A stretch of DNA of 64,000 nucleotides from Betaproteobacteria bacterium (GTDB lineage Bacteria > Pseudomonadota > Gammaproteobacteria > Burkholderiales > CAIKXV01), in NCBI GenBank assembly GCA_021298815.1, contig JAJTHE010000031.1, positions 21-64,020 of the forward strand. The letters run 5' to 3'. Below are positions 1 to 64,000 of the stretch, piece by piece. Under the pieces are notes generated by a model. That model did no database searches, was not told the origin of the DNA, and saw only the letters and a program-made list of their open reading frames with translations. Position 1 is the first letter of the stretch; every line of letters begins with the position of its first letter. The translations under genes and the position numbers were made by a program.

Positions 1-640
<640 letters not shown>

Positions 641-702
641 TGCATCGCAGCCGTGAATGTGGACGACCGCGATTGTCCCACGATACGCGGCGGGCGACGA
701 AA

Positions 703-722
703 CCCGCGGCCGGTGCCGCGGG
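703..722 (-). terminator. possible intrinsic terminator downstream of the AhpD-like gene
   Basis: Minus strand reads CCCGCGG-CACCGG-CCGCGGG (7-bp GC stem) followed by TTTCGTC, about 40 nt after the stop at 764. The U-tract is short. Confidence 0.35.
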
Positions 723-763
723 AGGTGCCCCGGGCCGGCGCCGGCCCGGGCCCGGGTCCTGGG

Positions 764-1357
764 TCAGCCGGTGTGCTTGCCCACCGCCCATCCCTTGTCC
801 GCCAGGTGCTTCCCGCCCACCTCGAGCGGCTCTTCCTCGAGCGGCGTGGCCATCGAGTCGTTCCACCGGTTCATGAAGCCGAACAGCGACACGGTGGCCG
901 CGATCTCGACGATCTGGCCCTCGGTCCAGTGCTGCTTCATCCGGTCCATCAGTTCGTCGGTGACGTCGTTCGGCTGCGACGCCGCCGCGATCGCGAAGTC
1001 GAGCGCGACCCGCTCGGCCTCGCTGTACAGCGGGCTGCTGCGGAATTCCCAGATCGCGTCGAACTTCGCTTCATCGATCCCGAGCCGGAGCGCCGCCCCG
1101 GCAGTGTGGGCCATTCAATAGTTGCAGCCGTGTGCCTTGCTGGCCATGTACGAGACCAGCCGCTTGAACGACACCGGCACCTCGCCATCGGGCGCCCAGA
1201 TCGACGAGGCCAGCGCGGCCAGCGCCTTCAGGATCTCCGGCTTGCGCTGCAGGATCAGCGCGCTGTTGGGCACGAAGCCGAGCGCCTTGCGGTAGCGATC
1301 GAACGATTCCTCGAGGCCGGGGACCGAGCCCATCGGCAGGGGGGCGACACGTGACAT
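764..1357 (-). CDS. AhpD-like / carboxymuconolactone decarboxylase (CMD) family peroxidase-related protein with an in-frame TGA (1115-1117); candidate selenoprotein of 197 aa
   Basis: Track ORFs 1115-1357 and 764-1114 are contiguous and in the same frame, separated only by TGA. The junction reads ...SKAHG-C-N-Y-[TGA]-M-A-H-T-A-G..., so the TGA sits where the AhpD-family core motif C-x-x-C-x-x-x-H has its second Cys. Confidence 0.6.
1084..1102 (-). promoter_or_regulatory. putative bacterial SECIS-like hairpin
   Basis: mRNA reads UGA-AUGGCCCACACU-GCCGGGG-CGGCG-CUCCGGC. This is a 7-bp stem (one G-U pair) with a 5-nt G-containing loop, starting 12 nt after the in-frame UGA. Confidence 0.3.
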
Positions 1358-1383
1358 GGCTGTTCTCCTTTCGGTGATCGGGA

Positions 1384-1791
1384 CTACGACTTCGTGACCT
1401 TGTCCTGCACGCGCTGGTCGAAGCGCTCGACATTGACCACCACCCGGTCGTGCAGGCCGTCGCCGACGAGTTCGCGCTCGTCGCGCGCCTCGACCCGGAA
1501 GGTGATCAGCCGGCCCTCGACCTTGACCACCTCGGCGGTGGCCACCACCTTCATGCCGATCGGCGTCGCCGCCACATGGCGGATCTCGAGCCGGGTGCCC
1601 AGGCTCTGGTGCCCGGCCGGCAGGAAGTGCTCCGCCGCCTGCAGCGCCGCTGCTTCCATCAGGTTGACCAGCACCGGCGTGGCGAGCACCTCGACCTTGC
1701 CACTGCCGACGTGCGGCGCGGTATGCTCGTGGGCGACGGTGACCTCGTGCCGCCCCTGGCTTCCGACAGGGACCTTCAGTTCGAATGCCAA
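1384..1791 (-). CDS. hotdog-fold thioesterase (fluoroacetyl-CoA-thioesterase-like family)
   Basis: C-terminal 135 aa of track ORF 1384-2073: ...ATPVLVNLMEAAALQAAEHFLPAGHQSLGTRLEIRHVAATPIGMKVVATAEVVKVEGRLITFRVEARDE... The start is uncertain. TTG at 1791 is proposed because the ATG at 1887 would overlap the divergent pirin start. Confidence 0.6.
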   Translation of the reverse strand: MAFELKVPVGSQGRHEVTVAHEHTAPHVGSGKVEVLATPVLVNLMEAAALQAAEHFLPAGHQSLGTRLEIRHVAATPIGMKVVATAEVVKVEGRLITFRVEARDERELVGDGLHDRVVVNVERFDQRVQDKVTKS

Positions 1792-1885
1792 GTGGGATGC
1801 TCCCTGTGCCGCGGCGCCGGTCGCGCTAGGCCGGCCACCGTATTGATCGAAGCCGCATGTTATCCGAAGCCCGAGGAAAAGCTGC

Positions 1886-2746
1886 ATGACGATCCTGCTG
1901 CAACCGCATGTCAAGGACCTCGGCGGCTTCAGCGTGCGCCGCCTGCTGCCGGCGCAGGCGCTGCGCACGATCGGCCCGTTCGTGTTCTTCGACCACATCG
2001 GCCCCGCGGTGTTCGCGCCGGGCGACGGCATCGACGTGCGCCCGCATCCGCACATCGGGCTGTCAACCGTCACCTACCTGTTCGACGGCGCGCTGATGCA
2101 CCGGGACAGCCTGGGCTTCGTGCAGCGCATCGAGCCGGGCGACGTGAACTGGATGACCGCCGGCCGCGGCATCGTCCACTCCGAACGCAGCGATGCCACC
2201 GACCGCGCGAACGGCCACCGGCTGCACGGCATCCAGACCTGGATCGCGCTGCCGCGTGCCGCGGAGCGCACCGATCCGTCCTTCCTGCACGTGCCGCGCG
2301 ATCGGCTGCCGCTGGTCGACGCCCCGGGCGTGCAGTTGCGCCTGATCGTCGGCGAGGCGCTGGGCGAGCGGACGCCGGTACCCGTGTCCTCGCCGATGTT
2401 CTACCTCGCGGCGACCTTCGAGCCGGGCAGCACGTTCACCCTGCCGGCCGAACTCGGCGAGCGCGGCGTCTACCTGGTCGAGGGCAGCCTCGACCTCGAC
2501 GGCGAGGCGCTGCCGCCGCAGCATGTGGGCGTGCCGGCGGCCGGACAGCCCGCACGGCTCGCATCCTCCACCGGGGCGGTCGCGATGCTGTTCGGCGGCG
2601 TCCCCCTCGATGGCGAACGCTTCATGTGGTGGAACTTCGTCGCCAGCTCGCGCGAGCTGATCGAGGACGCCGGGGGCCGCTGGCATCGCCAGCAGATGGG
2701 CCAGGTGCCCGGCGAGACGGAATTCATTCCGTTGCCGGAGAAATGA
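1886..2746 (+). CDS. pirin family protein
   Basis: 286-aa ORF. It contains FFDHIGP...RPHPHIGLSTVTYLFDG...HRDSLG...GDVNWMTAGRGIVHSE, the typical bicupin pirin signature. Confidence 0.9.
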   Translation: MTILLQPHVKDLGGFSVRRLLPAQALRTIGPFVFFDHIGPAVFAPGDGIDVRPHPHIGLSTVTYLFDGALMHRDSLGFVQRIEPGDVNWMTAGRGIVHSERSDATDRANGHRLHGIQTWIALPRAAERTDPSFLHVPRDRLPLVDAPGVQLRLIVGEALGERTPVPVSSPMFYLAATFEPGSTFTLPAELGERGVYLVEGSLDLDGEALPPQHVGVPAAGQPARLASSTGAVAMLFGGVPLDGERFMWWNFVASSRELIEDAGGRWHRQQMGQVPGETEFIPLPEK

Positions 2747-2747
2747 G

Positions 2748-3890
2748 GTGCCCGTGAACGACATGCCCACCGCCGGGACCTCCGGCGCCACCCGTACCAC
2801 CGGCACAAACGGCCCCGCCGGGACCGACGCGGGCGCGGGCGCGGGCGCCGGCGCCGGCGCAGGTGCGTCGCCCCTGGCCGACGCCCCGAGGCTGACGCCG
2901 AAGGCTATCGTGCGCCACCTCGACCTCGAGGTGATCGGCCAGGACGACGCCAAGAAGACGCTCGCCGTGGCGATCTACTCGCACCAGCGCAAGCTCGAGG
3001 CTGCGCGCATGCGCGGGGTGCCGCTGGCGAAGAGCAACATCCTGCTGATCGGGCCCTCGGGCACCGGCAAGACCCTGATGTGCGAGTCGCTCGCCCGCTT
3101 CCTCGGCCTGCCGTTCGTGACCGCGGATGCCACCGCGCTGGCACAGACCCGCTACGTGAACGACGAGATCGAGGCGATCCTGCAGCGCCTGCTCGACCAT
3201 GCCGACGGCGACCTCGCCGCCGCGCAGCGCGGCATCGTGTTCATCGACGAGATCGACAAGCTGAAGGCGCGCGACGGGCAACCAGCCGCGGTGTCCGGGG
3301 AATCCGTGCAGCATGCGCTGCTGCGGGTAATGGAAGGTTCGCTGGTGCGCCTGCGCGGCGACGACGGACAGGCGCCTGCGCGCTACATCGACACCTCCGG
3401 CATCCTGTTCATCTGCGGCGGTGCGTTCGTCGGCCTGGACGAGATCATGGCGCGCAACCAGAGCTACGGCTTCATCTCGACCTCGGGCGCGGACGACCGC
3501 ACGATCCTCGACCGCCTGAACGCTCGGGTGAAGCCCACCGACCTCGTGCTGTTCGGGCTGATCCCGGAATTCACCGGCCGCCTGCCGGTGATCGCCCGGC
3601 TGCACGACCTCGACCGCGCGGCGCTGGTGCGCATCATGACCGAGCCGCGCAACTCGCTGTACCGCCAGTGCCAGGCGGTGTTCGAGGCCGAGGGCGTGAA
3701 ACTGGTCATCGAGCCGCGGGTGTTCGAGGAGATCGCCGACCTCGCGCTCGAGTACCGCACCGGCGCCCGCAGTCTGCGCGGCATCTTCGAGGAACTGGTG
3801 ACGCCGATCCTCTACGTCGTGCCTGACCAGCCGGAGATCCGCAGGGTGGCGATCACCTCGCTGTTCGCCGGCCCGACGGTCACGCGCTAG
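2748..3890 (+). CDS. ClpX-like AAA+ ATPase lacking the N-terminal zinc-binding domain
   Basis: GTG start 2 nt after the pirin stop, with GGAG 7 nt upstream. Walker A is LLIGPSGTGKT and Walker B is IVFIDEIDK. A ClpX-like block is present: FGLIPEFTGRLPVIARLHDLDRAALVRIMTEPRNSLYRQ...TGARSLRGI. The N-terminus is a low-complexity TDAGAGAGAGAGAGAS stretch instead of a C4 zinc finger. Confidence 0.8.
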   Translation: MPVNDMPTAGTSGATRTTGTNGPAGTDAGAGAGAGAGAGASPLADAPRLTPKAIVRHLDLEVIGQDDAKKTLAVAIYSHQRKLEAARMRGVPLAKSNILLIGPSGTGKTLMCESLARFLGLPFVTADATALAQTRYVNDEIEAILQRLLDHADGDLAAAQRGIVFIDEIDKLKARDGQPAAVSGESVQHALLRVMEGSLVRLRGDDGQAPARYIDTSGILFICGGAFVGLDEIMARNQSYGFISTSGADDRTILDRLNARVKPTDLVLFGLIPEFTGRLPVIARLHDLDRAALVRIMTEPRNSLYRQCQAVFEAEGVKLVIEPRVFEEIADLALEYRTGARSLRGIFEELVTPILYVVPDQPEIRRVAITSLFAGPTVTR

Positions 3891-3892
3891 CC

Positions 3893-3918
3893 GCCAGCCG
3901 TGAAGCTTCACGGCTGGC
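3893..3918. terminator. 26-nt perfect palindrome between convergent genes (bidirectional terminator candidate)
   Basis: gccagccgtgaag|cttcacggctggc is a 13-bp perfect inverted repeat. It begins 3 nt after the ClpX-like stop and overlaps the stop codon of the convergent OMF gene (3908-3910). Confidence 0.5.
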
Positions 3919-5332
3919 GACCCTCCGGCGCGAACAGTCCCTGCGCGCCGCGCAGCCGCACCCGTGCCTCCGCCAGCCCCGACACCAGGTCGACCCGGAC
4001 CAGCCGCTGCTCGTGGTGAACCCGAGTCGCGTCCAGCCATTCGAGGATGGTCGCACGCCCGAAGCGGTAGGCATCCTCGGCCATGGTCTGCAGCATCGGC
4101 AAGCGGCCGGCGGCATCGGTCTCGAACCGCTGCAGCGCCTCGGTCCGGCGCTGCACCACTGCCCGGTAGCGCTCCACGCCAGCGTCGACCTGTGCCTCGG
4201 CCAGCACGCGCCGCAACCCGGCGGCGCGCGCCTCGGACCGCGCCTCCTCCAGCGGACCGCGCCGGGTGTCGAAGATCGGCAGCTCGACCGACAGGCCGAG
4301 GAAGTTCGCGCCGCCGTAGGGATCGCGCGTCCACATGCGGCCGATGCCCAGCGAAGGCACCGGGATGCGGTCGCGGCGTGCCACCTCGATCACCGCGATC
4401 GCGGCCGCCTCCTCGCGTGCCGCCGCGACCACCGACGGATGCAGGGTGCCCGGCGGCGCGGCGGCGGCCGGCAGTCCGGCCTCGGCGAGCGGCGACAGCG
4501 CACCGGTCGCCTTCGGTGCCCAGCCCGGCACGCCGAGCAGTACCGCCAGCGCACCGGTGGCATCGGCACGATCGCCCTCCTGCTCGGCCAGGCGGGCCTG
4601 CAGCGCGGCGCGCTCGACGTCCACCCGGGCGAGGTCGTAGCGGCTGGCGAGCCCGCTCGATTCGCGCGCGGCGACGATGTCCCGGATGCGCCCGATGCGC
4701 ACGATCGCATCGGCGATCGCATCCATGCGCGCCTGCACCGCGAGGATGGCCATGAAGGCCACCGCGGCCTCCTCCGCCAGCTGGTTCTCGCTCACTCGCA
4801 CCTGGGCACGCGCAGCATCGATGAACCGCTCCGCCGCCTCGATGCGGGCGCGGCGCTGACCACCGACCAGCAGCGGGAACTCGATCGAGGTGTCGGTCTG
4901 ATAGCGGCCGTCGAACATCGTCGCGGCGCCGCCAGCCGGCCGCGTACGGCCGACCGCGATCCTCGGGTTGGGCAATGCGCCCGCCGAGATGCGCCGGGCT
5001 TCGGCCGCCGCGATCGCCTCGCGTTCGACCTGCAGGCGCGGACTCGCCTCGCGCGCGAGGCGCAGCACCGCGCCGAGATCCACCTCGGAAGGCAGCGCCG
5101 ACGCGGCCGGCGGGGACGATGGCGGCGATGGCGCAGCCGGGGACGTCGAAGGCAGCGCCGGCGTCCCCGGCGTCGCCATCGGCAGCGGACCGGCCTCGAC
5201 CGCGGCAGCCCGGGCCTGGAGCGGGACCAGCACCGGCATCAGCATCGGCACCAGCATCGGCACCAGCAGCCACCCCGGCACGCGCCGCGACGGCCGACGG
5301 CCCGTGCCCGTGGAACGCGGTGCACCGATCAT
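3908..5332 (-). CDS. outer-membrane efflux factor, TolC/CzcC family
   Basis: Last 474 codons of track ORF 3908-6955. The ATG at 5332 forms an ATGA overlap with the pump stop. It has a signal peptide (LLVPMLVPMLMPVLVPLQARAAA) and OEP-type repeats (LAREASPRLQ..., RYDLARVDVERAALQARLAEQE..., LEWLDATRVHHEQRL). Confidence 0.8.
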   Translation of the reverse strand: MIGAPRSTGTGRRPSRRVPGWLLVPMLVPMLMPVLVPLQARAAAVEAGPLPMATPGTPALPSTSPAAPSPPSSPPAASALPSEVDLGAVLRLAREASPRLQVEREAIAAAEARRISAGALPNPRIAVGRTRPAGGAATMFDGRYQTDTSIEFPLLVGGQRRARIEAAERFIDAARAQVRVSENQLAEEAAVAFMAILAVQARMDAIADAIVRIGRIRDIVAARESSGLASRYDLARVDVERAALQARLAEQEGDRADATGALAVLLGVPGWAPKATGALSPLAEAGLPAAAAPPGTLHPSVVAAAREEAAAIAVIEVARRDRIPVPSLGIGRMWTRDPYGGANFLGLSVELPIFDTRRGPLEEARSEARAAGLRRVLAEAQVDAGVERYRAVVQRRTEALQRFETDAAGRLPMLQTMAEDAYRFGRATILEWLDATRVHHEQRLVRVDLVSGLAEARVRLRGAQGLFAPEGRQP

Positions 5333-8300
5333 GCGTCCTCCTCTTCCGGCGTCATCAGTTTCTTCGGCGTGAGCATGCGGTAGACCACCGGCAGCACGAA
5401 CAGCGACACCAGCAGCGTGGTGGCCATGCCGCCCACCACCACCAGCGCGAACGGCCGCTGCGTCTCCGAGCCGACGCCGGTGGCGAGCGCCATCGGCATC
5501 AGGCCGAACATCGCCAGCATCGAGGCCATCAGCACCGGGCGCAGCCGCTCGGCACACCCCTCGATCAGCGCGGAGTCGAGCGCCTCGCCCGACCGGCGCC
5601 TCGTCTCGGTGGCACCGAGCAGCAGCAGGCCCATCAGCGACACCTGGCCGAGCAGGGTGATGAAGCCGATCGCCGCGCTGACCGACAGCGGCACGTCGGC
5701 CAGCAGCAGCGCGAACGCGCCGCCGCTCTGCGCGAACGGCACGGTGAGCAGGATCGCCAGCACCGTGCGCCCGCTGTTCATCGCCGCATAGAGCAGCGCC
5801 AGCACCAGCAGCACCGCCACCGGCACCACCAGCTTGAGCCGCGCCGTCGCCCGCTGCTGGTTCTCGAACTCGCCGCCCCAGACGAAGCGGTGTCCCTCGG
5901 GCGGCTTCACCTTCTCGCGAACCACGCGGATCGCCTCCTTCACCGTGGAGCCGATGTCGCGGTCCTCGATGTTGAACTTGAGGGCGAGGAAACGGGTGTT
6001 GCCCTCGCGGTTTATCTTGGCCAGGCCGGTGGTCGAGGTGATCGACGCCAGCTGGGACAGCGGGATGCGCGCACCATCCGCGCCGTTGAGGGTGATCGCC
6101 CCGATGGTGTCCGCATCGTCGCGCGCGCCGATCGGCAGGATCACCCGCACCGGCACCACGCGCTCGCCCTCCCAGAAACGGGTCACCACCTTGCCGGCCA
6201 GCGCGGTCTCGATCGCGTACTGCGCGTCGGCCACCTCGATGCCGGCCCGGGCCAGCGCCGGCCGGTCGAGCTGGATCTGCAGCTGCGGCGTGGTCGCGTC
6301 GCGGAACAGGTCGAGCTCGACCACGCCTTCGACCTTGCGCAGCACCGCGATCGCCTCGACCAGCGAGGCGCGCATCGCCGCGAGGTCCTCGCCGAAGATC
6401 TTCAGCACAACCTTGCCGCGCACGCCGCTCACCGCCTCTTCGACGTTGTCCTTGATCGGCTGCGAGAAGTTGTAGCGCACGCCGGGTATCTCGGCGAGCG
6501 ATGCGCGCATCTCCCGGGTCAGCACGGTCTTGTCGATGCCCTTGCGCCACTGCTCGCGCGGGTGCAGCCGCACGTAGGTCTCGGACGCGTTGACGCCTTC
6601 GTTGTCGGTGCCGTCCTCGGGACGGCCCTGCGCGGACAGGGTCTCGCGCACCTCCGGGAACTTCATGATCCGGCTGCGCACCTCCGACAGGATCTCCTGG
6701 CCGCGCTGCAGCGACACGCTCGCCGGCATCTCCACGAACACCGTGAAGTCGCCTTCGTCCAGTTCGGGCAGGAACTCGGTGCCCACGCCCTTGCCGGCGA
6801 GCACGCCACCGCCGAGCAGCACCAGTGCGAACACCAGCGCGGGCCAGCGCCGCCGAAGCAGCCAGCCGAGCAGGCGCCGGTAGCCTTCGGCCATCCGGAT
6901 CTGCCATTGCGGCTCGAGCTTGTCGGCGTCCGACGGCCGGAAGGCGAACGCGCACAGCGCCGGCACCACGGTCAGCGCGAACACCAGCGCCCCGAGCAGC
7001 GCGAACGCATAGGTGAGCGCGAGCGGCCGGAAGATGCGGCCTTCCACCGATTGCAGCGTGAACACCGGCAACAGCGCGACGATGATGATCAGCATCGCAT
7101 AGAGCGTCGGCTTGCCCACGTCGATCGCCGACTGGATCACCACGCGGATCACGTCGCGCCGGTCCTTCGGACGCTGGTGGCGCAGTGCATGCTGCACGTT
7201 CTCGACCAGCACCACCGCGCCGTCGACCAGGATGCCGAAGTCGATCGCCCCCATCGAGATCAGGTTGGCCGGCAGGCCGAGCGCATGCAGGCCGAGGAAG
7301 GCAGACAGCAGGGACAGCGGGATCACCAGCGCGACGATCGCGGAACCGTACACGCTGCGCAGGAACAGCCAGACGATGGCCACCACCAGCAGGAACCCGT
7401 GCAGCAGGTTGTCGTTGACGGTGGCCAGCGTCTTGCCGATCAGCGTGCTGCGGTCGTAGGTCGGCTCGACCTTCATGCCCGCCGGCAGGATCTCCTCGTT
7501 CAGCTGGCGCACCTTCTCGTGGATGCCGTCGAGCACCAGCGAGGGATTCTCCCCGCGCCGCATCAGCACGGTGCCGATCACCACGTCGGTGCGGTCGTTC
7601 CAGCCGACGCTGCCGCGGCGCGGCGTGTGCGACTGCTTCACGTCGGCGACGTCGCCCACGGTGATCGCCGAGCCGCCCCGGCTGCGCAGCACGATGGTCT
7701 TGATGTCCTCCGCGCTCTCCAGGAAGCCGAGGCTGCGGATGGTCAGTTCCTGCTCGCCGCGGCGCAGGAAGCCGCCGCCGACGTTGCTGCTGGAGCGGGC
7801 CAGCGCCTCGTCGAGTTCCACCAGCGTGATCCCGGCCGCATGCAGCCGCGCCGGATCGGGCTCGACATGCACCTCCTTCAGGTAGCCGCCGAACGACACC
7901 AGGTCGGCCACGCCCTGCACCTGGCGGAGCACGCGCGTGACGGTGTACTCGAGCTCCGACCGCAGTTCGTACAGGTCGTGGCGGTCGCTGCTCAGCCGGA
8001 ACTGATACACGCTGCCCAGCGGCGTGGCCTCGGCCGAGAGCTTGGGCTGCACCTGGTCGGGCAGGTCGACCTGGGTCAGCCGCTGCGCCACCAGCAGCCG
8101 TGCGTTGAACGGATCGGCCCCGTCGCGGAAGGTCAGCGTGACCAGCGACAGCCCGAACAGGCTCTGCGAGCGGATCAGCGTCATCCCCGGCGTGCCGTTC
8201 AGCACGCGCTCGACAGGCACCGTGATCAGCCGCTCGATCTCCGGCGCGGCATAGCCGGACATCTGCGTGATCACCGTCACCTGCGCATTGGTGACGTCGG

Positions 8301-8418
8301 GGAACGCCTCGATCGGCGTGTCGAGGTAGGCACGGATGCCGAACGCGGCCACCACCGCGGTGAAGAACACGGCGGCGATGCGCCGGTGGACGCAGGCCTC
8401 GATCAGGAACTTCAGCAT
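5329..8418 (-). CDS. CusA/CzcA-family heavy-metal efflux RND pump
   Basis: Starts MLKFLIEACVHRRIAAVFFTAVVAAFGIRAYLDTPIEAFPDVTNAQVTVITQ...; about 1030 aa with the typical HME-RND architecture. The track ORF extends 44 codons further upstream, but the adaptor gene stop lies at 8426. Confidence 0.9.
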   Translation of the reverse strand: MLKFLIEACVHRRIAAVFFTAVVAAFGIRAYLDTPIEAFPDVTNAQVTVITQMSGYAAPEIERLITVPVERVLNGTPGMTLIRSQSLFGLSLVTLTFRDGADPFNARLLVAQRLTQVDLPDQVQPKLSAEATPLGSVYQFRLSSDRHDLYELRSELEYTVTRVLRQVQGVADLVSFGGYLKEVHVEPDPARLHAAGITLVELDEALARSSSNVGGGFLRRGEQELTIRSLGFLESAEDIKTIVLRSRGGSAITVGDVADVKQSHTPRRGSVGWNDRTDVVIGTVLMRRGENPSLVLDGIHEKVRQLNEEILPAGMKVEPTYDRSTLIGKTLATVNDNLLHGFLLVVAIVWLFLRSVYGSAIVALVIPLSLLSAFLGLHALGLPANLISMGAIDFGILVDGAVVLVENVQHALRHQRPKDRRDVIRVVIQSAIDVGKPTLYAMLIIIVALLPVFTLQSVEGRIFRPLALTYAFALLGALVFALTVVPALCAFAFRPSDADKLEPQWQIRMAEGYRRLLGWLLRRRWPALVFALVLLGGGVLAGKGVGTEFLPELDEGDFTVFVEMPASVSLQRGQEILSEVRSRIMKFPEVRETLSAQGRPEDGTDNEGVNASETYVRLHPREQWRKGIDKTVLTREMRASLAEIPGVRYNFSQPIKDNVEEAVSGVRGKVVLKIFGEDLAAMRASLVEAIAVLRKVEGVVELDLFRDATTPQLQIQLDRPALARAGIEVADAQYAIETALAGKVVTRFWEGERVVPVRVILPIGARDDADTIGAITLNGADGARIPLSQLASITSTTGLAKINREGNTRFLALKFNIEDRDIGSTVKEAIRVVREKVKPPEGHRFVWGGEFENQQRATARLKLVVPVAVLLVLALLYAAMNSGRTVLAILLTVPFAQSGGAFALLLADVPLSVSAAIGFITLLGQVSLMGLLLLGATETRRRSGEALDSALIEGCAERLRPVLMASMLAMFGLMPMALATGVGSETQRPFALVVVGGMATTLLVSLFVLPVVYRMLTPKKLMTPEEEDA

Positions 8419-8425
8419 GGCGGCC

Positions 8426-9538
8426 TCAGAGGAGCAGTTCGGCTTCGCCGTCGAGCAGGAGAGCGCCCTTGACGACGATCCGGTCTCCCGCTGCCACGCC
8501 TTCGAGGATCGCCACCCGGCCACCGGACGATCGGCCGGTGCGCACTTCACGCGCCTCGAACCTGCCGTCCGGCCGCTGCAGGTAGACCACCCGCCGGTGG
8601 CCGTCCTTGATCAGCACCGCCGAGACCGGCACCGACAGGCCGTCGCGCGAGCCGGCGAAGCGGACTTCGGTCAGCATGCCGGGCGTGAGGCCCGCGGGCG
8701 GTGCCTTCAGCGCGATGTAGACCGGCAGCCGCCGGCTGGCAGCATCGACTGCCGAGCCGACGCCGTCGACCGTCCCGTCGAGGGTGGCATCGATGGCCGG
8801 CACCCGCACCCGCACCTGCTGCCCCGGCGCGATGCGCGCCACGTCGGGCTCGGGCACGTCGGCGACCACCCAGACCCGCCCCGGATCGGCCACTTCCACC
8901 AGCGGCTCGCCACCGGGTTCGGCGATCGCACCGGCGCTGGCGCGCACCGAGACCACCACCCCCGCCGCCGGCGCGCGCAGGATCACCTCGCCGCCCTGCC
9001 CGCCGCCGGCGAAGGCGATCGCGCGGCGCGTGCGTTCGAGTTCGGCGCGGGCCTCGCGCGCGCGGGCCTCCGCCTCGACCCGCTCGACTTCAAGACCGAC
9101 CCCGCGCGCCATCATCTCGGTCTGCCGGCGCAGCTGGTCCTCGGCGGCGCTGGCGCGCGCCGTCGCCTGCTCGAGCTGGGCGCGCGCGGCCGATGCGTCG
9201 GCGCTCTGCAGCACCACCAGCGGCGTGCCGGCCTTCACGCGCTCGCCGGGCCGGACCGACACCGAGGTGATGCGTCCGGAGAACGGCGCACCCAGGCTGG
9301 ACAGCGCCTGCGGCCGGTAGGCGACCCGTCCGGGGGCGGCTGCCGACGGTGCGTCGCCGCCACCCCCGACCTCCTCGATCTTCAGGAAGCCGATCTGTTC
9401 GGGGGTGAGCGCGGTCGCCTGCCGATCGCGCACCGGTGCGGGAATCTTGGCGACCGGCGCCTCGCTGCAGCCGGCCACGAGCAGGATCGCGGCAAGGGTC
9501 GCCGCGCGGGTTGCTCTGCGGCTGTGGATCGACGACAT
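8426..9538 (-). CDS. efflux RND periplasmic adaptor (membrane fusion protein, CzcB/CusB-like)
   Basis: MSSIHSRRATRAATLAAILLVAGC (lipobox-type signal). This is followed by a coiled-coil hairpin (ARAQLEQATARASAAEDQLRRQTEMMARG...EAEARAREARAELERTRR) and a beta-barrel domain. Confidence 0.85.
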   Translation of the reverse strand: MSSIHSRRATRAATLAAILLVAGCSEAPVAKIPAPVRDRQATALTPEQIGFLKIEEVGGGGDAPSAAAPGRVAYRPQALSSLGAPFSGRITSVSVRPGERVKAGTPLVVLQSADASAARAQLEQATARASAAEDQLRRQTEMMARGVGLEVERVEAEARAREARAELERTRRAIAFAGGGQGGEVILRAPAAGVVVSVRASAGAIAEPGGEPLVEVADPGRVWVVADVPEPDVARIAPGQQVRVRVPAIDATLDGTVDGVGSAVDAASRRLPVYIALKAPPAGLTPGMLTEVRFAGSRDGLSVPVSAVLIKDGHRRVVYLQRPDGRFEAREVRTGRSSGGRVAILEGVAAGDRIVVKGALLLDGEAELLL

Positions 9539-9707
9539 CGTTCTATGGGGTCCGGGCAAGACCTGGCACGCGGCCAGGGACGGCAATCAGATGGGATGGC
9601 GCAACGTATACAGGCCGCGCCTTTCGCGAAGCTTGCACGGCCTTCAGACGGAAAACCGGGCACTGCCCGCCCTACCTCGACCCACGCGCCGGCCCCTGCG
9701 CCGGCCC

Positions 9708-11243
9708 TCAGGAACCGGACGGACGTTCGAGGTCCGCGACCTCTCCGACGGTGACCGGAAGCACCGGCGCACGCACCCGGAAGCACCCGACCTCCGACGG
9801 CGTCCGATGCTGGGTCGCTGCGATCAGTTCGGTCACGGTCAGTCCGCACATCCGGCCCTGGCAGGGTCCCATGCCGCAGCGGCTGAACGCCTTCATCTGG
9901 TTGGGACCGGGCACGCCGGTCAGCGCCAGCTGGCGCACCTCCCCGGCCGTCACTTCCTCGCAGCGGCAGACGATCGTGTCGTCGTCGGCAGGCACCCGCA
10001 TCGCCGACGGCGGCTGGTACAGCCGGTCGAGGAACGGGCGCACGCTCCAGTGCGCCTTCAGCGCGCGCCGCGCGAGCCAGGCGCGGCGGTCGCGCTCGGC
10101 GGTATCGATGCGCCGCTGCTGCCAGGCGATCGACAGCCCGGACAGTTCTCCGGCAAACAGCGCCGCCTCGGCGCCACCGATGCCGGCGCTGTCCCCGGCC
10201 ACCAGCACCCCGGCCAGCGTCGTGTTGCCCCAGGTGTCGACGGCTGGCCGGAAGCAGCGCTGGGCCGCATCCCAGTAATGCTCGAGGCCGAGCGACTGCC
10301 ACAGGTTCGCATTGGGCACCACGCCCTGGTGCAGCAGCACGGTCTGCGCGGCAATCCGGTGCTCGCGGCCGCCGCTGCGGAACGCGACGGCCTCGGCCCG
10401 GGCAGTGCCCTCGATGCGCAGTTCGGTGGCGGCTGCGAAACGCGCAACCCCGGAGCGGCGCAGCGCGCCGATCAGCGACAACCCCTTGGACAGGTAGCCG
10501 GGCGCCAGCAGCGCCGGCCAGAGCCGCGCCGCCGCACGCAGGTAGTTGCCCGACGGCACCGTGCCCACCACCGCCGCGGGTTTCACGCCGGCGCGCAGCA
10601 GCTGCACCGCCAGCAGCAGCACCAGCGGCCCCGACCCGACCAGCACCACCGGCGAGCCCGGGACCATCGCCGCCGTCTTCAGCATCACCTGGGCTGCACC
10701 GCAGGTGAGCACGCCGGGCAGAGTCCAGCCCGGCACCGGCACTGGCCGTTCGTAGGCGCCGGTCGCCACCAGCACGTGGCGCGCCGCAACATGGTGTGCG
10801 CCGCGCGCATCGGTGTAAAACAGGTGGCGGTCGGCGCCAGTGCGCCGGCGCTCGACATGCACCGCCTCGTCGTCCGGGCCGGTATCGAGCGCGCTGCCGC
10901 TGGGCAGCACGAACGCGCCAGGCGGATCGGGGTCCCGGGCCTGCGCGGCGACCGGCGTGGCGACCTCGACCTGCCAGACGCGAGCCCCGGGCCGGAAGTC
11001 GGCGCCGCAGGCGCGGAAGCGCTGTGCGAAAGAGAAGCCGTCCGCATACTCGGAACCGAACACGAAGAGATCCTGCGGTCGGCGCGTGGTGACCGACTCG
11101 ATGTTGCGCCAGACCTGGCCGCCGGGCGTCGGCTGCTCGTCCAGCACCACGGTGCGCAGCCGGTTGCGCCGCGCTTCCAGCGCCGCGGCCATGCCGGCCG
11201 GCCCGGCACCGACGATCGCCAGGTCGAAACGCTCGACCGTCAT
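9708..11243 (-). CDS. NAD(P)/FAD-dependent oxidoreductase, opine-oxidase subunit A / HcnB-like
   Basis: MTVERFDLAIVGAGPAGMAAALEA (dinucleotide fold) and a BFD-like [2Fe-2S] motif (CRCEEVTAGEV...CGMGPCQGRMC). ATGA overlap with the upstream 2Fe-2S gene. Confidence 0.8.
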   Translation of the reverse strand: MTVERFDLAIVGAGPAGMAAALEARRNRLRTVVLDEQPTPGGQVWRNIESVTTRRPQDLFVFGSEYADGFSFAQRFRACGADFRPGARVWQVEVATPVAAQARDPDPPGAFVLPSGSALDTGPDDEAVHVERRRTGADRHLFYTDARGAHHVAARHVLVATGAYERPVPVPGWTLPGVLTCGAAQVMLKTAAMVPGSPVVLVGSGPLVLLLAVQLLRAGVKPAAVVGTVPSGNYLRAAARLWPALLAPGYLSKGLSLIGALRRSGVARFAAATELRIEGTARAEAVAFRSGGREHRIAAQTVLLHQGVVPNANLWQSLGLEHYWDAAQRCFRPAVDTWGNTTLAGVLVAGDSAGIGGAEAALFAGELSGLSIAWQQRRIDTAERDRRAWLARRALKAHWSVRPFLDRLYQPPSAMRVPADDDTIVCRCEEVTAGEVRQLALTGVPGPNQMKAFSRCGMGPCQGRMCGLTVTELIAATQHRTPSEVGCFRVRAPVLPVTVGEVADLERPSGS

Positions 11244-11557
11244 CGCGCAGGCTCCAGGCCGACGCGCCGATGCCCGTCCTGGCAGCGCACGTCCATCCCG
11301 GGTTCGGCGACCACCATGCAGGCCTGCCGGTTGGGCACGCCATCGATCTCGACCAGGCAGTCGAAGCAGATACCCATCATGCAATAGGGTGCGCGCGCGC
11401 TGCCGGAGCGCGCGGTCAGGCGGGCGATCGACCCGCGCTGAAGCAGGGCTGCGGCCACCGTCGCGCCGGAGGGCACGGTGCAGGGCTCGCCGTCGACCGC
11501 CAGCGTGACCTCGGGCCGCGGCGCCTCGGCGCCGTCGTCACGCAGGCTGCGGAACAT
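11240..11557 (-). CDS. (2Fe-2S)-binding small subunit (HcnA / opine oxidase small-subunit-like)
   Basis: 105 aa: VTLAVDGEPCTVPSGATVAAALLQ...APYCMMGICFDCLVEIDGVPNRQACM. Confidence 0.75.
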   Translation of the reverse strand: MFRSLRDDGAEAPRPEVTLAVDGEPCTVPSGATVAAALLQRGSIARLTARSGSARAPYCMMGICFDCLVEIDGVPNRQACMVVAEPGMDVRCQDGHRRVGLEPAR

Positions 11558-12752
11558 TCGCCTCCTTCCCCGCCGTGGCCGGCGACGCTGCCGCCCCGGC
11601 CGCCTGCGCCGGGCCCGCGAAGCGGGCGGCCGAGCAGTGCGCATACTGCGACGGCAGGCTACCGCGGGAGATCGCCGCAGCCACGCCGTGCACATGCACC
11701 GCCGCCAGCGTGACGCCGCTGTGGCAGGACACCACCCAGGCGCCGGGGCATGACGCGCTCGCCTCGTACACCGGCAGGCCGTCGGGCGTCATCACCCGCA
11801 GCGCCGCCCAGCTGCGCACGATGCGCAGCCCGCCGATCGCGGGAAAGGTGTCCACCGCACGCCGTGCGATCGCGCCCGCGTTGCCGATGGTGACGCGGTC
11901 GTCGAAGCCCGCCTCTTCCTGCGACGAGCCGAGCAGCAGCCCGCCCTCGTCGGTCTGCCGGATGTCCGCGGTCGGGAACGGCAGCAGGGGCCGCACCTTC
12001 TCGGTGACCAGCACCTGGCCGCGCACCGGCCGCACCGGACAGTCGACCCCGACCATCGGTGCCAGCAGCCGGTTGCCCAGGCCGGCGGCGAGCACCACCT
12101 GCGGCGTCCAGGCAGTGCCCCATGCCGTGCGGACCTCGAAGCCGTCGCCGCCGACCACCGGATCGATCGCCTCCACCGGCGAGCCGAAGCGATGGGTGGT
12201 GCCCAGGGCGATCGCGGACTCGTACAGTGCGCGCAGCAGGCGCAGCGGGTTCACGTCGCCATCGTAGGGCGTGTAGGACGCTCCGACCACCTTGCGCCCC
12301 AGCGCCGGTGCCCCGGACAGCCTGCGTTCCAGGCTGCCACGCTCCAGCATCTCGAACTCGAAGCCGTGGTCGCCGGCCTCGGCCTGGATGCGTCGCATCA
12401 AGCGGGTGCGCGCATCGAAGGCCGCAGCGTCGAGGCAGAACGAGAAGCCCCCCGGCTGCCGCAGGCCGACGTCGATGCCCGACGCCTCGCGCAGTCCGCG
12501 TGCCAGGTCGTCCCACTGCAGCGCCGACTCGCGCGTGAGGCGGTGGTAGGCCGGCACGCCCGCCCCCTTGTCCTGCACCCACACCTGGCCGAAGTTGCCG
12601 CGCGCCGCGCGCAGCGCGAGGTCGCCCTCGTCGTGCACGACCACGCGCCGGCCCAGCCGGGCGAGCCCGTAGGCGATCGACCAGCCGACCAGGCCGCCGC
12701 CGATGATCGCGAACTCGGGGCGCGCGCCGTACGCCGACCGGCCGGTGCTCAC
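11538..12752 (-). CDS. FAD-dependent oxidoreductase (DAO family; opine oxidase subunit B / HcnC-like)
   Basis: EFAIIGGGLVGWSIAYGLARLGRRVVVHDEG is a GxGxxG FAD fold, with DAO-like sequence throughout. GTG at 12752 is chosen as the start because the upstream gene stop lies at 12772; the start is uncertain. Confidence 0.8.
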   Translation of the reverse strand: MSTGRSAYGARPEFAIIGGGLVGWSIAYGLARLGRRVVVHDEGDLALRAARGNFGQVWVQDKGAGVPAYHRLTRESALQWDDLARGLREASGIDVGLRQPGGFSFCLDAAAFDARTRLMRRIQAEAGDHGFEFEMLERGSLERRLSGAPALGRKVVGASYTPYDGDVNPLRLLRALYESAIALGTTHRFGSPVEAIDPVVGGDGFEVRTAWGTAWTPQVVLAAGLGNRLLAPMVGVDCPVRPVRGQVLVTEKVRPLLPFPTADIRQTDEGGLLLGSSQEEAGFDDRVTIGNAGAIARRAVDTFPAIGGLRIVRSWAALRVMTPDGLPVYEASASCPGAWVVSCHSGVTLAAVHVHGVAAAISRGSLPSQYAHCSAARFAGPAQAAGAAASPATAGKEANVPQPA

Positions 12753-12771
12753 GGTGCGGCGCGTCCGGCGT

Positions 12772-13785
12772 TCAATCGACGGTCGCCCCCGTCTCGCGCA
12801 CGATCCGGCTCCACAACGCGACATCGGCGGCGATGATCCGGCCGAACTGTGCCGGCGTGGTCACCAGCGGCTCGGCTCCCTGCGCCGCGAAGCGATCGAC
12901 GGTCTCGCGCGAGGCCAGCAGCCGGTTGATGTCGCCGTTGATGCGCGTGACCACCGCCTCGGGCAGGCCGGCCGGTCCGAGCACGCCGAACCAGGGCGTC
13001 ACGTCGAAGCCGGGGAAACCCGATTCCGCCACCGTCGGCACATCCTTCAGCAGCGCCGCGCGGCGGCCGCTGGTGACCGCGATCGCGCGCAGCGAACCGG
13101 CCTTCAGGTGTCCGATCACGGAAGGCATGCTGGTGAAGGTGAACTGCACCTGGCCCGACAGGGTGTCGGTGATCGCGCCGGCCGCACCCTTGTAGGGCAC
13201 ATGCGTGAACTGCACCTTGGCCGCGCTTGCCAGCATCGGTCCCAGCAGGTGGTTCACCGTGCCGTTGCCCGCGGAGCCGAACCGGACCTCCCCGGGCTTG
13301 CTGCGCGCGAGCGCGACCAGGTCGCCGACGTTCTTCACCGGCAGCGGCGCATGCACCGCCACCACGAACGGCACGCTCGCCAGCGTCGCCAGCGGCGTGA
13401 AGCTCTTCTGCGGATCCCAGGTCAATCCCTTGTACAGGCTGGGATTGATGGCATGGGTACCGACGAAGCCGAGCAGCCAGGTGTAGCCATCGGGCGAGGC
13501 CTTGGCGACCAGGTCGTTGCCGATGTTGCCGCCGGCACCGGGCCGGTTGTCGACCAGCACCTGCTGTCCCCAGGCGTCGGCGAGCTGCTGGCCTATGATG
13601 CGGGCCAGGGCGTCGGAGGCGCCACCCGGCGTCTGCGGCACCACCAGCCGGATCGAGCGGGCCGGCCAGGCCTGCGCCGAGCCGGGTGCCGGTGCCTGCG
13701 CCTGCGCCGCAGCGGGCACCAGGCAGAGCGAGGCCAGCAGCGCCGGCAGCAAGGGTTTGCAGGTATCACGATCCATCATGGTCAT
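12772..13785 (-). CDS. Bug-family (TctC-like) tripartite tricarboxylate transporter substrate-binding protein
   Basis: Signal peptide followed by WPARSIRLVVPQTPGGASDALARIIGQQL...VDNRPGAGGNIG...VPYKGAAGAITDTLSGQVQF, the canonical Bug pattern. Confidence 0.9.
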   Translation of the reverse strand: MTMMDRDTCKPLLPALLASLCLVPAAAQAQAPAPGSAQAWPARSIRLVVPQTPGGASDALARIIGQQLADAWGQQVLVDNRPGAGGNIGNDLVAKASPDGYTWLLGFVGTHAINPSLYKGLTWDPQKSFTPLATLASVPFVVAVHAPLPVKNVGDLVALARSKPGEVRFGSAGNGTVNHLLGPMLASAAKVQFTHVPYKGAAGAITDTLSGQVQFTFTSMPSVIGHLKAGSLRAIAVTSGRRAALLKDVPTVAESGFPGFDVTPWFGVLGPAGLPEAVVTRINGDINRLLASRETVDRFAAQGAEPLVTTPAQFGRIIAADVALWSRIVRETGATVD

Positions 13786-13823
13786 CTCCTCCGCCCAGCT
13801 GTCCGGTCGTCGCGCCGGTACGT

Positions 13824-14663
13824 TCAGCGCGGCCGGTCGCCCGCCAGGGTGATCCGGTGCATCACGCGCCGGTGTCCATGGTAGTCGTTCACCGGGTTGT
13901 GCTGCACGCAGCGGTTGTCCCAGATGGCGATCGAACCCGGCTGCCACGAAAAGCGGCAGGTGAACTCGGGTCGCACCTGGTGCGAGAACAGGAAGGCGAG
14001 CAGCGGTGCGCTCTCCTCGTCGGTCCATCCGGCGAACCGGGCGGTATGCGCGATGTTCACGTACAGCGCGCGCCGGCCGGTCTCGGGATGGGTGCGCAGC
14101 ACCGGATGCTCGGCGGAATACACCTGCCGCGCATCCTCCCGTCCGCCGTCCCGGATGCGGTCCTCGCGCGTGCGGCTGACGTCGGCCTTGGCCGAACTCG
14201 ACACGCCGGTCAGCGTGGCCAGCGTCGCCTGCAGCGCGGGCGACAGGGCTTCCAGCGCGCTGTACTGGCAGGCGAACAGGGTATCGCCGCCGAACGGCGG
14301 GACCTCGCGCGCGATCAGCATCGAGGCCATCGGCGGCTGCTCGAGGTAGGTGGTGTCCGAATGCCAGATGCCGCCGAAGTTGTTGCGCTCGTGTTCGAGC
14401 TTGACCACGGGCGTGATCATCGGGAAATCGTCCAGCCCCTTCACGAACGGATACTCGACCGGCTGCCCGAACCAGCCGGCGAGCCGCAGGTACTGGGCCG
14501 GGGACAGCGACTGGTCGCGGAAGAACAGCACGCCATGGTCGAGCCAGGCGCGGCGCAGTGCCGCGATGGCCTGCGCCGGCTGCTCGCGCGACAGGTCGAT
14601 ACCGTGGACCTCCGCCCCGAGCGCGCCGGCCACCCGGCGCAGTTCGAACCCCTCGGCTGCCAT
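13824..14663 (-). CDS. TauD/TfdA-family Fe(II)/2-oxoglutarate dioxygenase
   Basis: 279 aa: GIWHSDTTYLEQPPMASMLIAREVPPFGGDTLFA (HxD facial triad) ...IWDNRCVQHNPVNDYHGHRRVMHRITL. Confidence 0.9.
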   Translation of the reverse strand: MAAEGFELRRVAGALGAEVHGIDLSREQPAQAIAALRRAWLDHGVLFFRDQSLSPAQYLRLAGWFGQPVEYPFVKGLDDFPMITPVVKLEHERNNFGGIWHSDTTYLEQPPMASMLIAREVPPFGGDTLFACQYSALEALSPALQATLATLTGVSSSAKADVSRTREDRIRDGGREDARQVYSAEHPVLRTHPETGRRALYVNIAHTARFAGWTDEESAPLLAFLFSHQVRPEFTCRFSWQPGSIAIWDNRCVQHNPVNDYHGHRRVMHRITLAGDRPR

Positions 14664-14695
14664 CGCCCGCCTCCTGCCTGTGCCTGTAGGCTTGC

Positions 14696-15586
14696 TCAGT
14701 CGACCGGGTTGCTCAGCGTGCCGATCGGCTCGATGGTGACCGCCACGGTGTCGCCGCGCTTGAGGTACCTGGGCGGGTTGAAGCCGATGCCCACGCCGGC
14801 GCAGGTGCCGGTGGCGATCAGGTCGCCCGGCTCGAGCGTCATCAGCCCCGAGATCTCCTCGATCAGCGTAGGGATGTCGAAGATCAGGTCGGACACCGGT
14901 GCGTCCTGGCGCAGTTCGCCGTTGACGCGAGTCTGCAGCTGCAGCTTCGTCACGTCGGGCACCTCGTCGGCGGTGACGATGCACGGGCCCATCGGACAGA
15001 AGCCATCGAGGCTCTTGCCCAGGAACCACTGCTTGTGCCGGTGCTGCAGCGTGCGCGCGGTGGCGTCGTTGATGATGGTGTAGCCGTACACGTGCCTGAA
15101 CGCGTCGGCCTTCTTCACGTTGCGCGCGACCGATCCGATGACGACGGTGAGTTCGCCCTCGTAGTCGACCGAGTTCGTCGGGTCGTTGGCGCTGGGGATC
15201 GGATCGCCGGGGCCGGTCACCGAGTTGGGCCACTTGGTGAAGATGATCGGCACGTCCGGGATGGCGTCCTTGCCGGCGCTGGCATCGAAGCCCGACTGGT
15301 GGAACTCCTTCGCATGCTCGTGGTAGTTCTTGCCCACGCACAGGATGTTCTTCGACGGCCGCGGGATCGGCGCCAGCAGGCGCACCCGGTCGAGCGCGAC
15401 CTGCCCGCGGTCGGACGCCGCCGCCTTGCGCGCGGCCTCCACCGCCGCCGCGCCGGCGGCGATGAAGGCGCCCATCTCGCGCGGCAGCGACGGCGCGGCC
15501 ACCGACAGGTCGGTGACCCACTTCCACCCCGCGTCGAGCACGCCGACACGGGTGCCGGCGGCATCGGAAAACGTGACCAGTTTCAT
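14696..15586 (-). CDS. fumarylacetoacetate hydrolase (FAH) family protein
   Basis: MKLVTFSDAAGTRVGVLD...NILCVGKNYHEHAKE...VDYEGELTVVIG...WFLGKSLDGFCPMGP...GDLIATGTCAGVG. Confidence 0.9.
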   Translation of the reverse strand: MKLVTFSDAAGTRVGVLDAGWKWVTDLSVAAPSLPREMGAFIAAGAAAVEAARKAAASDRGQVALDRVRLLAPIPRPSKNILCVGKNYHEHAKEFHQSGFDASAGKDAIPDVPIIFTKWPNSVTGPGDPIPSANDPTNSVDYEGELTVVIGSVARNVKKADAFRHVYGYTIINDATARTLQHRHKQWFLGKSLDGFCPMGPCIVTADEVPDVTKLQLQTRVNGELRQDAPVSDLIFDIPTLIEEISGLMTLEPGDLIATGTCAGVGIGFNPPRYLKRGDTVAVTIEPIGTLSNPVD

Positions 15587-15625
15587 CGAGGATCCTCTCT
15601 TTCGGTATTCGTGTCGGCGCGTCGG

Positions 15626-15668
15626 GTCAGGACGCGAAAAGTCAGGACGCGGAAAGTCAGGCCGGCGC
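15626..15668. repeat. 2.5 copies of a 15-nt tandem repeat (gtcaggacgcgRaaa)
   Basis: gtcaggacgcgaaaa / gtcaggacgcggaaa / gtcaggccggcgc lies in the permease-FAH spacer. The third copy overlaps the permease stop codon (15657). Confidence 0.5.
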
Positions 15669-17018
15669 GCGTTCGTTGGCGGCACGCGCCCACAGGTAGA
15701 CCGGGATGCCGGCAAGCAGCACGCCGACCGCGATCAGGCCGTTGAGCTTCGCGTAGTTGATGCCCGACCAGAGCATGTAGGCGCAGAACGCGCAGAACAG
15801 GATCGGCACCACCGGATACAGGTGCACGGCGTACGAGTTCACCGGCCTGCCTTCGCGCGCACGGAAGATGAACAGCGCGATGCCGTTGAGCAGCATGAAC
15901 GACCAGAACACCGGCGCGGTGTACTCGACCAGCACCTTGAAGCCGTCCTTCTGGATCGCGCCGAACACCACCAGCGCGAGCGCCAGCACAGTCTGCACCA
16001 GCAGGGCATTGGCCGGCGTGTTTCGGCCTTCGTTCCAGCGGCCCATGAACGAGAAGATCCGGAAGTCGCGGCCCAGCGCATAGTTCGTGCGCGCACCGGT
16101 GAAGATGGTCGCGTTCAGGGTGGTGCCGATCTCGACCAGGATCACGATCGTGATGATCACCGCGCCCACGGTGCCGGCGACCGCCTTCATCATGTCGGTG
16201 CCCACGGCGCGGCTGGCACGGATGCCGTCGATGCCCAGCACGTTCAGGTAGGCGAGGTTGAGCAGCAGGTAGATCACCGTCACCACTGCCAGGCCCATAA
16301 GGAACACGCGCACCATGTTGCGCTTGGCATCCTTCAGTTCGCCCGACAGGTAGACCGTCTCGTTCCAGCCACCGTAGGTAAGCATCACGAACACGAAGGC
16401 GAGGCCGAGCGCCGCGCCGGACGGGTCGAACGGCTTGGACAGGGTCGGCACCGGGCCGCTCGGGGTCATGGTCAGCCCGACCACGATGATCACCGCGAAC
16501 GCACAGACCAGCGTCACGGTCAGCACGTTCTGCAGCAGCGTGCTCTGCTTCGTGCCGAGGTAGTTGATGAACGACAGCGCGACGATCAGGATCGCCGCCC
16601 ACAATGGTTCGCTCAGCGACCCGAAGTTGGCCCAGCCGAAGCCCTCGAACGCCGACAGCCGGGTCATGTACTGCGCGAACAGGAAGCCGATCGCCGCGAT
16701 GATGCCGGCCTGGATCACCGTCAGCCGCCCCCAGGCGAACAGGAAGCCGAGCCCCTTGCCGTAGGCCCGGGTCAGGAAGTTGTATTCGCCGCCGGCATCG
16801 GGATAGCGTCCGGCCAGCTCCGCATAGCAGAGCACGCCGAGCAGCGAGACGAAGCCGCCGATCACCCAGAGGGCGATGTACCAGCCGGCATCGGGCGAAT
16901 TGAGCGCGACCAGCCACGGCGTGCCGAAGATGCCGACGCCGATCACCATGCCGACCATCAGCGCGGTGGCATCGAAAACCGACAGGGTCTGCCTGGGTGC
17001 TGCCGAGCCTTGCGACAT
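15657..17018 (-). CDS. APC-superfamily amino acid permease
   Basis: 453 aa, about 12 predicted TM segments. LSVFDATALMVGMVIGVGIFGTP...CYAELAGRYPDAGGEYNFLTRAYG. Confidence 0.9.
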   Translation of the reverse strand: MSQGSAAPRQTLSVFDATALMVGMVIGVGIFGTPWLVALNSPDAGWYIALWVIGGFVSLLGVLCYAELAGRYPDAGGEYNFLTRAYGKGLGFLFAWGRLTVIQAGIIAAIGFLFAQYMTRLSAFEGFGWANFGSLSEPLWAAILIVALSFINYLGTKQSTLLQNVLTVTLVCAFAVIIVVGLTMTPSGPVPTLSKPFDPSGAALGLAFVFVMLTYGGWNETVYLSGELKDAKRNMVRVFLMGLAVVTVIYLLLNLAYLNVLGIDGIRASRAVGTDMMKAVAGTVGAVIITIVILVEIGTTLNATIFTGARTNYALGRDFRIFSFMGRWNEGRNTPANALLVQTVLALALVVFGAIQKDGFKVLVEYTAPVFWSFMLLNGIALFIFRAREGRPVNSYAVHLYPVVPILFCAFCAYMLWSGINYAKLNGLIAVGVLLAGIPVYLWARAANERAPA

Positions 17019-17147
17019 GCCGTTCCTTCCGTCAGTGGGCCAGGTCGCGCGGCTGCCGCACGCCCCGGCCCGGGGTTGTGATGGTTCTAGGGGGTGGCGC
17101 GATGGTATCGCCTTCGCCGCGCCGGCAGGAATGCTGCATGCGCGCGC

Positions 17148-18038
17148 TCAGGGCTTCTTCGCCACGCGCACCGCGCTCCAGGGCGCGCTGGAGGGCGGCG
17201 CGTTGTCGCCGTTGACCATCCGCACCGATCCCTTGATCGTGTTGCCCGAGACCCGACCGCTGTATTCGTGGCGGATACGCAGGCCGCCCGCGTCACCGAT
17301 CACCGTGAACGAGAGCTCGTCGCCGCGCAGCCGCGCATCCGTCAGCCAGAACGGGTCGTTGTCGATCTTCACCGGACCGCTGATCACCTGGAACTGCTGG
17401 CGCAGCTCGATGCTGAACTCCGGGTTGCCCTTGCCGACCGGCTGCTTCCAGGCCCATTCGCCCTCCACCCGCGCCGGCACGATCCACAGGTACACGCGCG
17501 TCCAGCCACGGTCGGCCCGGGCATCGGGCATCCACTCGGCCATGTCGAAATCGTGCGAGACGACGCGCGTGCCCGGCCGCAGCTCGGACAGGATGCGCGG
17601 ACGCAGCTTCAGGTTGACCGCGGGCAGCAGGTACATGGTGAGCACCGTCGCCTTCGACAGGTCGGTCTCGAACAGGTCGCGCTGGTAGAACGCGACCCGG
17701 TCGGCCACGCCTTCCTTCTCGGCGTTGCGCAGGGACAGCTTCCAGCGCTCGCTGTTCAGTTCCACGCCGAAGCCGGTTGCACCGAACTGCTTCGCGGCGG
17801 TGATCACGATCCTGCCGTCGCCCGACCCGAGGTCGATCAGGTAGTCCTTCGGGCCGACGCCGGCCATGCGCAGCATGCGGTCGACGGTCTCGTCGCTGGT
17901 CGGCACGAACGGCACGTCCAGCGGCCGGTCCATCGACTGTGCCAGCGCCGGCAGTGCCAGCGACCCGGTGCCGGCCAGCAGCGCCTGCATCCAGCGGCGG
18001 CGTTCACGGAATCGTTCGTCAAGTCCGGCTGCTGCCAT
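17148..18038 (-). CDS. exported class I SAM-methyltransferase-like protein, paralog A (subfamily I)
   Basis: GGAGA lies 8 nt upstream of ATG 18038 (alternative ATG at 18068). Signal: RERRRWMQALLAGTGSLALPALA|QS. VPFVPTSDETVDRMLRMAGVGPKDYLIDLGSGDGRIVITAAK; GFGVELN; ATVLTMYLLP; LRPGTRVVSHDF. C-terminal module: VPARVEGEWAW...PWSAVRVAKKP. Confidence 0.85.
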   Translation of the reverse strand: MAAAGLDERFRERRRWMQALLAGTGSLALPALAQSMDRPLDVPFVPTSDETVDRMLRMAGVGPKDYLIDLGSGDGRIVITAAKQFGATGFGVELNSERWKLSLRNAEKEGVADRVAFYQRDLFETDLSKATVLTMYLLPAVNLKLRPRILSELRPGTRVVSHDFDMAEWMPDARADRGWTRVYLWIVPARVEGEWAWKQPVGKGNPEFSIELRQQFQVISGPVKIDNDPFWLTDARLRGDELSFTVIGDAGGLRIRHEYSGRVSGNTIKGSVRMVNGDNAPPSSAPWSAVRVAKKP

Positions 18039-18079
18039 TCTGGCTGTCTCCTGGGGTACCTGTTTCATCGATCGGTGCT

Positions 18080-18119
18080 GTCGTGGGGTCGTGGGGTCGT
18101 GGGGTCGTGGGGTCGTGGC
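18080..18119. repeat. octanucleotide tandem repeat (gtcgtggg x4 plus one imperfect copy); G4-N4-G4-N4-G4-N4-G4 on the plus strand
   Basis: Units at 18080-87, 18088-95, 18096-103 and 18104-111, plus gtcgtggc at 18112-119. GGGG runs lie at 18085-88, 18093-96, 18101-04 and 18109-12. The repeat sits between the paralog B stop (18133) and the paralog A start. Confidence 0.9.
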
Positions 18120-18132
18120 GGTGCGCCGCCGG

Positions 18133-19158
18133 TCAGCGCTGGCGCGCCGGTTGCGCGGCAGGGTCCACCCTGCGCGCGAGGGTGGGTGCCGCAGGCTCCG
18201 CGGCCTGCGCGGCGTCGGCTGCAGCGGGGCGCACTGCGGCGACGGTCCACAGGCCCACCAGTTCGCCCGCGACCGAACGCCCTTCGAACGCATGCCGCAG
18301 GCGGCCGCCTGGCCCGTCGACGATCGCGCTGAAGGCCAGCCGGTCGCCGGAGAGCGTCGCCTGCGCGAGGCGTGCGCTGGCACCGCCGATGCGCACGCTG
18401 CCCGATACTTCCTGGTGGTTCTGCCGCAGGTCGAGCCGCCAGGTCTCGCTGCGGCCCCGGTGTTCGAAGCGGCCTTCCCACAGGCCGTTGACATAGGCCG
18501 GCACGATCCACAGGTAGAGCGTGCTGAACGGCGGACCGAACGCGCGGTCGGGCACCTCGACCTTGCCGGTCGCATCGGGCTTCCATCCCCCGAGGGGGAA
18601 ATCGTGCGACACGATCCGGGTCCCCGGACGCAGGCGCAGCAGGCGCGGCTGCAGTTCCACCAGCAGGCGCGGCAGCAGGTACAGGGTGACCACGGTCGCC
18701 GGCGACAGGTCGGTCTCGAACAGGTCGCGGCGTTCGAACAGCGCACGCGAGGCGACGCCCAGCCGCCGTGCCTCGTCGTTGCTCACCTGTACGAGGTCGG
18801 GGTCGAGTTCGACGCCGAGTCCGCGCGCGCCGCGGCTGCGCGCCGCCTCGATCACGACCCGGCCATCGCCGGACCCGAGGTCGATCACGAAATCCTTCTC
18901 GCCGACCTTGGCCAGCTCGAGCATCGCCTTCACCACCGGCCAGGGCGTGGGCACGTAGGGCACGCCGCCGGGAGAGGGTGTCTCGGATGCCTGGGCGCGG
19001 GCGGCATCCACCATCGCCGGCAGCGGCAGGACCCACAGGACCGCCGCGACCAGCAGGGCCGGCAGCGCGCGCAACCGCGTGCGCCGGGCGGACCGCTCCC
19101 GCGCCGCCCCCGCACCCGCACCCGCACCGCCTCGCATACTCCCCCGCATGCCCGCCAT
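18133..19158 (-). CDS. exported class I SAM-methyltransferase-like protein, paralog B (subfamily I)
   Basis: Signal: SARRTRLRALPALLVAAVLWVLPLPAMVDAARA|QA. VPYVPTPWPVVKAMLELAKVGEKDFVIDLGSGDGRVVIEAAR; LGVELD; ATVVTLYLLP; LRPGTRIVSHDF; VPAYVNGLWEG. Ala/Pro-rich C-terminal tail. The start could also be ATG 19149 or 19137. Confidence 0.8.
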   Translation of the reverse strand: MAGMRGSMRGGAGAGAGAARERSARRTRLRALPALLVAAVLWVLPLPAMVDAARAQASETPSPGGVPYVPTPWPVVKAMLELAKVGEKDFVIDLGSGDGRVVIEAARSRGARGLGVELDPDLVQVSNDEARRLGVASRALFERRDLFETDLSPATVVTLYLLPRLLVELQPRLLRLRPGTRIVSHDFPLGGWKPDATGKVEVPDRAFGPPFSTLYLWIVPAYVNGLWEGRFEHRGRSETWRLDLRQNHQEVSGSVRIGGASARLAQATLSGDRLAFSAIVDGPGGRLRHAFEGRSVAGELVGLWTVAAVRPAAADAAQAAEPAAPTLARRVDPAAQPARQR

Positions 19159-19284
19159 CTCGTGCCGTCCCGTCGCCGATGCATCGCTGCATGGTTGTGT
19201 CCGGCGCGCCGATCGCTGCCGTGCAACAGCGGCGAGTGTATGACGACCGACCGCAAGTCGCAAAAAGCGCCCCCCTGAACGGAA

Positions 19285-19306
19285 GAAGCCCGCCGAAGCG
19301 GGCTTC
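19285..19306 (-). terminator. intrinsic terminator after the symporter large subunit
   Basis: Minus strand reads GAAGCCCGC-TTCG-GCGGGCTTC, a 9-bp stem with a UUCG tetraloop, followed by TTCCGTT. It lies 35 nt downstream of the stop at 19341. Confidence 0.6.
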
Positions 19307-19340
19307 CCCTGTTGCCGGTGAAGCGGGATTGCGCCAGCGA

Positions 19341-21413
19341 TCAGGCGCCCTGCTTCGCCTCGTTGCCGAGCACCGGGTAGCGCACGTTCTCGACCATCTC
19401 CTGCACCGAGCGGTCGGGGGCCGCGGTCAGCAGAGAGACGACGATCAGCGTCAGCATGCCGGCCGGCATGCCGAAGATGCCTGCCGAGATCGGCGCGATG
19501 CCGAACCACAGGTCGATCTTGTAGCCGGTCATCGCGGTGAAGAACGGATACGTGGCGACCTGGTAGTACATGCAGACCGCCAGGCCGGTCAGCATGCCCG
19601 CGATCGCACCCGCCTTGTTCGCCCGCTTCCAGAACACCCCGAGAACGAGGGCCGGGAAGAAGGCAGAGGCTGCCAGCGAGAACGCCGCCCCGACCAGGAA
19701 CAGGATGTCCCCGGGGTTGAGCGAGGTCACGTAGGCCGCGATCACCGCCACCACCAGCAGCAGGCCCTTGGCCATCATCAGGCGACGCTGGGTGGACGCG
19801 TTCGGATCGATCATCTTGTAGTAGACGTCGTGCGAGAGCGCGTTGGCGATGGTCAGCAGCAGGCCGTCCGCTGTGGACAGCGCAGCCGCGAGGCCACCGG
19901 CCGCGACCAGCCCGGATATCACGTACGGCAGGCCGACGATCTCCGGGGTCGCCAGCACGATCACGTCCTGCCCGAGGGTGATCTCGGCCAGTTGCACGAT
20001 GCCGTCCATGTTGACGTCGACCACCGACAGCAGCCTCGGATCGACCTTGCTCCAGGCCGCCACCCAGGCTGGCAGGTCGGCGAAACTGTCACCGACCAGC
20101 AGCGTGTAGATGTCGAACTTGGCCAGCACCGCCAGCGCCGGCGCGGTGAAGTAGAGCAGGAAGATGAAGAACAGCGACCAGAACACCGAGCGGCGCGCCT
20201 CCTTCACCGATGGCGTCGTGTAGTAGCGCATCAGGATGTGCGGAAGCGCCGCGGTACCGACCATCAGGCAGAACACCAGCGCGAGGAAGTTCAGCCGCGC
20301 CGTGTCGCGGGCCTCTTCGGTGGCGCCCGGGAACGGCGTTGCATGCGGCCTGGGCGGTGCGGCTCGTGCATTGTTCGCATTGCGCGCGGCGGTCCACGCG
20401 GTGCGCGCAGCGGCAGCGCTGGCCGGGTAACCCGCGAGCGCCTTCTCTGCGGCCGCCACCGCGTCCGCCGGGGCGTTCGACGCCTTCAGCGCCTCGACCT
20501 TCTTGACCAGATCGGCCCGGCCGGTCTCCCATGACCCCGGAAGGCCCTTGATCTGCGCGTCGAGCGCAGCCGCACGCTCGCGGAAGATGGCGCGAACCTC
20601 GAGTTCCTTCGGATCGGCGGTGAGCACCTTCTCGCGCTCGGTGACCTTCTCGAGCACCGTGCCGTAGACCACCTGCGGCACCGGGATGCCGGTGTGCTTG
20701 TAGGCCAGCATCATCACCGGGATCATGTAGGCGATGATCAGGATGATGTACTGCGCGACCTGGGTCCAGGTCACCGCCCGCATGCCGCCCAGGAACGAGC
20801 AGACCAGGATGCCGAGCAGGCCGACGAACACGCCGACGCCGAACTCGAGGCCGGTGAAGCGCGCGGTGATCAGGCCGACGCCGTAGATCTGCGCCACGAC
20901 ATAGACGAACGACGCGAGGATCGCGGCGAACACACCGATCGTGCGCACGATGTTGCCGCCGTAGCGCTCGCCGAGGAAGTCGGGGATGGTGAACTGGCCG
21001 AACTTGCGCAGGTAGGGCGCGAGGAACAGCGCGACCAGCACGTAGCCGCCGGTCCAGCCCATGATGAACGCCAGGCCGTCGTAGCCCTGGAGGTAGAGGC
21101 CACCGGCCATGCCGATGAACGACGCGGCCGACATCCAGTCGGAGCCCGTGGCCATGCCGTTGAACACGGCCGGCACCCGGCGTCCCGCGACGTAGTACTC
21201 GGACAGGTCGGTGGTACGGCTCATGATGCCGATGCCGGCATACAGGCCGATGGTCGCCAGCAGGAACAGGTAGCCGAGCGTCCTGTTGGGCACGCCCATG
21301 AACTCGAGCGCCGCCACGCAGAGCAGGAACACGAAGAAGCCACCCGTGTAGAAGGTGTAGTACTTCTTCAGCTGCTGGGTGAATGTCTTCTGCGAGAAGG
21401 GAACGGCGCTCAT
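19341..21413 (-). CDS. sodium:solute symporter (SSS) family, large subunit of a two-component symporter (ActP / VC_2705-like)
   Basis: 690 aa. N-terminal half: FFVFLLCVAALEFMGVP...YYVAGRRVPAVFNGMATGSDWMSAASFIGMAGGLY. A roughly 100-aa hydrophilic Ala-rich insert splits the TM bundle. The start overlaps the small-subunit stop (ATGA, 21410-21413). Confidence 0.85.
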   Translation of the reverse strand: MSAVPFSQKTFTQQLKKYYTFYTGGFFVFLLCVAALEFMGVPNRTLGYLFLLATIGLYAGIGIMSRTTDLSEYYVAGRRVPAVFNGMATGSDWMSAASFIGMAGGLYLQGYDGLAFIMGWTGGYVLVALFLAPYLRKFGQFTIPDFLGERYGGNIVRTIGVFAAILASFVYVVAQIYGVGLITARFTGLEFGVGVFVGLLGILVCSFLGGMRAVTWTQVAQYIILIIAYMIPVMMLAYKHTGIPVPQVVYGTVLEKVTEREKVLTADPKELEVRAIFRERAAALDAQIKGLPGSWETGRADLVKKVEALKASNAPADAVAAAEKALAGYPASAAAARTAWTAARNANNARAAPPRPHATPFPGATEEARDTARLNFLALVFCLMVGTAALPHILMRYYTTPSVKEARRSVFWSLFFIFLLYFTAPALAVLAKFDIYTLLVGDSFADLPAWVAAWSKVDPRLLSVVDVNMDGIVQLAEITLGQDVIVLATPEIVGLPYVISGLVAAGGLAAALSTADGLLLTIANALSHDVYYKMIDPNASTQRRLMMAKGLLLVVAVIAAYVTSLNPGDILFLVGAAFSLAASAFFPALVLGVFWKRANKAGAIAGMLTGLAVCMYYQVATYPFFTAMTGYKIDLWFGIAPISAGIFGMPAGMLTLIVVSLLTAAPDRSVQEMVENVRYPVLGNEAKQGA

Positions 21414-21676
21414 TCGTCGTCTCCTTCCGACACGCCGTACTCCTTGTCGAGCCGGTTCATGTACCAGGCGTAGTAGCCGATGATCGCCACGTAGACGATC
21501 AGCGCGCCCTGCGCCCCCATGTAGAAGCCGAGCGGGAAGCCGAGGATGACGATCTCGTTGAGCTCGCGCGCGAAGAAGCTCGCGACGAAGGTGACGACGA
21601 ACCAGATGGCCAGCAGGATCGCGGTGATCCTGAGGTTCCGGCTCCAGTATTCCTCATGACGCTGCGTGAGCTGCAT
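21410..21676 (-). CDS. DUF4212-type putative solute:sodium symporter small subunit
   Basis: 88 aa: MQLTQRHEEYWSRNLRITAILLAIWFVVTFVASFFARELNEIVILGFPLGFYMGAQGALIVYVAIIGYYAWYMNRLDKEYGV. The RBS AGGAGGGGG lies 5 nt upstream of the ATG at 21676. Confidence 0.8.
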   Translation of the reverse strand: MQLTQRHEEYWSRNLRITAILLAIWFVVTFVASFFARELNEIVILGFPLGFYMGAQGALIVYVAIIGYYAWYMNRLDKEYGVSEGDDE

Positions 21677-21817
21677 GTTTTCCCCCTCCTGTGAACAACG
21701 AGATGCCTGTCGCGGCTGCGCGTGCGCCCGCACCCTGCGGACGATCGTGCGTTGCCTTGCCCCTGTGGTACGCCGCGCGTCGCCCGCACGGCATGGCCCG
21801 CAAATTCCTCTGAGGCC

Positions 21818-21838
21818 GAAAAGCGCCCGGTGGGCGCT
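21818..21838 (-). terminator. intrinsic terminator stranded inside the 358-nt spacer
   Basis: Minus strand reads AGCGCCC-ACC-GGGCGCT followed by TTTTCGG. It lies about 200 nt downstream of the stop at 22035 and about 140 nt upstream of the symporter small-subunit start. Confidence 0.55.
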
Positions 21839-22034
21839 GCCGGCACCTGCTTCGTCCGTCTGACGCGGCGTTGCAGGGCTTGAATGTGAAACCAAGGTTA
21901 GCAGGGTACCCAGTCCAGGCAGGCGTGCCAAGCCCCTGATCGAATCTCGCCGGCCCGGAGAATGGCAAGTGACCCACCTGACACGCCATCCGCCGGCACG
22001 GACAGGTCCGGAGCGGCTGCCGCGGGGCGTCGAC

Positions 22035-22352
22035 TCAGCCCGGCAGCGTCTCGCTGGCGATGCGCAGCACCAGGTAGACCTTGCCGATGTAGAGCAGCAC
22101 CCAGGCCATGACCACCAGCGCGAAGGACGCCAGGCCGATATGCGCATCCACGACGAAGCGCGGCGTGAGCAGGCGCGTGGCCCTGCGCACGGGCGAGGTC
22201 ATCACCGCCAGTACCCGGTAGAACACGTTGGTGTCCCGGGACGGACCGGCCAGCAGGGCGAGCACGCCCTGGCCGAGCAATGCGAGCCCGGCGATCTCGG
22301 CGACCGCCTTCAGCACGACCACGACGTTGTACCAGAGGGCCAGCGAGCTCAC
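22035..22352 (-). CDS. small hypothetical membrane protein (about 3 TM segments)
   Basis: 105-aa ORF with hydrophobic segments (LALWYNVVVVLKAVAEIAGLALLGQGVLALLAG; IGLASFALVVMAWVLLYIG). It lies 31 nt downstream of the Bug gene. No family was recognised. Confidence 0.5.
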   Translation of the reverse strand: MSSLALWYNVVVVLKAVAEIAGLALLGQGVLALLAGPSRDTNVFYRVLAVMTSPVRRATRLLTPRFVVDAHIGLASFALVVMAWVLLYIGKVYLVLRIASETLPG

Positions 22353-22383
22353 CCGCCGTCCCTCCCGGCGCCGCGGCCGCTCA

Positions 22384-23400
22384 TCAGCTGCCGTCGACCT
22401 TGATGCCGACCTGCTTCACGATCTTCGTCCAGCGGGCGATCTCGCTGCGCACCAGCTGGTCGTGCTGCTCGGGGGTGGACCCCACCGGCTCCGCACCCTG
22501 GCTGGACAGGCGGTCGCGCACGGCCGGGTCCTGGACTGCCTTGACCAGCGCGCCGTTGATCGTCTTGACGACGGCAGCGGGCACGTTGGCCGGTGCCAGC
22601 ATGCCGAACCCGGACGAGACCTCGTAGCCGGGGAATCCCTGCTCGGCGATCGTCGGCACGTCGGGCAGCGCCCGCGAACGCTTGGCGCTGGTCACGCCCA
22701 GCGGCCTCAGCTTGCCCGCCTGCACGTGCGACACGAACACCGGCATCGAGGCGGCCATCAGGATCACGTAGCCGCCGACGACATCGGTGATCGCCTGGCC
22801 GGAACCCTTGTACGGCACGTGCACGTAGCTGCCGCCGTTCATCGAACTCAGCAGTTCCATCGCGAGGTGGCCGACGGTGCCTGCGCCCGACGAGGCGTAG
22901 TTGAGCTTGCCCGGGTTCTTGCGCGCCAGCGCGGCCAGTTCGCGCACCGACTTCACCGGCAGCGACGGATGCGCGACGATCATCGTCGGCACGTCGGCAG
23001 CCACGCCCAGCATCGTGAAATCCTTGATGCTGTCGTAGGGCAGCTTCGGCAGGATCGCCGCGTTGAAGACATGGGCCGACGACACGAAACCGACGACATA
23101 GCCATCCGCCGGCGAACGCGCGAGCACCTCGGTGCCGATCGTGCTGCCGGCCCCGCCACGGTTCTCGATGACGAAGGTCTGCCCGAGCAGTTCCTGCATC
23201 CGGGTGGCCACGCCGCGCGCGATGATGTCGGTGTTCCCGCCCGGCGGGAACGGCACGATCATGCGGATCGGCTTGGCCGGGTAGGCCTGCGCGAACGCGA
23301 CGTCGGGCATCGACGACAGCCCGGCCAGCGACAGCACGGACATCGACAGCACGGCGGCCGGCGCGAGACGCGCATGTGCCGTTGGCATGGGGTGTTTCAT
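22384..23400 (-). CDS. Bug-family (TctC-like) substrate-binding protein
   Basis: The RBS GGAGGA precedes the ATG. A signal peptide is followed by YPAKPIRMIVPFPPGGNTDIIARGVATRM...IENRGGAGSTIG...VPYKGSGQAITDVVGGYV. Confidence 0.9.
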   Translation of the reverse strand: MKHPMPTAHARLAPAAVLSMSVLSLAGLSSMPDVAFAQAYPAKPIRMIVPFPPGGNTDIIARGVATRMQELLGQTFVIENRGGAGSTIGTEVLARSPADGYVVGFVSSAHVFNAAILPKLPYDSIKDFTMLGVAADVPTMIVAHPSLPVKSVRELAALARKNPGKLNYASSGAGTVGHLAMELLSSMNGGSYVHVPYKGSGQAITDVVGGYVILMAASMPVFVSHVQAGKLRPLGVTSAKRSRALPDVPTIAEQGFPGYEVSSGFGMLAPANVPAAVVKTINGALVKAVQDPAVRDRLSSQGAEPVGSTPEQHDQLVRSEIARWTKIVKQVGIKVDGS

Positions 23401-23496
23401 TCTGCTGATCCTCCAGTGGCGCCCGCATCCGACGGCCCGGGCGGGCTGGTCGGTGCGCAGGGAAAACGCGGTGGAATCCCGGTTCCATCCGCAGCA

Positions 23497-23512
23497 CGGC
23501 CGTCTCCGGCCG
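23497..23512 (-). terminator. weak hairpin between paralog C and the Bug gene
   Basis: Minus strand reads CGGCCG-GAGA-CGGCCG, a 6-bp stem with a GNRA-type loop and no U-tract. Confidence 0.2.
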
Positions 23513-23525
23513 CCCGCAGTTTACG

Positions 23526-24554
23526 TCACTTCACGGCAACTGCCGGGCCGAAGTTCGCAGGGCGTGCCATGCTCCGGGAAAGCACGACCTGGCCCTGCAG
23601 CAGGGCAGGATTGTCGCTGCCGACCCGCACCGTGCCGGAAGCCTCCCCGCCCCGGGTCGCCGCGAGGATCTCGTGGCGCACCTGCTTGCCGCCGATCTCG
23701 GCGTTGAAGATCACGTTCAGGTCGTTGCCGACCATCTCGGCGAACGCGAGTGTCGCCGGCCGGCCGCCGAGGGTGACGCTGCCGGTGAGCAGCTGGAAGC
23801 GCTGCTCGAGGTCGAGCTCGACCGGGAGCACCTGGCCGCCCGCGACCGGCATCTTTCCCTGCCAGCGACCGCCGCCCTGCCCGGGGACGATCCACATGTA
23901 GACGTAGGCGAGGCCGGGCGTGCCGACCTTCTTCTCGGGCACGTCGAGGGTGATGCGATCGTCGGGCAGCCAGTCCTCGAAATGGTAGTCGTGGGTGACC
24001 ACGCGCGACCCGGGCCGCAGTTCGGCCAGCAGCTTGGGGCGCGCCATCATGTTGACCTCGGGCAGCAGGTACATGGTGACGACGTCGGCCTTGGTGAGGT
24101 CGGTCTTGAAGATGTCCCGCTGGAAGAACTGCACGCGGTCGGCGACGCCTGCCTGCTTCGCGGTGGCGTTCGCATGCCTGACCAGCTCGGGGTCCAGGTC
24201 GACGCCGAAGCCGCGCACGCCCATGCGCTGCGCCGCGGTGATGACGATGCGGCCATCGCCCGAGCCGAGGTCGACCAGGAAATCCTTCGCCCCGACGCGG
24301 CCCATGCGCAGCATCTCGTCGACCACCTTCTGCGGCGTCGGCACGTACGGCGACGAGTCGAAGCGGATCACCACGGCGTCGCGCGCCGCCGCCTGCGCGA
24401 ACGCCGACGGCGACGGCGACAGCGCGGCGCCGGCGGCGCCGGCAGCCAGGGCCTGCAGGGCCCTGCGGCGGCCGGCGGCGGCGGCGTGAAGGGCAGGATG
24501 CGCAGCGACGGGTGCCGCGGCGCGCAGCGGGGAAACGGGTGGGCGGATGTTCAT
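23526..24554 (-). CDS. exported class I SAM-methyltransferase-like protein, paralog C (subfamily I)
   Basis: The ATG at 24554 forms an ATGA overlap with the paralog D stop. Signal: AGRRRALQALAAGAAGAALSPSPSAFA|QA. SPYVPTPQKVVDEMLRMGRVGAKDFLVDLGSGDGRIVITAAQ; GFGVDLD; DVVTMYLLP; LRPGSRVVTHDY; VPGQGGGRWQG. Confidence 0.85.
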   Translation of the reverse strand: MNIRPPVSPLRAAAPVAAHPALHAAAAGRRRALQALAAGAAGAALSPSPSAFAQAAARDAVVIRFDSSPYVPTPQKVVDEMLRMGRVGAKDFLVDLGSGDGRIVITAAQRMGVRGFGVDLDPELVRHANATAKQAGVADRVQFFQRDIFKTDLTKADVVTMYLLPEVNMMARPKLLAELRPGSRVVTHDYHFEDWLPDDRITLDVPEKKVGTPGLAYVYMWIVPGQGGGRWQGKMPVAGGQVLPVELDLEQRFQLLTGSVTLGGRPATLAFAEMVGNDLNVIFNAEIGGKQVRHEILAATRGGEASGTVRVGSDNPALLQGQVVLSRSMARPANFGPAVAVK

Positions 24555-25507
24555 TTCGCGAGTCCGGTCGGTCGGAAATAGGCCGTGGTGCGGGCACGTT
24601 CCGCCCGCCACGGATAGGTAACCGTCTTGTAGTCGGGATCGTCGCGATGGACGACCTTGACGCTGCCTTCGATGCGATCGCCGCGCACCTTGCCGGAGAA
24701 CTCCTGCCGGGTCAGTCCGACCTTGTCGAGCGTGATCTCCATCGCGAACGAGAGGTCTTCGCCGCGCAGCTTCATGTCGGTGAACACGCCGCGGCGGTCG
24801 CCGACGCGGCAGATGCCCTCGGCCAGCTGGAAGAGCTGCTCGAGCAGTGCCTCGTAGCCCTGCGGGCTCCCGGTCACCGGCAGGTCCCAGTTCCAGTAGC
24901 CCTCGACCTTCGCGGGCACGACCCACACCAGCACGCGGCCGCCCTCGGTGTCGGTGAAGTCGGGCGTCCAGCCCGGCATCTCGAAGCCGTTGGACACCAG
25001 GCGCGTGCCGGGCCGCGCCTCGGCCAGCAGCTTCGGGCGCAGCAGCCGCATCAGTTCCGGGAACAGCCACATCGTGATCACCGTCGCCTCGCTGATGTCG
25101 GCGTCGAACACGTTGCGGTGGTAGAAACGGGCGCGATCGGCGAGCCCCTGCGCACGGGCGTTCTCGGTCGCCTCGGCCACCAGCGCCGGGTTGATGTCGA
25201 CCCCCCAGCCACGAACCTTCGGATTGGCCTTCAGGGCGCTGAGCACGATGCGCCCGTCCCCCGAACCGAGGTCGACGACCACGTCGTCGTCGCGCAGTTG
25301 CGCCATCTTCACCATGCGGTCGACGGTGAACTGCGGGCTGCCGACGAACAGCGAGAACCTTTCCTGCGCTCCGGCCACGCCGGGCAGCAAGGTCGTGCCG
25401 GCGAGCAGTGACAGGCAGGCGCGGCGGCGTGCGAGCGCCAGGGAGCCGGCCTGCGGCGCAACGTGCAGGCCGGGACTCGTGCTGGACTGGTTTCGTGCGG
25501 GACGCAT
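24551..25507 (-). CDS. exported class I SAM-methyltransferase-like protein, paralog D (subfamily II)
   Basis: Signal: LARRRACLSLLAGTTLLPGVAGA|QERFSLFVGSPQ. VVVDLGSGDGRIVLSALKANPKVRGWGVDIN; ATVITMWLFPELMRLLRPKLLAEARPGTR; VPAKVEGYWNW. C-terminus: PWRAERARTTAYFRPTGLAK. Confidence 0.85.
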   Translation of the reverse strand: MRPARNQSSTSPGLHVAPQAGSLALARRRACLSLLAGTTLLPGVAGAQERFSLFVGSPQFTVDRMVKMAQLRDDDVVVDLGSGDGRIVLSALKANPKVRGWGVDINPALVAEATENARAQGLADRARFYHRNVFDADISEATVITMWLFPELMRLLRPKLLAEARPGTRLVSNGFEMPGWTPDFTDTEGGRVLVWVVPAKVEGYWNWDLPVTGSPQGYEALLEQLFQLAEGICRVGDRRGVFTDMKLRGEDLSFAMEITLDKVGLTRQEFSGKVRGDRIEGSVKVVHRDDPDYKTVTYPWRAERARTTAYFRPTGLAK

Positions 25508-25510
25508 CGG

Positions 25511-26434
25511 CTACTTCAGGTCGATGCCGGTCGGACGGAACCAGCCGCTCTTGGCGACACGGCGCGCGATCCACGGCAGCTCGACCGTCTTGGCCTCGGC
25601 CACGGAAACCTTCACCGTGCCCTTGATCGTTTCGCCGTTCACCTTGCCGGAGAACTCGTGCTTGGTGCGGCCGACCCCGGTCAGCGTCATGTCGAACACG
25701 AAGGACAGGTCTTCGCCGCGCAGCTTCACGTCGGTCAGGCTCTCGCGCCGGTTGCCCACGCGCGCGAAGCCCTCGGCATTCTGGAACGCCTGGTTCATGA
25801 TCACGTCGTAGGTCTGGGTGGTGCCGCTCAGCGGCAGGTCCCAGGTCCAGAAGCCCGCCACGCGCGCGGGCACGATCCAGAGCATGATCGGGCTGGAGCC
25901 TTCGCGGTCGATCTGGTCGGGCTGCCAGAGCCCGAGGATGTTGTCGGTGCCGATCAGCTGGCCGTTGACGATCACGCGCGTGCCGGGGCGCGCCTCGGCG
26001 AGGATCTTCGGCTGCAGCAGCCGGGTGAGGTTGGCGAACAGCCACATGTTGATCACGTTGACCTCGCGCAGGTCGACGTCGAAGGCGTTGCGCTGGCTGA
26101 ACTGCGCACGATCGGACACGCCCTGCTTGGCCGCCTCTTCCGTCGCGGTCTTGACCAGCCATTCCTGCAGGTCGACGCCCCAGCCGCGCACCTTCGGGTT
26201 GCTCTTGACCGCGGCGATGATGATCTGCCCGTTGCCGGAGCCGAGGTCGGCGACGACCTCGCCGTCCTTCAGCGCGGCGAGCTTGATCATCCGGTTCACC
26301 GCGTCCTGGCTGCTCGGCCCGAACGGCGTGGCGTACTCCTGTGCCCGTGCCGACCGGATGGATCCGAAGGCCCCGGCGACCAGCCCGGCGGCGGCGGCCC
26401 CGGCGATGAACGTGCGACGCGACTGCTGTTCCAT
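25511..26434 (-). CDS. exported class I SAM-methyltransferase-like protein, paralog E (subfamily II; variant G-loop)
   Basis: The RBS GGGAGAA precedes ATG 26434. Classical Tat motif: MEQQSRRTFIAGAAAAGLVAGAFGSIRSARA|QE. The G-loop is DLGSGNGQIIIAAVKSNPKVRGWGVDL. VPARVAGFWTW. C-terminus: PWIARRVAKSGWFRPTGIDLK. Confidence 0.85.
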   Translation of the reverse strand: MEQQSRRTFIAGAAAAGLVAGAFGSIRSARAQEYATPFGPSSQDAVNRMIKLAALKDGEVVADLGSGNGQIIIAAVKSNPKVRGWGVDLQEWLVKTATEEAAKQGVSDRAQFSQRNAFDVDLREVNVINMWLFANLTRLLQPKILAEARPGTRVIVNGQLIGTDNILGLWQPDQIDREGSSPIMLWIVPARVAGFWTWDLPLSGTTQTYDVIMNQAFQNAEGFARVGNRRESLTDVKLRGEDLSFVFDMTLTGVGRTKHEFSGKVNGETIKGTVKVSVAEAKTVELPWIARRVAKSGWFRPTGIDLK

Positions 26435-26537
26435 GTGTTCTCCCTGTCCCTTCATGCGGATGTCCCGTGCCCGGCCACCCCTGGCCGGGCCTGCACTGCC
26501 TGCCTGCGCGCCGGCCCCCCGGCATGCAGGCGCGCGC

Positions 26538-27443
26538 CTATTTCGTCTCGACCCCCGTCGGACGGAAGTAAGCGGTCGTCGTGGTGCGCCGTGCAAGCCA
26601 TGGCAGTTCCACGTTCTTGCCATCGGGCGTGGACACCTTCACCGTGCCCTTGATCTGGTCGCCGTTGACCTTGCCGGCGAAATCGTGGCGGGTGAGGCCG
26701 ACCCCGTCGAGCGTCATCTCGACCGAGAACGAGAAATCCTCGCCGCGCAGCCTGACATTCTGCAGGATGCCTCGCCGGTTGCCCGCGCGGGTCACGCCTT
26801 CGGCCATCTGGAAGCGCTGCTCGAGGATCGCATCATGGGTGAACGGGATGCCGTTGATCGTGCTCTGCCACGACCAGTAGCCCTCGACCTTCGCCGGGAC
26901 GATCCACAAACCGACCGAGGAGCCGGCTTCCTTGTCCCATTCGTCGGCCTGCCACGAACCCATGTCGAACAGGTGGGTGAGCACGCGCGTGCCGGGCCTC
27001 GCCTCGGCGAGGATCTTCGGGCGCAGCAGGCGCATCAGTTCGGGGAACAGCCACATGTTGATCACGGTGACGTCGCGGATATCCGCGTCGAACACGTTGC
27101 GGTGGTAGAACTGCACGCGGTCGGCCACGCCCTGCTTCTTCGCCGCTTCGTTCGACTGCCGCACGAGGCTCTCGTTGATGTCCACGCCCCAGCCGCGCAC
27201 CTTCGGGTTGTCGCGCGCGGCGGTCAGCACGATGCGCCCGTCGCCCGACCCGAGGTCTACGACGACGTCGTTGTCCTGGATGCGCGCGAGCTTCACCAGC
27301 CGCTCCACCGTCGGCTGCGCGCTGGGCACGAACAGCGAGAAGCGCTCCTGCGCCAGGGCACCGGTCGCGCCGGCCAGCAGCATGGATGCGGCCACCAGCC
27401 CCTGCGCCGCACGAACCATCGAAAAACGTCCGTTCATGTTCAT
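26538..27443 (-). CDS. exported class I SAM-methyltransferase-like protein, paralog F (subfamily II)
   Basis: Sec-type signal: MNMNGRFSMVRAAQGLVAASMLLAGATGALA|QERFSLFVPSAQ. VVVDLGSGDGRIVLTAARDNPKVRGWGVDIN; MWLFPELMRLLRPKILAEARPGTR; VPAKVEGYWSW. C-terminus: PWLARRTTTTAYFRPTGVETK. Confidence 0.85.
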   Translation of the reverse strand: MNMNGRFSMVRAAQGLVAASMLLAGATGALAQERFSLFVPSAQPTVERLVKLARIQDNDVVVDLGSGDGRIVLTAARDNPKVRGWGVDINESLVRQSNEAAKKQGVADRVQFYHRNVFDADIRDVTVINMWLFPELMRLLRPKILAEARPGTRVLTHLFDMGSWQADEWDKEAGSSVGLWIVPAKVEGYWSWQSTINGIPFTHDAILEQRFQMAEGVTRAGNRRGILQNVRLRGEDFSFSVEMTLDGVGLTRHDFAGKVNGDQIKGTVKVSTPDGKNVELPWLARRTTTTAYFRPTGVETK

Positions 27444-27456
27444 CCTCGGATAGCAC

Positions 27457-28368
27457 TCACTTGATGTTGACGCCGGTGGGGCGGAACCACGATGCCGCGG
27501 TGCCGCGCCGCGCCACCCACGGCAGCTGCTGCGGCTTGCCCTCGGCCGGCGTGATCGTGACCGTACCGCGGATCTCCTCGCCCTCGACCTTGCCCGTGAA
27601 CGAATGGCGCGCGCGGCCGAAACCCTCGACCGTCACTTCCAGTTCGAACGAGATGTCCGCGCCGCGCAGGCGTGCCTCGGTCAGGTTCTCGCGCCGGTTG
27701 CCCACCCGCGCATGCCCTTCGATCTTCTGGAACTGCTGGCTGATCAGCAGGTCGTAGGAGCGCGCATCGCCGCCCAGCGGCAACTGCCACGACCACGCGC
27801 CTTCTACGCGCGCCGGCACGAACCAGACGAGGATCGGGCTCTGGGTGCCGTCGCCGCGATCGACGCGGTCCGGTTCCCAGTTGCCCATCATGTTCGCGTT
27901 GTCGATCAGTGCGCCGTTGATGATCACCCGGGTGCCCGGCCGCGCCTCGGCGAGGATCTTCGGCCGCAGCAGCTGGGTCAGGCTGCGGAACAGCCACATG
28001 TTGATCACCGTCACCTCGCGCAGGTCGACGTCGAACGCGTTGCGGTGGAAGAACTGCGCGCGGTCGGCCAGGCCTTCCTTCTTCGCCGTCTCGTTCGCCG
28101 CGGCCACCAGGCTGGCCTCGATGTCCACGCCCCAGCCGCGCACCTTCGGGTTGCTGCGCACCGCGGCGAGCACGATCCGCCCGTCGAACGAACCGAGATC
28201 GACGACGACATCGCCGTCGCGCAGGTTCGCCACCTTCACCATGCGGTCGATGATGAACGGGCTGCTGCCCGCCGGAAACGACCATTGCTCCTGGGCAAGG
28301 GCGACAGCCGGCAGCAGGGCACCGGCGATGAGAGCGACGCAGGCGCGCCGCAGGATGTTCAGGCGCAT
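27457..28368 (-). CDS. exported class I SAM-methyltransferase-like protein, paralog G (subfamily II; degenerate G-loop)
   Basis: The RBS GGAGG lies 5 nt upstream of ATG 28368. Signal: MRLNILRRACVALIAGALLPAVALA|QE. The G-loop is VVVDLGSFDGRIVLAAVRSNPKVRGWGVDIE (Gly to Phe). VPARVEGAWSW. C-terminus: PWVARRGTAASWFRPTGVNIK. Confidence 0.85.
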   Translation of the reverse strand: MRLNILRRACVALIAGALLPAVALAQEQWSFPAGSSPFIIDRMVKVANLRDGDVVVDLGSFDGRIVLAAVRSNPKVRGWGVDIEASLVAAANETAKKEGLADRAQFFHRNAFDVDLREVTVINMWLFRSLTQLLRPKILAEARPGTRVIINGALIDNANMMGNWEPDRVDRGDGTQSPILVWFVPARVEGAWSWQLPLGGDARSYDLLISQQFQKIEGHARVGNRRENLTEARLRGADISFELEVTVEGFGRARHSFTGKVEGEEIRGTVTITPAEGKPQQLPWVARRGTAASWFRPTGVNIK

Positions 28369-28381
28369 TCGGCCTCCATGG

Positions 28382-29323
28382 TCACTTGACGGCCAGCCCC
28401 GTGGGCTGGAAATAGGTGGTGCTGGTACTGCGCGTTGCACGCCACGGCAGGTCCACGGCCTTGCCACCGTCCGCAGTCACGCGCACCGTGCCCTCGATCG
28501 TGCCGCCCTTCACGGTGCCGCGGAACTCGTGCAGCACCGACACGCCGGGATCGAGCGTCATGCGCAGCCCGAACGAGACCTGGTCGCCGCGCAGCTTGAG
28601 GTCGGTGAAGTTGCCGCGCCGGTTGCCCACGCGCACGATGCCTTCACCCACCTGGAAGCGCTGCTCGACGATCGAGGCGTAGTTCATCGTCTGCCCGCCC
28701 ATCGGCAGCGACCAGTTCCAGAAGCCCTCGATCTTCGCCGGGACGATCCACAGGCTGATCCGGGCGTCGGCACCGGCACCGCCGAACTTGTCCGGGGCGA
28801 AGAAGGTGAGCTGCTCGTCGGGTTCCCAGGTGCCGAAGCCGAAGTCGTGGCTGACGATGCGCGTGCCCGGCTGCAGCTCGTTCAGCAGCTTGGGGCGCAG
28901 CAGCCGCATCAGTTCCGGGAACAGGTACATGTTCACCACCGTCGCCTTGCGCAGGTCGACGTCGAACACGTTCTGGTGCATGAAGCTCACCCGGTCGCCG
29001 ACGCCGGACTTGCGCGCGATCGAAGAGGCCAGCTCGACCAGTTCCGGGTTGATGTCGACGCCGAAGCCGCGCGCCCCGTGCAGCCGGGCCGCAGTGGTGA
29101 CGATCCGCCCGTCGCCCGACCCGAGGTCGACCACCACGTCGGACTTGCCGACGTTGGCCATCTTCGCCATCGCCTCGGCCACGCTCTGCGGGCTGGGCAC
29201 GTACAGCGAGAACCGCTCCTGTGCCTGCCCCGGCTTCGCCCCGGCGAGCAGGCCGAGCAGCAGTGCACCGCAGGCTGCCAGCGCCGTGCGCCGGCGGTGC
29301 GGGGCGTGGCGTCGTTCGGTCAT
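28382..29323 (-). CDS. exported class I SAM-methyltransferase-like protein, paralog H (subfamily II, first gene of the H-to-C run)
   Basis: Signal: MTERRHAPHRRRTALAACGALLLGLLAGAKPGQA|QERFSLYVPSPQ. VVVDLGSGDGRIVTTAARLHGARGFGVDIN; MYLFPELMRLLRPKLLNELQPGTRIVSHDF; VPAKIEGFWNW. C-terminus: PWRATRSTSTTYFQPTGLAVK. Confidence 0.85.
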   Translation of the reverse strand: MTERRHAPHRRRTALAACGALLLGLLAGAKPGQAQERFSLYVPSPQSVAEAMAKMANVGKSDVVVDLGSGDGRIVTTAARLHGARGFGVDINPELVELASSIARKSGVGDRVSFMHQNVFDVDLRKATVVNMYLFPELMRLLRPKLLNELQPGTRIVSHDFGFGTWEPDEQLTFFAPDKFGGAGADARISLWIVPAKIEGFWNWSLPMGGQTMNYASIVEQRFQVGEGIVRVGNRRGNFTDLKLRGDQVSFGLRMTLDPGVSVLHEFRGTVKGGTIEGTVRVTADGGKAVDLPWRATRSTSTTYFQPTGLAVK

Positions 29324-29561
29324 TGTGTTTCCGCTGGCAGGCTGTGCGTTGCCGTTCCCCTGTTCGTCTGGCATTTCCGATCGTGTTCCCGTGGCTTTCG
29401 TCGTCGTGGCGTATGGTGGAAATCGTCGGTCCCGTGCGTGCGGCACCGAAACGCGCGGAGCGCAGTTTGCCTGCAACCGCGCAGAAAGTCAGTCCGTCGA
29501 ATGCATTCGTCCCGTGCCGGCAGCGGACCTGACATCCGGACGACGCCCGGCCGGGCATCCG

Positions 29562-29581
29562 GGGCGGTTCCCGCGCCGCCC
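29562..29581 (-). terminator. GC-rich hairpin in the 270-nt spacer separating the two paralog runs
   Basis: Minus strand reads GGGCGG-CGCGGGAA-CCGCCC, about 12 nt after the paralog I stop. There is no U-tract, so this is only a candidate. Confidence 0.2.
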
Positions 29582-29592
29582 GGCAAGCCGGC

Positions 29593-30522
29593 TCACCGCA
29601 CGGCGGTCCGGCGCGCCTGCCAGCGGGTCTCGACGCCGCGGTCGTTGCGCGCGATGCCGCCCATCGTCTCGCCCTCGACCCGGCCCTCGAACTGCCAGGG
29701 CGCGGCTGGCGGCCCGCCGGCGCGCACCGGCAGGGCGACAGTAAAACGCACCCGCTCCCCGGCCAGCCGGGCATCGCGCACCTCGAGGACCTGGCGTCCG
29801 AGGGACAGTTCCGCATCCAGCACCTGGTGCACCTGCTGCAGCCGCAGCTCGGCCGGCACCGACGGCAGGCTGTCGGCCGGTGCTCCCGACCAGCTCACCG
29901 CCCAGCGGCCATGCACCTCCGCCGGCACGACGTACAGGAAGACCGTGCTGTTGCCGCCGCGCCCATCGTTCTTCTCGGGCGCGAAGAAGGTTTCAGACGC
30001 GTCAGCCTGCCAGCCCTCGAACGGAAAATCGTGGCTCACGATCCGGCTGCCCGGCCGCAGCTGGCGCAGCAGCACCGGGCGCAGGCCCTGCACGATTGGC
30101 GGCAGCAGGTACAGGGTGACCACGGTCGCCTTGCGCACGTCCGTGGCGAACACGTCGCCGCGCTCGAAGCGGACGCGGTCGCCGACGCCGGAGGCAGCCG
30201 CATTGCGATTGGAAAGCTCGACCAGCATGGCATCGAGGTCGACGCCGCCGCCGCTGGCACCGAACTTGAGCGCGGCGGCGATCGGGATGCGCCCGTCGCC
30301 GGACCCGAGGTCGATCACATGGTCGCCCTTGCCCACCGAGGCGATCGACAGCATACGCATCACGGTGTTGCCGGGCGTGGTGATGAACGGCGAGAACGGC
30401 TTGTCGTCCTGCGCCCGGGCGACGCCGGCCACCAGGGCCGCCGGCATCGCCGCGGCTGCGGGCAGCAGTCCGATGGCGCGGACCAGGCGCCTGCGCGGGC
30501 AGCGGTGCGCCGCGGCGCCCAC
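29593..30522 (-). CDS. exported class I SAM-methyltransferase-like protein, paralog I (subfamily I)
   Basis: GTG start directly abuts the paralog J stop (0-nt spacer). Signal: CPRRRLVRAIGLLPAAAAMPAALVAGVARA|QD. SPFITTPGNTVMRMLSIASVGKGDHVIDLGSGDGRIPIAAAL; ATVVTLYLLP; LRPGSRIVSHDF; VPAEVHGRWAV. C-terminus: RWQARRTAVR. Confidence 0.8.
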   Translation of the reverse strand: MGAAAHRCPRRRLVRAIGLLPAAAAMPAALVAGVARAQDDKPFSPFITTPGNTVMRMLSIASVGKGDHVIDLGSGDGRIPIAAALKFGASGGGVDLDAMLVELSNRNAAASGVGDRVRFERGDVFATDVRKATVVTLYLLPPIVQGLRPVLLRQLRPGSRIVSHDFPFEGWQADASETFFAPEKNDGRGGNSTVFLYVVPAEVHGRWAVSWSGAPADSLPSVPAELRLQQVHQVLDAELSLGRQVLEVRDARLAGERVRFTVALPVRAGGPPAAPWQFEGRVEGETMGGIARNDRGVETRWQARRTAVR

Positions 30523-31464
30523 CTAGCGCGTCCCCGCTGACGGATCGATCGACGCGGCCCTGCCGCCGGTACGCACCGCTGACCAGGGTGAGGTCTGCTC
30601 GACCCTGTCGAACGTTCGTACCGTGCCTTCGATCGTTTCGCCGCGGGCGCGGCCGACGAAATCATGGCGAAGCGTGCGGCCATTCAGCTCGACGGCCGCG
30701 CTGATGCGCACGTCCTCGCCGCGCAGCGTGGTGAGCGATACGTTCATCGGCCGCCCGGCCGCGGTGCCGCGCACCTCGAGGTCCTGCAGCCGCTGGCGCA
30801 CCGCCACCTCCACCGGCTGGCCGCCGGGCAGCTTCCACTGCCAGTTGCCGGAGACGTTGGCCGGCACGATCCAGAGATAGACATAGCTGACCCCCGGGTT
30901 GCCGACCTGCTTCTCGGGCACCTGCATGGTGACCGATTCCTCGGCCTGCCAGTCGCCCATGTTGTAGTCGTGCGACACGATGCGCGAGCCGGGTCGCAGT
31001 TCGGCCAGCAGCTTGGGACGCAGCTTCAGGTTCAGCTCGGGCAGCAGGTAAAGCGTGATCACGCTCGCGGCGCTGACGTCGGTCTCGAACATGTTGCGCC
31101 TGATGAAGGCGACACGATCGGCGACGCCCTGCTTCTTCGCGTTCTCGTTGGCCTGGCGCAGCAGTTCGTCGTCGAGGTCGAAGCCGCGGCCGCCCTTGGC
31201 GCCGAACTTCGCCACCGCGGTGATCAGCTGGCGGCCGTCGCCCGACCCCAGGTCGATCACGAAGTCGGACGGACCGACCCGGGCCATCGTCATCATGCGG
31301 TTCACCACCACCTGTGGCGTGGGCACGTAGACCACGTCGCCGGCGCCGGTCTGGGCACGCAGCAGCGGCGCCAGGGCCGCGGCGCCGGTGCCTGCAGCGG
31401 CCACCGCGACGGCGGCGAGCAGCCGCCGCCGCGAAGGATCGGCTTTCGAATGACTGGAATCCAT
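30523..31464 (-). CDS. exported class I SAM-methyltransferase-like protein, paralog J (subfamily I)
   Basis: The RBS GGAGGT lies 6 nt upstream of ATG 31464. Tat-like signal: DPSRRRLLAAVAVAAAGTGAAALAPLLRA|QT. VVYVPTPQVVVNRMMTMARVGPSDFVIDLGSGDGRQLITAVA; ASVITLYLLP; LRPGSRIVSHDY; VPANVSGNWQW; PWSAVRT. Confidence 0.85.
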   Translation of the reverse strand: MDSSHSKADPSRRRLLAAVAVAAAGTGAAALAPLLRAQTGAGDVVYVPTPQVVVNRMMTMARVGPSDFVIDLGSGDGRQLITAVAKFGAKGGRGFDLDDELLRQANENAKKQGVADRVAFIRRNMFETDVSAASVITLYLLPELNLKLRPKLLAELRPGSRIVSHDYNMGDWQAEESVTMQVPEKQVGNPGVSYVYLWIVPANVSGNWQWKLPGGQPVEVAVRQRLQDLEVRGTAAGRPMNVSLTTLRGEDVRISAAVELNGRTLRHDFVGRARGETIEGTVRTFDRVEQTSPWSAVRTGGRAASIDPSAGTR

Positions 31465-31484
31465 GCAGGTACCTCCGGAAGCCT

Positions 31485-32408
31485 TCACTTGATCCTGGAT
31501 GCGGCGAACGCCGTCGTCGCGGCGATCGTCGACTCGATGCTGCCTTCCATCCGGTCGCCGTCGACCCGGGCGCGCACGATCGCACGACCGGCACGCCCGC
31601 CCGGCGCCTCGACCGGCAGCGCGAAGCGCAGGTCGAGACCGCGGAGCGAGGTCGCGTCGAGGCGGCGCGCAGCGCGCCCGGCCGCGGCGAGCGTACCCTC
31701 GAAGTCGTTCAGGCCCTGCTGCAGCGACAGCTCGACGCGATCGAAGGCCGGGTTCCCCGGCGCGCTGACCGTCCAGCGTCCGTCGACCCGGGCCGGCACC
31801 AGGAACAGGTACACGGTCGCGTCGGGCACGCCGGTGATCGCCGCCTTCTCCGGCACGTCGAAGGTGACGTGGCTTGCCGCGCGCCAGTCCTCGAAGTGGT
31901 AGTCGTGGGCGACGATGCGCGTGCCGGGCCGCAGGTCGGTGAGGAAGCGCGGGCGCAGCTTCATCATCATCCACGGCAGCAGGTACAGCGTGAGCACCGT
32001 CGCCTCGCGAACGTCGGTGTCGAAGATGTTCCGTTCCTCGAAGCGCACGAGGTGGCCCACCCCTTCCCGGGCCGCCGTGTCGTTGGCCAGGCGCACGAGG
32101 TCGCCGTCGATGTCGACACCATAGCCGCGCGCGCCGTGCCGCTTCGCGGCGGAGATCACCAGCCGGCCGTCGCCGCAGCCGAGATCCATCACGAGGTCCT
32201 GCGCGCGGATGCCGCCGGCACCGATCATCTGGTCGACCACCGGCCAGGGCGTGGGCACGTACGGCCCGCCATTGCGGTCGAGCGGCTTCTTCCCTGCTGG
32301 CGCCTGCGCCAGCAGGGACATGGCGCCGGCTGCAAGCCCGGCACCGCCTGCCCCGGTGGCAAGCGCGAGCAGTGCGCGCCGGCGGGTGCGGATGCGGGCG
32401 GCGTCCAT
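31485..32408 (-). CDS. exported class I SAM-methyltransferase-like protein, paralog K (subfamily I)
   Basis: The start overlaps the paralog L stop (TGATG). Tat-like signal: IRTRRRALLALATGAGGAGLAAGAMSLLA|QA. GPYVPTPWPVVDQMIGAGGIRAQDLVMDLGCGDGRLVISAAK; ATVLTLYLLP; LRPGTRIVAHDY; VPARVDGRWTV. Confidence 0.85.
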   Translation of the reverse strand: MDAARIRTRRRALLALATGAGGAGLAAGAMSLLAQAPAGKKPLDRNGGPYVPTPWPVVDQMIGAGGIRAQDLVMDLGCGDGRLVISAAKRHGARGYGVDIDGDLVRLANDTAAREGVGHLVRFEERNIFDTDVREATVLTLYLLPWMMMKLRPRFLTDLRPGTRIVAHDYHFEDWRAASHVTFDVPEKAAITGVPDATVYLFLVPARVDGRWTVSAPGNPAFDRVELSLQQGLNDFEGTLAAAGRAARRLDATSLRGLDLRFALPVEAPGGRAGRAIVRARVDGDRMEGSIESTIAATTAFAASRIK

Positions 32409-33346
32409 CAGCTGCCGCGCACGTAGGTCCAGGCGCCCTCGGGCCCGGGTTCGGCGGCCACGGTGCGGACCATCCGGAACGGCGTCTCGCTGCGCCGGCC
32501 TTCGGTCTCGGTACGGAAATAGCCTTCGATGGTATTGCCCTTCGGATCGGTGCCGCGTGCGACGCGCCCGAAGAAGCGGCGGAAGGTGAACTGACGGTCG
32601 ACCTCTTCCATCATGATGAAGGTGAGACCGTCGCCGGCGAGCCGGATGTCGCGCAGGCCGACCTTCGCGCCATCGGCCTTCACCTCGGCGTCGATGTCCT
32701 GGAAGCGCTGGCGGAACACGATCTCGTGGTTGCGCGTGCCCGCGCCGGGAAGGTCGAGCCGGGCCGTCCAGGTGCCCGCGATGCGCGCCGGTATCCACCA
32801 GAAGTAGACATGGCTGCCGTAGTCGCGCAGCCGGATGTGCAGGTCGGGCTTCCAGTCGCCGAGGTCGAAGTCGTGCGACACGATGCGCGTGCCCGGCCGC
32901 AGTTCCGCCAGCAGCTTGGGCCGCACCCGCAGGTTCACCTTCACGCCCAGGTAGAGCGTCACCACCGTCGCCTTCGACAGGTCGGCGTCGAACAGGTTCC
33001 GCTCGGTGAAGCGCACACGGTCCGACACGCCGGCGACCTTCGCCAGCTCGATGCTTTCCTGCACCAGCGCCGGGTCGATCTCGTAGCCGATGCCGGGTGC
33101 GCCCCAGTCGCGAGCCGCCGCGATGTTGATGCGGCCATCGCCCGAACCGAGGTCGACCACGAAGTCCTTCGGCGTGACGTTCGCGATGCGCAGCATCGTG
33201 TCGATCAGCGTGAAGTTGGTCGGCGCGAACGGCACGTCGAGCTTGAGTTGAGCAAGCGCGCTGGCGGGCAGCACCGCGGTCGTGCCGCCGGCGGCGGCCG
33301 ACAGCGCGGCGAGCAGCGAGCGGCGGCGGGGATTCGGCAGCATCAA
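32408..33346 (-). CDS. exported class I SAM-methyltransferase-like protein, paralog L (subfamily I, first gene of the L-to-I run)
   Basis: Tat-like signal: MMLPNPRRRSLLAALSAAAGGTTAVLPASALA|QL. VPFAPTNFTLIDTMLRIANVTPKDFVVDLGSGDGRINIAAAR; ATVVTLYLG; LRPGTRIVSHDF; IPARIAGTWTA. Confidence 0.85.
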   Translation of the reverse strand: MMLPNPRRRSLLAALSAAAGGTTAVLPASALAQLKLDVPFAPTNFTLIDTMLRIANVTPKDFVVDLGSGDGRINIAAARDWGAPGIGYEIDPALVQESIELAKVAGVSDRVRFTERNLFDADLSKATVVTLYLGVKVNLRVRPKLLAELRPGTRIVSHDFDLGDWKPDLHIRLRDYGSHVYFWWIPARIAGTWTARLDLPGAGTRNHEIVFRQRFQDIDAEVKADGAKVGLRDIRLAGDGLTFIMMEEVDRQFTFRRFFGRVARGTDPKGNTIEGYFRTETEGRRSETPFRMVRTVAAEPGPEGAWTYVRGS

Positions 33347-33559
33347 CCGGGTTCGATGAGGTTCGGGGACGGGAAGAAGGGCTTATCGACCTGGTCAGTT
33401 TAACATGCAGGCTGTGCCGGCCAGCGCATGGACGGCATCGATGCTTCCCCGCGCCACCGGGCACGCTCGCCCGCGGCACACGCCTGCACGGGCCGGCATC
33501 GCGGCGGCGGTCGCCGCGCCCTGAAGCCGGCGACCGCAGGCGACGATCACGGGCAGCGA

Positions 33560-33578
33560 CCGGCCTGCTTCAGGCCGG
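33560..33578 (-). terminator. 8-bp hairpin overlapping the cupin stop codon
   Basis: CCGGCCTG-AAG-CAGGCCGG on the minus strand; tight 3-nt loop and no U-tract. Confidence 0.2.
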
Positions 33579-33875
33579 CATGACCTCGATCTCGACGAAC
33601 GTGAACTCGAACGGATTCGGGTTGATCACGTTGTGGCTCACCCCGACCTGCCGGGCGTAGGACACGCCGGCGGTCAGTTCCACCTCGCGCACCCCTTCGG
33701 GTTCCTCGAGGCGCAGGCGGCCGGTGGTCATCGGCACCACCACGTAGTCCATGCCGTGCACATGCTGGCCGGTTTCGGCGCCGGGCGCGAACCGCCATTC
33801 GGTCACGCGGAAGCGACCGTTGTCGACCTGCACCGTCGGCACGGCTGCGGGACGGGCGTCAGGCGACATCGGCAC
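33570..33875 (-). CDS. small cupin-domain protein
   Basis: 101 aa: FRVTEWRFAPGAETGQHVHGMDYVVVPMTTGRLRLEEPEG...VGVSHNVINPNPFEFTFVEIE, a single cupin barrel with G-x-H-x-H. GTG start at 33875; an ATG two codons in is an alternative. Confidence 0.75.
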   Translation of the reverse strand: MPMSPDARPAAVPTVQVDNGRFRVTEWRFAPGAETGQHVHGMDYVVVPMTTGRLRLEEPEGVREVELTAGVSYARQVGVSHNVINPNPFEFTFVEIEVMPA

Positions 33876-34034
33876 TCCGTCGGCGGCGTGCGACCAGTCC
33901 CGGCAGGGCGAGGCCGGGAACCAGCAGCGCGAGGGGCAGCACGAGGGCCGCGAGCAGTTGCTTCATTCCGGGATCTCCATGGACGCGGCCCCGCGACCAG
34001 GGCCCGCACGTCGGCTAACCTAGCAAAAATCGTG

Positions 34035-34745
34035 TCATCGAGATAGCCCGCCCCCGCCGCCGGTCGATCCGTCCGGAACGGCGCGGCGGCGCCCGGGCGC
34101 TGGCCCGGGATAGCCGCTCCATGCCGCAACCGTCGTCGCGCTCGCCATGTAGAGCGGATGCCGCGGGTGGCCTTCCCGCGTCAGGCCGAGCACGCCCAGC
34201 ACCAGCCCCTCCTGCCGCAGGCGCGACGCGACCCGCCGGCCACGATCGGCAAGCGCCCCGTGCACGCCCCAGGCGCAGACCACCTGCCCGGCCTCGCGCG
34301 CCATCGCCAGGATCGCCGCGTCGTTGCGCCGGCCCACCGGCGACGGATGCGCATAGAGTGCCCGCGGGTCGGTGCTGCGCAGCGCGAAGATGTTCGCCAC
34401 CAGCAGCCCGCCGAAGCCGTTCGCCCGCGCACGCCGCTCGCAGCGCTCGACCGTCGGATCGTTGCGCTCCTCGTCGGCGGTCGACGGATTGAGCATGATC
34501 ATCAGCAGCGGCGCACGCGACAGGTCCCAGTGGCGCCACAGCCGGTAGCGATACTGGCGGTCGCGCGAAAAGGTCGCGCCCGAGGAGATGCGCGCGGCGG
34601 CGCCCGGCCCGGGGTCCCCGGACCGGCCATCGCCGCGCGGCGCTGCCGCGCTCAGCGCGCCGCGAAGCAGTACAGCCGCCCGTCGCCGCCGGTGCTGCGC
34701 AGCGCCTCGATGCTGCAGGCCTTGGACGGGTGCGACGAATTCCAT
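34035..34745 (-). CDS. DUF1643-domain protein (start uncertain)
   Basis: The core FSRDRQYRYRLWRHWDLSRAPLLMIMLNPSTADEERNDPTVERCERRARANGFGGLLVANIFALRSTDP...VVCAWGVHG...LGLTREGHPRHPLY matches the DUF1643 pattern. The only canonical in-frame start is ATG 34745, which overlaps the upstream gene by 94 nt. Confidence 0.6.
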   Translation of the reverse strand: MEFVAPVQGLQHRGAAQHRRRRAAVLLRGALSAAAPRGDGRSGDPGPGAAARISSGATFSRDRQYRYRLWRHWDLSRAPLLMIMLNPSTADEERNDPTVERCERRARANGFGGLLVANIFALRSTDPRALYAHPSPVGRRNDAAILAMAREAGQVVCAWGVHGALADRGRRVASRLRQEGLVLGVLGLTREGHPRHPLYMASATTVAAWSGYPGPAPGRRRAVPDGSTGGGGGLSR

Positions 34746-35308
34746 GACCGCGACGCCTCGTCGTCCTTCAGTCCGGCACGGTCATGGTGTCCGACCATCG
34801 CGGAACCGGCACCGCTGCGCGTCCAGTTGCCGCAGGTGCGGTCGTCGCCCGCCGGGAAGGCCGTACCGTCGGGTCGCGACCCGGTGAGGATGTCGTGCAT
34901 GTTCGGCTTCTGCGTACGGCCGTTCAGCTGCACGCCCTTGTCGGTCAGCGCCGTCTGCAGGTTCAGGTTGTTGTTGCCATGCAGTTCGTCGACGCCGGAG
35001 GCGATCACCACGCCCTTCGCATTGACCCAGGGTCCGCGGCCGATCCGGTCGCGCGCGTGCACGGCTGGCGCGTCGGCGGTGGGCTGCGTGCTGAGATACG
35101 CACGCCAGGTGCGCCGGCCGCCGGCACCGGCTTCGTTCGCCAGCCGCTGGCACAACGCATCCGCGCCTGCCAGCCCGCCGAAATCGGCGCCCTTGCCCGA
35201 ATCGACGCTGGTGATGAAGAAAGTCATCGGCGACTTCGGCTCGTCGATCAGCATGCAGCCCGTGAGCACCGTTGCGGACGCGACCAGCGCCCATTTCCTG
35301 AAGTTCAT
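34652..35308 (-). CDS. lipoprotein with an endostatin / C-type-lectin-like domain
   Basis: The RBS GGGAGGA lies 7 nt upstream of ATG 35308. Lipobox: MNFRKWALVASATVLTG|C. Four-Cys pattern: GLAGADALCQRLANEAGAGGRRTWRAYLST ... RTCGNWT ... SKACS ... GRLYCFA. Confidence 0.7.
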   Translation of the reverse strand: MNFRKWALVASATVLTGCMLIDEPKSPMTFFITSVDSGKGADFGGLAGADALCQRLANEAGAGGRRTWRAYLSTQPTADAPAVHARDRIGRGPWVNAKGVVIASGVDELHGNNNLNLQTALTDKGVQLNGRTQKPNMHDILTGSRPDGTAFPAGDDRTCGNWTRSGAGSAMVGHHDRAGLKDDEASRSWNSSHPSKACSIEALRSTGGDGRLYCFAAR

Positions 35309-35444
35309 CCCTGAATCCTCCCGTGTCGACAGGTTTGCCCGGCCGGATGCCCCCATCCTGCCGCAGGCCGAGTGTGCACCTTTGCCGTGTGCCGGCAAGC
35401 GTGCACAGGGAGCGGGACGCTTCAGGCGCGGATGGTGCGCCGAA

Positions 35445-35942
35445 TCATTCTTCGAGCAGGGAGCGCAGCATCCACGCCGCCTGTTCGTGCACGGTCAGGC
35501 GCTGGGTCAGCAGGTCGGCGGTCGGCTCGTCGCCCGCCTTCTCGACCACCGGGAACAGCGAGCGTGCAGTGCGGGCGACCGCCTCGTGCCCCTGCACCAG
35601 GATGGCGACCATGTCGAGCGCCACGGGCCGGGTCTCGGGCGCATCCTTGAGCGAGGTCAGGCGGCCGAACTGCGCATAGGAACCCGGGGCGATGTGGCCC
35701 AGCGAACGGATGCGCTCGGCGATCGGATCGACCGCATTCCAGAGTTCGGTGTACTGCACCATGAACATCGTGTGCAGCGTGTTGAACATCGGGCCATTAA
35801 CGTTCCAGTGGAAGTTGTGCGTGGTCAGGTACAGCGTGTACGTGTCGGCCAGCAGCTTCGAGAGGCCGTCCGCGATCGCGGCGCGGTTCCTTTCGCTGAT
35901 GCCGATGTCGATGGCCGGTGCCATGCCTGCGCTTTTTTTCGC
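35445..35942 (-). CDS. dps: Dps (DNA starvation/stationary-phase protection protein, ferritin-like)
   Basis: [56 protein letters not shown], the Dps ferroxidase-site pattern. A TTG start at 35942 lies 6 nt after AGGAGA; the ATG at 35924 is an alternative. Confidence 0.9.
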
Positions 35943-36053
35943 CAAGGGATTCTCCTTCAGGTGTTTCGGATCAACGGGATTGCACGGGCGCGGTACGCAG
36001 CGATCGCGCCCGCGGCGCGGGCCGCGCACGATGGACCCGCGCACTGCCGCCGG

Positions 36054-36983
36054 TCAGCGCGCGAGCCGCGCTTCCCATTTCGCCGTCGCCGCGGACGCCC
36101 GGGCGTTGAACGTCGCCGTGCCGGCCACCGTGTCGCCCTTCACCAGCCCGTCGAACTCGTGCCGGAAGCGTTCCGCGCGGCCGGACGGCTCGAGCGCGAA
36201 GCGGAACCGCTCGCCATCGATACGCAGTCCGGCGAGCTCGACCGGCTGCCCGTTCAGGGTCGCCTTGCCGGTCAGCATCTGGTAGGACTGCGACACGGCA
36301 AGCTCCACCCGTCCGCCCCCCTGCGCGGCCGGCAGTTCGAACGCCCAGCGGCCGGCGACCTGCGCCGGGACCGTCCACAGCATCAGCGTGCTGTGCCGGT
36401 CGCGCCCGACCGGCTTGTCGGGCACGAACATGCGCAGCGAGATGTCCGGCTGCCAGTCGGCCAGCATCGCGTAGTCGTGCGACACGATGCGGGTTCCGGG
36501 GCGCAGCGCGGCGAGCTTCGGGGTGAGCAGCTGCATCACCTTCGGCAGCAGGTAGAGGCTGACCACCGTCGCCTTCGAGAAATCGGACTCGAACAGGTCC
36601 TGGGTCAGGAACTGGGCACGGTCGCTGATGCCCATCTTCTTGGCCGACTGGCGGCTGCGTTCGATCAGCCGCGGATCGATCTCGATGCCATGCCCGCGGG
36701 CGCCGAACTTCGCCACGGCCGTCAGCACGATGCGCCCGTCGCCGGAACCGATGTCGATCAGGTAGTCGCCCTTGCCGACGCCGGCGAGGTGGAGCATCCG
36801 CTCGACCACGTCCGCGGGGGTAGGCACGTAGGGCGTATCGGTGTCCTCGTCGACGATGCCGGCATCGGCCGAGCTGCGCGTGGCCGGCGCGGTGCCGGCC
36901 TGCGCCAGGACCGTGGCGGGGACCAGCACGGCACCCATCGCGGCCACCAGCACCAGCACCGACAGCGCCCGTGCCGGTGTCAT
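36054..36983 (-). CDS. exported class I SAM-methyltransferase-like protein, paralog M (subfamily I, solitary copy)
   Basis: Sec-type signal: MTPARALSVLVLVAAMGAVLVPATVLA|QA. TPYVPTPADVVERMLHLAGVGKGDYLIDIGSGDGRIVLTAVA; GHGIEID; ATVVSLYLLP; LRPGTRIVSHDY; VPAQVAGRWAF. C-terminus: KWEARLAR. Confidence 0.85.
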   Translation of the reverse strand: MTPARALSVLVLVAAMGAVLVPATVLAQAGTAPATRSSADAGIVDEDTDTPYVPTPADVVERMLHLAGVGKGDYLIDIGSGDGRIVLTAVAKFGARGHGIEIDPRLIERSRQSAKKMGISDRAQFLTQDLFESDFSKATVVSLYLLPKVMQLLTPKLAALRPGTRIVSHDYAMLADWQPDISLRMFVPDKPVGRDRHSTLMLWTVPAQVAGRWAFELPAAQGGGRVELAVSQSYQMLTGKATLNGQPVELAGLRIDGERFRFALEPSGRAERFRHEFDGLVKGDTVAGTATFNARASAATAKWEARLAR

Positions 36984-37198
36984 CGGACATGCCTTCCGTG
37001 GACGGGACGCGGCGCCGGAGGGATCTGCAACGGGGAACAGCGTCATCGACGACCTTTCAGCGACTGCCTGGGCGGCAAGTCTAGCAAACGCGAGGAACGG
37101 GAATTTGACCGCTGCGGCGCCCACGCGCCCGCCGTACAATCCGCGACCGCCAGAATACCCCCGGCGCGGCGCCCACGCCCCGTTCCGGTCCCCCGACC

Positions 37199-38866
37199 AT
37201 GTTCCTGCTGCACGCGATCATCTTCTCCACCGGAGGCGCGATCCTCGCGCTGGAACTGCTCGCCTCCCGCATCATGACGCCCTATTTCGGCGTCAGCATC
37301 TACATCTGGACCGGCATCCTGTCGATCACCCTGATCGCGCTGGCCGCCGGCTACTGGTTGGGGGGAAAGGTGACCCATGCCAGCCGCAAGCCGTCGATCG
37401 ACCGGCTCGCGCAGTGGTACCTGGCACAGCCGGCCTGGGCCGGGCTCTCCATCGTCGCCGCCTGCCTGGTGTATCCGTACGCCTTCCATTCGCTGGCAAG
37501 CTTCGACCTGGTGATCGGGGCGTTCGTCGCCTGCATGGTCCTGCTGTTCCTGCCGCTGCTCACCACCTCGGCGATGAACCCCCTGCTGGTGGCGATCATG
37601 ACCCAGTCGGCGCGGGGCGCCGCGACGGACGACGAGCGCAAGCCGACCCGCGGCGAAGAACGCCAGGCCACGGTGCTCGAGCAGCTCGACGCAGGCTCCG
37701 GACGCGTGTTCTTCGTCAGTACCGTGGGATCGGTCGCGGGCGTGATCGTCACCGCCTTCGTGCTGATGCCCTACATGTCGAACTACGACGCGGTGCTGGC
37801 GGTCGCGCTGGTGCTGTCGCTGCTGTCGCTCGCCGGCGCGCTGCGCCCCCCGGTGGCGGTCGCCAGCCGCAACCGACTGCTGGCGGTAGGCACCGCGGCG
37901 ACCCTGGCCTCGGGCGGCCTGCTCGTGTTCTCGGACGCCTACCTCGACCGGATGTGGCCTGCGCGCTACGGCGGCGTCGAATGGCAGAAGACGGCCGAGT
38001 ACGGTTCGCTGTTCGGCACCGTAAAGATCCTCGCCGGGCCGGTGGGCGCGCGCCCGGAGGCGCAGATGCGCATCTACTTCCAGGATGGCCTGGTGCAGAA
38101 CACGCTCGATTCGGGCAACCGTTCGCAGTCGTTCTTCACCTACGGGCTGGAAGGACTGGTGCATGCCTACCGGCCGCAGGCGCGCCGCGTGCTGGTGCTG
38201 GGGCTCGGCGCCGGCGTGGTGCCGATGTCCCTGGCCCGGCAGGGCATCGAGGTCACCGCGGTCGAGATCGACCCGGTGTCCTTCGAGGTCGCACGGAAGC
38301 ATTTCGGCTTCGACGCCACGCGGGTGCAGGCGATCGAAGCCGATGCGCGCACCTTCCTGCGCGCCTGCAAGGCCGGCTACGATGCAGTCGTGGTCGACCT
38401 GTTCCACGGCGACGGCATCCCCGAGTACCTGATCACGCGCGACTTCTTCAACGACCTGCGCGGCTGCTTGAAGCCCGACGGCGTGGCCGTGTTCAACACC
38501 TTCGTCGACCTCGACCGGCCTTCGGTCTATGCGCATTTCCTGGTGACCCTGCATGCCGAACTGCCCGAGATCGTCGTCTACCGCCCGGATGCGGGCGGGT
38601 CGCGCCACGTGAACAGCTTCGTAGTCGCGGGAGCCGCCCGCCTGGTGCCGCCGGAGCCGGTGCGCCTGCGCGACGCACCGTCGCGGCATGCGGCGACGCT
38701 GCAGGCGATGATGGAACGTCCGAACAAACTCGACTCGGATACGCTGCGCCGGGGCGCGATCATCACCGATGCGCGCAACACGATCTCCCTCGACATCGCC
38801 GCTGCCCAGATGGCCTACCGCAGGCTGGTGATAGAAACGGTACCTCCGGCCTTCCTGCTCAACTGA
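37199..38866 (+). CDS. membrane-fused spermidine-synthase-like protein (polytopic N-terminal domain plus class I MTase-fold C-terminal domain)
   Basis: 555 aa. The N-terminus has about 7 TM segments (MFLLHAIIFSTGGAILALELLASRIMTPYFGVSIYIWTGILSITL...). The C-terminus reads RVLVLGLGAGVVPMSLARQGIEVTAVEIDPVSFEVARKHFGF...YDAVVVDLFHGDGIPEYL...LKPDGVAVFN. Confidence 0.8.
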   Translation: MFLLHAIIFSTGGAILALELLASRIMTPYFGVSIYIWTGILSITLIALAAGYWLGGKVTHASRKPSIDRLAQWYLAQPAWAGLSIVAACLVYPYAFHSLASFDLVIGAFVACMVLLFLPLLTTSAMNPLLVAIMTQSARGAATDDERKPTRGEERQATVLEQLDAGSGRVFFVSTVGSVAGVIVTAFVLMPYMSNYDAVLAVALVLSLLSLAGALRPPVAVASRNRLLAVGTAATLASGGLLVFSDAYLDRMWPARYGGVEWQKTAEYGSLFGTVKILAGPVGARPEAQMRIYFQDGLVQNTLDSGNRSQSFFTYGLEGLVHAYRPQARRVLVLGLGAGVVPMSLARQGIEVTAVEIDPVSFEVARKHFGFDATRVQAIEADARTFLRACKAGYDAVVVDLFHGDGIPEYLITRDFFNDLRGCLKPDGVAVFNTFVDLDRPSVYAHFLVTLHAELPEIVVYRPDAGGSRHVNSFVVAGAARLVPPEPVRLRDAPSRHAATLQAMMERPNKLDSDTLRRGAIITDARNTISLDIAAAQMAYRRLVIETVPPAFLLN

Positions 38867-38964
38867 TCGCCTGCCGCTGTTCCTTGGCGCCGCCGCATGC
38901 CACCGGTTCCACGCATCGCGTCAGGCCCTTCAACCACCGCCCCCCCGCCAGCGTCGATGATCCG

Positions 38965-41220
38965 ATGACAGACGCATCACGTCCCGCGCACCGGATGACG
39001 AGCAAGGCCCGCCCGCATGCACAGCTCCGCCCGCTGCTGCTGGTGCTGGCGATGCTCTGCGCGGCCGTGGCCGGCGCGCAGGGACTCCCGCCCGGCCAGA
39101 ACCGGGTGCAGGTGGAACTGCTGGCCGAGCCGAGCACGGCACGCCCTGGCGAAGCCTTCCATGCACTGCTGCGCATGCGCATCGCACCCGGCTGGCATAC
39201 CTACTGGATGAATCCCGGGGACTCCGGGCTGGCCACCACCCTCGACTGGCGCCTGCCCCAAGGCGTGACGGCCGGCGCGCTGTCTTGGCCGGTACCGAAA
39301 CGGCTCCCGGTCGGGCCGCTGATGAACTACGGCTACGAGACCGAGGTGCTGCTGCCGCTGCAGATCAGCGTGCCTGCCGGTTTTGCGGGATCGGTCCTGC
39401 AGCTATCGGCGCAGGCCGACTGGCTGGTCTGCAAGGATGTCTGCATCCCGGAGTCGGCGCCCGTGGGCTTCTCGCTGCCGGTGGCGGCGGTCGCGGCCCT
39501 GCCCGATCCGCGGGCCGCACCGCTGTTCGCCGCGGCCCGTGCCGCGCTGCCCGGAACCCTGCCAGCCTGGACCGCGACGGCGCGCGTGGACGGCGCACGG
39601 CTGCGGATCGCGCTGCGCGCGCCCGCGGGTGCCACCGCACCACCACCGGGTGAAGTCTATTTCTTCAACGCGACCGAGGGGCAGGTCGCGCATGCCGCGG
39701 CGCAGACGGTCGCTCACCATCGCGACGGCCTGCTGATCGACGTGCCGCTGCAGCCGCAACCGCTCGCGCCCGTGGAGCGTATGGCCGGGCTGCTGGTGGC
39801 GGCACAGGGTTTCGGCCCCGGACAGCCATCGGCCGCGACGGTCGAGGCGGCGCTGTCGAGCGAACTGCCCGACCTCGGGCCGCTGCGCGCGACACTGACC
39901 ATCGCCGGCGCGGCGGCCGCCGCGACCGTCATGGATGCGCCGGCCACGGCACCCCCGGCAGCGCCCCTGGGCCTGCTGCTCGCGCTGCTGCTCGCCGCAG
40001 CCGGCGGCATCGTGCTGAATCTGATGCCGTGCGTGTTCCCGGTGCTTTCGCTGAAGGCGATGGCCATCGTCGGGCAGGCCCGTTCGGACCCGCGCGGACT
40101 GCGCATGAACGGCCTCGCGTTCGGTGCCGGCGTGCTCGCCGCCTTCTGGATGCTGGCCGGCACCCTGATCGCGCTGCGTGCCGGCGGCGAGCAGGTGGGC
40201 TGGGGGTTCCAACTGCAGTCGCCGCCGTTCGTCGCGGCGATGGCGGTGCTGTTCACGCTCCTCGCGCTGAACCTGGCCGGCGTTTTCGAGGTAGGTTCGC
40301 GCGTCTCCGCGCTGGCCGGCAGCATGCCCGAGCGCAAGGGTCCCGTCGGTTCGTTCTTCACCGGCCTGCTGGCGGTGGCGGTGGCGGCGCCCTGCACCGC
40401 CCCGTTCATGGGCGCCGCGCTCGGCTATGCGCTGGCACAGCCGGCCCTGCATGCGCTGGCCGTGTTCGGTGCGCTCGCGCTGGGCATGGCCCTGCCCTAC
40501 CTGCTGCTGTCGTTCTTGCCCTCGCTCGCCCGGCGCCTGCCGCGGCCGGGCCCGTGGATGGTGGCGTTCCGCCAGGCGATGGTGTTTCCGCTGCTGGCAA
40601 CCGTGGCATGGCTCGCCTGGGTGCTGGGCCTGCAGGCCGGCGTCGATGCGGTGTTCGGGCTGCTCTCCGGGCTCGTGCTGGTGGCGCTGGCGGCCTGGCT
40701 GTACGGCCGGTTCGCGCAGCCCTCTGCAGGGCACCGCGCGCGCACGGCCGCCATCGCCGCCAGCCTGGCGATCGCACTGGCGGGCGGCTACGCCGCATGG
40801 CCGGTGCAGGGCCTCGCGCCGGCCGCTGGCGGCAGCGGTTCCGGCGCGCCGCAGGGCGATGCCGCAGGCTGGGAACCGTGGTCAGCCGAACGGGTGGCGG
40901 CGCTGCGCGCCGAGGGACGCCCGGTGTTCATCGACTTCACCGCAGCCTGGTGCGTGACCTGCCAGGCCAACAAGCAGCTGGTGCTGGATAGCCAGCCCGT
41001 GCGCGAGGCCTTCGCCGAGCGCAACGTGGCAACCCTGCGTGCCGACTGGACACGGCGCGACCGCGCGATCAGCGAGGCACTGGCAGGCTATGGTCGCAGT
41101 GGCGTGCCGGTCTACGTGCTCTACCTGCCGGGTCGCGCGGCGCCGGCATTGCTGCCGGAACTGCTGACCCGCGACATCGTGCGCGCTTCCCTGTCCGCCC
41201 CGAGGACAACGACTCCATGA
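38965..41220 (+). CDS. DsbD/ScsB-family thiol:disulfide interchange (protein-disulfide reductase) membrane protein
   Basis: This is the 3' part of track ORF 36841-41220. Signal peptide plus N-terminal domain (HTYWMNPGDSG...ADWLVCKDVCIPE). TM core with LMPCVFPVLSLK and AAPCTAPFMGAALGYA. C-terminal thioredoxin domain: FIDFTAAWCVTCQANK. The ATG at 38995 is an alternative start. Confidence 0.85.
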   Translation: MTDASRPAHRMTSKARPHAQLRPLLLVLAMLCAAVAGAQGLPPGQNRVQVELLAEPSTARPGEAFHALLRMRIAPGWHTYWMNPGDSGLATTLDWRLPQGVTAGALSWPVPKRLPVGPLMNYGYETEVLLPLQISVPAGFAGSVLQLSAQADWLVCKDVCIPESAPVGFSLPVAAVAALPDPRAAPLFAAARAALPGTLPAWTATARVDGARLRIALRAPAGATAPPPGEVYFFNATEGQVAHAAAQTVAHHRDGLLIDVPLQPQPLAPVERMAGLLVAAQGFGPGQPSAATVEAALSSELPDLGPLRATLTIAGAAAAATVMDAPATAPPAAPLGLLLALLLAAAGGIVLNLMPCVFPVLSLKAMAIVGQARSDPRGLRMNGLAFGAGVLAAFWMLAGTLIALRAGGEQVGWGFQLQSPPFVAAMAVLFTLLALNLAGVFEVGSRVSALAGSMPERKGPVGSFFTGLLAVAVAAPCTAPFMGAALGYALAQPALHALAVFGALALGMALPYLLLSFLPSLARRLPRPGPWMVAFRQAMVFPLLATVAWLAWVLGLQAGVDAVFGLLSGLVLVALAAWLYGRFAQPSAGHRARTAAIAASLAIALAGGYAAWPVQGLAPAAGGSGSGAPQGDAAGWEPWSAERVAALRAEGRPVFIDFTAAWCVTCQANKQLVLDSQPVREAFAERNVATLRADWTRRDRAISEALAGYGRSGVPVYVLYLPGRAAPALLPELLTRDIVRASLSAPRTTTP

Positions 41221-41900
41221 CCCCTCGCAACCGCCCCGCCCCCCCCTCGGTCGCCCCTCGCCAGCGCCCGGCCGCCATGCCGGCGCGGCGATGGGGGATG
41301 CGTCCGGCGCTGCTCGCCCTGGCGCTGCTGGCCTTGCTCGCGGCTGCGCTCGCGCCCGCCCGGGTGCAGGCGCAGGCCGCCCTGGCCCGCGTCGGCGACC
41401 CGGCACCGGCGTTCACGCTCACCGCCATCGACGGCCGCCGGATGTCCCTGGCCGACTTCAAGGGCAAGTATGTCGTGCTCGAATGGTGGAACAGCGACTG
41501 CTACGCGATCAACACGCACTACCAGGCCGGTGCCATGCAGGCCGCGCAGCGTCGCGCGCGCAGCGAGGGCGTGGTCTGGCTGTCCATCGACTCGACCCAC
41601 CCCGGGCATCCGAGCTTCGTCGATGCGAAGCGCACCGCGAGCATGCTGCGCGAATGGAAGGCCGGCCAGCATGCGATGCTGCAGGATCCCGACGGGCGGA
41701 CCGGGCGTGCCTACGGCGCGATGATGACCCCGCATACCTTCGTGATCGATCCTGCGGGCAAGCTGATCTATGCCGGCGCGATCGACGACCAGCGCGGCAT
41801 GCGCGACGTGCGCAAGGCACGAAACCTCGCGTTCGCCGCGATCGACGAGGCCCGTGCCGGCAAGTCGGTGACGCGACCGCTGACCCAGGCGTACGGGTGA
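41217..41900 (+). CDS. exported thioredoxin-fold redoxin (AhpC/TSA / TlpA-like)
   Basis: ATGA overlap with the DsbD-like stop. Signal peptide, then GDPAPAFTLTAIDGRRMSLADFKGKYVVLEWWNSDCYAINTHY...TPHTFVIDPAGKLIYAGAIDD. The start may be one of the internal Met codons. Confidence 0.75.
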   Translation: MTPRNRPAPPSVAPRQRPAAMPARRWGMRPALLALALLALLAAALAPARVQAQAALARVGDPAPAFTLTAIDGRRMSLADFKGKYVVLEWWNSDCYAINTHYQAGAMQAAQRRARSEGVVWLSIDSTHPGHPSFVDAKRTASMLREWKAGQHAMLQDPDGRTGRAYGAMMTPHTFVIDPAGKLIYAGAIDDQRGMRDVRKARNLAFAAIDEARAGKSVTRPLTQAYG

Positions 41901-42067
41901 AGCGTCAAGTACGCGGGCTAGTCTGGCCCGCCTGATCCGGCGCACGACCCGGGAACCGTGGAGCCCGCGCACCGAAACCGGGCGGTGGCGGCCCAGCGGC
42001 GATCGCGCTATCCTACCCATTGGCCTGCTGCCACCCCCACCGATTCCGGCGCTGGTTTTCTGGGCTA

Positions 42068-44125
42068 ATGATGGCGAAGACATGGATCACCGAGGTCGAG
42101 GCAGCCCGCCGCCTCGACCTCTCGCTGAACGTGCTCCGGGAGCTCGCGGAACACGGCGTCCTTCGCCCGAAGCGCACGGGTCCGCGTGCCGCCGGCGAAC
42201 CGGCATCGACCGAAGGCACCCTGTACCGCAACGAGGACATCGAGGCCTATGCGCGGGCGTTCGCCCACCGCCGCGCCGACGAGACGACGCAGGACCTGGT
42301 GGCGCAGCTGTCGCGCGCCACCGACGAACTCGAGGAGAAGCGCACCTTCCTCGCGCTGCTCACCGAACAGAAGCGGCGCACCGACAACATCCTCGACATG
42401 TCCCACGACGTGATCTGGGAGACCGACGCAGCCGGCCGCTTCACCTTCCTGAACCAGTCCGCGACCGAGCTGTTCGGCGAACCGATGAAGCGCCTGATCG
42501 GGCGCTGCTTCTTCAGCTTCGAGGCCCGCGAGCAGCGCATCGCCAACCGCCGCTTCGTGTCGCAGCTGCGCACCCACGGCGAGGTGCGCAACTTCATCAC
42601 CTCGATCGCCCTCTGCCGGCGCACCCGGTGGCTCGGCATCAACGCCAAGGCGATCTTCAATGCAGACGGCCTGATCGAGAAGATGTGCGGCACCATCCGC
42701 GACATCACCGAGCAGCAGGAGGCCGAGCAGCGGTTGCGCGAGCAGGCCAAGCACGACCCGTTGACCGGTCTGTACAACCGCTCGGCGCTGGTCGAGCGGC
42801 TCGAATCGGAACTGCGCGCCGGCCATCGCGGCGCGATGCTCACCATCGACATCGACTACTTCGAGGTGGTCAACGAAGCACTCGGCCCGCGCGAGGGCGA
42901 TGCCGTGATCCGCGCGCTGGGCGGCGTGCTCGCCGCCGAGCTGCGCGGGCCGGACAGGGCGACGCTGTACCACCTGGGTGGAGACGAATTCGCGGTGATC
43001 TGCCGCGAGACCTCGCGCAAGGCGGTGGGCGCGCTGGGCGAGCGGCTGCGCCTTGCGATCGGAAACTACGTGTATCGCAGCGACGAACCGGCCATCGGCG
43101 GCCCGGGATCCCCGGCCGCGCACTGCAGGGGCCCGGCTGACGGCGGGCAGCCGCTCGGCGGCGACGCCCGCCGCTCGGTCAACTACACGGCTTCGGCCGG
43201 CGTCGTGCTGTTCCCGTTCGACGGCGACACCCCGCTCGAGCTGATGAAGAACACGCGGGTCGCGATGTACATGGCGAAGGAAGCCGGGCGCAACCGCCTG
43301 ATGTTCTTCGACCAGCCGAACAGCAACCCGCTGCGCAGCGCGACCTCGCGCCAATCGTGGTACCAACGCATCCAGGCCGCGCTCGCCGACGACCGCCTGG
43401 AGCTCTACGCCCAGCCGGTGTGCCGCCTGGACGACGGCACCGGCGTGCACCAGGAAGTTCTGGTGCGCATGCGCGAAGGCGATCGCCTGCTGCAGCCGGC
43501 CGAATTCATCCACCATGCGGAAGAGAACGGGCTGATCAAGCTGATCGACGAACGCGTGGTGCAGAAGACGCTGTCGGTCATCCATGCCCGGCCGGGCGTG
43601 GCGCCGAAGTTCTTCGTCAACCTGTCGCGGGTCTCGATCTCCGACCAGGCATGGGTGCGCATGCTGCTCGAGACCCTGCGGCGCGCCCGGCTGGGCCTCA
43701 CCGCGCTGGTGTTCGAGATCACCGAGACGGCCGCGATGCGCGACATCGATACCGCGGTGCAGTTCATCCGCGAGGTGAAGGCGCTCGGCCACGCGTTCGC
43801 GCTCGACGACTTCGGCGCGCGCTTCTCCACCTTCGACTACCTCGAGAAGCTCGACGTCGACTACATCAAGATCGACGGCGCCTTCGCCCAGGACCTGTCG
43901 CGCCTTGCGCACCGGCGCGTGCTGGTGCGTTCGATCTGCGAGATCGCCCGCGAACTCGGCAAGCAGGTGGTCGCCGAATCGATCGAGGACCAGGCAACCT
44001 CGCGCATATTCACCGACAGCGGCGCACACTTCGGCCAGGGCTTCTTCTTCGGCCATCCCGCGCCGATCGAAGGCTCCCTGCTGCCGTCCGCGCCAGCGCT
44101 CGTCGCCGGCCGTGGCATGCACTAG
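42068..44125 (+). CDS. signalling protein: N-terminal HTH-like segment, PAS, GGDEF, EAL
   Basis: MMAKTWITEVEAARRLDLSLNVLRELAEHGVL (HTH-like); PAS (DVIWETDAAGRFTFLNQSATELFG); GGDEF (LYHLGGDEFAVIC); EAL domain (LVFEITETAAM...LDDFGARFST...IKIDGAF...VVAESIED...GQGFFFGHP). Confidence 0.85.
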   Translation: MMAKTWITEVEAARRLDLSLNVLRELAEHGVLRPKRTGPRAAGEPASTEGTLYRNEDIEAYARAFAHRRADETTQDLVAQLSRATDELEEKRTFLALLTEQKRRTDNILDMSHDVIWETDAAGRFTFLNQSATELFGEPMKRLIGRCFFSFEAREQRIANRRFVSQLRTHGEVRNFITSIALCRRTRWLGINAKAIFNADGLIEKMCGTIRDITEQQEAEQRLREQAKHDPLTGLYNRSALVERLESELRAGHRGAMLTIDIDYFEVVNEALGPREGDAVIRALGGVLAAELRGPDRATLYHLGGDEFAVICRETSRKAVGALGERLRLAIGNYVYRSDEPAIGGPGSPAAHCRGPADGGQPLGGDARRSVNYTASAGVVLFPFDGDTPLELMKNTRVAMYMAKEAGRNRLMFFDQPNSNPLRSATSRQSWYQRIQAALADDRLELYAQPVCRLDDGTGVHQEVLVRMREGDRLLQPAEFIHHAEENGLIKLIDERVVQKTLSVIHARPGVAPKFFVNLSRVSISDQAWVRMLLETLRRARLGLTALVFEITETAAMRDIDTAVQFIREVKALGHAFALDDFGARFSTFDYLEKLDVDYIKIDGAFAQDLSRLAHRRVLVRSICEIARELGKQVVAESIEDQATSRIFTDSGAHFGQGFFFGHPAPIEGSLLPSAPALVAGRGMH

Positions 44126-44171
44126 CAGTTGCCGGCAGTCGCCAGCGGTCGCGGGCGGCCGGGGAACTGGC

Positions 44172-44753
44172 CTACCAGCCCCGGCCGGTGCGGCCGCGCC
44201 GGCGCGCGAGCCAGTAGGCGCCGAGGAGGGTCTTGGTCTCGGTCTGCTCGCCGCTGTCGGCCTGCCGGAGCAGCTCTTCCAGCGGCAGAACCACCGACGA
44301 CAGGAACTCGCCATCCTCCCCCGGATGGCCGACATGGACCAGGCCGGTCGCCAGGTAGTAGTCGATGCGTTCGTCGGCATAGCCGACGCAGGGATGCACG
44401 GTGAACGCGAATTCGAGGCTCCCGGCACGGTAGCCGGTCTCCTCGAGCAGTTCGCGTTCGGCGGTCGTGCGGGTCGATTCTCCCGCGTCGATCTTGCCTG
44501 CCGGGAACTCCAGCGTCTCGCGTCCGACCGGATACCGGTACTGGCGCACGAGCACCACCTGTCCGTCGTCCAGCACCGGCAGGATGATCGCCGCGCCGGG
44601 ATGCAGGATGTATTCGCGCAGCGCCTCGCGCCCGTCCGGCAGGCGCACCCGGTCGCGGCGCACCTTCAGCAACTCACCGTCGAACACCGCGGTAGAGTCG
44701 ATGCGGCGTTCGCGGAACTCGTCCATCCCGTCGTCGCTCATGCGGTCGGCCAT
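44172..44753 (-). CDS. Nudix hydrolase, ADP-ribose pyrophosphatase-like
   Basis: 193 aa: LVRQYRYPVGRETLEFPAGKIDAGESTRTTAERELLEETGY (Nudix box GX5EX7REUXEEXGU). Confidence 0.85.
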   Translation of the reverse strand: MADRMSDDGMDEFRERRIDSTAVFDGELLKVRRDRVRLPDGREALREYILHPGAAIILPVLDDGQVVLVRQYRYPVGRETLEFPAGKIDAGESTRTTAERELLEETGYRAGSLEFAFTVHPCVGYADERIDYYLATGLVHVGHPGEDGEFLSSVVLPLEELLRQADSGEQTETKTLLGAYWLARRRGRTGRGW

Positions 44754-44766
44754 CCGGTCTCCGCGG

Positions 44767-46212
44767 CTACAGCGAGCGCTGGATCGCCAGCAGGCACCAG
44801 GCCATCAGCGGCTGCGGCATCAGGCCGAGCGCAAGGACGGCGAGCCCGTTGACCGACATCAGCACCCGCGCATCCGCGGTCGCCGACAGCGGCGTGGTAT
44901 CCACCGGCTCGTCGAAGTACATCAGCTTGACGATGCGCAGGTAGTAGAACGCCCCCACCAGCGACATCATCACCGCGAACACCGCCAGCCAGACAAGGCC
45001 GATGTCCACCACCGCCGCGAGCACGGTCAGCTTCGCGTAGAAGCCCACCATGGGCGGCAGCCCCGCCATCGAGAACATCAGCAGCAGCATGATGAAGGCC
45101 TGCCACGGCGCGCGGCGGGCGAGGCCCCGGTAGTCGTCGAGCCGGTCGGCCTCGAAGCCGGCGCGGGCCAGCATCAGGATCATCCCGAAGGTGCCGAGGT
45201 TCATCAGCACGTAGGCCGCCACGTAGAACATCGCGGCGGCGAAGCCGAACGCGTTGCCCGCGAGGAAACCGAGCAGCAGGAAGCCCATGTGCGAGATGCT
45301 CGAGTAGGCGAGCATCCGCTTCAGGTTGGTCTGGGCGATCGCGGCCACGTTGCCGAGCACCAGCGACAGCACCGCCATCACGACCAGCATGCTTCGCCAG
45401 TCCGCGACCAGCCCGCCGAGCGCCTCGCCCAGGATGCGCATGAAGAAGGCGAAGGCGGCGAGCTTCGGCGCCGAACTGATCAGCAGCGTCACCGCGGTCG
45501 GGGCGCCGTGGTAGACGTCAGGGACCCACATGTGGAACGGCACCACGCCCAGCTTGAAGCCGAGGCCCGCCACGATGAACACCAGGCCGAACACCAGCAC
45601 GGTGCGATTGCCCTCGCCGCGCGCGATCATCGCCGCGATGTCGCCCACCTGCAGCGTGCCGGTCGCGCCATAGACCATCGACATCCCGTACAGCAGCATG
45701 CCGGAGGCCAGCGCGCCAAGGATGAAGTACTTCATCGCGGCCTCGGTGGCCACCGCCGAGTCGCGCTGCAGCGCGATCATCGCGTACAGCGACAGCGACA
45801 GCAGCTCGAGCCCGAGGTAGAGCGTGATGAAGTGGTTCGCCGAGACCATCACCATCATGCCGAGCACCGAGAACAGCGTCAGCGTGAAGAACTCGCCGCG
45901 GTACATGCCGCGGTCCTCGAGGTAGCGGCGGGAATAGACCAGCAGCACCGACACCGCGAGCACGATCATCAGCTTCAGCGCATCGGCCAGCGGGTCGTCG
46001 ATGAACATCACGCTGAACGTGTAGGCGGTGCCCGACGTGGCCGTCGCCAGCAGGATCATCGCGCAGCCGGCCAGCACCAGCTGGGTCAGCACCTGGGTGA
46101 TCCAGCGACGCTCGTCGCGCACGAACAGGTCGATCAGCAGCACCGCGCAGGCCGCTGCCAGCAGGAACAGCTCGGTCGCCGCCGGGGCGAAGTCGGGAAG
46201 CGGGATATTCAT
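44767..46212 (-). CDS. nuoN: NADH-quinone oxidoreductase subunit N
   Basis: 481 aa; polytopic antiporter-like subunit; last gene of the nuo operon by position. Confidence 0.9.
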
Positions 46213-46213
46213 G

Positions 46214-47698
46214 TCAGCGGGCCGGCAGTTTGCTCTGGCCCACGTGGGTGACCAGATCGTTGACCGAGGTATGCAGCACTTCGGTGAAGGGCAGCGGCCA
46301 GATGCCCATGCCGAGCACGGCGACCGCCAGCAGGCCGAGCACGAGCGCTTCGCGGCCGGAGAGATCCTTCAGCCCGGCGACGGCGGCATTGGCGACCTCG
46401 CCGAACACCACCCGGCGGTACATCCAGAGCGTGTAGGCGGCGCCGAAGATCAGCGTGGTCGAGGCGAGCACTGCGTACCAGAAGCTGACCTCGATCGCGG
46501 CCATGATCACCATGAACTCGCCGACGAAGCCGCTGGTGCCGGGCAGGCCGGCATTGGCCATCGCGAACAGCATGAAGAAGGCCGCGAACACCGGCATCGT
46601 GTTGGCCACGCCGCCATAGTCGGCGATCGCCCGGCTGTGCACCCGGTCGTACAGGACGCCGACGCAGAGGAACATGGCCGCCGAGATGAAGCCGTGGGAG
46701 ATCATCTGCACGATCGCCCCCTCGATGCCCAGCGCGTTGAACAGGAACAGCCCGAGGGTGACGAAGCCCATGTGCGCGATCGAGGAATAGGCGATCAGCT
46801 TCTTCATGTCGGTCTGCACCAGCGCGACCAGGCCGATGTAGACCACCGCCACCAGCGACAGGGCGATCACGATACCGGCGAGCGCCTGGCTCGCATCGGG
46901 CAGGATCGGCAGCGAGAAGCGCAGGAAGCCGTAGCCGCCCAGCTTCAGCATGATCGCGGCCAGCACCACCGAACCGCCGGTGGGCGCCTCGACGTGCGCG
47001 TCCGGAAGCCAGGTATGCACCGGCCACATCGGGATCTTCACCGCGAAGGCGAGGAAGAAGGCGATGAAGATCAGCACCTGGGCCTCGAACGCGATCGGCA
47101 GGCGGTACCACTCGGACAGCGCGAAGCTGCCGTCGGACAGCAGGAACAGGTAGATGAGCGCCACCAGCATCAGCAGCGAGCCCATCAGCGTGTACAGGAA
47201 GAACTTGACCGAGGCATACACCCGGTTCGGGCCGCCCCATATGCCGATCACGATGAACATCGGGATCAGGGTGGCCTCGAAGAAGAAGTAGAACAGCAGC
47301 GCATCCATCGCGCAGAACACGCCGTTCATCAGCCCCGACAGGATCAGGAACGCGGCCATGTACTGGGCGACGCGGTTGTCGATCACCTTCCAGCCGGCGA
47401 TCACCACCAGCACGGTGGTGAAGCTGTTGAGCAGGATCAGCAGCAGCGAGATGCCGTCGATGCCCAGGTGGTAGTTGATGTTGAACGCTGGCACCCAGGG
47501 CAGGAACTCGACGAACTGCAGGCCGGGCTGCTGCGGGTCGAACCCGAACCAGAGCGGCAGCGTGACCGCGAAGCCAGCCAGCGCGCCGGCCAGGGCGAGT
47601 ATCCGCGCCAGCCCGGCATTGCGGTCGGAGCCGGTGGCCAGCACGAGCAGCGCGCTGGCGATGGGCACCCAGATGGCCAGTGTCAGCAGCGGAGTCAT
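46214..47698 (-). CDS. nuoM: NADH-quinone oxidoreductase subunit M
   Basis: 494 aa. ...[39 protein letters not shown]... is the typical NuoM/ND4 motif. Confidence 0.9.
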
Positions 47699-47721
47699 TT
47701 TCGATTCGTCATTTTCGATTC
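47694..47721. repeat. perfect 14-bp tandem duplication (gtcattttcgattc x2) covering the nuoM start codon
   Basis: Copies at 47694-47707 and 47708-47721. On the minus strand this reads GAATCGAAAATGAC twice, giving two ATGs at 47712 and 47698. Confidence 0.95.
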
Positions 47722-47728
47722 GTGTGGT

Positions 47729-49747
47729 TCAGGACACCGCGCGCGTGCGCACCAGCCAGAGCACCAGCAGGCCGAGCACGCCGATCAGCATCGTGAATGC
47801 GTAGGTGTAGAGGTAGCCCGACTGCAGCTGGCGCGACAGCCGCGCGACCTGCCCGACCACCCAGGCCGAGCCGTTGACCATCACCCCGTCGATCAGCTTC
47901 ACGTCACCGACCTTCCACAGGAAGGTGCCGAGCGAGCGCAGCCCGTCGCGGAACAGGAAGGCATAGATCTCGTCGATGTAGTACTTGTTGAGCAGCAGCG
48001 CGTGCAGGCCCTTCATGCGGGCCGCGATGGCCTCCGGCAGGTCGGGCCGCTTCAGGTAGAGGTACCAGGCCAGCACCACGCCGGCCAGCGCCAGCCAGAA
48101 CGGGGCGGTGACGAACCCGTGCAGCGCCATCTCGAGCGGACCGTGCAGGTGGCCCTTCAGGTGCTCCATCGCGCCATGGGCGCCGTCGACGAAGATCGGG
48201 CCGGCGAACCAGTCGCCGAGCACCATCGGCGACAGCGCCAGGTAGCCGATCGCCACCGAGGGGATCGCCAGAAGCACCAGCGGCAGCGTCACCACCCACG
48301 GCGACTCGTGTGGCCTGGCGTCGTGTCCGTGGCCGTGGTCGTCCGCATGCGAATGGTCGTCGTGGGGATCGTGCGGCTTCAGGTGGTAGCGCTCCGGCCC
48401 GTGGAACACCAGGAAGTACATCCGGAACGAGTAGAAGGCGGTGATGAACACGCCGGCGGTGACCGCGAACGCGGCGAAGCCCGCCCCCGCGATGTCCGCC
48501 TGCCCGACCGCGACGATGATCGAATCCTTGGAATAGAAGCCGGACAGGAACGGCGTGCCGATCAGCGCCAGCGAGCCGACCAGCGACGTCAGCCAGGTGA
48601 TGGGCATGTACTTGCGCACCCCGCCCATCCAGCGGATGTCCTGGTTGTGGTGCATGCCGATGATCACCGAGCCGGCCGCGAGGAACAGCAGTGCCTTGAA
48701 GAAGGCGTGCGTCATCAGGTGGAAGATCGCGACCGAGTAGGCCGAGGCGCCCAGCGCCACGGTCATGTAGCCGAGCTGCGACAGCGTCGAATAGGCGACC
48801 ACCCGCTTGATGTCGTTCTGCACGATGCCCAGCAGGCCCATGAACAGCGCGGTGATCGCGCCGGTGACCAGCACGAAGGACAGCGCGGTGTCGGACAGCT
48901 CGAACAGCGGCGACATGCGCGCGACCATGAAGATGCCGGCGGTGACCATCGTCGCGGCGTGGATCAGCGCCGAGATCGGCGTCGGGCCTTCCATGGAATC
49001 GGGCAGCCAGACATGCAGCGGGAACTGGGCCGACTTGCCCATCGCGCCGATGAACAGCAGGATGCAGGTGACGGTCACCAGCGACCAGCTCGCGCCGGGG
49101 AAAACCTCGATTCGCGCATCGACCATGGTCGGCGCCCGCTCGAACACCTGCTGGTAGTCGAGCGTGCCGAAGAACGCGAGCACCAGGCCGATCCCCAGCA
49201 GGAAGCCGAAGTCGCCGACCCGGTTGACCAGGAAAGCCTTCAGGTTGGCGTAAGTCGCCGTCGGGCGCTTGTACCAGAAGCCGATCAGCAGGTAGGACAC
49301 CAGCCCGACAGCCTCCCAGCCGAAGAACAGCTGCAGGAAGTTGTTGCTCATCACCAGCATGAGCATCGAGAAGGTGAACAGCGAGATGTACGAGAAGAAT
49401 CGCTGGTAGCCCGGGTCGTCCTTCATGTAGCCGATGGTGTAGATGTGCACCATCAGGGACACCGAGGTCACCACCAGCATCATGGTGGCCGTCAGGCTGT
49501 CGATCAGGAAGCCGATCTCGAGGCGGATGTCGCCCGAGGTGAGCCAGGTATAGACCGTGCCGTTGAACGTGTTGCCGTCCATCACGTCCAGGAACACGCA
49601 GATCGAGGCGGCGAGCGAAACCGCGACCCCGGCGATGGTGACCACGTGCGCCCCGGTGCGCCCGACCTGGCGCCCGAACAGGCCGGCCACCAGCGCGCCG
49701 AACAGCGGGGCGAGGGGAACCAGCAGGTAAACCGTCTGCATCGTCAT
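47729..49747 (-). CDS. nuoL: NADH-quinone oxidoreductase subunit L
   Basis: 672 aa. ...GWEAVGLVSYLLIGFWY...SAQFPLHVWLPDSMEGPTPISALIHAATMVTAG... is the typical NuoL/ND5 pattern. Confidence 0.9.
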   Translation of the reverse strand: MTMQTVYLLVPLAPLFGALVAGLFGRQVGRTGAHVVTIAGVAVSLAASICVFLDVMDGNTFNGTVYTWLTSGDIRLEIGFLIDSLTATMMLVVTSVSLMVHIYTIGYMKDDPGYQRFFSYISLFTFSMLMLVMSNNFLQLFFGWEAVGLVSYLLIGFWYKRPTATYANLKAFLVNRVGDFGFLLGIGLVLAFFGTLDYQQVFERAPTMVDARIEVFPGASWSLVTVTCILLFIGAMGKSAQFPLHVWLPDSMEGPTPISALIHAATMVTAGIFMVARMSPLFELSDTALSFVLVTGAITALFMGLLGIVQNDIKRVVAYSTLSQLGYMTVALGASAYSVAIFHLMTHAFFKALLFLAAGSVIIGMHHNQDIRWMGGVRKYMPITWLTSLVGSLALIGTPFLSGFYSKDSIIVAVGQADIAGAGFAAFAVTAGVFITAFYSFRMYFLVFHGPERYHLKPHDPHDDHSHADDHGHGHDARPHESPWVVTLPLVLLAIPSVAIGYLALSPMVLGDWFAGPIFVDGAHGAMEHLKGHLHGPLEMALHGFVTAPFWLALAGVVLAWYLYLKRPDLPEAIAARMKGLHALLLNKYYIDEIYAFLFRDGLRSLGTFLWKVGDVKLIDGVMVNGSAWVVGQVARLSRQLQSGYLYTYAFTMLIGVLGLLVLWLVRTRAVS

Positions 49748-49757
49748 CGCGGCGCCC

Positions 49758-50063
49758 TCACCCTTTCAGCGCGTCGAGGTCGTCGACATGGATGGTGCGC
49801 AGGTTGCGGAACAGCGCGACCAGGATCGCCAGGCCGATCGCCGACTCGGCCGCGGCGACGGTCAGGATGAAGAACACGAACACCTGGCCCGCGATGTCCT
49901 GCAGGAAATAGCTGAAGGCGATGAAGTTGAGGTTCACCGCGAGCAGGTTCAGCTCGATCGCCATCAGCAGGATGATCACGTTCTTCCTGTTGAGGAAGAT
50001 GCCGAGCACGCTGATCGCAAACAGGATCGCGCCCAGAATCAGGTAGTACGACAGCGGCACCAA
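49758..50063 (-). CDS. nuoK: NADH-quinone oxidoreductase subunit K
   Basis: (L)[46 protein letters not shown]...[16 protein letters not shown] start 8 nt after AAGGGAG; the GTG at 50060 is an alternative. Confidence 0.85.
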
Positions 50064-50136
50064 CGGCTTGGCTCCCTTTTTTCTTGCTTCTTCCTGGTGT
50101 CGGTCCTGCGCCGGCCCGCACGGGCGGCGGCGCGGG

Positions 50137-50799
50137 TCATTTCGGCTGTTGCGGCGCCTGTTGCGGTGGCTCGGGTTCCGGCGCGGGCGCGGACACGCCC
50201 TTCTTCTCGGACGGCATCGACACCAGCCGCACGCGGCCCTCGCGGGTCGCGGCGACCTGCACCGCGGGATCGATGCTGCGCGTGTTCTTGCGCGCACGCA
50301 GGGTGAGCGCGATCGCGGCGATGATCGCGACCAGCAGGATCACCGCCGCGAGCTCGAACGGATACAGGTATTCGGTGTACAGCACCATGCCGATCGCACG
50401 GGTGTTGCTGTAGCCCTCGGCGACCTCGGGCGGCGGCGGCCGCATCTCCAGGCCGAAGTACGGGCCCATCAGCGTCGCGCCCATGATCCCGAGCAGCAGC
50501 ACGGCCACCGGCAGCGCGATCGGCAGGATGTTCCAGAAGCCCTCGCGCAGCCGGTCGACGTTGATGTCCAGCATCATGATCACGAACAGGAACAGCACCA
50601 TCACCGCGCCCACGTAGACGAGGATCAGGGTGATCGCGAGGAACTCGGCATGCAGCAGCAGCCACAGGCCGGCGGCCGAGGCGAACGCCAGCACCAGGAA
50701 CAGCGCGGCATGCACCGGGTTGCGCGCGGTGATCACGCGCAGTGCGGACAGCACCAGCACCGTCGCCAGCACGAAGAACACGATCGACGGGAAGTTCAT
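50137..50799 (-). CDS. nuoJ: NADH-quinone oxidoreductase subunit J
   Basis: 220 aa. ...[52 protein letters not shown]... Confidence 0.9.
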
Positions 50800-50835
50800 C
50801 GGGCCGCCCTCGCCGGCACTTGGCCGGCCGCCATG

Positions 50836-51327
50836 TCAACGGTAGTTCGCATCGGCCATCCTGTCGCGCGCGATCTGGTCTTCACAGCGGTCGCCGATCG
50901 CCAGCAGCATTTCCTTGGTGTAGACGAGGTCGCCACGGCGCTCGCCGTGGTACTCGAGCGTGCGCGTCTCGACGATCGAATCCACCGGGCAGGACTCCTC
51001 GCACAGGCCGCAGAAGATGCACTTGGTGAGGTCGATGTCGTAGCGGGTCGTGCGCCGGGTACCGTCGTCGCGCACCTCGGACTCGATGGTGATCGCCATC
51101 GCCGGGCAGACCGCCTCGCACAGCTTGCAGGCGATGCAGCGTTCCTCGCCGTTCGGGTAGCGGCGCAGCGCATGCAGGCCGCGGAAGCGCGGGCTCTGCG
51201 GCGTCTTCTCCTCCGGGTACTGCACGGTGATCTTGCGTGCGAACAGGTTGCGCCCGGTCAGCATCATCCCGCGAAGCAGTTCGAGCAGCAGGAAGGAACG
51301 GAAGAAGCTCTGGATGCGGTTGATCAT
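50836..51327 (-). CDS. nuoI: NADH-quinone oxidoreductase subunit I
   Basis: 163 aa with two 4Fe-4S ferredoxin motifs, [12 protein letters not shown] and [12 protein letters not shown]. Confidence 0.95.
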
Positions 51328-51352
51328 CGGGTGTCTCCGCGCGTCTCCATGC

Positions 51353-52441
51353 TCAGAACCACCAGTTGAAGGGGGGCCAGGTGCGCACCGGTTCCATCAT
51401 CGCCACGCCAACGACCATGATCCACACCAGGGTCAGCGGGATGAACACCTTCCAGCCCAGGCGCATGATCTGGTCGTATCGGTAGCGCGGGAAGGTGGCC
51501 CGCAGCCAGAGGAAGCAGAACAGCACGAACGCGATCTTGATGAACAGCCAGTGCGCGCCGGGCGCGAACAGCAGCCCGACCACCGGGATCGCGGCGAGCG
51601 AATCGACCTGCACCGGTGGCAGCCAGCCGCCGAGGAACATCAGCGCGGCCAGCGCCGAGATCAGGATCATGTTCGCGTATTCGGCAAGGAAGAACACGGC
51701 GAACGCGGTGCCCGAGTATTCGACATGGAAGCCGGCGACGATCTCGGACTCGCCCTCGGCGACGTCGAACGGCGCCCGGTTGGTCTCGGCTACGCCGGCG
51801 ATGAAGTAGACCAGGAACAGCGGGAACAGCGGCAGCAGGTTCCAGCTCCAGAAGCCGCCCCCGGTCTGCGCACGCACGATCTCGCCCAGGTTCAGGCTGC
51901 CCGACACCATCAGCACGCCGACCAGCGCGAAGCCCATCGCGATCTCGTAGGACACGATCTGCGCCGCCGAGCGCATCGCGCCGAGGAAGGCGTACTTCGA
52001 GTTCGACGCCCAGCCGGCGACGATCACCCCGTAGACGCCCATCGAGGTCAGCGCCAGCACGTAGAGCAGGCTGGCGTCGATGTCGGCGAGCACCGTCTCC
52101 GGCCCGAACGGCAGCACCGCCCATGCGGCCAGCGCCGGCATGATGGACAGCGTGGGCGCGATCAGGAACAGGAACCGGTTCGACCCGGTCGGGACGATGA
52201 TCTCCTTGAAGATCAGCTTGAACACGTCGGCGAACGGCTGCGCGAGGCCGGCCGTCCAGCCCATGCCGAAGGCCATCACCCGGTTCGGGCCGATGCGCAG
52301 CTGCATGTAGCCGATCACCTTGCGCTCGGCCAGCGTGAGGAAGGCGACGCAGATCGTGATCGGCAGCACGATCGCCAGGATCTTCACCAGGGTCCAGACC
52401 ACTGGCCAGGCGGGGCCGAGGAGGTTCTCGAAGAATTCCAT
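51353..52441 (-). CDS. nuoH: NADH-quinone oxidoreductase subunit H
   Basis: 362 aa. ...[17 protein letters not shown]...[23 protein letters not shown]... Confidence 0.95.
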
Positions 52442-52451
52442 CGCGGCCTCC

Positions 52452-54842
52452 TCAGCTCACCGTCTCGGCGGGCACGGCCGGGGCCGGCGCCGGGACGCGT
52501 TCGATCGCGAGGGCGGCGGGTCCGCAGGCCGCACCGAGCGGGAAGGTGGCGGCATGGCCCGCCGGCAGCAGCAGGCAACCCGGTGGCAGGCTCGGGTCGA
52601 ACGCAGCCGGGAACACCAGGCTCGCCTGGCCCGCGGCGATGCGCAGCGAATCGCCCGCCTGCAGGCCCGCCCGCTGCCAGAGATCGGCGGACAGTACCGC
52701 CGTCAGCGGAGCCGCGTCGCGCGTCTTCTGCAGCGGCGGCGAGCGGCGCGCGAGCGCGTCCGCATCGTGGATCCGCACGGGGGCCACGCGCTCGATGCCG
52801 GCCGGCGCGGCGGCGGTGGCGTCGACCGCCAGCGGCGATGCGAGGGCATTGTCGCAACCGGGCACGGGCAGGCCGTCGAGCGCAAGCCCGGCGCGCACCG
52901 CCTCTGAGGAGTCCTGGTCGAAGCCGGGCAGGTCGAGCAGGTTGCCGAGCACGCGCAGCACCTTCCAGGCCGGGCGGGTGTCGCCCAGCGGCCGGACCAC
53001 GCCGGCAAAGGCCTGCGCACGACCTTCGGTGCTGACGAAGGTGCCGGCAGTCTCGGTGAACGGTGCAGTCGGCAGGATCACTTCCGCGTAGTCGAGGGCC
53101 CGGTGCTCGAATGGCGACAGCGCGACCACGAACTCGGCCGCCTTCATCGCCGCCAGCGCCGCGGCACCGTCGGCGCAATCCAGTTCCGGCTCCGCACCGA
53201 GCAGCAGGTAGGCCTTGCGCGGCGCGGCGATCATCGCCTGGGCGTCGAGCCCGCCCGCGCCGGGCAGTGCCCCGGCCAGCACCGCGCCCACGCTGTTGGC
53301 GGCGGCGCCGAGGTGGCCGAAACGAGCGCCGGTGCAGGTGGCCAGCGCCTGCGCCAGCACTTCCAGCTCCGCGAACCGGGGATGCTGCGCGGCGAGGTTG
53401 CCGAGCCAGACGATGCCGCGCTCGGCACGCGCCAGGTCTTCGCCCACCGCCCGTGCCGCGTCTGACACGACCAGCGGATCCAGGGCGGCGGCCAGCGTGG
53501 CCGGCAGCGCCGCGCCTTTCGCGGCGGCCGCGGCCTTAACGACCTGGGCCAGGGCGGACACCATTGCCGACGGCGCCACCACGGTCTCGCTCGCCAGCGG
53601 CATCATCGGATCCTGCGCGAGCGGGTTGAGCAGGTGCACCCGCGACTGCCGCTTCACCGCCTGGCGCATGCGCTGCGCGAGCAGCGGATGGTCCTTGCGC
53701 AGCACGCTGCCCACCACCAGGAAGGCATCCGCCTGGCCGACCTCGGCCACCGGCAGCCCGAGCCAGGGCGCGCCCTTGCGGGCGCCGTCGAGCCGGAAGT
53801 CGACCTGCCGCAGCCGGTGGTCGACGTTCCCGGAGCCCAGCCCGCGCACCAGTTTCGCGAGCAGGTGCAGTTCTTCCACCGTCTGGTGCGGCGTGGCCAG
53901 CGCCCCGATCGATGCCGGGCCATGGCTGGCGACGATCGACTTCAGGCGGCTGGCGACATGGTCGAGCGCCTGCTGCCAGTCGACCTGCTGCCACTGGCCG
54001 TCGCGCCGGAGCAGCGGGCGCGGCAGGCGCAGTTCCGAGTTGAGCGCCTCGTAGGAGAAGCGGTCCTTGTCGGAGATCCAGCATTCGTTGACCGCTTCGT
54101 TCTCGAGCGGCAACACGCGCAGCACGCGGTTGCCCTTCACCTGCACCATCAGGTTGGCGCCGAGGCTGTCGTGCGGGCTGACCGACTTGCGGCGGGTCAG
54201 TTCCCAGGTGCGGGCGGTGAAGCGGAACGGCTTGGAGGTCAGCGCACCCACCGGGCAGATGTCGATCATGTTGCCCGACAGTTCCGAATCGACGGTGCGC
54301 GCGACGAACGGCATGATCTCGCTGTGCTCGCCGCGCCCGGCCATGCCGAGTTCCATCACCCCGGCGATCTCCTGGCCGAAGCGCACGCAGCGCGTGCAGT
54401 GGATGCACCGCGTCATGTCGGTCGCGATCAGTGGCCCGAGGTTCTTGTTCGGCACCACGCGCTTCATCTCGTCGTAGCGCGACTCGCTCGCGCCGTAGCC
54501 GACAGCGAGGTCCTGCAGCTGGCATTCGCCGCCCTGGTCGCAGATCGGGCAGTCGAGCGGATGGTTGATCAGCAGGAACTCCATCACGCCCTTCTGCGCC
54601 TGCACGGCCTTGGGCGAATGGGTGAACACCTTCATGCCTTCAGTGACCGGCGTCGCGCAGGCCGGCAGCGGCTTGGGGGCCTTCTCGACCTCGACCAGGC
54701 ACATGCGGCAGTTGGCGGCGATGGTCAGCTTCCTGTGGTAGCAGAAATGCGGCACGTAGATGCCGAGCGCGTTCGCGGCTTCCATCACCATCGCGCCGTC
54801 GCGCACCTCGACCGGTTTGCCGTCGACTTCCAGCTTGGCCAT
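52452..54842 (-). CDS. nuoG: NADH-quinone oxidoreductase subunit G
   Basis: [64 protein letters not shown]...; Fe-S cluster Cys motifs are present; 796 aa. Confidence 0.95.
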
Positions 54843-54858
54843 CGTTGCTATCGCTCTC

Positions 54859-56172
54859 TCAGGAGTACGGGCCGACCAGGCACCGCTTGTGGTCGACGTG
54901 GTACTGGAACTCGTCGCGGAAGGCCTTGATGAAGGCCCGCACCGGCATCGCGGCCGCATCGCCCAGCGCGCAGATGGTGCGCCCCTGGATGTTGTCGCAG
55001 AGGTTGAGCAGGAGGTCGAGGTCTTCCTGCCGCCCCTTGCCGTGCTCGATGCGGTCGACCACCCGGTACAGCCAGCCGGTGCCCTCGCGGCAGGGCGTGC
55101 ACTGGCCGCAGGATTCCTCGTAGTAGAAGTAGGACAGCCGGTGCAGGCAGCGCACCATGCAGCGCGTCTCGTTCATCACGATCACCGCGCCCGAACCCAG
55201 GAACGACCCGGCCTTCTGGATCGAGTCGTAGTCCATGTCGAGCGCCATCATGGTGTCGGCCGGCAGCACCGGCATCGACGAACCGCCGGGGATCACCGCC
55301 TTCAGCTTCACGCCGTCGCGCATGCCGCCGGCCATCTCGAGCAGCTTCGCGAACGGCGTGCCGAGCCTGACCTCGTAGTTGCCCGGGCGCGCGACGTCGC
55401 CGCTCACCGAGAAGATCTTGGTGCCGCCGTTGTTCGGCTTGCCCAGGTTCAGGAAGGCCTCGCCGCCGTTGTTGATGATCCACGGCACCGCGGCGAAGGT
55501 CTCGGTGTTGTTGATGGTGGTCGGCTTGCCGTACAGCCCGAAGGTGGCCGGGAACGGCGGCTTGAAGCGCGGCTGCCCCTTCTTGCCCTCGAGCGATTCC
55601 AGCAGCGCGGTCTCCTCGCCGCAGATGTAGGCGCCGTAGCCGTGGTGTGCATGCAGCTGGAAGCTGAACTCGCTGCCCATGACGTGGTCGCCGAGGTAGC
55701 CGACGGCGCGCGCCTCCTCGAGCGCTTCCTCGAAGCGTTCGTAGACGTCCCAGATCTCGCCATGGATGTAGTTGTAGCCGACCGTGATGCCCATCGCGTA
55801 CGCCCCGATCATCATCCCCTCGATGAGGATGTGCGGGTTGTAGCGCATGATGTCGCGGTCCTTGAACGTGCCCGGCTCGCCCTCGTCGGAATTGCAGACG
55901 AGGTACTTCTGGCCGGTGTAGTTCTTCGGCATGAAGCTCCACTTCAGGCCGGTCGGGAAGCCGGCGCCGCCGCGCCCGCGCAGGGCCGACTTCTTCAACT
56001 CGCCGATCACCACGTCGGGCGGGATCTTCTCGGAGAGGATCTTGCGGATCGCCTGGTAGCCGCCACGCGCCTCGTAGTCGCGCAGGCGCCAGTTGGTACC
56101 GTCCAGGCCCTTCAGGATCACCGCATCGGGCCCGTAGATGCCGGCCTCGAACGGGGGCAGCGGCGCGTTCAT
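54859..56172 (-). CDS. nuoF: NADH-quinone oxidoreductase subunit F
   Basis: Contains [19 protein letters not shown] and [16 protein letters not shown] overlap with the nuoE stop. Confidence 0.95.
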
Positions 56173-56786
56173 CGGACGGTCTCCGTGCCGGCGGGCGCAG
56201 CGCCGCCCGCATGCGCGCCGGGATCGGCGGGCGCAGCGCCTTCGGCGCGCAGCTGGTCGACCAGCGCATCGAGCTTGTCCGGCGTCATCCAGGACAGCAT
56301 CGTGCGGTTGTTGCGCATCAGCACCGGCGCGTCGCCGCAGGCGCCCATGCATTCGCCTTCCTTCAGCGTGAAGCATCCATCGGCGGTGGTCTCGCCGAAG
56401 CCGATGCCGAGCTTGCGCTTCAGGTGTTCGGCAGCCACCCCGGCCCCCTGCAGCTGGCAGGGCAGGTTGGTGCACAGCGTGAGCTTGTTGCGGCCCACCG
56501 GCGCCAGGTCGTACATCGTGTAGAAGGTCGCGACCTCGTACACCGCCACCGCCGGCATGCCGATGTGCCGGGCGACGGCATCCATCACCGGCGTCGACAG
56601 CCAGCCCTTCTCTTCCTGCGCGATCGCGAGCGCGGCCATCACCGCGGACTGCCGCTGGTCGGGCGGGTACTTGGCGATCGCACGGTCGATGCGGGCGATG
56701 GCGCCTGCCGTCAGTGCGGCATCGCCCTCGCCCGCAGGCTGGCCTGGGGTGCGGCCGCCTGCGGCCGCTGGCACGGGTGCATTCAT
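56169..56786 (-). CDS. nuoE: NADH-quinone oxidoreductase subunit E
   Basis: Contains [11 protein letters not shown] and [12 protein letters not shown] (2Fe-2S ligands). Ala/Pro-rich N- and C-terminal extensions. Confidence 0.9.
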
Positions 56787-56840
56787 CGCGCTGTGGTCAA
56801 TCCATCGGTCATCGGTTGCCTGCCGGTACTCATCGGTCGC

Positions 56841-58094
56841 TCATCGATCAATTTCGCCGAACACGATGTCCTGGGTACCGATGATCGCGACGACGTCGGC
56901 GATCATGTGCCCGCGGGACATCTCGTCGATTGCGGCCAGGTGCGGGAAGCCCGGCGCCCGGATCTTCAGGCGGTAGGGCTTGTTGGCGCCGTCGGACACC
57001 AGGTAGATGCCGAACTCGCCCTTGGGATGTTCGACCGCCGCATACGCCTCGCCAGCCGGCACGTGCATGCCTTCGGTGAAGAGCTTGAAGTGGTGGATCA
57101 GCTCTTCCATGTTCATCTTCATGTCGACCCGGCGCGGCGCGGCCACCTTGTGGCTGTCGCTGATCACCGGACCCGGGTTCTTCCGCAGCCAGTCGACGCA
57201 CTGGCGGATGATCCGGTTCGACTGGCGCATTTCCTCGATGCGCACCAGGTAGCGGTCGTAGCAGTCGCCGTTGGTGCCGATCGGGATGTCGAAGTCGAGG
57301 CGGTCGTAGACCTCGTAGGGCTGCTTCTTGCGCAGGTCCCACTCGATGCCGGAGCCGCGCAGCATCGGGCCGCTGAAGCCCAGCTGCAGCGCGCGCTCGG
57401 GCGTGACCACGCCGATGCCCACGGTGCGCTGCTTCCAGATGCGGTTGTCGGTGAGCAGCGTCTCGTACTCGTCGACGCAGCCCGGGAAGCGCTCGGTGAA
57501 GGCCTCGATGAAGTCGAGCAGCGAGCCCTGGCGATGCGCGTTCAGGCGCTTCAGGTCGGCGTCGCTGCGCAGCGGCGACGGGTCGTACTGCGGCATCCGT
57601 GCCGGCAGGTCGCGGTAGACACCACCCGGCCGGTAGTAGGCCGCATGCATGCGCGCGCCCGACACCGCCTCGTAGCAGTCCATCAGGTCTTCGCGCTCGC
57701 GGAAGCAGTACAGGAACACCGTCATCGCGCCGATGTCCAGCCCGTGGGCGCCCAGCCAGAGCAGGTGGTTCAGCGTGCGGGTGATCTCGTCGAACATCAC
57801 GCGGATGTATTGCGCGCGGACCGGGGGCACGACGCCGGTCAGCTTCTCGATAGCCATCACGTAGGCGTGCTCGTTGCACATCATCGAGACGTAGTCGAGG
57901 CGGTCCATGTACGGCACCGACTGCAGGAAGGTGCGCGTCTCGGCGAGCTTCTCGGTCGCCCGGTGCAGCAGCCCGATGTGCGGGTCGGCACGCTCGATCA
58001 CCTCGCCGTCCAGTTCCAGGACGAGGCGCAGCACGCCATGGGCCGCAGGATGCTGCGGCCCGAAGTTCATCGTGTAGTTCTTGATCTCTGCCAT
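56841..58094 (-). CDS. nuoD: NADH-quinone oxidoreductase subunit D
   Basis: 417 aa: [31 protein letters not shown]... Confidence 0.95.
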
Positions 58095-58102
58095 GCGGTC
58101 GG

Positions 58103-58717
58103 TCAGCCCTTGCGGAAGCCTTCGCTGTCGGCGTAGTTGTCCTCGCGGATCACCCGCGGCACGACTTCGCGCGGCTCGATGGTGACCGGCTGGTAGACGA
58201 CCCGCTTCTGGTCGGGGTCGTAGCGCATCTCGACATAGCCGGTGACCGGGAAATCCTTGCGGAACGGGTGCCCGACGAAACCGTAGTCGGTGAGGATGCG
58301 GCGCAGGTCGGGATGGCCTTCGAACACGATGCCGAACAGGTCGAACGCCTCGCGCTCGTACCAGTTGGCCGACGCCCAGATGCCGGTGACCGAGGGCAGC
58401 AGCGGGAAATCATCGTCGGGCGCGTAGCAGCGCACCCGCAGCCGCGCGTTGTGCTCCAGCGAAAGCAGGTGGTAAACCGCGCAGAAGCGCGCCCCGTCCC
58501 AGGTGCCGTCGCCATGGCCGGACCAGTCGACGCCGCACAGGTCGACCAGCTGCGCGAAGCGCAGGGCCGGGTCGTCGCGCAGGCGTGCCATCGCCTCGGC
58601 CAGCCGGGCCGCAGGCACCGTCACCGTCACCTCGTCGAACGCGTACACGATCTTCGATACCGCCTCGCCCAGCGCGGCCTCGACCCTTGCCTGCAGTTGG
58701 TCGGGGGGAAGGCTCAT
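58103..58717 (-). CDS. nuoC: NADH-quinone oxidoreductase subunit C
   Basis: ...[44 protein letters not shown]... ATGA overlap with the nuoB stop. Confidence 0.9.
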
Positions 58718-59253
58718 CGTGCGATCGTGCTCTGCCGCTTGATCTTGTTCTGCAGCTGGATGATGCCGTAGAGCAGCGCCTCGGCCGTCGGAGGGCAGCC
58801 CGGCACGTAGATGTCGACCGGGACGATACGATCGCAGCCACGCACCACGGAATACGAGTAGTGGTAGTAGCCGCCGCCGTTGGCGCAGGAACCCATCGAG
58901 ATCACCCAGCGCGGCTCGGCCATCTGGTCGTAGACCTTGCGCAGCGCCGGCGCCATCTTGTTGCACAGCGTGCCGGCGACGATCATCACGTCGGACTGGC
59001 GAGGGCTCGGGCGGAAGATCACGCCGAAGCGGTCCATGTCGTAGCGTGCGGCTCCGGCATGCATCATCTCGACCGCGCAGCAGGCGAGGCCGAAGGTCAT
59101 CGGCCAGAGCGACCCGGTGCGCGTCCAGTTGATCAGGTCATCGGCCTTGGTCATGACGAAGCCGCGCTCCGCACCGGGAAACACCGGTGCCGCGGCAGGG
59201 GCCGTCCCGGCAGGTGCAGTCATGCCTGCGCCAGGAACCGCGAGTTCACTCAT
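58714..59253 (-). CDS. nuoB: NADH-quinone oxidoreductase subunit B
   Basis: ...[17 protein letters not shown]...[14 protein letters not shown]...[10 protein letters not shown]...; the start may be an internal Met. Confidence 0.9.
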
Positions 59254-59283
59254 CGGATGCTCCGTTCACGAAGGACCGGCCGG

Positions 59284-59652
59284 TCATTCCCATTCGAGTG
59301 CGCCCTTCTTCCATTCGTAGACGAAGCCGACGACCAGGATCATCAGGAACACGAACATGGCGCCGAGCCCGAACCAGCCGATGTCGGACAGCACGATCGC
59401 CCAGGGAAACAGGAAGGCGATCTCGAGGTCGAACAGGATGAACAGGATCGCGACCAGGTAGTAGCGCACGTCGAATTTCATGCGTGCGTCTTCGAAGGCC
59501 TCGAAGCCGCATTCGTAGGGGGACAGCTTCTCGGCATCGGGCCTATTGGCGCCGGTCGCGGTACTGGCGATCCAGCCGACCAAAGGAAGGACGAGCCCGA
59601 AAGCGAGCCCTACGCCGATGAACAACAGAATGGGCAGGTAACTTTCCAGCAC
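59284..59652 (-). CDS. nuoA: NADH-quinone oxidoreductase subunit A
   Basis: 122 aa, GTG start. ...[44 protein letters not shown]... Confidence 0.9.
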
Positions 59653-59940
59653 AGCTAGCTCAACCGTCGACTAAGCAACTCTTTGGACCCCCGGTTTTCC
59701 CGGTACAGCCTCGCGCGTCGGCCGGCCTGCCTGCGGCAGGGCGGACCGTGCGAGGGTCACGATAACGCAGCCCTGGCGCCGCCCCTGGCCAGCGGGCCAA
59801 TGGGCCCCAGCCGGGTGGCGCGCGCTGCAATCACGCGTCTGGAGGCATCAGGCGCGGCGCGAGGGACCGCTGTGCGCCTTGCCGTGCTGCCGATCCTTCA
59901 CTTCCCCCGGCCCCGGACACTGCCCGGATGCCGGCACTGC

Positions 59941-60025
59941 TGGTGCCCACGATCAGACTCGAACTGATACGGCTTTCGCCACTGCCCCCTCAAGACAGCG
60001 TGTCTACCAATTCCACCACGTGGGC
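59941..60025 (-). tRNA. tRNA-Leu (anticodon GAG), encoded CCA end
   Basis: Minus strand: GCCCACG TG GTGGAATTGGTAGACAC G CTGTC TTGAGGG GGCAG TGGCGAAAGCCGT ATCAG TTCGAGT CTGAT CGTGGGC ACCA. It has a 7-bp acceptor stem, a 5-bp anticodon stem, a long variable arm and a TTCGAGT T-loop. Confidence 0.9.
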
Positions 60026-60088
60026 GAACTCGTTGCGACCCCGATATTGTCGCCTACTTTCGGCTTTCCGGGGTCATCCGGAGAGCGT

Positions 60089-60544
60089 TTACTTCGGAAT
60101 ATCTGAAGCCTTGGATACGCCCTTGCCGGCGGGATCCGCGGCGGCACCGGTCGCGGCGCCACCCTTCGTGGCCGCCTCCGGCATCGCAGCCGGCGGTGCG
60201 GACGGCACCGGCACGGCGGACGACGCGGGCGCCTGCGCAGGCGCGCCCGGCACGGGAATCTGCGACGCCGGCGTCGCCGGCGCGTTCTCCATCAGCCCGC
60301 GCGACACGCCCGTATTGGACGCCAGGTAGGTCAGCACGAGGCTGGTGATGAAGAACAGGGTCGCCATGATCGCGGTCATGCGGCTCATGAAGTTGGCCGA
60401 ACCGCTGGAGCCGAACAGGCTGCCGGCCGAGCCGCTGCCGAAGGCCGCGCCCATGTCGGCGCCCTTGCCCTGCTGCAGCAGCACGAAGACCACGATGGCG
60501 CCCGCGGCGAGCACATGGAAAAGCAGGATGAAGTTCTGGAGCAT
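60089..60544 (-). CDS. secG: preprotein translocase subunit SecG (with Ala/Pro-rich C-terminal tail)
   Basis: [74 protein letters not shown]. Confidence 0.9.
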
Positions 60545-60568
60545 CTTGGGTGTTCCCTGTTGTGCGGA

Positions 60569-61342
60569 TCAGCCGAATGCCCGGCAGATCGGCTCGAAGT
60601 CCTCGATCTTGAGCGAAGCGCCCCCGATCAGGCCACCGTCGACGTCCGGCATCGCGAAAAGTTCGGCGGCGTTGGAAGGCTTGACGCTGCCGCCGTACAG
60701 CAGCGAGATGCCGGCACCGGCGCGCCCGAGGCGGGTACGCAGGAACCCGTGCACGGCCTGCACCTGCTCCGGCGTCGCGGTGCGGCCGGTGCCGATCGCC
60801 CATACCGGCTCGTAGGCGATCACGCAGTGCGCCAGGGCGTCCAGCCCGAGCACCTCGACGCAGACCGAGAGCTGGCCGGCAATCACCGCCTCGGTCATGT
60901 CGATCTCGCGCTCCTCCAGCGTCTCGCCGAGGCAGATGATCGGGGTCATGGCGGCGGCGAGCACCGCCGCCGCCTTGCCGGCGACCAGCGCGCTGGTCTC
61001 GGAATGGTGCGCGCGCCGCTCGGAATGGCCGACGATGACGAAACTCGCGCCGAACTCGGCGATCATCTGCGCCGACACTTCCCCGGTGTAGGCGCCGGAC
61101 GCATGCACGCTGGCGTCCTGGGCGCCCCAGCGGACGGCGCTGCCGGACAGCAGCTCGCGTGCCTGGGCCAGGTAGGGGAACGGCACACAGACCGATACTT
61201 CCACGCCGGCGCCTGCCCATGCCTCGACGGAAGCCGAGCAGGCACGCAGCAGCTCCGCGTTGGCGGCAAGCGAACCGTTCATCTTCCAGTTGCCCACGAC
61301 GCGCTTCTTCCTGGCCGCGTCACTGCTTTGGCTGGCACGCAT
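60569..61342 (-). CDS. tpiA: triose-phosphate isomerase
   Basis: ...VVGNWKMNGS...IVGHSERR...YEPVWAIGTG...LYGGSV... Confidence 0.95.
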   Translation of the reverse strand: MRASQSSDAARKKRVVGNWKMNGSLAANAELLRACSASVEAWAGAGVEVSVCVPFPYLAQARELLSGSAVRWGAQDASVHASGAYTGEVSAQMIAEFGASFVIVGHSERRAHHSETSALVAGKAAAVLAAAMTPIICLGETLEEREIDMTEAVIAGQLSVCVEVLGLDALAHCVIAYEPVWAIGTGRTATPEQVQAVHGFLRTRLGRAGAGISLLYGGSVKPSNAAELFAMPDVDGGLIGGASLKIEDFEPICRAFG

Positions 61343-61379
61343 CTCGCGTTTCCCGGTGTGACCTGAGTAGAACCGCGGG

Positions 61380-61409
61380 ATTATACCGATGCGCGGGATC
61401 GCGGGTCAA
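61380..61409 (-). promoter_or_regulatory. near-consensus sigma70 promoter for tpiA-secG(-tRNA-Leu)
   Basis: Minus strand reads TTGACC (61409-61404), an 18-nt spacer, then TATAAT (61385-61380). This lies about 38 nt upstream of the tpiA ATG in an otherwise GC-rich spacer. Confidence 0.6.
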
Positions 61410-61477
61410 ACCGATGCGGGAACGTATTCCTGGCGCCGGTCTCCCGCGGGGCGAAGCCTCGCGGCAGACCTTCGGCC

Positions 61478-62272
61478 TCAGCCGAAGCGTCCGGTGATGT
61501 AGTCCTCGGTCTGCTTCTTCTGCGGCTTGACGAAGATGTCTTCGGTGACGCCGTACTCGATCATCTCGCCGAGGTACATGTAGGCAGTGAAGTCGGACAC
61601 CCGCGCCGCCTGCTGCATGTTGTGGGTCACGATCAGGATCGTGACCCTCGCCTTGAGTTCGTTGATCAGCTGCTCGATGCTCGCCGTGGCGATCGGATCC
61701 AGCGCGGACGTCGGCTCGTCGAACAGCAGCAGTTCCGGGTCGCTGGCCAGCGCACGGGCGATGCACAGGCGCTGCTGCTGTCCGCCGGACAGGTTGAACG
61801 CCAGGTCGGAGAGCCTGTCCTTGACCTCGTCCCACAGGGCGGCCCCGCGCAGCGCTTCCTCCACCTTCTCGTCGAGGATCGCGCGCCGGCTGATGCCGCG
61901 CACGCGCAGGCCGTAGGCCACGTTCTCGTAGATGGACTTGGGGAACGGGTTGGGTTTCTGGAACACCATCGACAGCCGCATGCGCACTTCGATCGCATCG
62001 ACCTGCGGGGACAGGATGTTGAGGTTGTCCGGCTGCAGGACGATCTCGCCCTCGTAGCGGTTGCCGGGATACAGGTCGTGCATCCGGTTGAAGCAGCGCA
62101 GCAGCGTGGATTTGCCGCAACCTGACGGACCGATCAACGCAGTGACCTTCTTGTCCTGCACCGACAGGTTGACGTTCTTCAGGGCCTGCTTCTCGCCGTA
62201 GAAGAAGTTCAGGTTGTTGACGTCCGCCTTGCCGCGCGCGAGGGGACGGTCGACGACTTCGCTGGTCACCAT
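61478..62272 (-). CDS. pstB: phosphate ABC transporter ATP-binding protein
   Basis: ...[22 protein letters not shown]...[33 protein letters not shown]...[12 protein letters not shown]... Confidence 0.95.
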
Positions 62273-63207
62273 TTGATGTTCTTTCTGATCTGATAGCGCA
62301 GGTAGATCGCGAGGCCGTTCATCAGGAGCGTCATCACGATCAGCACGACGCCAGCCGCCGCAGCGTTGGCCGCGAACGCAGGGTCGGGCCGGGACACCCA
62401 GTTGAACATCTGGATCGGCAACACCGTGAACGGCGCGAACAGCCAGTCGAAATTGACGAACGGAGGCTCGGCACTCACCGGGCTGGGCGGCAGGAAGGCG
62501 ATGAAGGTCAGCGCGCCGATGGTGATGATCGGCGCAGTCTCGCCGATCGCGCGCGACATGCCGATGATCACGCCGGTCAGGATGCCACCGCGGGAGTACG
62601 GCAGCAGGTGGTCGGAGATCATCTGCCAGCGGGTGGCGCCCAGCGCATAGGCGCCCTCCCGGATCGTGCTCGGGACCGCCCGCAGCGCCTCGCGGGTGGA
62701 CACGATGACCACCGGCAGTATCAGCAGCGCCAGCGTCAGCCCGGCCGCCAGGACGCTCTCGCCGAGGCCCAGGATGTAGACGAACAGGCCGAGTGCGAGC
62801 AGGCCGTAGATGATGGACGGCACGCCGGCGAGGTTGGTGACGTTCACCTCGATGATGTCGGTGATGATGTTCTGCTTCGCGTATTCCTCGAGGTAGATCG
62901 CCGAGCCGATGCCCAGCGGCACGGCGGTCAGCATGGTCACCAGCATCACCAGCGTGGTGCCCACCCACGAGGACAGGATGCCTGCGTCGGCCGCACGCCG
63001 CGACGGGAAGCTCGTGAAGAACTCGGGGGTCAGCCGCGCCCATCCGTCGAACAGCAGGCTCGCGAACGAGGCGATCATGGTCAGCACGGCAATCAGCATG
63101 CACACCAGGCCGACGATCGCGAACATGTGGTCGCGCAGCTTGCGCTTGCCGATCAGCGCACGCATCTCCTCGATGCGCTGCGGCGAGATCTGGGTGTAGG
63201 AACTCAT
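62266..63207 (-). CDS. pstA: phosphate ABC transporter permease PstA
   Basis: [15 protein letters not shown]...; contains [13 protein letters not shown] (EAA-loop region). ATGA overlap with the pstC stop, and its stop overlaps the pstB start. Confidence 0.9.
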
Positions 63208-64000
63208 CAGTAGATCTCCCGGTACCGCTTGCGCATCACATGGCCGAACACGTTCAGGGCCAGCGTCATCACGACGAGCACCAGGCCGGCCGCGAAGATG
63301 CTCTGGTATGCGACGGATCCGTGCTCGACGTCGCCGAGGCTGACCTGCACGATGTAGGCCGTGATGGTCGCCGCCGGCTCCATCGGGTTGAACGTGAACT
63401 TCGGCTGCAGGCCGGCCGCGATCGCCACCACCATGGTCTCGCCGATCGCGCGCGACACGGCCAGCACGTAGGCCGCCACGATGCCCGAGATGGCGGCGGG
63501 CGTCACCACGCGCACCGCGGTCTGGAAGCGCGTCGCACCCATCGCATACGATCCTTCGCGCATCGCCATCGGCACCGCGCGCATCGCGTCCTCGGCGACC
63601 GAGCTGATGTAGGGGATGATGAACACGCCGATGACGATGCCGGGCGCCAGCATGTTGAACCCGGGAAGGCCGGGCATGAAGATCTGCAGGAAGGGCGTGA
63701 AGTAGAGCAGCGCGAAATAGCCGAACACGACGGTCGGCACCGACTCGAGGAGCTCGAGGAACGGCTTGACCGTCTCTCGCACCTTGTGCGGCGCGAATTC
63801 GCTCAGGTAGATCGCGATGATGGTGCCCATCGGGATCGCCACTGCCAGCGCGACCGCGGCCACCGTCAGGGTGCCGGCGAGCAGCGGCAGGATGCCGTAC
63901 CGGGCATCCGCGAACAGCGGCGACCACACCGTGCCTGTGAGGAACTCTACGATCGAGACATGTTCGAAGAAGCCGAGGGACTCCACCACCAGGATGGCCA
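63207..64000 (-). CDS. pstC: phosphate ABC transporter permease PstC (5' end beyond the window)
   Basis: ...[32 protein letters not shown]...[15 protein letters not shown]... The reading frame stays open to the window edge. Confidence 0.9.

Follow-up and report, generated by a model that had tools for sequence, protein, structure and literature searches.

An in-frame TGA that very probably encodes selenocysteine (Sec) lies within what we read as one 197-codon gene, at positions 764–1357 on the minus strand of the window, by which we mean the whole 64-kb stretch of DNA that was analysed. We put the probability of this reading at roughly 0.9. The predicted product is shown by homology to be an all-alpha protein of the AhpD/CMD fold, in the 'peroxidase-related' TIGR01926/COG2128 group. 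The features on which the argument turns, all in or directly upstream of the gene, are the following.

764..1357, minus strand: putative selenoprotein gene of the AhpD/CMD fold, TIGR01926/COG2128-like, with 197 codons and a terminal TGA at 766..764
1115..1117, minus strand: in-frame TGA, codon 81 (U81 in the Sec reading), which pairs with the second Cys of GCxYCMAH
1124..1126, minus strand: codon TGC (Cys78); Cys78 partners U81 in C-x-x-U and is invariant in the homologue alignment
1106..1108, minus strand: CAC codon for His84, three residues after U81, invariant and also kept in Bmp8
1084..1102, minus strand: SECIS-type hairpin GCCGGGGC-GGC-GCUCCGGC, within the coding sequence at codons 86–92
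1365..1370, minus strand: AAGGAG Shine–Dalgarno sequence, 7 nt 5' of the ATG at 1357, as read from the sequence
1384..1791 (start approximate), minus strand: gene for an FlK-family hot-dog thioesterase (PF22636, E=4.5e-34)

Translation of the minus strand from 1357 to 764 gave 80 amino acids, a TGA (1117..1115), a further 116 amino acids and a second TGA (766..764). This bears out the initial annotation, which had described two open reading frames that share one frame and are separated by a single TGA, and it reproduces the reported junction H-G-C-N-Y-TGA-M-A-H-T, here seen in the wider context K-A-H-G-C-N-Y-[TGA]-M-A-H-T-A-G. The 116-residue fragment occurs in identical form on 11 contigs and the 80-residue fragment on 173, from independent assemblies, which excludes a read error as the source of the TGA. 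The expectation that automated annotation would split the gene was also correct: the public proteins are MCE2946923.1 (80 aa) and MCE2946922.1 (116 aa), and the gene callers all cut the locus in two. The longer fragment is named either 'carboxymuconolactone decarboxylase family protein' or 'hypothetical protein', the shorter one 'hypothetical protein', and JGI labels the fragments 'alkylhydroperoxidase family enzyme' and the Cys-containing homologues 'uncharacterized peroxidase-related enzyme'. No read-through protein of the Sec-containing clade was present among the matches from a collection of 5.8 billion protein clusters, where the best match was 72% identical. On our reading, an annotation error is corrected whereby one redox enzyme is stored as two 'hypothetical proteins' in many public assemblies.

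To place the protein in a family, searches were run with the TGA codon read as Cys. The Pfam CMD domain (PF02627) spans the TGA, covering residues 40–122 with E=2.7e-11 and 43.7 bits against a gathering cut-off of 23. The 'peroxidase-related enzyme' family TIGR01926 is the best named non-specific family for the 197-residue protein, although its cut-off was missed (65.9 versus 81.8 bits, U replaced by C). The scores for the 'YciW-related (seleno)protein' family NF053654 (70.7 versus a cut-off of 310 bits) and for AhpD_rel_CFYUT, NF041238 (23.9 versus 175 bits), show that it is a member of neither. The large protein collection contained 3442 homologues at E<=1e-10, the best of them single polypeptides of 197–204 residues, 60–72% identical to the query over 93–100% of its length. 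The column of the TGA is occupied by Cys in all 21 aligned homologues and in 119 of the best 120 of the 3442, within a nearly invariant G-C-x-Y-C-M-A-H-T motif in which Cys78, Met82 and His84 do not vary. The window protein carries the corresponding C78-N-Y-U81-M-A-H84, that is, a CxxU followed by His, with the Sec in place of the second redox Cys, as in Sec-containing members of the TIGR01926/COG2128 group. The alignment thus confirms one-to-one the proposal that the TGA replaces a Cys of the CxxC. The initial annotation had spoken of 'the resolving or second Cys', of which 'second' is what the alignment supports, while the choice between the two had been left hedged. Its motif C-x-x-C-x-x-x-H did not hold: the spacing is C-x-x-U-x-x-H, with the His three residues after the Sec, as in Bmp8. 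Homologues split at this point without a TGA, which the initial annotation had named as grounds for giving up the proposal, were not found.

We then asked how often the TGA recurs, with a scan of GTDB genomes, one for each species, for exact matches to GGN TGY NNN TAY TGA ATG GCN CAY AC. All 67 pattern matches were true homologues, and the same TGA was present at 66 loci of distinct GTDB species genomes, nearly all of them labelled as Betaproteobacteria or Burkholderiales MAGs. At loci that reach the gene end, the frame 3' of the TGA stays open for 114–134 codons, mostly 116. The terminal stop differs between these loci (TGA, TAA or TAG), which indicates that the genetic code is standard and that the gene end is real. 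Metagenome contigs were scanned with the same pattern, now with TGH at the critical codon; among the 121 matches listed, this codon was TGA in at least 16, TGC in at least 100 and TGT in at least 5. Nucleotide diversity among the TGA-containing sequences (hereafter Sec forms, as opposed to Cys forms) was 0.18, 0.15 and 0.45 at the three codon positions after the TGA and 0.26, 0.12 and 0.43 before it. The same pattern on either side argues that the 116 downstream codons are translated and under purifying selection.

In a neighbour-joining tree, 72 unique Sec forms grouped as a single clade with none of the metagenomic Cys forms inside; when the 120 nearest database proteins were added, eight Cys forms fell within the span of the Sec clade. 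The genome of the window itself is outside the GTDB representatives scanned. Members of the clade are 77–94% identical to the window in nucleotide sequence across the gene region, and the nearest loci show 88–94% DNA identity. Copy number varies in places: one MAG, SG8_41, has three paralogous Sec forms, namely a tandem pair (L012, at 976 and 1617 on the plus strand) and a third copy at L042, and Cys-form copies stand in tandem at another locus (L154). Six loci (L001, L034, L013, L017, L040 and L059) are titled 'Bordetella parapertussis', 'uncultured Bordetella sp.' or 'uncultured Streptomycetaceae/Streptomyces'. Since these MAG sequences cluster with those labelled Burkholderiales or Betaproteobacteria, their taxonomic labels are probably unreliable.

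Downstream of the TGA, a hairpin GCCGGGG-CGGCG-CUCCGGC occupies 1102..1084, separated from the TGA by a 12-nt spacer (1114..1103). The 7-bp stem with its 5-nt loop was therefore found exactly where it had been predicted, 12 nt past the TGA; it can alternatively be drawn with 8 bp and a GGC triloop. The further suggestion that it is a bacterial SECIS fared differently by the two kinds of evidence, being backed by the comparison of Sec with Cys forms and finding no support in the stability of the single sequence. Taken alone, the window hairpin was no more stable than its shuffled versions (MFE -19.6, shuffle mean -20.1, z = 0.17). As this stability is at chance level for a G+C content of about 70%, which is that of the window, the significance of the hairpin comes only from comparison across sequences. 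Rfam searches of the whole window at gathering thresholds, and of 700–1450 at E<=10, returned no SECIS or other relevant family, the only matches being FTX_5 and Xoo8 at chance level.

Comparison revealed a clear difference between the two forms. When eight pairs were scored in a fixed register, 71 of 73 unique Sec forms had 7–8 of them, while all 102 unique Cys forms had 5 or fewer. Mean local MFE was -19.5 kcal/mol in Sec forms against -13.8 in Cys forms (Mann–Whitney p=2.5e-16). This difference is written in synonymous codons: Gly codon 6 is GGG in 62 of 73 Sec forms (GGA in 9, GGC in 2) and GGC, never GGG, in Cys forms; Leu codon 9 is CTC in 73/73 Sec forms and mostly CTG in Cys forms; and Arg codon 10 is CGG in 55/58 Sec forms and mostly CGC in Cys forms. 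Codons that border the stem are free to vary among Sec forms. In an alignment of 67 sequences, 94% of cells were paired, compared with 31–61% when the 3' arm was slid. Compensatory double changes occurred at three pairs (C-G to U-A, C-G to G-C and G-C to U-G), and the covariation score of the hairpin was above that of 500/500 shuffles; the covariation is modest (7 double-change cells) because the stem is almost invariant. The loop of the Sec-form hairpins is GGC, or CGGCG/CGUCG, and contains a G. A small apical loop containing G is a feature of bacterial SECIS elements (PMC1088965). In this comparison the Sec-form hairpin behaves as a bacterial SECIS does, and the locus combines a TGA that aligns with Cys, conservation on both flanks and a SECIS-like hairpin kept among orthologues.

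Compared with the E. coli fdhF type and the bSECISearch consensus, the window hairpin is likewise within the coding sequence, with its stem 12 nt past the UGA and a small G-containing loop. It differs in having no bulged U, with a conserved G-U pair at 21–29 instead, and in a loop of GGC/GUC rather than GGUC; its binding by SelB is putative. Among Cys forms, the two nearest to the Sec clade (L189 809–1423, P0020, and L191 951–1565, P0010) still form 6–7 of the 8 pairs in a hairpin whose centre is broken by a CTC-to-CTG change. This could be either a fossil SECIS left by Sec-to-Cys reversion or a proto-SECIS. The gene context of these two loci is different, with CoA-transferase, glyoxalase, TctC and Ldh_2 genes.

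Searches for the Sec machinery were made in the window and at the 195 loci fetched. tblastn with E. coli SelA, SelB and SelD gave no match in the 64-kb window or in the fetched Sec-clade loci, and ARAGORN detected tRNA-Sec neither in the window, whose only tRNA is a tRNA-Leu, nor at any of the fetched loci. The sole tblastn match, at L188 2019–2480 on the minus strand, was to an open reading frame resembling SelD (selenophosphate synthetase), of which the C-terminal end is present at the edge of a contig. One open reading frame separates it from a Cys-form AhpD-like gene some 1.2 kb away.

An independent sign of Sec decoding by the lineage comes from a neighbouring gene. At 22 Sec-form loci, and at none of about 105 Cys-form loci, the AhpD-like gene adjoins a gene of about 410 codons from the GrdB/PrdB selenoprotein B family (PF07355; TIGR04483 PrdB, 102.9 bits), which in most of the 22 loci starts about 28 nt downstream of it.

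L003 3385–4689, minus strand: PrdB-like gene, example, beside the AhpD-like(U) gene
L004, L005, L010, L014, L016, L023, L026, L036–L038, L040, L041: other loci with the PrdB-like gene
L044, L046, L048, L049, L053, L064, L099, L144, L185: remaining loci with the PrdB-like gene

The PrdB-like gene has a conserved in-frame TGA of its own, in the motif L-L-T-P-V-[TGA]-P-N-C, in agreement with the UxxC that a published table gives for selenoproteins of the PrdB family (PMC2398784). Eleven nucleotides past this TGA lies a conserved hairpin, GUGCGCC-GUG-GGCGCAC, again with a G-containing triloop. If Sec machinery were lacking, it would be difficult to account for a recoding geometry shared by two unrelated genes of the same genomes. 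We consider the machinery likely to be present in the genome of the window; the PrdB-like gene was not found in the 64 kb covered by the window. The arrangement suggests a possible two-selenoprotein operon of AhpD-like(U) and PrdB-like(U) genes. This pairing was not found in the literature surveyed, where pairs of Prx-like and AhpD-like genes are described.

Could the TGA instead be a lesion? A TGC/TGT-to-TGA nonsense change or a sequencing error in an ordinary Cys-type CMD gene would take one base change from TGC, and it would sit well with the handling of the locus as two fragments by annotators and with a 64-kb window in which no Sec machinery was seen. However, a dead or misread gene would not be expected to share its TGA with 66 species-level genomes and many metagenomes, to keep the frame 3' of it intact and under purifying selection, to maintain by biased synonymous codons a hairpin specific to the Sec forms, or to recur in identical sequence on many independent contigs. 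The comparative data on recurrence, selection and hairpin effectively refute this explanation, which we regard as scarcely credible. A true split gene, in which ribosomes stop at the UGA and restart at the adjoining AUG through UGAAUG coupling, appeals to the ATG that directly abuts the TGA and to the prediction of both open reading frames by gene callers. Termination presumably competes with Sec insertion as well, for example at low selenium. Yet in Cys forms, too, the residue that follows the second Cys is invariably Met, which means that the ATG is no special adaptation, and a split would divide the CMD domain as well as the catalytic CxxC...H motif. It would also leave unexplained why a register-locked hairpin and frozen codons accompany TGA forms only, and why the internal stop is always TGA, never TAA or TAG, when the gene end uses all three. 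We hold such a split to be highly improbable, and rate just as low its expected product, chains of 80 and 116 residues assembled non-covalently with Cys78 alone at the active site.

Read-through independent of Sec, with the UGA decoded by a near-cognate tRNA (Trp/Cys) or a suppressor and the hairpin merely slowing the ribosome, draws on the fact that downstream hairpins can in principle promote read-through and on the machinery genes not having been observed for this genome in the 64-kb window searched. Against it, the position is that of the catalytic redox Cys, a classic site of Sec/Cys exchange; selenoproteins of this family are documented (PMC1088965); the geometry is SECIS-like, with a stem 11–12 nt past the UGA and a small loop containing G (for the loop, PMC1088965); and the unrelated PrdB-like gene of the same genomes has the same hairpin geometry. 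Sec-form genes also end in TGA, which indicates that the code has not been reassigned. We give this possibility very little weight, and retain selenocysteine insertion as the reading of the TGA.

AhpD-like and CMD-domain selenoproteins had been said to be known from computational surveys, and the family is indeed published (PMC1088965, PMC2398784, PMC13188914). AhpD-like (COG2128) proteins with a CxxU motif entered the literature in 2005, when 27 sequences from the Sargasso Sea were described as a new family of selenoproteins (PMC1088965). In the 2008 GOS survey, 'AhpD-like 1' was among the most abundant families, with 299 selenoproteins and 902 Cys homologues (PMC2398784). The family is listed with TIGR01926 in a 2026 selenoproteome review (PMC13188914) and can be browsed in BSepDB (PMC13326102); a 2022 selenoproteome review lists it as well. 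The window gene resembles this AhpD-like CxxU family (COG2128 YciW/TIGR01926) in its CMD/AhpD fold, the Sec at the second Cys, the widespread Cys homologues and the stem-loop with a G-containing loop just past the UGA. On these likenesses it is best taken as a member or sub-clade of the already catalogued family. In contrast to that family, it belongs to a distinct, apparently monophyletic Burkholderiales clade, mostly from freshwater and groundwater, that scores below the TIGR01926 cut-off. What is modestly new is the size and apparent monophyly of this Betaproteobacterial clade, its systematic mis-annotation, its affinity to Bmp8 and the PrdB-like pairing. The only Betaproteobacteria selenoprotein recorded by a 2006 survey was FdhA (PMC1794560), and the clade would extend selenocysteine use in freshwater and groundwater Burkholderiales beyond formate dehydrogenase. 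It also provides a natural data set of about 70 Sec forms, about 100 Cys forms and some Cys forms with a degenerate hairpin, which can serve the study of Sec/Cys exchange and of a SECIS built from synonymous codons. Selenoprotein biology is not changed in kind by the window gene.

The closest solved structure is that of Bmp8, the tetrabromopyrrole debrominase of marine Pseudoalteromonas (PDB 6ohi/6ohj; E=4.6e-30, 35% identity over 174 residues). The similarity includes the catalytic CxxC position: both proteins have G-C-x-Y-C-x-x-H, with U for the second C in the window protein, and both have the GF(L/M)NRWN motif. Together with the Pfam CMD match, the Bmp8 match settles the fold at the sequence level. 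Bmp8 is reported to remove bromine by oxidising its own Cys residues to a disulfide (PMC5577590). It differs from the window protein in having Cys at both positions and in belonging to a bromopyrrole biosynthetic cluster, whereas the window gene has the Sec in second position and is flanked by ettA and a gene for an FlK-type thioesterase; its neighbours include neither a halogenase gene nor a bmp-like one. AhpD of Mycobacterium tuberculosis likewise has the CMD domain, with a redox centre of CxxC plus His where a helix begins, but is more distant than Bmp8 (AhpD-type matches at E of about 1e-6 to 1e-10; AhpD chain 6e8l at E=2.3e-6), and no ahpC partner gene is adjacent to the window gene. We take the second Cys of AhpD (Cys133), the equivalent of the TGA position, to be the nucleophile and not the resolving residue. 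The His of AhpD is at +4, compared with +3 in the window protein.

We infer the following course of synthesis and catalysis. Ribosomes would start at the ATG at 1357 and meet the UGA at codon 81, where the mRNA hairpin at 1102..1084 would recruit SelB with Sec-tRNA(Sec), so that Sec would be inserted in place of termination and translation would run on for 116 codons to the true stop at 766..764. This terminal stop, also a TGA, has no in-register hairpin. The redox centre of the product would be Cys78-Asn-Tyr-Sec81-Met-Ala-His84. The selenolate of U81 may be the nucleophile that attacks the substrate (a peroxide, a halogenated compound, or a sulfenic acid or disulfide), and Cys78 would resolve the selenenyl intermediate to a selenenylsulfide, which a cellular thiol system could reduce to recycle the enzyme. 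Such two-residue chemistry would be that of AhpD or Bmp8, with selenium expected to speed the first step. The enzyme may reduce peroxides or disulfides, or it may act as a reductive dehalogenase. A bolder proposal, which we consider unlikely, is that the clade is a selenium-dependent reductive dehalogenase or reductase of the Bmp8 type that forms a two-selenoprotein module with the PrdB/GrdB-like protein in about a quarter of the genomes. If true, a Bmp8-type Sec dehalogenase would be a bacterial parallel to thyroid deiodinases and their selenocysteine chemistry, and not a peroxidase helper.

The local gene order is FlK-type thioesterase (PF22636), selenoprotein gene, GC-rich palindromes, ettA. 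The thioesterase gene is co-directional and upstream, with its stop 26 nt before the ATG at 1357, and this pair recurs in the same order on independent contigs. Pirin, AAA+ ATPase and RND efflux system genes follow beyond it. Across the Sec clade, the neighbours are variously pirin, thioesterase, a TetR-like regulator, TctC or the PrdB-like gene, and because of this variation the context says nothing firm about what the copy in the window does. Right after the stop of the gene, at 701–750, are two GC-rich palindromes, CCCGGGCCGGCGCCGGCCCGGG and CCGCGGC-ACCG-GCCGCGG, the latter followed by GTTTCG. They are terminator-like in appearance, and a scan of 500–2100 for promoter and terminator consensus sequences called none, these palindromes included.

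A scan of the whole window for other coding-like frames that cross a stop gave three more candidates, at 46617 (plus strand, TAG) and at 50838 and 60571 (minus strand, TGA). The latter two are probably not recoding sites, as their flanking translations look like neighbouring genes in the same frame. The AAA+ (ClpX/AAA_2-like) ATPase gene, at 2748–3890 on the plus strand, encodes an N-terminal (Gly-Ala) repeat, GAGAGAGAGAGA, and starts 1 nt past the end of the pirin open reading frame (1886–2746).

Follow-up and report, generated by a model that had tools for sequence, protein, structure and literature searches.

Thirteen exported aKMT/FAM173-type methyltransferase paralogs encoded beside a LAT-type permease: a possible system for methylation outside the bacterial cytoplasm

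The protein-lysine methyltransferase aKMT of Sulfolobus islandicus (structures 5FA8, 5FAD and 5JWJ; family model NF041081) is a cytoplasmic, single-domain enzyme of 161 aa that has broad specificity and is present in single copy. It is a homolog of the mitochondrial enzymes FAM173A (ANTKMT) and FAM173B (ATPSCKMT) (PMC9006661; PMC5828452), which methylate lysines of inner-membrane transport proteins, the ADP/ATP carrier and the ATP synthase c-subunit, respectively (PMC9006661). Each of the two has one membrane-protein target, and in both an N-terminal hydrophobic segment and a pre-methyltransferase region accompany the seven-beta-strand domain. The segment is not cleaved off but anchors the enzyme so that it faces the matrix, which is topologically cytoplasm, and neither a beta-barrel nor a tandem array is found. 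The Asp of motif I is essential, as shown by D94A in FAM173B (PMC5828452), and both enzymes rely on the SAM/SAH exchanger SLC25A26 for the cofactor supply of their compartment (PMC9239748).

The closest solved structure to the proteins described here is 5BXY of Salinibacter ruber, determined as a SAH complex. The native protein (206 aa) carries a Sec signal peptide and, unlike the paralogs of the present study, is single-copy and has no beta-barrel module. It was deposited as an 'RNA methyltransferase', a name for which the present analysis found no support, and our search found neither a publication nor a functional assay for it. Methylation outside the cytoplasm has been described in eukaryotes, in which Golgi methyltransferases are served by Golgi SAM transporters and METTL9 is secreted (PMC6397879; bioRxiv 10.64898/2025.12.23.696137). 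The concept, cofactor transport enabling SAM-dependent methylation outside the cytoplasm, is the one considered below, but the enzymes and transporters involved are eukaryotic and belong to unrelated families. In the literature searched, we found no bacterial periplasmic methyltransferase or counterpart of extracytoplasmic methylation, and no account of an exported methyltransferase working with a permease.

The window, a stretch of 64,000 nt of DNA from a Burkholderiales genome, carries thirteen intact genes on the minus strand (A to M), which encode proteins of 296-342 aa with no internal stops. Translation and MAFFT alignment confirmed the original prediction that all are homologous across their whole length. 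They are listed here with two neighbors and with orthologs in L001 and in L034, a related MAG.

15657..17018, minus strand: LAT-type APC permease, 453 aa; 129 nt downstream of A, same strand; Pfam AA_permease_2; TIGR00911, 182 bits
17148..18038, minus strand: paralog A, 296 aa; signal peptide, aKMT-like methyltransferase domain and beta-barrel; last methyltransferase gene before the permease; NF041081, 130 bits; L001 ortholog, 90% aa identity, dN/dS 0.12
18133..19158, minus strand: paralog B, 341 aa; long Gly/Ala/Arg-rich N-terminus, Pro/Ala-rich C-terminal tail; L001 ortholog, 65% identity, dN/dS 0.28
23526..24554, minus strand: paralog C, 342 aa; canonical motifs PYVPTP, DLGSGDGR, THDY; ortholog L034:10898, dN/dS 0.23
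24551..25507, minus strand: paralog D, 318 aa; D-H clade; variant lid FVGSP, SNGFE replacing SHDF, both also in ortholog L034:9987
25511..26434, minus strand: paralog E, 307 aa; D-H clade; variants FGPSS, GSGNGQ and VNGQLIG plus an insertion, identical in ortholog L034:8895; Tat-like n-region SRRTFIAG, ortholog without RR
26538..27443, minus strand: paralog F, 301 aa; D-H clade; copy modeled with AlphaFold2
27457..28368, minus strand: paralog G, 303 aa; D-H clade; active site more divergent than in any other copy (lid SFPAGSS, motif I GSFDG, NGALIDNA), all three variants kept in ortholog L034:7044, dN/dS 0.29
28382..29323, minus strand: paralog H, 313 aa; basal in D-H clade; canonical SHDF; ortholog L034:5927, 82% identity, dN/dS 0.18
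29593..30522, minus strand: paralog I, 309 aa; GTG start; lid FITTP; ortholog L034:4900, dN/dS 0.30
30523..31464, minus strand: paralog J, 313 aa; nearest to the family consensus (GDVVYVPTPQ); NF041081, 130 bits
31485..32408, minus strand: paralog K, 307 aa; motif I GCGDGR; ortholog L034:2499, dN/dS 0.33
32408..33346, minus strand: paralog L, 312 aa; start probably ATG at 33343; ortholog L034:1984, 77% identity, dN/dS 0.23
36054..36983, minus strand: paralog M, 309 aa; Sec-type signal peptide; divergent from the next gene
37199..38866, plus strand: fused MFS/spermidine-synthase-like membrane protein, 555 aa; divergent from M; NF037959, 155 bits

The 13 ORFs have a combined span of 12,252 nt, and tblastn detected no additional copy or pseudogene in the window. 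Recomputation reproduced exactly the spacers and overlaps first reported (H-G 13, G-F 13, F-E 103, E-D 3 and D-C -4 nt, the last an ATGA overlap; L-K -1, K-J 20, J-I 0 and B-A 94 nt), with the minor correction that the ATG at 33343 is a likelier start of gene L than the TTG at 33346. Pairwise identity among the paralogs is 31-61%, with a median of 39%. The alignment has 26 invariant columns, which include D69, G71 and G75 of motif I; P188, G193 and W195 are invariant in the second module, and the predicted cleavage site has an almost invariant A-Q.

Some copies share short runs of 26-34 identical nucleotides, which could indicate that the array was misassembled or arose by very recent duplication and gene conversion. 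A 26-mer, located as first reported at 25101 and 27085 and only there, had been taken as a sign of duplication and/or gene conversion. We do not accept it as evidence of gene conversion because the 26-mer encodes a shared peptide, FYHRNVFDA, in a genome in which 92% of four-fold sites are G or C, and because synonymous sites between copies are near saturation. The same 21 kb is present in three independent assemblies that agree at 99.98-100% without gaps (paralog J matches exactly in all three). Nucleotide identity between copies reaches at most 77-82%, over less than 600 nt, and their four-fold sites match at 0.47-0.69 versus 0.43 expected by chance. L034 has ten 1:1 orthologs with the gene order preserved, and A and B have orthologs in both L001 and L002; the ortholog pairs show dN/dS of 0.12-0.33 at dS of 0.46-0.95. 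The concurring assemblies, the synteny with L034, the limited nucleotide identity and the divergence at four-fold sites refute an artefactual or very recent origin, to which we give practically no credence. The 13 copies are old, vertically inherited and each individually conserved. Because related MAGs hold arrays of 5-10 copies, the expansion is a lineage trait and not a one-off event. Thirteen copies are the most observed in this analysis.

The best NCBIfam model for all 13 copies is that of archaeal aKMT, NF041081, with scores of 77-130 bits against an equivalog cut-off of 200 bits; the copies are, therefore, relatives and not orthologs of aKMT, and their acceptor could differ. Profile comparison with the PDB matched 5BXY (E 1e-62, 41% identity) and aKMT (5FA8/5FAD, E 3e-54 over the whole domain). 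The AlphaFold2 model of paralog F (pLDDT 90, pTM 0.84) comprises a helix (residues 6-34), a Rossmann domain (43-181) and a beta domain (188-288), and its best structural match is 5BXY (TM 0.93, 1.2 Å), with aKMT at TM 0.85-0.87. These matches, together with the homology of aKMT to FAM173A/B, bear out the resemblance to ATPSCKMT/ANTKMT that had been noted. The window proteins share with aKMT the compact seven-beta-strand domain, the (Y/F)VPTP lid, DLGxGDGR and SH(D/E)F, and the motif I Asp, the post-I acidic residue and the F..D motif are invariant in all 13 copies. They differ from aKMT in having a signal peptide, a C-terminal beta-barrel and 13 diverged copies. In line with the original statement, the family libraries and literature consulted yielded no characterized function for this two-module family.

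The original claim of export is supported by a classical signal peptide ending A-x-A|Q-E-G-x-G-D-V-V-Y-V-P-T-P in thousands of homologs; with paralog J as the query, the family numbers more than 7000 members and is exported nearly everywhere. The precursors would be exported mostly by Sec-type and in some cases by Tat-like signal peptides, with cleavage predicted at A-x-A|Q. The Arg-rich n-regions resemble those of Tat signals, but orthologs do not keep the RR, so that any Tat dependence is tentative. FAM173A/B have an N-terminal transmembrane anchor and no cleaved signal (PMC9006661), and by analogy the N-terminal segment might be an uncleaved anchor, the proteins being ordinary membrane-tethered methyltransferases with a cytoplasmic catalytic domain. 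We consider this very improbable, given that the segments have positive charges N-terminal to the hydrophobic core and a near-invariant A-x-A|Q after it, that one homolog carries a lipoprotein lipobox and that the beta-barrel co-occurs with other secreted domains. Furthermore, in L080 the permease and the methyltransferase form a single ORF, in which the former signal segment would be a 13th transmembrane helix after a 12-TM permease, an arrangement that places the methyltransferase domain outside. The mature proteins would be extracytoplasmic class I (seven-beta-strand) S-adenosylmethionine-dependent methyltransferases, each with a compact aKMT-like catalytic domain, a W-I-V-P-A linker and the barrel.

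The permease gene next to A is the conserved partner of this family. Its product has full-length similarity (E 1e-36 to 1e-44) to LAT/SLC7-type APC exchangers, is nearest to the obligatory exchangers y+LAT1/2, BasC, xCT and LAT1/2 (PDB matches: y+LAT1, E 1e-44; BasC, 5e-43; TIGR00911 denotes L-type amino acid transporters), and retains in the alignment the amino-acid-binding signatures G-x-G of TM1 and GGWNE of TM6. In contrast with these exchangers, it belongs to a bacterial subfamily of its own, which has 42-52% identity across phyla and is defined by adjacency to an exported methyltransferase. Such adjacency, with both genes on one strand and 11-280 bp apart, was seen in 24 of the 51 loci whose flanks were long enough. 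These loci come from Beta-, Gamma- and Alphaproteobacteria, Bacteroidota, Balneolaceae and Desulfuromonadales; about half of the 51 had no adjacent permease. The 5BXY gene of S. ruber likewise lies 50 bp downstream of a permease of this family, 47% identical to that of the window. Reciprocal look-ups starting from the permease found an adjacent methyltransferase in four of four cases, including a cyanobacterium and an Armatimonadota MAG. New here are the exported family, thousands strong, its recurrent adjacency to a LAT-type permease, and a barrel shared with other secreted proteins. The pairing across many phyla points to an undescribed methylation system outside the cytoplasm.

AdoMet is a cationic alpha-amino acid. 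We propose, with about an even chance of being right, that the 13 genes encode exported aKMT/FAM173-type methyltransferases, probably lysine-directed and with copy-specific targets, for which the LAT-type exchanger would bring AdoMet to the periplasm and take back AdoHcy. The catalytic domain would most likely N-methylate amine acceptors of the cell envelope, protein lysine side chains being the best guess by homology. The analysis shows family membership, fold, signal peptides, the age of the copies, the selection on them and the gene pairing, whereas catalysis in the periplasm, lysine as the acceptor, separate targets and the part played by the permease are deductions. No bacterial AdoMet transporter of the APC family is known, and the cargo of the permease could equally be an ordinary amino acid. 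SAM/SAH exchangers known from other transporter families, CTL843 of Chlamydia (PMC3104491) and SLC25A26 of mitochondria (PMC9239748), feed compartmentalized methyltransferases, which we counted in favor of SAM/SAH exchange by the permease.

The second module, which had been proposed to open at VPA, proved to be a separate 8-stranded calycin-like beta-barrel domain with no Pfam or NCBIfam model, found also in other secreted proteins with signal peptides. It may serve in recognition or ligand binding. Its resemblance to lipid and small-ligand binders (CRBP/FABP, nitrobindin, lipocalins) is weak (E about 0.03, TM 0.45-0.6), and a small-molecule or lipid acceptor fits this likeness as well as a protein acceptor does. 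The enzymes might N-methylate a free amino acid, a polyamine or a lipid head-group amine in the periplasm, with the barrel binding the ligand and the permease moving acceptor or product instead of cofactor. The tight conservation of the gene pair, the fact that the permease has amino-acid exchangers, the cationic y+LAT among them, as its nearest relatives, and the annotation of its homologs as 'basic amino acid/polyamine antiporter' are consistent with this idea. We nevertheless think that it is unlikely, since it leaves the supply of methyl donor unexplained, the closest characterized relatives (aKMT and FAM173A/B) all methylate protein lysines, and 13 diverged copies beside one permease better suit many macromolecular targets.

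The targets preferred by us, envelope proteins, might instead be periplasm-facing loops of membrane transport proteins, including the neighboring permease, in parallel to FAM173A and FAM173B, whose known targets are of this type (PMC9006661). The strict adjacency of methyltransferase and permease, in one case within a single ORF, would agree with such a role; however, periplasmic AdoMet is still required and one permease does not explain 13 specialized copies, which makes this quite improbable.

The copies differ at the lid and post-III motifs that line the acceptor site, and the copy-specific active-site motifs are identical in orthologs, from which we infer that each copy has its own target. 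Motif I is altered in paralogs G and E, which may not bind AdoMet; G may be a pseudoenzyme or have altered chemistry, and one or both could be regulatory pseudoenzymes. The periplasm is generally held to lack AdoMet, which counts against catalysis there, and the altered motif I and lid of G and E persist under purifying selection. Both points would agree with a non-catalytic use of the fold, either as structural pseudoenzymes or as periplasmic binders of AdoMet, AdoHcy or some nucleoside or sulfonium compound related to them, acting as sensors or as receptors that scavenge for the permease. That the acceptor-side motifs, (Y/F)VPTP and SHD(F/Y), are conserved equally with the cofactor motifs across thousands of homologs is unexpected for a mere binder. 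Thirteen receptors for one ligand are also hard to rationalize, and APC permeases are not known to work with binding proteins. We, therefore, regard non-catalytic use as quite improbable, on a par with modification of transport proteins.

The MFS/spermidine-synthase-like protein encoded divergently from M is a conserved array neighbor in Burkholderiales MAGs, with orthologs of 52-57% identity at nine array loci. It has seven TM segments with alternating K+R counts in the loops, and a periplasmic location is predicted for its AdoMet-fold domain.

The 13 minus-strand genes of the array (A to M, 17148-36983) all translated as intact ORFs of 296-342 residues, and the multiple alignment of their products ran from the signal peptide to the C-terminus, with 26 invariant and 18 nearly invariant columns. 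Both the gene positions and the full-length homology asserted in the original prediction were thus upheld. Pairwise identity among the copies is 31-61% (median 39%), and the G+C content of the window is approximately 70%. Gene spacing agreed exactly with the earlier description; for instance, D and C overlap in ATGA, L and K share a single base, and J and I abut with 0 nt between them. When all 13 proteins were used as tblastn queries, no extra copies or pseudogenes were detected in the 64 kb. The genes that flank or interrupt the array are as follows.

15657-17018, minus strand: LAT-type APC permease, 453 aa
19341-22147, minus strand: DUF4212 and SSF symporter pair
22384-23400, minus strand: Bug/TctC-family binding protein
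33570-33962: cupin gene
34035-34745, minus strand: DUF1643 protein that strongly matches phage family phrog_3230 (E 1e-52)
34652-35398, minus strand: predicted lipoprotein with lipobox LTGC and a weak DUF1554 match
35445-36044, minus strand: Dps/ferritin-like gene that starts 9 nt past the stop of M; 159-199 aa, the gene callers differing on the start
37199-38866, plus strand: fused MFS/spermidine synthase protein (NF037959; SpdSyn-like protein below), 555 aa, seven TM segments
38995-41220, plus strand: DsbD (DsbD_N, DsbD_TM, Thioredoxin_7), 741 aa
From 41298, plus strand: AhpC/TSA-redoxin gene

Promoter and terminator scans of the array gave no signal stronger than expected from shuffling, with a single exception: a terminator-like site at 19289-19269, located between the SSF gene and B. 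An Rfam scan of the whole window gave zero matches and, hence, no SAM riboswitch at the locus. No sign of a defence or phage context emerged for the array, as PADLOC and PHROGs returned generic Rossmann-domain matches alone (mad2, type II MTase, DNA MTase).

An array of this kind might also be produced by misassembly. This explanation was rejected because the same 21-kb stretch is co-linear, at 99.98-100% identity and without gaps, in each of three assemblies obtained independently, namely two JGI metagenomes and NCBI GCA_046346235.1. Nucleotide identity between copies is at most 77-82%, over less than 600 nt. Homolog searches retrieved more than 7000 proteins, with names that are generic or absent, and a scan with one genome per species identified at least 582 loci, the best 80 of which were taken for comparison. 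Represented among these 80 are Burkholderiales and other Betaproteobacteria, Bordetella petrii, Marinimicrobium, Alkalilimnicola, Rhodospirillaceae and Hyphomicrobiales, as well as Prolixibacteraceae/Mariniphaga, Balneolales, Acidobacteriota and Desulfuromonadales. Within 10 kb on either side, a single copy was counted at 55 of the best 80 loci and two at 12 others; larger arrays, of 10, 7, 7, 7, 6, 6 and 5, were confined to Betaproteobacteria/Burkholderiales MAGs. Although its label reads Streptomycetaceae, the five-copy locus groups with these MAGs. The expansion is, then, a trait of a Burkholderiales lineage, and 13 is the largest copy number among the loci compared.

In a neighbour-joining tree of 151 family members from the same 80 loci, each of the copies C to L paired with one gene of L034, a locus of another Burkholderiales MAG in which the gene order (L-K-J-I-H-G-F-E-D-C) is identical, and A and B paired with genes of two further loci, L001 and L002. 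The ortholog pairs are 65-90% identical, with dS of 0.46-0.95 and dN/dS of 0.12-0.33, so that purifying selection acts on all twelve copies that could be tested. The pairings indicate that the duplications are older than the split of the window and ortholog-bearing lineages. Gene conversion had been suggested on the strength of a 26-mer shared between copies. It is not needed, because the 26-mer encodes FYHRNVFDA, a peptide common to the copies holding it, and codon bias on this shared peptide suffices as an explanation. At four-fold degenerate sites in identical residues, paralogs match at 0.47-0.69, as compared with 0.43 from base composition alone.

Pfam assigned only generic class I methyltransferase domains to the 13 copies. 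The top NCBIfam match of all 13 was NF041081, the archaeal protein-lysine methyltransferase aKMT (E 1e-21 to 1e-38), with scores of 77-130 bits that lie below the equivalog cut-off of 200 bits, so that the window copies are aKMT relatives and not equivalogs. When a 13-copy profile was compared with the PDB, three matches were far ahead: 5BXY, a Salinibacter ruber structure with SAH (E 1e-62), aKMT 5FA8/5FAD (3e-54) and 5JWJ (1e-52). The alignments span profile positions 41-197, the whole catalytic domain including the pre-MTase lid, and stop at the W-I-V-P linker. They take in the (Y/F)VPTP lid, motif I DLGSGDGR, the post-I G-V-(D/E), the ATVVT(L/M)YLL strand and RPGTR(I/V)VSHD(F/Y). In an AlphaFold2 model of F (pLDDT 90, pTM 0.84), an N-terminal helix representing the signal peptide is followed by a Rossmann domain (43-181) and then by an all-beta domain (188-288). 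The catalytic domain of the model superimposed on 5BXY with a TM of 0.93 (target-normalised) at 1.2 Å, and on aKMT 5FAD/5FA8 with a TM of 0.85-0.87. Given these aKMT-type profile and fold matches, and given that aKMT is a homolog of human FAM173A/B (ANTKMT/ATPSCKMT) (PMC9006661), the likeness to FAM173A/B named in the original prediction proved correct. None of the 13 copies departs from the motif I Asp, whose mutation (D94A) inactivates FAM173B (PMC5828452), or from the post-I D/E. Only G (GSFDG) and E (GSGNGQ) deviate in GxGxG, which the other 11 keep intact. By profile, motif and modelled fold, these results show a catalytic domain of the aKMT type with an apparently intact AdoMet site.

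The lid and SHD(F/Y) motifs follow the canonical pattern, or come close to it, in A, B, C, H, J, K and M, and partly so in I and L; by this measure, eight or nine copies count as canonical. They are altered in D (FVGSP, SNGFE), E (FGPSS, GSGNGQ, VNGQLIG plus an insertion), F (FVPSA, THLF) and G (SFPAGSS, GSFDG, NGALIDNA plus an insertion). The L034 orthologs carry all of these deviations unchanged despite a dS of 0.6-0.8, and they are fixed, selected differences at the acceptor/cofactor site rather than decay. A sub-clade with 45-61% identity unites D, E, F, G and H, which share the mature N-terminus Q-E-(R/Q/Y)-(F/W)-S as well as a C-terminal tail, (Y/W)F(R/Q)PTG(V/L/I)xxK (e.g., 26541-26580, minus strand), which is kept in the L034 orthologs and absent from the other copies. 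A sortase or PEP-CTERM signal was ruled out for this tail, since no hydrophobic segment follows it.

The MTase domain dominated the fold search with the full model, and the C-terminal module was, therefore, modelled and searched by itself. AlphaFold2 predicted eight consecutive antiparallel strands for the C-terminal 110-120 residues alone (pLDDT 86), the same strands as in the full-length model. The fold matches were weak (E ~0.03, TM 0.45-0.6) and comprised designed beta-barrels, cellular retinol-/fatty-acid-binding proteins, nitrobindin, lipocalin-type prostaglandin D synthase and Tp0751. The model is that of a calycin-like up-and-down barrel with no close solved relative. No Pfam or NCBIfam model matched the barrel alone, whereas a barrel profile run against 1.84 billion representative proteins gave 3054 matches at E<=1e-3 and 868 at E<=1e-10. 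Apart from its place behind the MTase in proteins of ~300 aa, the barrel is repeated 2-8 times in tandem in secreted proteins that range from 240 to 1027 aa, P0126 and P0130 being examples with Sec signal peptides. Fusions join it to an FGE-sulfatase domain in P0164 and to SnoaL/DUF4440 in P0127, and P0121 and P0143 are further proteins that carry it. Since it is present in other, secreted proteins, the barrel is a mobile extracytoplasmic accessory module. It is also a candidate for a new domain family, and this work brings to light a widespread, unmodelled secreted beta-barrel domain.

Signal peptides were judged by eye and with a regular expression. In each of the 13 copies, a basic n-region precedes a hydrophobic core and a near-invariant A-Q at the predicted cleavage site, and nearly all of 31 diverse homologs carry a textbook Sec signal peptide followed by Q-E-G-x-G-D-V-V-Y-V-P-T-P-Q. 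The exported architecture with an A-x-A site, proposed from the window alone, therefore holds at the level of sequence for every copy and across the family. A cytoplasmic or matrix catalytic domain, as expected of aKMT and FAM173, was rejected on account of the cleavable-type signal peptides found in all 13 copies and family-wide. One answer to the cofactor problem of an exported AdoMet enzyme would be Tat export of the folded, SAM-loaded protein. An RR is present in 11 of the 13 window copies (E has SRRTFIAG), and RR-type n-regions were counted in 38 of 72 array-locus copies versus 21 of 79 others. The L034 orthologs, however, often lack RR and most homologs are Sec-like, and Tat export was rejected as a general answer because RR is not conserved and the family is mostly Sec-type. 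Export is a robust prediction, but Tat dependence is not.

The native S. ruber protein behind 5BXY (L084:5001-5621) has 206 aa and the signal peptide MSRLRFLSVVLLALGLLLGHGPRSGYA followed by QQ. The PDB entry is, thus, the mature domain of a signal-peptide family member, and we found nothing that supports its 'RNA methyltransferase' label. A cyanobacterial homolog (L085:3621-4328, Coleofasciculus MAG) carries the lipobox LSGC and a long linker rich in Thr, Gln and Pro, and lacks the barrel; it adjoins a permease gene, and two Methyltransf_3 (O-methyltransferase-like) genes lie upstream. In a Desulfuromonadales MAG (L080:8552-10807), permease and MTase share a single 751-aa ORF, uninterrupted by a stop codon, the junction reading SERRTRV followed by MKRIMSSLLLLSLAGLVFIWLMG. 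This single case might be a natural fusion, in which the signal segment would serve as a 13th helix that puts the MTase outside, or it might reflect a long-read/sequencing indel. Planctomycete proteins of ~480-550 aa (Gemmatales and relatives; P0023-P0028, P0089, P0114 and P0117) are strong query matches that appear to hold two MTase domains, and one is source-annotated 'TIGR03000 family'. The S. ruber signal peptide, the cyanobacterial lipobox, the L080 ORF and these relatives are counted as further support for export.

The permease gene lies 129 nt downstream of A. The closest solved relatives of its product are the obligatory exchangers y+LAT1/2, BasC, xCT, b0,+AT and LAT1/2 (E 1e-31 to 1e-44); over the full length, the match is at E 1e-44 to y+LAT1, 5e-43 to BasC and 1e-36 to 1e-38 to LAT1/2. 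Its TIGR00911 score is 182 bits, under the cut-off of 702, and its orthologs are 41-52% identical across phyla. Flank of at least 1.5 kb on each side is available for 51 loci; in 24 of these, the permease lies beside the MTase on the same strand, with a gap of 11-280 bp; the pair is found in B. petrii, Marinimicrobium, Alkalilimnicola, four alphaproteobacterial orders, Bacteroidales/Prolixibacteraceae, Balneolaceae and Desulfuromonadales. The S. ruber permease, 47% identical to that of the window, ends 50 bp before the 5BXY gene. In a reciprocal look-up of four arbitrary permease homologs (a Coleofasciculus cyanobacterium, an Armatimonadota MAG and two others), an exported aKMT-like MTase adjoined the permease in all four. 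MTase and permease are, then, a strongly conserved gene pair. Beyond the permease and the SpdSyn-like protein, no conserved neighbour was informative, the rest being confined to one tight MAG clade or belonging to very large families (Bug/TctC, regulators). An SSF symporter gene adjoins the MTase in the window as well as in S. ruber; this was treated as coincidence, because the two symporters are only 29% identical, over parts.

Bacterial SAM-dependent methylation is treated as cytoplasmic. We favour the hypothesis that the exported enzymes act as N-methyltransferases in the periplasm, where protein lysines would be the most likely acceptors by analogy with every characterised relative, the barrel would give target recognition and the 13 copies would have different targets. 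The conserved exchanger might answer the methyl-donor problem by carrying AdoMet out and AdoHcy back. Both compounds are alpha-amino acids. AdoMet/AdoHcy exchangers serve methyltransferases in other compartments, as exemplified by Chlamydia CTL843 (PMC3104491) and mitochondrial SLC25A26 (PMC9239748), the latter carrying AdoMet into the compartment where the FAM173 enzymes work. We consider the overall mechanism to be evenly poised between right and wrong. The assignment of the permease as the AdoMet/AdoHcy exchanger is more tentative and, in our estimate, rather unlikely; alternatively, the permease could carry the acceptor or the product. We are similarly doubtful of the most extended proposal, a many-phyla extracytoplasmic methylation system in which an exported aKMT-type MTase is coupled to a LAT exchanger swapping SAM and SAH, the 13 specialised copies of the Burkholderiales lineage, with an acceptor site and beta-barrel apiece, put methyl marks on different envelope proteins and the SpdSyn-like protein, a second AdoMet-fold enzyme facing the periplasm, operates on the same cofactor pool.

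Our searches of the open-access literature found no paper on a periplasmic methyltransferase, no relevant paper for combinations of periplasm, AdoMet, signal peptide and extracytoplasmic, and no characterised member of the exported family, in agreement with the original statement that no characterised bacterial function was known for this two-module exported architecture. On this point, a review of mitochondrial methylation goes no further than to mention aKMT homologs in alphaproteobacteria (PMC9006661). On the whole, the array is real and its initial interpretation essentially right: it is a known kind of enzyme in a new form, which is exported, barrel-fused, multi-copy and transporter-linked. 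A broad family of exported MTases points either to an overlooked periplasmic supply of methyl donor or to an unrecognised non-catalytic role of the fold. The gene pair is the most valuable result, as it puts the question of periplasmic SAM enzymes within experimental reach; the family offers intact cofactor and acceptor motifs, an SAH-bound structure in the PDB and a conserved transporter partner, and the pair is present in the cultivable species Bordetella petrii, Salinibacter ruber and Marinimicrobium. If the mechanism is true, it would represent a new layer of post-translational modification on envelope proteins, a new class of AdoMet transporter and a bacterial relative of the mitochondrial FAM173 enzymes, which themselves work with a SAM/SAH carrier, and the 13-copy array would be a natural library of specificities.

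The SpdSyn-like gene is divergent from the array in nine further array-bearing MAG loci. The loop K+R counts of ten orthologs alternate (3.2/0.4/3.1/0.0/2.5), and from this alternation the AdoMet-fold (aminopropyltransferase-like) domain is predicted to face the periplasm as well. The DsbD and redoxin genes that follow constitute a periplasmic reductant-supply module beside the window array, which was not seen beside the arrays of other MAGs. The Dps/ferritin-like gene is probably co-transcribed with M, and the DUF1643, lipoprotein and cupin genes sit inserted between M and L. The array is broken once more, between C and B, by the Bug/TctC and DUF4212/SSF genes (19341-23400, minus strand), which look like insertions because the arrays of related MAGs are contiguous.

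Follow-up and report, generated by a model that had tools for sequence, protein, structure and literature searches.

Thirteen exported aKMT/FAM173-type methyltransferase paralogs and their conserved LAT/SLC7-like exchanger partner

The window, by which we mean the whole 64,000-nucleotide stretch of DNA that was analyzed, encodes on its minus strand 13 paralogous proteins of about 300 aa each, with pairwise identities of 34 to 45%, in every one of which a signal peptide precedes a SAM methyltransferase domain of the aKMT/FAM173 type and an undescribed eight-stranded beta-barrel (Table 1). An earlier, sequence-only reading had given the interval 23526-33346; the count of 13 was right, but only ten form the tight array in that interval, and P1, P2, and K lie outside it. 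Three public copies of the contig, with genes called independently, agree on starts and lengths; the start codon of P2 is ambiguous (19158, 19149, or 19137). P1 is directly upstream of a permease gene, the canonical pair arrangement; the ten-gene array is 6.5 kb away from that gene, and paralog K and the gene for a fused MFS/spermidine-synthase-like membrane protein are divergently transcribed.

Table 1. Features of the window (letters in the second column are those of the sequence-only reading; the arrow marks the end of the signal)
Feature	Earlier letter	Coordinates	Strand	Remarks
APC-superfamily LAT/SLC7-like amino-acid exchanger		15657..17018	-	453 aa; PF13520, 161 bits
Paralog P1	A	17148..18038	-	Signal MAAAGLDERFRERRRWMQALLAGTGSLALPALA↓Q, then methyltransferase, then barrel; NF041081 E=6.6e-38
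Paralog P2	B	18133..19158	-	Signal ..SARRTRLRALPALLVAAVLWVLPLPAMVDAARA↓Q; strongly hydrophobic core, RR four residues before
Paralog A	C	23526..24554	-	Signal ..AAGRRRALQALAAGAAGAALSPSPSAFA↓Q; TatP regex matched; motifs all intact
Paralog B	D	24551..25507	-	Signal ..ARRRACLSLLAGTTLLPGVAGA↓Q; SAM motifs kept
Paralog C	E	25511..26434	-	Signal MEQQSRRTFIAGAAAAGLVAGAFGSIRSARA↓Q, nearest of the set to the Tat consensus
Paralog D	F	26538..27443	-	Signal MNMNGRFSMVRAAQGLVAASMLLAGATGALA↓Q, Sec-type, without RR
Paralog E	G	27457..28368	-	Signal MRLNILRRACVALIAGALLPAVALA↓Q; G-loop DLGSFDG
Paralog F	H	28382..29323	-	Signal MTERRHAPHRRRTALAACGALLLGLLAGAKPGQA↓Q; RR absent in sister-genome ortholog
Paralog G	I	29593..30522	-	Signal ..CPRRRLVRAIGLLPAAAAMPAALVAGVARA↓Q; Arg in c-region
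Paralog H	J	30523..31464	-	Signal MDSSHSKADPSRRRLLAAVAVAAAGTGAAALAPLLRA↓Q; protein used for structure model
Paralog I	K	31485..32408	-	Signal MDAARIRTRRRALLALATGAGGAGLAAGAMSLLA↓Q
Paralog J	L	32408..33343	-	Signal MLPNPRRRSLLAALSAAAGGTTAVLPASALA↓Q; first gene of the ten-gene operon
Paralog K	M	36054..36983	-	Signal MTPARALSVLVLVAAMGAVLVPATVLA↓Q, Sec-type
Fused MFS/spermidine-synthase-like membrane protein		37199..38866	+	NF037959, 154.7 bits (cut-off 40)

The methyltransferase domain matches the archaeal protein-lysine methyltransferase NF041081 (E values of 1e-22 to 1e-38) and the SAM- or SAH-bound structures 5fa8, 5fad, and 5bxy (phmmer E of about 1e-37; Foldseek E of about 1e-19, TM 0.9); the AF2 model of paralog H has a pLDDT of 90.7. 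The SAM-binding motifs had been described as intact throughout, and in 12 of the 13 paralogs the G-loop, the beta2 acid, and N/D-x-F-x-x-D are indeed kept, the exception being paralog E, which, given its G-loop, is probably SAM defective or a pseudo-enzyme. Among 85 relatives, W172, H165-D166, and VPTPQ are nearly invariant. The YVPTP and SHD(F/Y) motifs are lost in paralogs B to E: paralog B has FVGSP in place of YVPTP and SNGF in place of SHDF, and paralog C combines a DLGSGNGQ G-loop with degenerate substrate-side motifs. These four, having drifted in their substrate-side motifs, may be inactive.

Signal peptides and topology were called heuristically, with our own hydropathy and regex scripts and inspection by eye. 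As the sequence-only reading said, RR or RRR stands immediately before an uncharged hydrophobic core in ten paralogs and is missing from the Sec-type D and K, and all 13 signals end in x-x-A↓Q (small-x-A↓Q type), 17 to 30 residues past the charged n-region; P2, the eleventh with RR, has it farther upstream. The "Tat-type" label fared less well: the TatP regex is matched by 7 of the 13, but none reaches the cut-off of a curated TAT-signal model (the best scores are 19.8 against 22.7 bits for PF10518 in paralog C and 23.3 against 24 for PF10399 in paralog H), and RR at the core tracks GC content, rising family-wide from 6% below 60% GC to 15% at 60 to 65% and 38% at 65 to 70%. The window nevertheless exceeds its GC-matched relatives in RR at the core (10/13 versus 18/54; Fisher p=0.01) and in TatP regex matches (7/13 versus 7/54; p=0.003), and its cores are less hydrophobic than theirs (Mann-Whitney p=0.003); four paralogs have Arg at -2. 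In the sister genome, orthologs of six of the nine RR-bearing array genes keep RR in signal sequences that are otherwise scrambled, and those of C, E, and F lack it. Paralog C, called a "textbook" S-R-R-x-F-L signal, is closest to the consensus but scores below the PF10518 cut-off and has a sister ortholog without RR. Orthologs of paralog H keep RR in 20 of 21 cases. An ordinary lipoprotein signal elsewhere in the window (8426-9586) also contains RR.

Across the family, an export signal is present in about 180 of 187 members, mostly of the Sec type and some of the lipoprotein type (129 of 136 members in 80 genome loci and 50 of 51 in metagenome loci, lipobox forms included), and in all 35 methyltransferases that adjoin a permease. 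Because of these signals the paralogs seem to work outside the cytoplasm, where, to our knowledge, the methyl donor SAM is not known to exist. The puzzle of cofactor supply that had been raised for the window, the combination of an export signal with a full SAM-binding site, is thus real, and since the family as a whole is exported, across phyla, it is wider than was first seen. Of the answers then offered, an uncleaved signal anchor with inverted topology is at odds with the positive-inside rule and with the conservation of the A-x-A↓Q sites. Export of SAM-loaded proteins through Tat cannot be the general answer, because most relatives are Sec type and some lipoprotein type, and those routes export unfolded chains.

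Gene context adds a fifth option that had not been listed, a dedicated membrane transporter. We find that the LAT/SLC7-like exchanger is a conserved operon partner of the exported methyltransferases across phyla, a new finding. It adjoins a methyltransferase gene in 34 of the 35 permease-containing genome loci, on the same strand in 34 and in the order methyltransferase then permease in 29, and these loci span at least eight phyla as well as Agrobacterium and Chelatococcus plasmids; reciprocally, a methyltransferase is present in 25 of 28 fully flanked metagenome permease loci. In most Burkholderiales loci the adjoining methyltransferase is of the paralog H type. Each array has one permease, for up to 7 to 10 methyltransferases; 47 of 82 genome loci have no permease in the flanking sequence available, many of these contigs being short. 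The nearest solved relatives of the permease are the obligate exchangers y+LAT1/2, BasC, xCT, and LAT1/2 (E of 1e-44 to 1e-31), with which it shares Pfam AA_permease_2 and the G-x-G-I-F motif of TM1, but its NCBIfam LAT score is far too low for the cut-off (182 versus 702 bits), and adjacency to an exported methyltransferase defines it as a subfamily of its own. Two things are constant in this large, cross-phylum family: a signal for export, whether Sec, lipoprotein, or Tat-like, and genetic coupling to one dedicated LAT/SLC7-like exchanger. The fused MFS/spermidine-synthase-like protein has seven hydrophobic segments and a C-terminal SAM-fold domain predicted to be periplasmic, and homologs flank methyltransferase arrays at 10 other Burkholderiales loci; arrays in 11 genomes have such a flanking protein. 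A search of the window and nine related loci for SAM and SAH riboswitches found none.

The explanation that we favor, tentatively and at somewhat less than an even chance, is that the paralogs methylate amines in the periplasm with SAM that the partner exchanger provides. Domain architecture, fold, conserved motifs, export signals throughout the family, and linkage of the genes are shown by the analysis; we infer the periplasmic activity and, above all, the transport of SAM and SAH by the exchanger. The 13 genes would encode extracytoplasmic two-domain enzymes with a cleavable signal peptide, a seven-beta-strand SAM-dependent N-methyltransferase domain of the aKMT/FAM173 type, and a C-terminal barrel, up-and-down and calycin-like, whose role is probably to hold or present the acceptor. 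After export, perhaps through Tat for some in this 70%-GC lineage although the family does not require it, the proteins would reach their folded state in the periplasm and act there on amines, which could be protein lysines, polyamines, or lipid head groups. SAM, a cationic amino acid, would be delivered and SAH taken back by a single exchanger serving many methyltransferases, and in Burkholderiales the membrane-anchored spermidine-synthase-like neighbor would draw on the same supply. Yeast Sam3 and Escherichia coli MmuP are reportedly sulfonium amino-acid permeases of the APC superfamily, and mitochondrial SAMC and Chlamydia CTL843 are said to exchange SAM for SAH; together with Rickettsia RP076 and Sam3, these reported SAM carriers resemble the proposed system in dedicating SAM transport or SAM/SAH exchange to methyltransferases across a membrane. 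The bacterial SAM carriers that we know of, however, all import SAM into the cytoplasm and all belong to the DMT family, and the literature searched held no description of SAM export to the periplasm or of exchanger-fed periplasmic methyltransferases. Against export also stand the ordinary amino acids that are the substrates of the LAT family and the cost of moving a cation out against an inside-negative membrane potential unless it is compensated. The loci with no permease, the distance between the ten-gene array and the permease, the negative riboswitch search, and the motif drift in paralogs B to E likewise count against the favored explanation.

It is unlikely, if credible, that the exported enzymes instead modify the cargo of the exchanger, methylating an amino acid or amine outside before its import or after its export, or that they methylate a periplasmic lysine of the exchanger itself. 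Tight operon linkage would fit, as would the cationic or neutral amino acids carried by the exchanger's relatives, the second linked membrane protein with an MFS-like domain in Burkholderiales, and the precedent of human FAM173A/ANT-KMT and FAM173B/ATPSc-KMT, distant aKMT homologs whose N-terminal hydrophobic segment targets them to the membrane and whose substrates are lysines of inner-membrane transport proteins (PMC9006661). A periplasmic source of SAM is still needed, whether the MFS/spermidine-synthase-like protein, leakage, or the environment, and one exchanger per 5 to 13 diverged methyltransferases fits a shared currency better than a cargo for each enzyme. We judge it less likely still that the proteins are noncatalytic periplasmic receptors for an adenosyl amino acid (SAM, SAH, or another), passing it to the exchanger for uptake in a form of scavenging. 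The SAM-pocket residues are the best-conserved part of the proteins, TRAP and TTT systems likewise pair a secondary transporter with a soluble periplasmic protein, and Burkholderiales typically have many orphan Bug/TctC binding proteins for each transporter, two Bug genes being present in the window; but the acceptor-side residues (H-D-F/Y, the invariant Trp, and VPTP), none of which binding alone needs, are kept family-wide, the additional barrel and 13 diverged paralogs are hard to square with a single ligand, and we know of no binding-protein-dependent APC transporters.

The leading option of the sequence-only reading, in which each protein would be folded with SAM bound before it left the cytoplasm by Tat and would make a single methyl transfer in the periplasm, we consider very unlikely. 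The RR pairs and TatP matches, the weakly hydrophobic cores, the Arg residues at -2, the retention of RR in most orthologs, and the subthreshold model matches of C and H speak for it; against it are the mostly Sec- or lipoprotein-type family, the loss of RR in orthologs of C, E, and F, the dependence of RR on GC and its presence in a lipoprotein signal, and scores that stay below every curated cut-off. High-GC bacteria, moreover, route many cofactor-less proteins through Tat, and 13 gene copies would be wasteful for a single-turnover enzyme. Highly improbable is onward secretion, with Sec or Tat only the first step toward the medium or the inside of another cell, where the enzymes would have SAM at hand. 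Some bacteria do secrete methyltransferases that act in host cells, and type II secretion could proceed from a periplasmic intermediate. The arrays, however, have no secretion-system genes nearby, some members are anchored as lipoproteins or by their signals, the link to an inner-membrane exchanger favors work at the envelope of the producing cell, and the family is carried by free-living bacteria from soil and water that belong to many phyla.

Exchanger-fed methylation would place these proteins among extracytoplasmic enzymes that depend on a cofactor made in the cytoplasm, such as, reportedly, PvdN, a PLP-containing enzyme exported by Tat, and ApbE/Ftp, a periplasmic transferase that uses FAD. 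Every turnover uses up SAM, in contrast to PLP and flavin, which are regenerated or transferred once, and, unlike Tat-exported cofactor enzymes, most members of the exported methyltransferase family are not Tat substrates. The FAM173 proteins act on transport proteins much as the window methyltransferases are genetically paired with one, but they have an uncleaved transmembrane anchor and work in a SAM-importing compartment, whereas the window proteins have signals that look cleavable, are predicted to reside in the periplasm, and carry an additional barrel. Also among the nearest known proteins are aKMT, a broad-specificity protein-lysine methyltransferase of Sulfolobus islandicus (PDB 5FA8, 5FAD, 5JWJ), and its Salinibacter ruber homolog (PDB 5BXY), which share with the window proteins the compact seven-beta-strand fold, about 42 to 45% identity over about 140 residues, the SAM-binding motifs, an N-terminal VPYVPTP segment, and an SH(D/E)F...W motif. 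As deposited, those are single-domain proteins of about 160 aa; the window proteins add the signal peptide and barrel, reach at most 130 bits against an NCBIfam cut-off of 200, and have a transporter genetically linked to them. The barrel itself, of roughly 110 aa, also occurs in three to seven tandem copies in signal-peptide proteins.

A six-frame motif scan of the window recovered 12 G-loops of the D-L-G-S-G-D-G type, and a thirteenth paralog, with DIGSGDG, was found by reading ORFs. The 13 methyltransferase (MTase) paralogs are designated P1, P2, and A to K in coordinate order (see the table), and spacing within the array ranges from a 4-nt overlap up to 269 nt. Start codons were picked by position and by purine-rich sites upstream, giving proteins of 296 to 342 amino acids (aa); genes called independently on three publicly available copies of the contig have the same lengths (two JGI metagenomes and the MAG GCA_046346235.1). 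Pairwise identity among the paralogs is only 34 to 45%, indicating that the duplications are old. The window is ~70% GC, a composition that leaves very long stop-free ORFs (up to 1039 aa) as artifacts across the array, either antisense to the genes or in another frame. The same effect produced ~700-aa MTase-permease “fusion” ORFs in four related loci (L006, L022, L023, and L028). True fusions would have been evidence on topology, but these were rejected because their upstream portions are MTase genes translated in a wrong frame that lacks stop codons.

Coordinates of features in the window, with the evidence or remarks that apply to each
Feature	Position	Strand	Evidence or remark
RND-type membrane-fusion lipoprotein	8426-9586	-	RR in signal
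Permease, LAT/SLC7-like	15657-17018	-	Directly downstream of P1; 42-45% identical to the plasmid permeases
MTase P1	17148-18038	-	Motif scan and ORFs
MTase P2	18133-19158	-	Motif scan and ORFs
Tight array of ten MTases (A to J)	23526-33343	-	Motif scan and ORFs
MTase A	23526-24554	-
MTase B	24551-25507	-
MTase C	25511-26434	-
MTase D	26538-27443	-
MTase E	27457-28368	-
MTase F	28382-29323	-
MTase G	29593-30522	-
MTase H	30523-31464	-
Barrel (example)	30526-30879	-	Model of H
MTase I	31485-32408	-
MTase J	32408-33343	-
MTase K	36054-36983	-	Motif scan and ORFs
Artifactual long ORF	23526-26525	-	Others similar
Artifactual long ORF	27845-30526	+
Artifactual long ORF	34158-37277	+
Fused MFS/spermidine synthase	37199-38866	+	NF037959, 154.7 bits (cutoff 40)
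DsbD and TlpA-like redoxin	38.9-41.9 kb	+	DsbD_N/DsbD_TM/thioredoxin
nuoA-N	44.7-59.7 kb	-	By eye
secG and tpiA	60.0-61.4 kb	-	By eye

The MTase domain is of a known kind. The top family match for all seven paralogs tested was NF041081 (archaeal protein-lysine MTase), with scores of 77 to 130 bits and E values down to 1e-38; the curated cutoff of 200 bits was reached by none of the seven. Among solved structures, the domain comes closest to Sulfolobus aKMT, which is distantly related to human FAM173A and FAM173B (PMC9006661), and to a homolog from Salinibacter; SAM or SAH is present in the crystals of both. An AlphaFold model of H, built on an alignment of 85 relatives, was confident (pLDDT 90.7) and matched 5fad, 5bxy, and 5fa8 in Foldseek (E ~1e-19, target TM 0.89 to 0.92, 42 to 45% identity), the full-length model recovering the MTase domain alone. 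As modeled, H has the compact aKMT fold.

The residues of the SAM pocket and the acceptor side are nearly invariant among the 85 relatives. A sequence-only reading of the window had described the SAM-binding motifs as intact, and the G-loop, the D/E at the end of beta2, and N/D-x-F-x-x-D are indeed whole in 12 of the 13 paralogs; the exception is E (27457-28368), where a Gly-to-Phe change makes the G-loop DLGSFDG. On the acceptor side, (Y/F)VPTP and SH(D/E)(F/Y)...W persist with minor changes in nine paralogs; they have degenerated in B to E (24551-28368), which lack the N-terminal YVPTP and SHD(F/Y) motifs. The Trp is invariant. Six-residue insertions follow beta5 in C and E. Paralogs B to E may be pseudo-enzymes or may have changed their acceptor. 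The extreme C termini of B to F (24551-29323) carry the tail [YW]F[RQ]PTG[LVI]xxK, which is lineage specific: outside the window, the pattern [YW]F[RQ]PTG..K was present in 4 of 186 family members scanned, all of them orthologs from L007, a syntenic sister genome. Proteins of ~500 aa from Planctomycetota/Gemmatales (P0023-P0031, P0089, P0095, and P0114) join a signal peptide and the same MTase domain to long linkers rich in Lys, Pro, and Glu and a region of the TIGR03000 type, and some of these relatives may carry two MTase domains.

The last ~110 residues of the H model form eight sequential beta-strands, and this barrel modeled alone gave a pLDDT of 89. Searched by itself in Foldseek, it had no significant PDB match; the weak matches were calycin type (the Cap15 barrel, FABP, avidins such as bradavidin, PvdP, and Tp0751; TM ~0.5, E of at least 0.014), and no Pfam model for it was found. 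A profile built from the 13 barrels retrieved 3077 cluster representatives at an E value of ≤1e-3. The barrel occurs in tandem, in 3 to 7 copies, in signal-peptide proteins (P0121 and P0127) and is fused to an FGE-sulfatase domain (P0162) and to a penicillin-amidase fragment with a SnoaL-like domain (P0128). This wide occurrence in signal-peptide proteins and fusions points to an undescribed, widespread extracytoplasmic module.

Heuristic calls, used here for all signal peptides and topologies, gave every paralog a positive n-region, a hydrophobic core, and a small-x-small cleavage site. The sequence-only reading had proposed twin-arginine-type export. Its letters A to M follow coordinate order, its quoted peptides were all found, and its description of the signals was borne out: RR or RRR immediately precedes the uncharged core in 10 of the 13 paralogs, RR is absent from D and K (its F, 26538-27443, and M, 36054-36983), and a small-x-A|Q site is present in all 13. 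One further paralog has RR four residues upstream of the core, and four have Arg at -2. The TatP expression RR.[FGAVML][LITMVF] matched seven of the 13 paralogs (A, C, F, G, H, I, and J) versus 7 of 54 GC-matched relatives (P = 0.003); RR at the core showed a similar excess (10/13 versus 18/54; P = 0.01), and core hydropathy was lower in the RR-type paralogs than in relatives without RR (P = 0.003). Across the family, RR beside the core climbs with GC content, from 6% to 38% of members. Curated TAT-signal models (PF10518, PF10399, and TIGR02811) were run on ten isolated N termini at E values up to 10. Cutoffs went unreached by C (19.8 versus 22.7 bits) and H (23.3 versus 24 and 23.4 versus 48.45), and the other eight N termini had no match; full-length scans found no TAT-signal model in K, and the TAT scans covered P1, A to C, and E to K.

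Orthologs retained RR in 20 of 21 cases for H and in 6 of 9 cases in L007, though the remaining signal sequence in that genome has diverged beyond recognition. In L007, RR is missing from the orthologs of C, E, and F, C being the “textbook” SRRTF case. An RR is also present in the signal of the RND-type lipoprotein (SRRATRAATLAAILLVAGC; also quoted as MSSIHSRRATRAATLAAILLVAGC), so RR in the n-region is not Tat specific in this genome. As we read it, some paralogs of this lineage may be Tat substrates, but the family as a whole does not depend on Tat. The L007 ortholog of A (~11.1 kb) has a perfect fourfold STQL repeat in its post-signal linker that is absent from the window protein.

Export itself extends across the family. 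Relatives at 50 to 55% identity, found in a homolog search with H, have classical Sec signals (MK.., a hydrophobic core, and A-x-A|QE). An N-terminal hydrophobic signal was called in 129 of the 136 members from 80 species-representative genome loci; only 30 contain RR. Independent metagenome loci gave a signal in 50 of 51 members, several with lipoboxes (..LLFSGC, ..LLVSGC, and ..MVAGC). The lipobox Cys stands in place of A-x-A|Q in metagenome loci L116, L124, and L146, and members from Armatimonadota (L062) and Desulfuromonadales (L027) look signal anchored. For the paralogs, a signal anchor holding the domain in the cytoplasm was rejected because the core has positive charges before it and acidic or neutral residues after it and because the A-x-A|Q site is conserved. 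Chains are unfolded when they cross by the Sec or lipoprotein route, so a SAM-loaded passenger cannot be the general solution. The earlier suggestion that folded protein leaves through Tat preloaded with SAM therefore fails as a general answer, the family being mostly of the Sec or lipoprotein type; the puzzle of cofactor supply behind it is real and applies family-wide, since exported members keep a nearly invariant SAM pocket.

The MTase was also found on plasmids of two cultured bacteria, Agrobacterium salinitolerans and Chelatococcus sp. CO-6, and in both it lies beside an “amino acid permease” that has a homolog in the window. Permease homologs are present in 35 of 82 genome loci, from Burkholderiales, Desulfuromonadales, Fibrobacteres, Bacteroidales, Armatimonadota, Balneolaceae, Nostoc, Acidobacteria, and others; 34 of the 35 adjoin a family MTase, 34 share its strand, and the order is MTase to permease in 29. 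Reciprocally, an alignment of the permease searched against metagenome contigs placed an MTase within 600 nt in 58 of 80 loci, and in 25 of the 28 loci having at least 900 nt on each side. Each array has a single permease for up to ten MTases. The protein scores 161 bits against Pfam AA_permease_2 (PF13520; cutoff 27) and 182 bits against the NCBIfam LAT model TIGR00911, its nearest subfamily, below the cutoff of 702. Its closest solved relatives are SLC7 obligate exchangers (y+LAT1/2, BasC, xCT, and LAT1/2). Three single-copy loci have a tRNA gene just upstream of the MTase-permease pair, oriented the opposite way (L019, 1148-1220; L022, 3663-3735; L054, 9544-9615). HtpG, RecJ, PrfB, LysS, RimO, thiolase, and Bug/TctC were rejected as partners; they reflect Burkholderiales housekeeping synteny and are not cross-phylum.

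Divergent from K is the fused MFS/spermidine synthase gene. Homologs with 53 to 57% identity hold the same divergent position at the array head in ten other Burkholderiales loci (L005, L006, L010, L011, L014, L015, L016, L021, L030, and L049), making 11 genomes in total. Seven hydrophobic segments are conserved, and K+R counts over the 11 homologs are 3.3, 3.0, and 2.3 in loops 2-3, 4-5, and 6-7 versus 1.0, 0.3, and 0.0 elsewhere. By the positive-inside rule, the C-terminal SAM-fold domain is predicted to be periplasmic. Judged from sequence, this protein would be a second enzyme of the SAM family that seems to lie outside the cytoplasm.

The analysis documents the architecture and fold of the proteins, their conserved motifs, export signals throughout the family, and linkage to the exchanger. 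Beyond this, we tentatively favor a model of extracytoplasmic amine methylation in which the acceptors of the paralogs would be amines presented by the barrel, while the exchanger would supply SAM and take away SAH. Supply by the exchanger is suggested by the ratio of one exchanger to many MTases, by the exchanger-type relatives of the permease, by the chemistry of SAM, a cationic alpha-amino acid, and SAH, which is neutral, and by precedents: Sam3 and MmuP are APC-type sulfonium permeases, and SAMC and CTL843 are SAM/SAH antiporters. Against it, export of a cation opposes the membrane potential, the permease is absent from the flanking sequence examined in 47 of the 82 genome loci, and an Rfam scan found no SAM/SAH riboswitch in the window. 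The same scan of nine partner-containing loci returned tRNAs and an IS3 frameshift element only. More doubtful is the broader proposal of a periplasmic SAM-dependent alkylation system spanning many phyla, in which a LAT-type exchanger would swap SAM out for SAH and feed both the exported N-methyltransferases (13 here), each bearing a ligand-holding barrel, and, in Burkholderiales, a membrane-anchored periplasmic aminopropyl- or methyltransferase.

Other explanations account for the exported SAM pocket differently. The enzymes could modify cargo or a carrier with SAM from another source, which we consider unlikely. Somewhat less likely again is a noncatalytic SAM/SAH receptor serving uptake. 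Preloading through Tat for a single turnover would draw on the RR excess in this window and is improbable given the Sec and lipoprotein signals elsewhere. Onward secretion is the least likely of all and very improbable.

In textbook accounts of the envelope, SAM-dependent methylation takes place solely in the cytoplasm; to our knowledge, the modifications known from the periplasm draw on lipid-linked or membrane-relayed donors. Our sources label these proteins just “class I SAM-dependent methyltransferase.” In the searchable literature we found no description of the exported two-domain architecture and barrel module, of the cross-phylum pairing of MTase and LAT-type exchanger, or of the MTase link to a membrane-anchored spermidine-synthase-like protein, and no relevant paper on periplasmic methyltransferases, Tat-exported SAM-dependent MTases, SAM exporters, or fused MFS spermidine synthases. 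A well-conserved SAM-MTase family from at least eight phyla, with export signals on essentially all members and a dedicated exchanger as operon partner, makes the vague question of whether the periplasm contains SAM testable with a system of two genes. Should the exchanger transport SAM, this would define a new transporter function, would open up a new type of envelope modification, be it of proteins, polyamines, or lipids, and would explain why soil and freshwater Burkholderiales retain up to 13 copies; the broader system, if true, would be without precedent both as SAM export and as a periplasmic methylation pathway. If it does not, the family would still be a clear example of the recruitment of an enzyme fold into a compartment that lacks its co-substrate.

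The remainder of the window includes a complete nuoA-N operon followed by secG and tpiA, an ordinary chromosomal context that supports a Burkholderiales-like chromosome and not a mobile element. Directly downstream of the MFS/spermidine synthase gene, the DsbD and TlpA-like pair is a further envelope-directed function in the same neighborhood.
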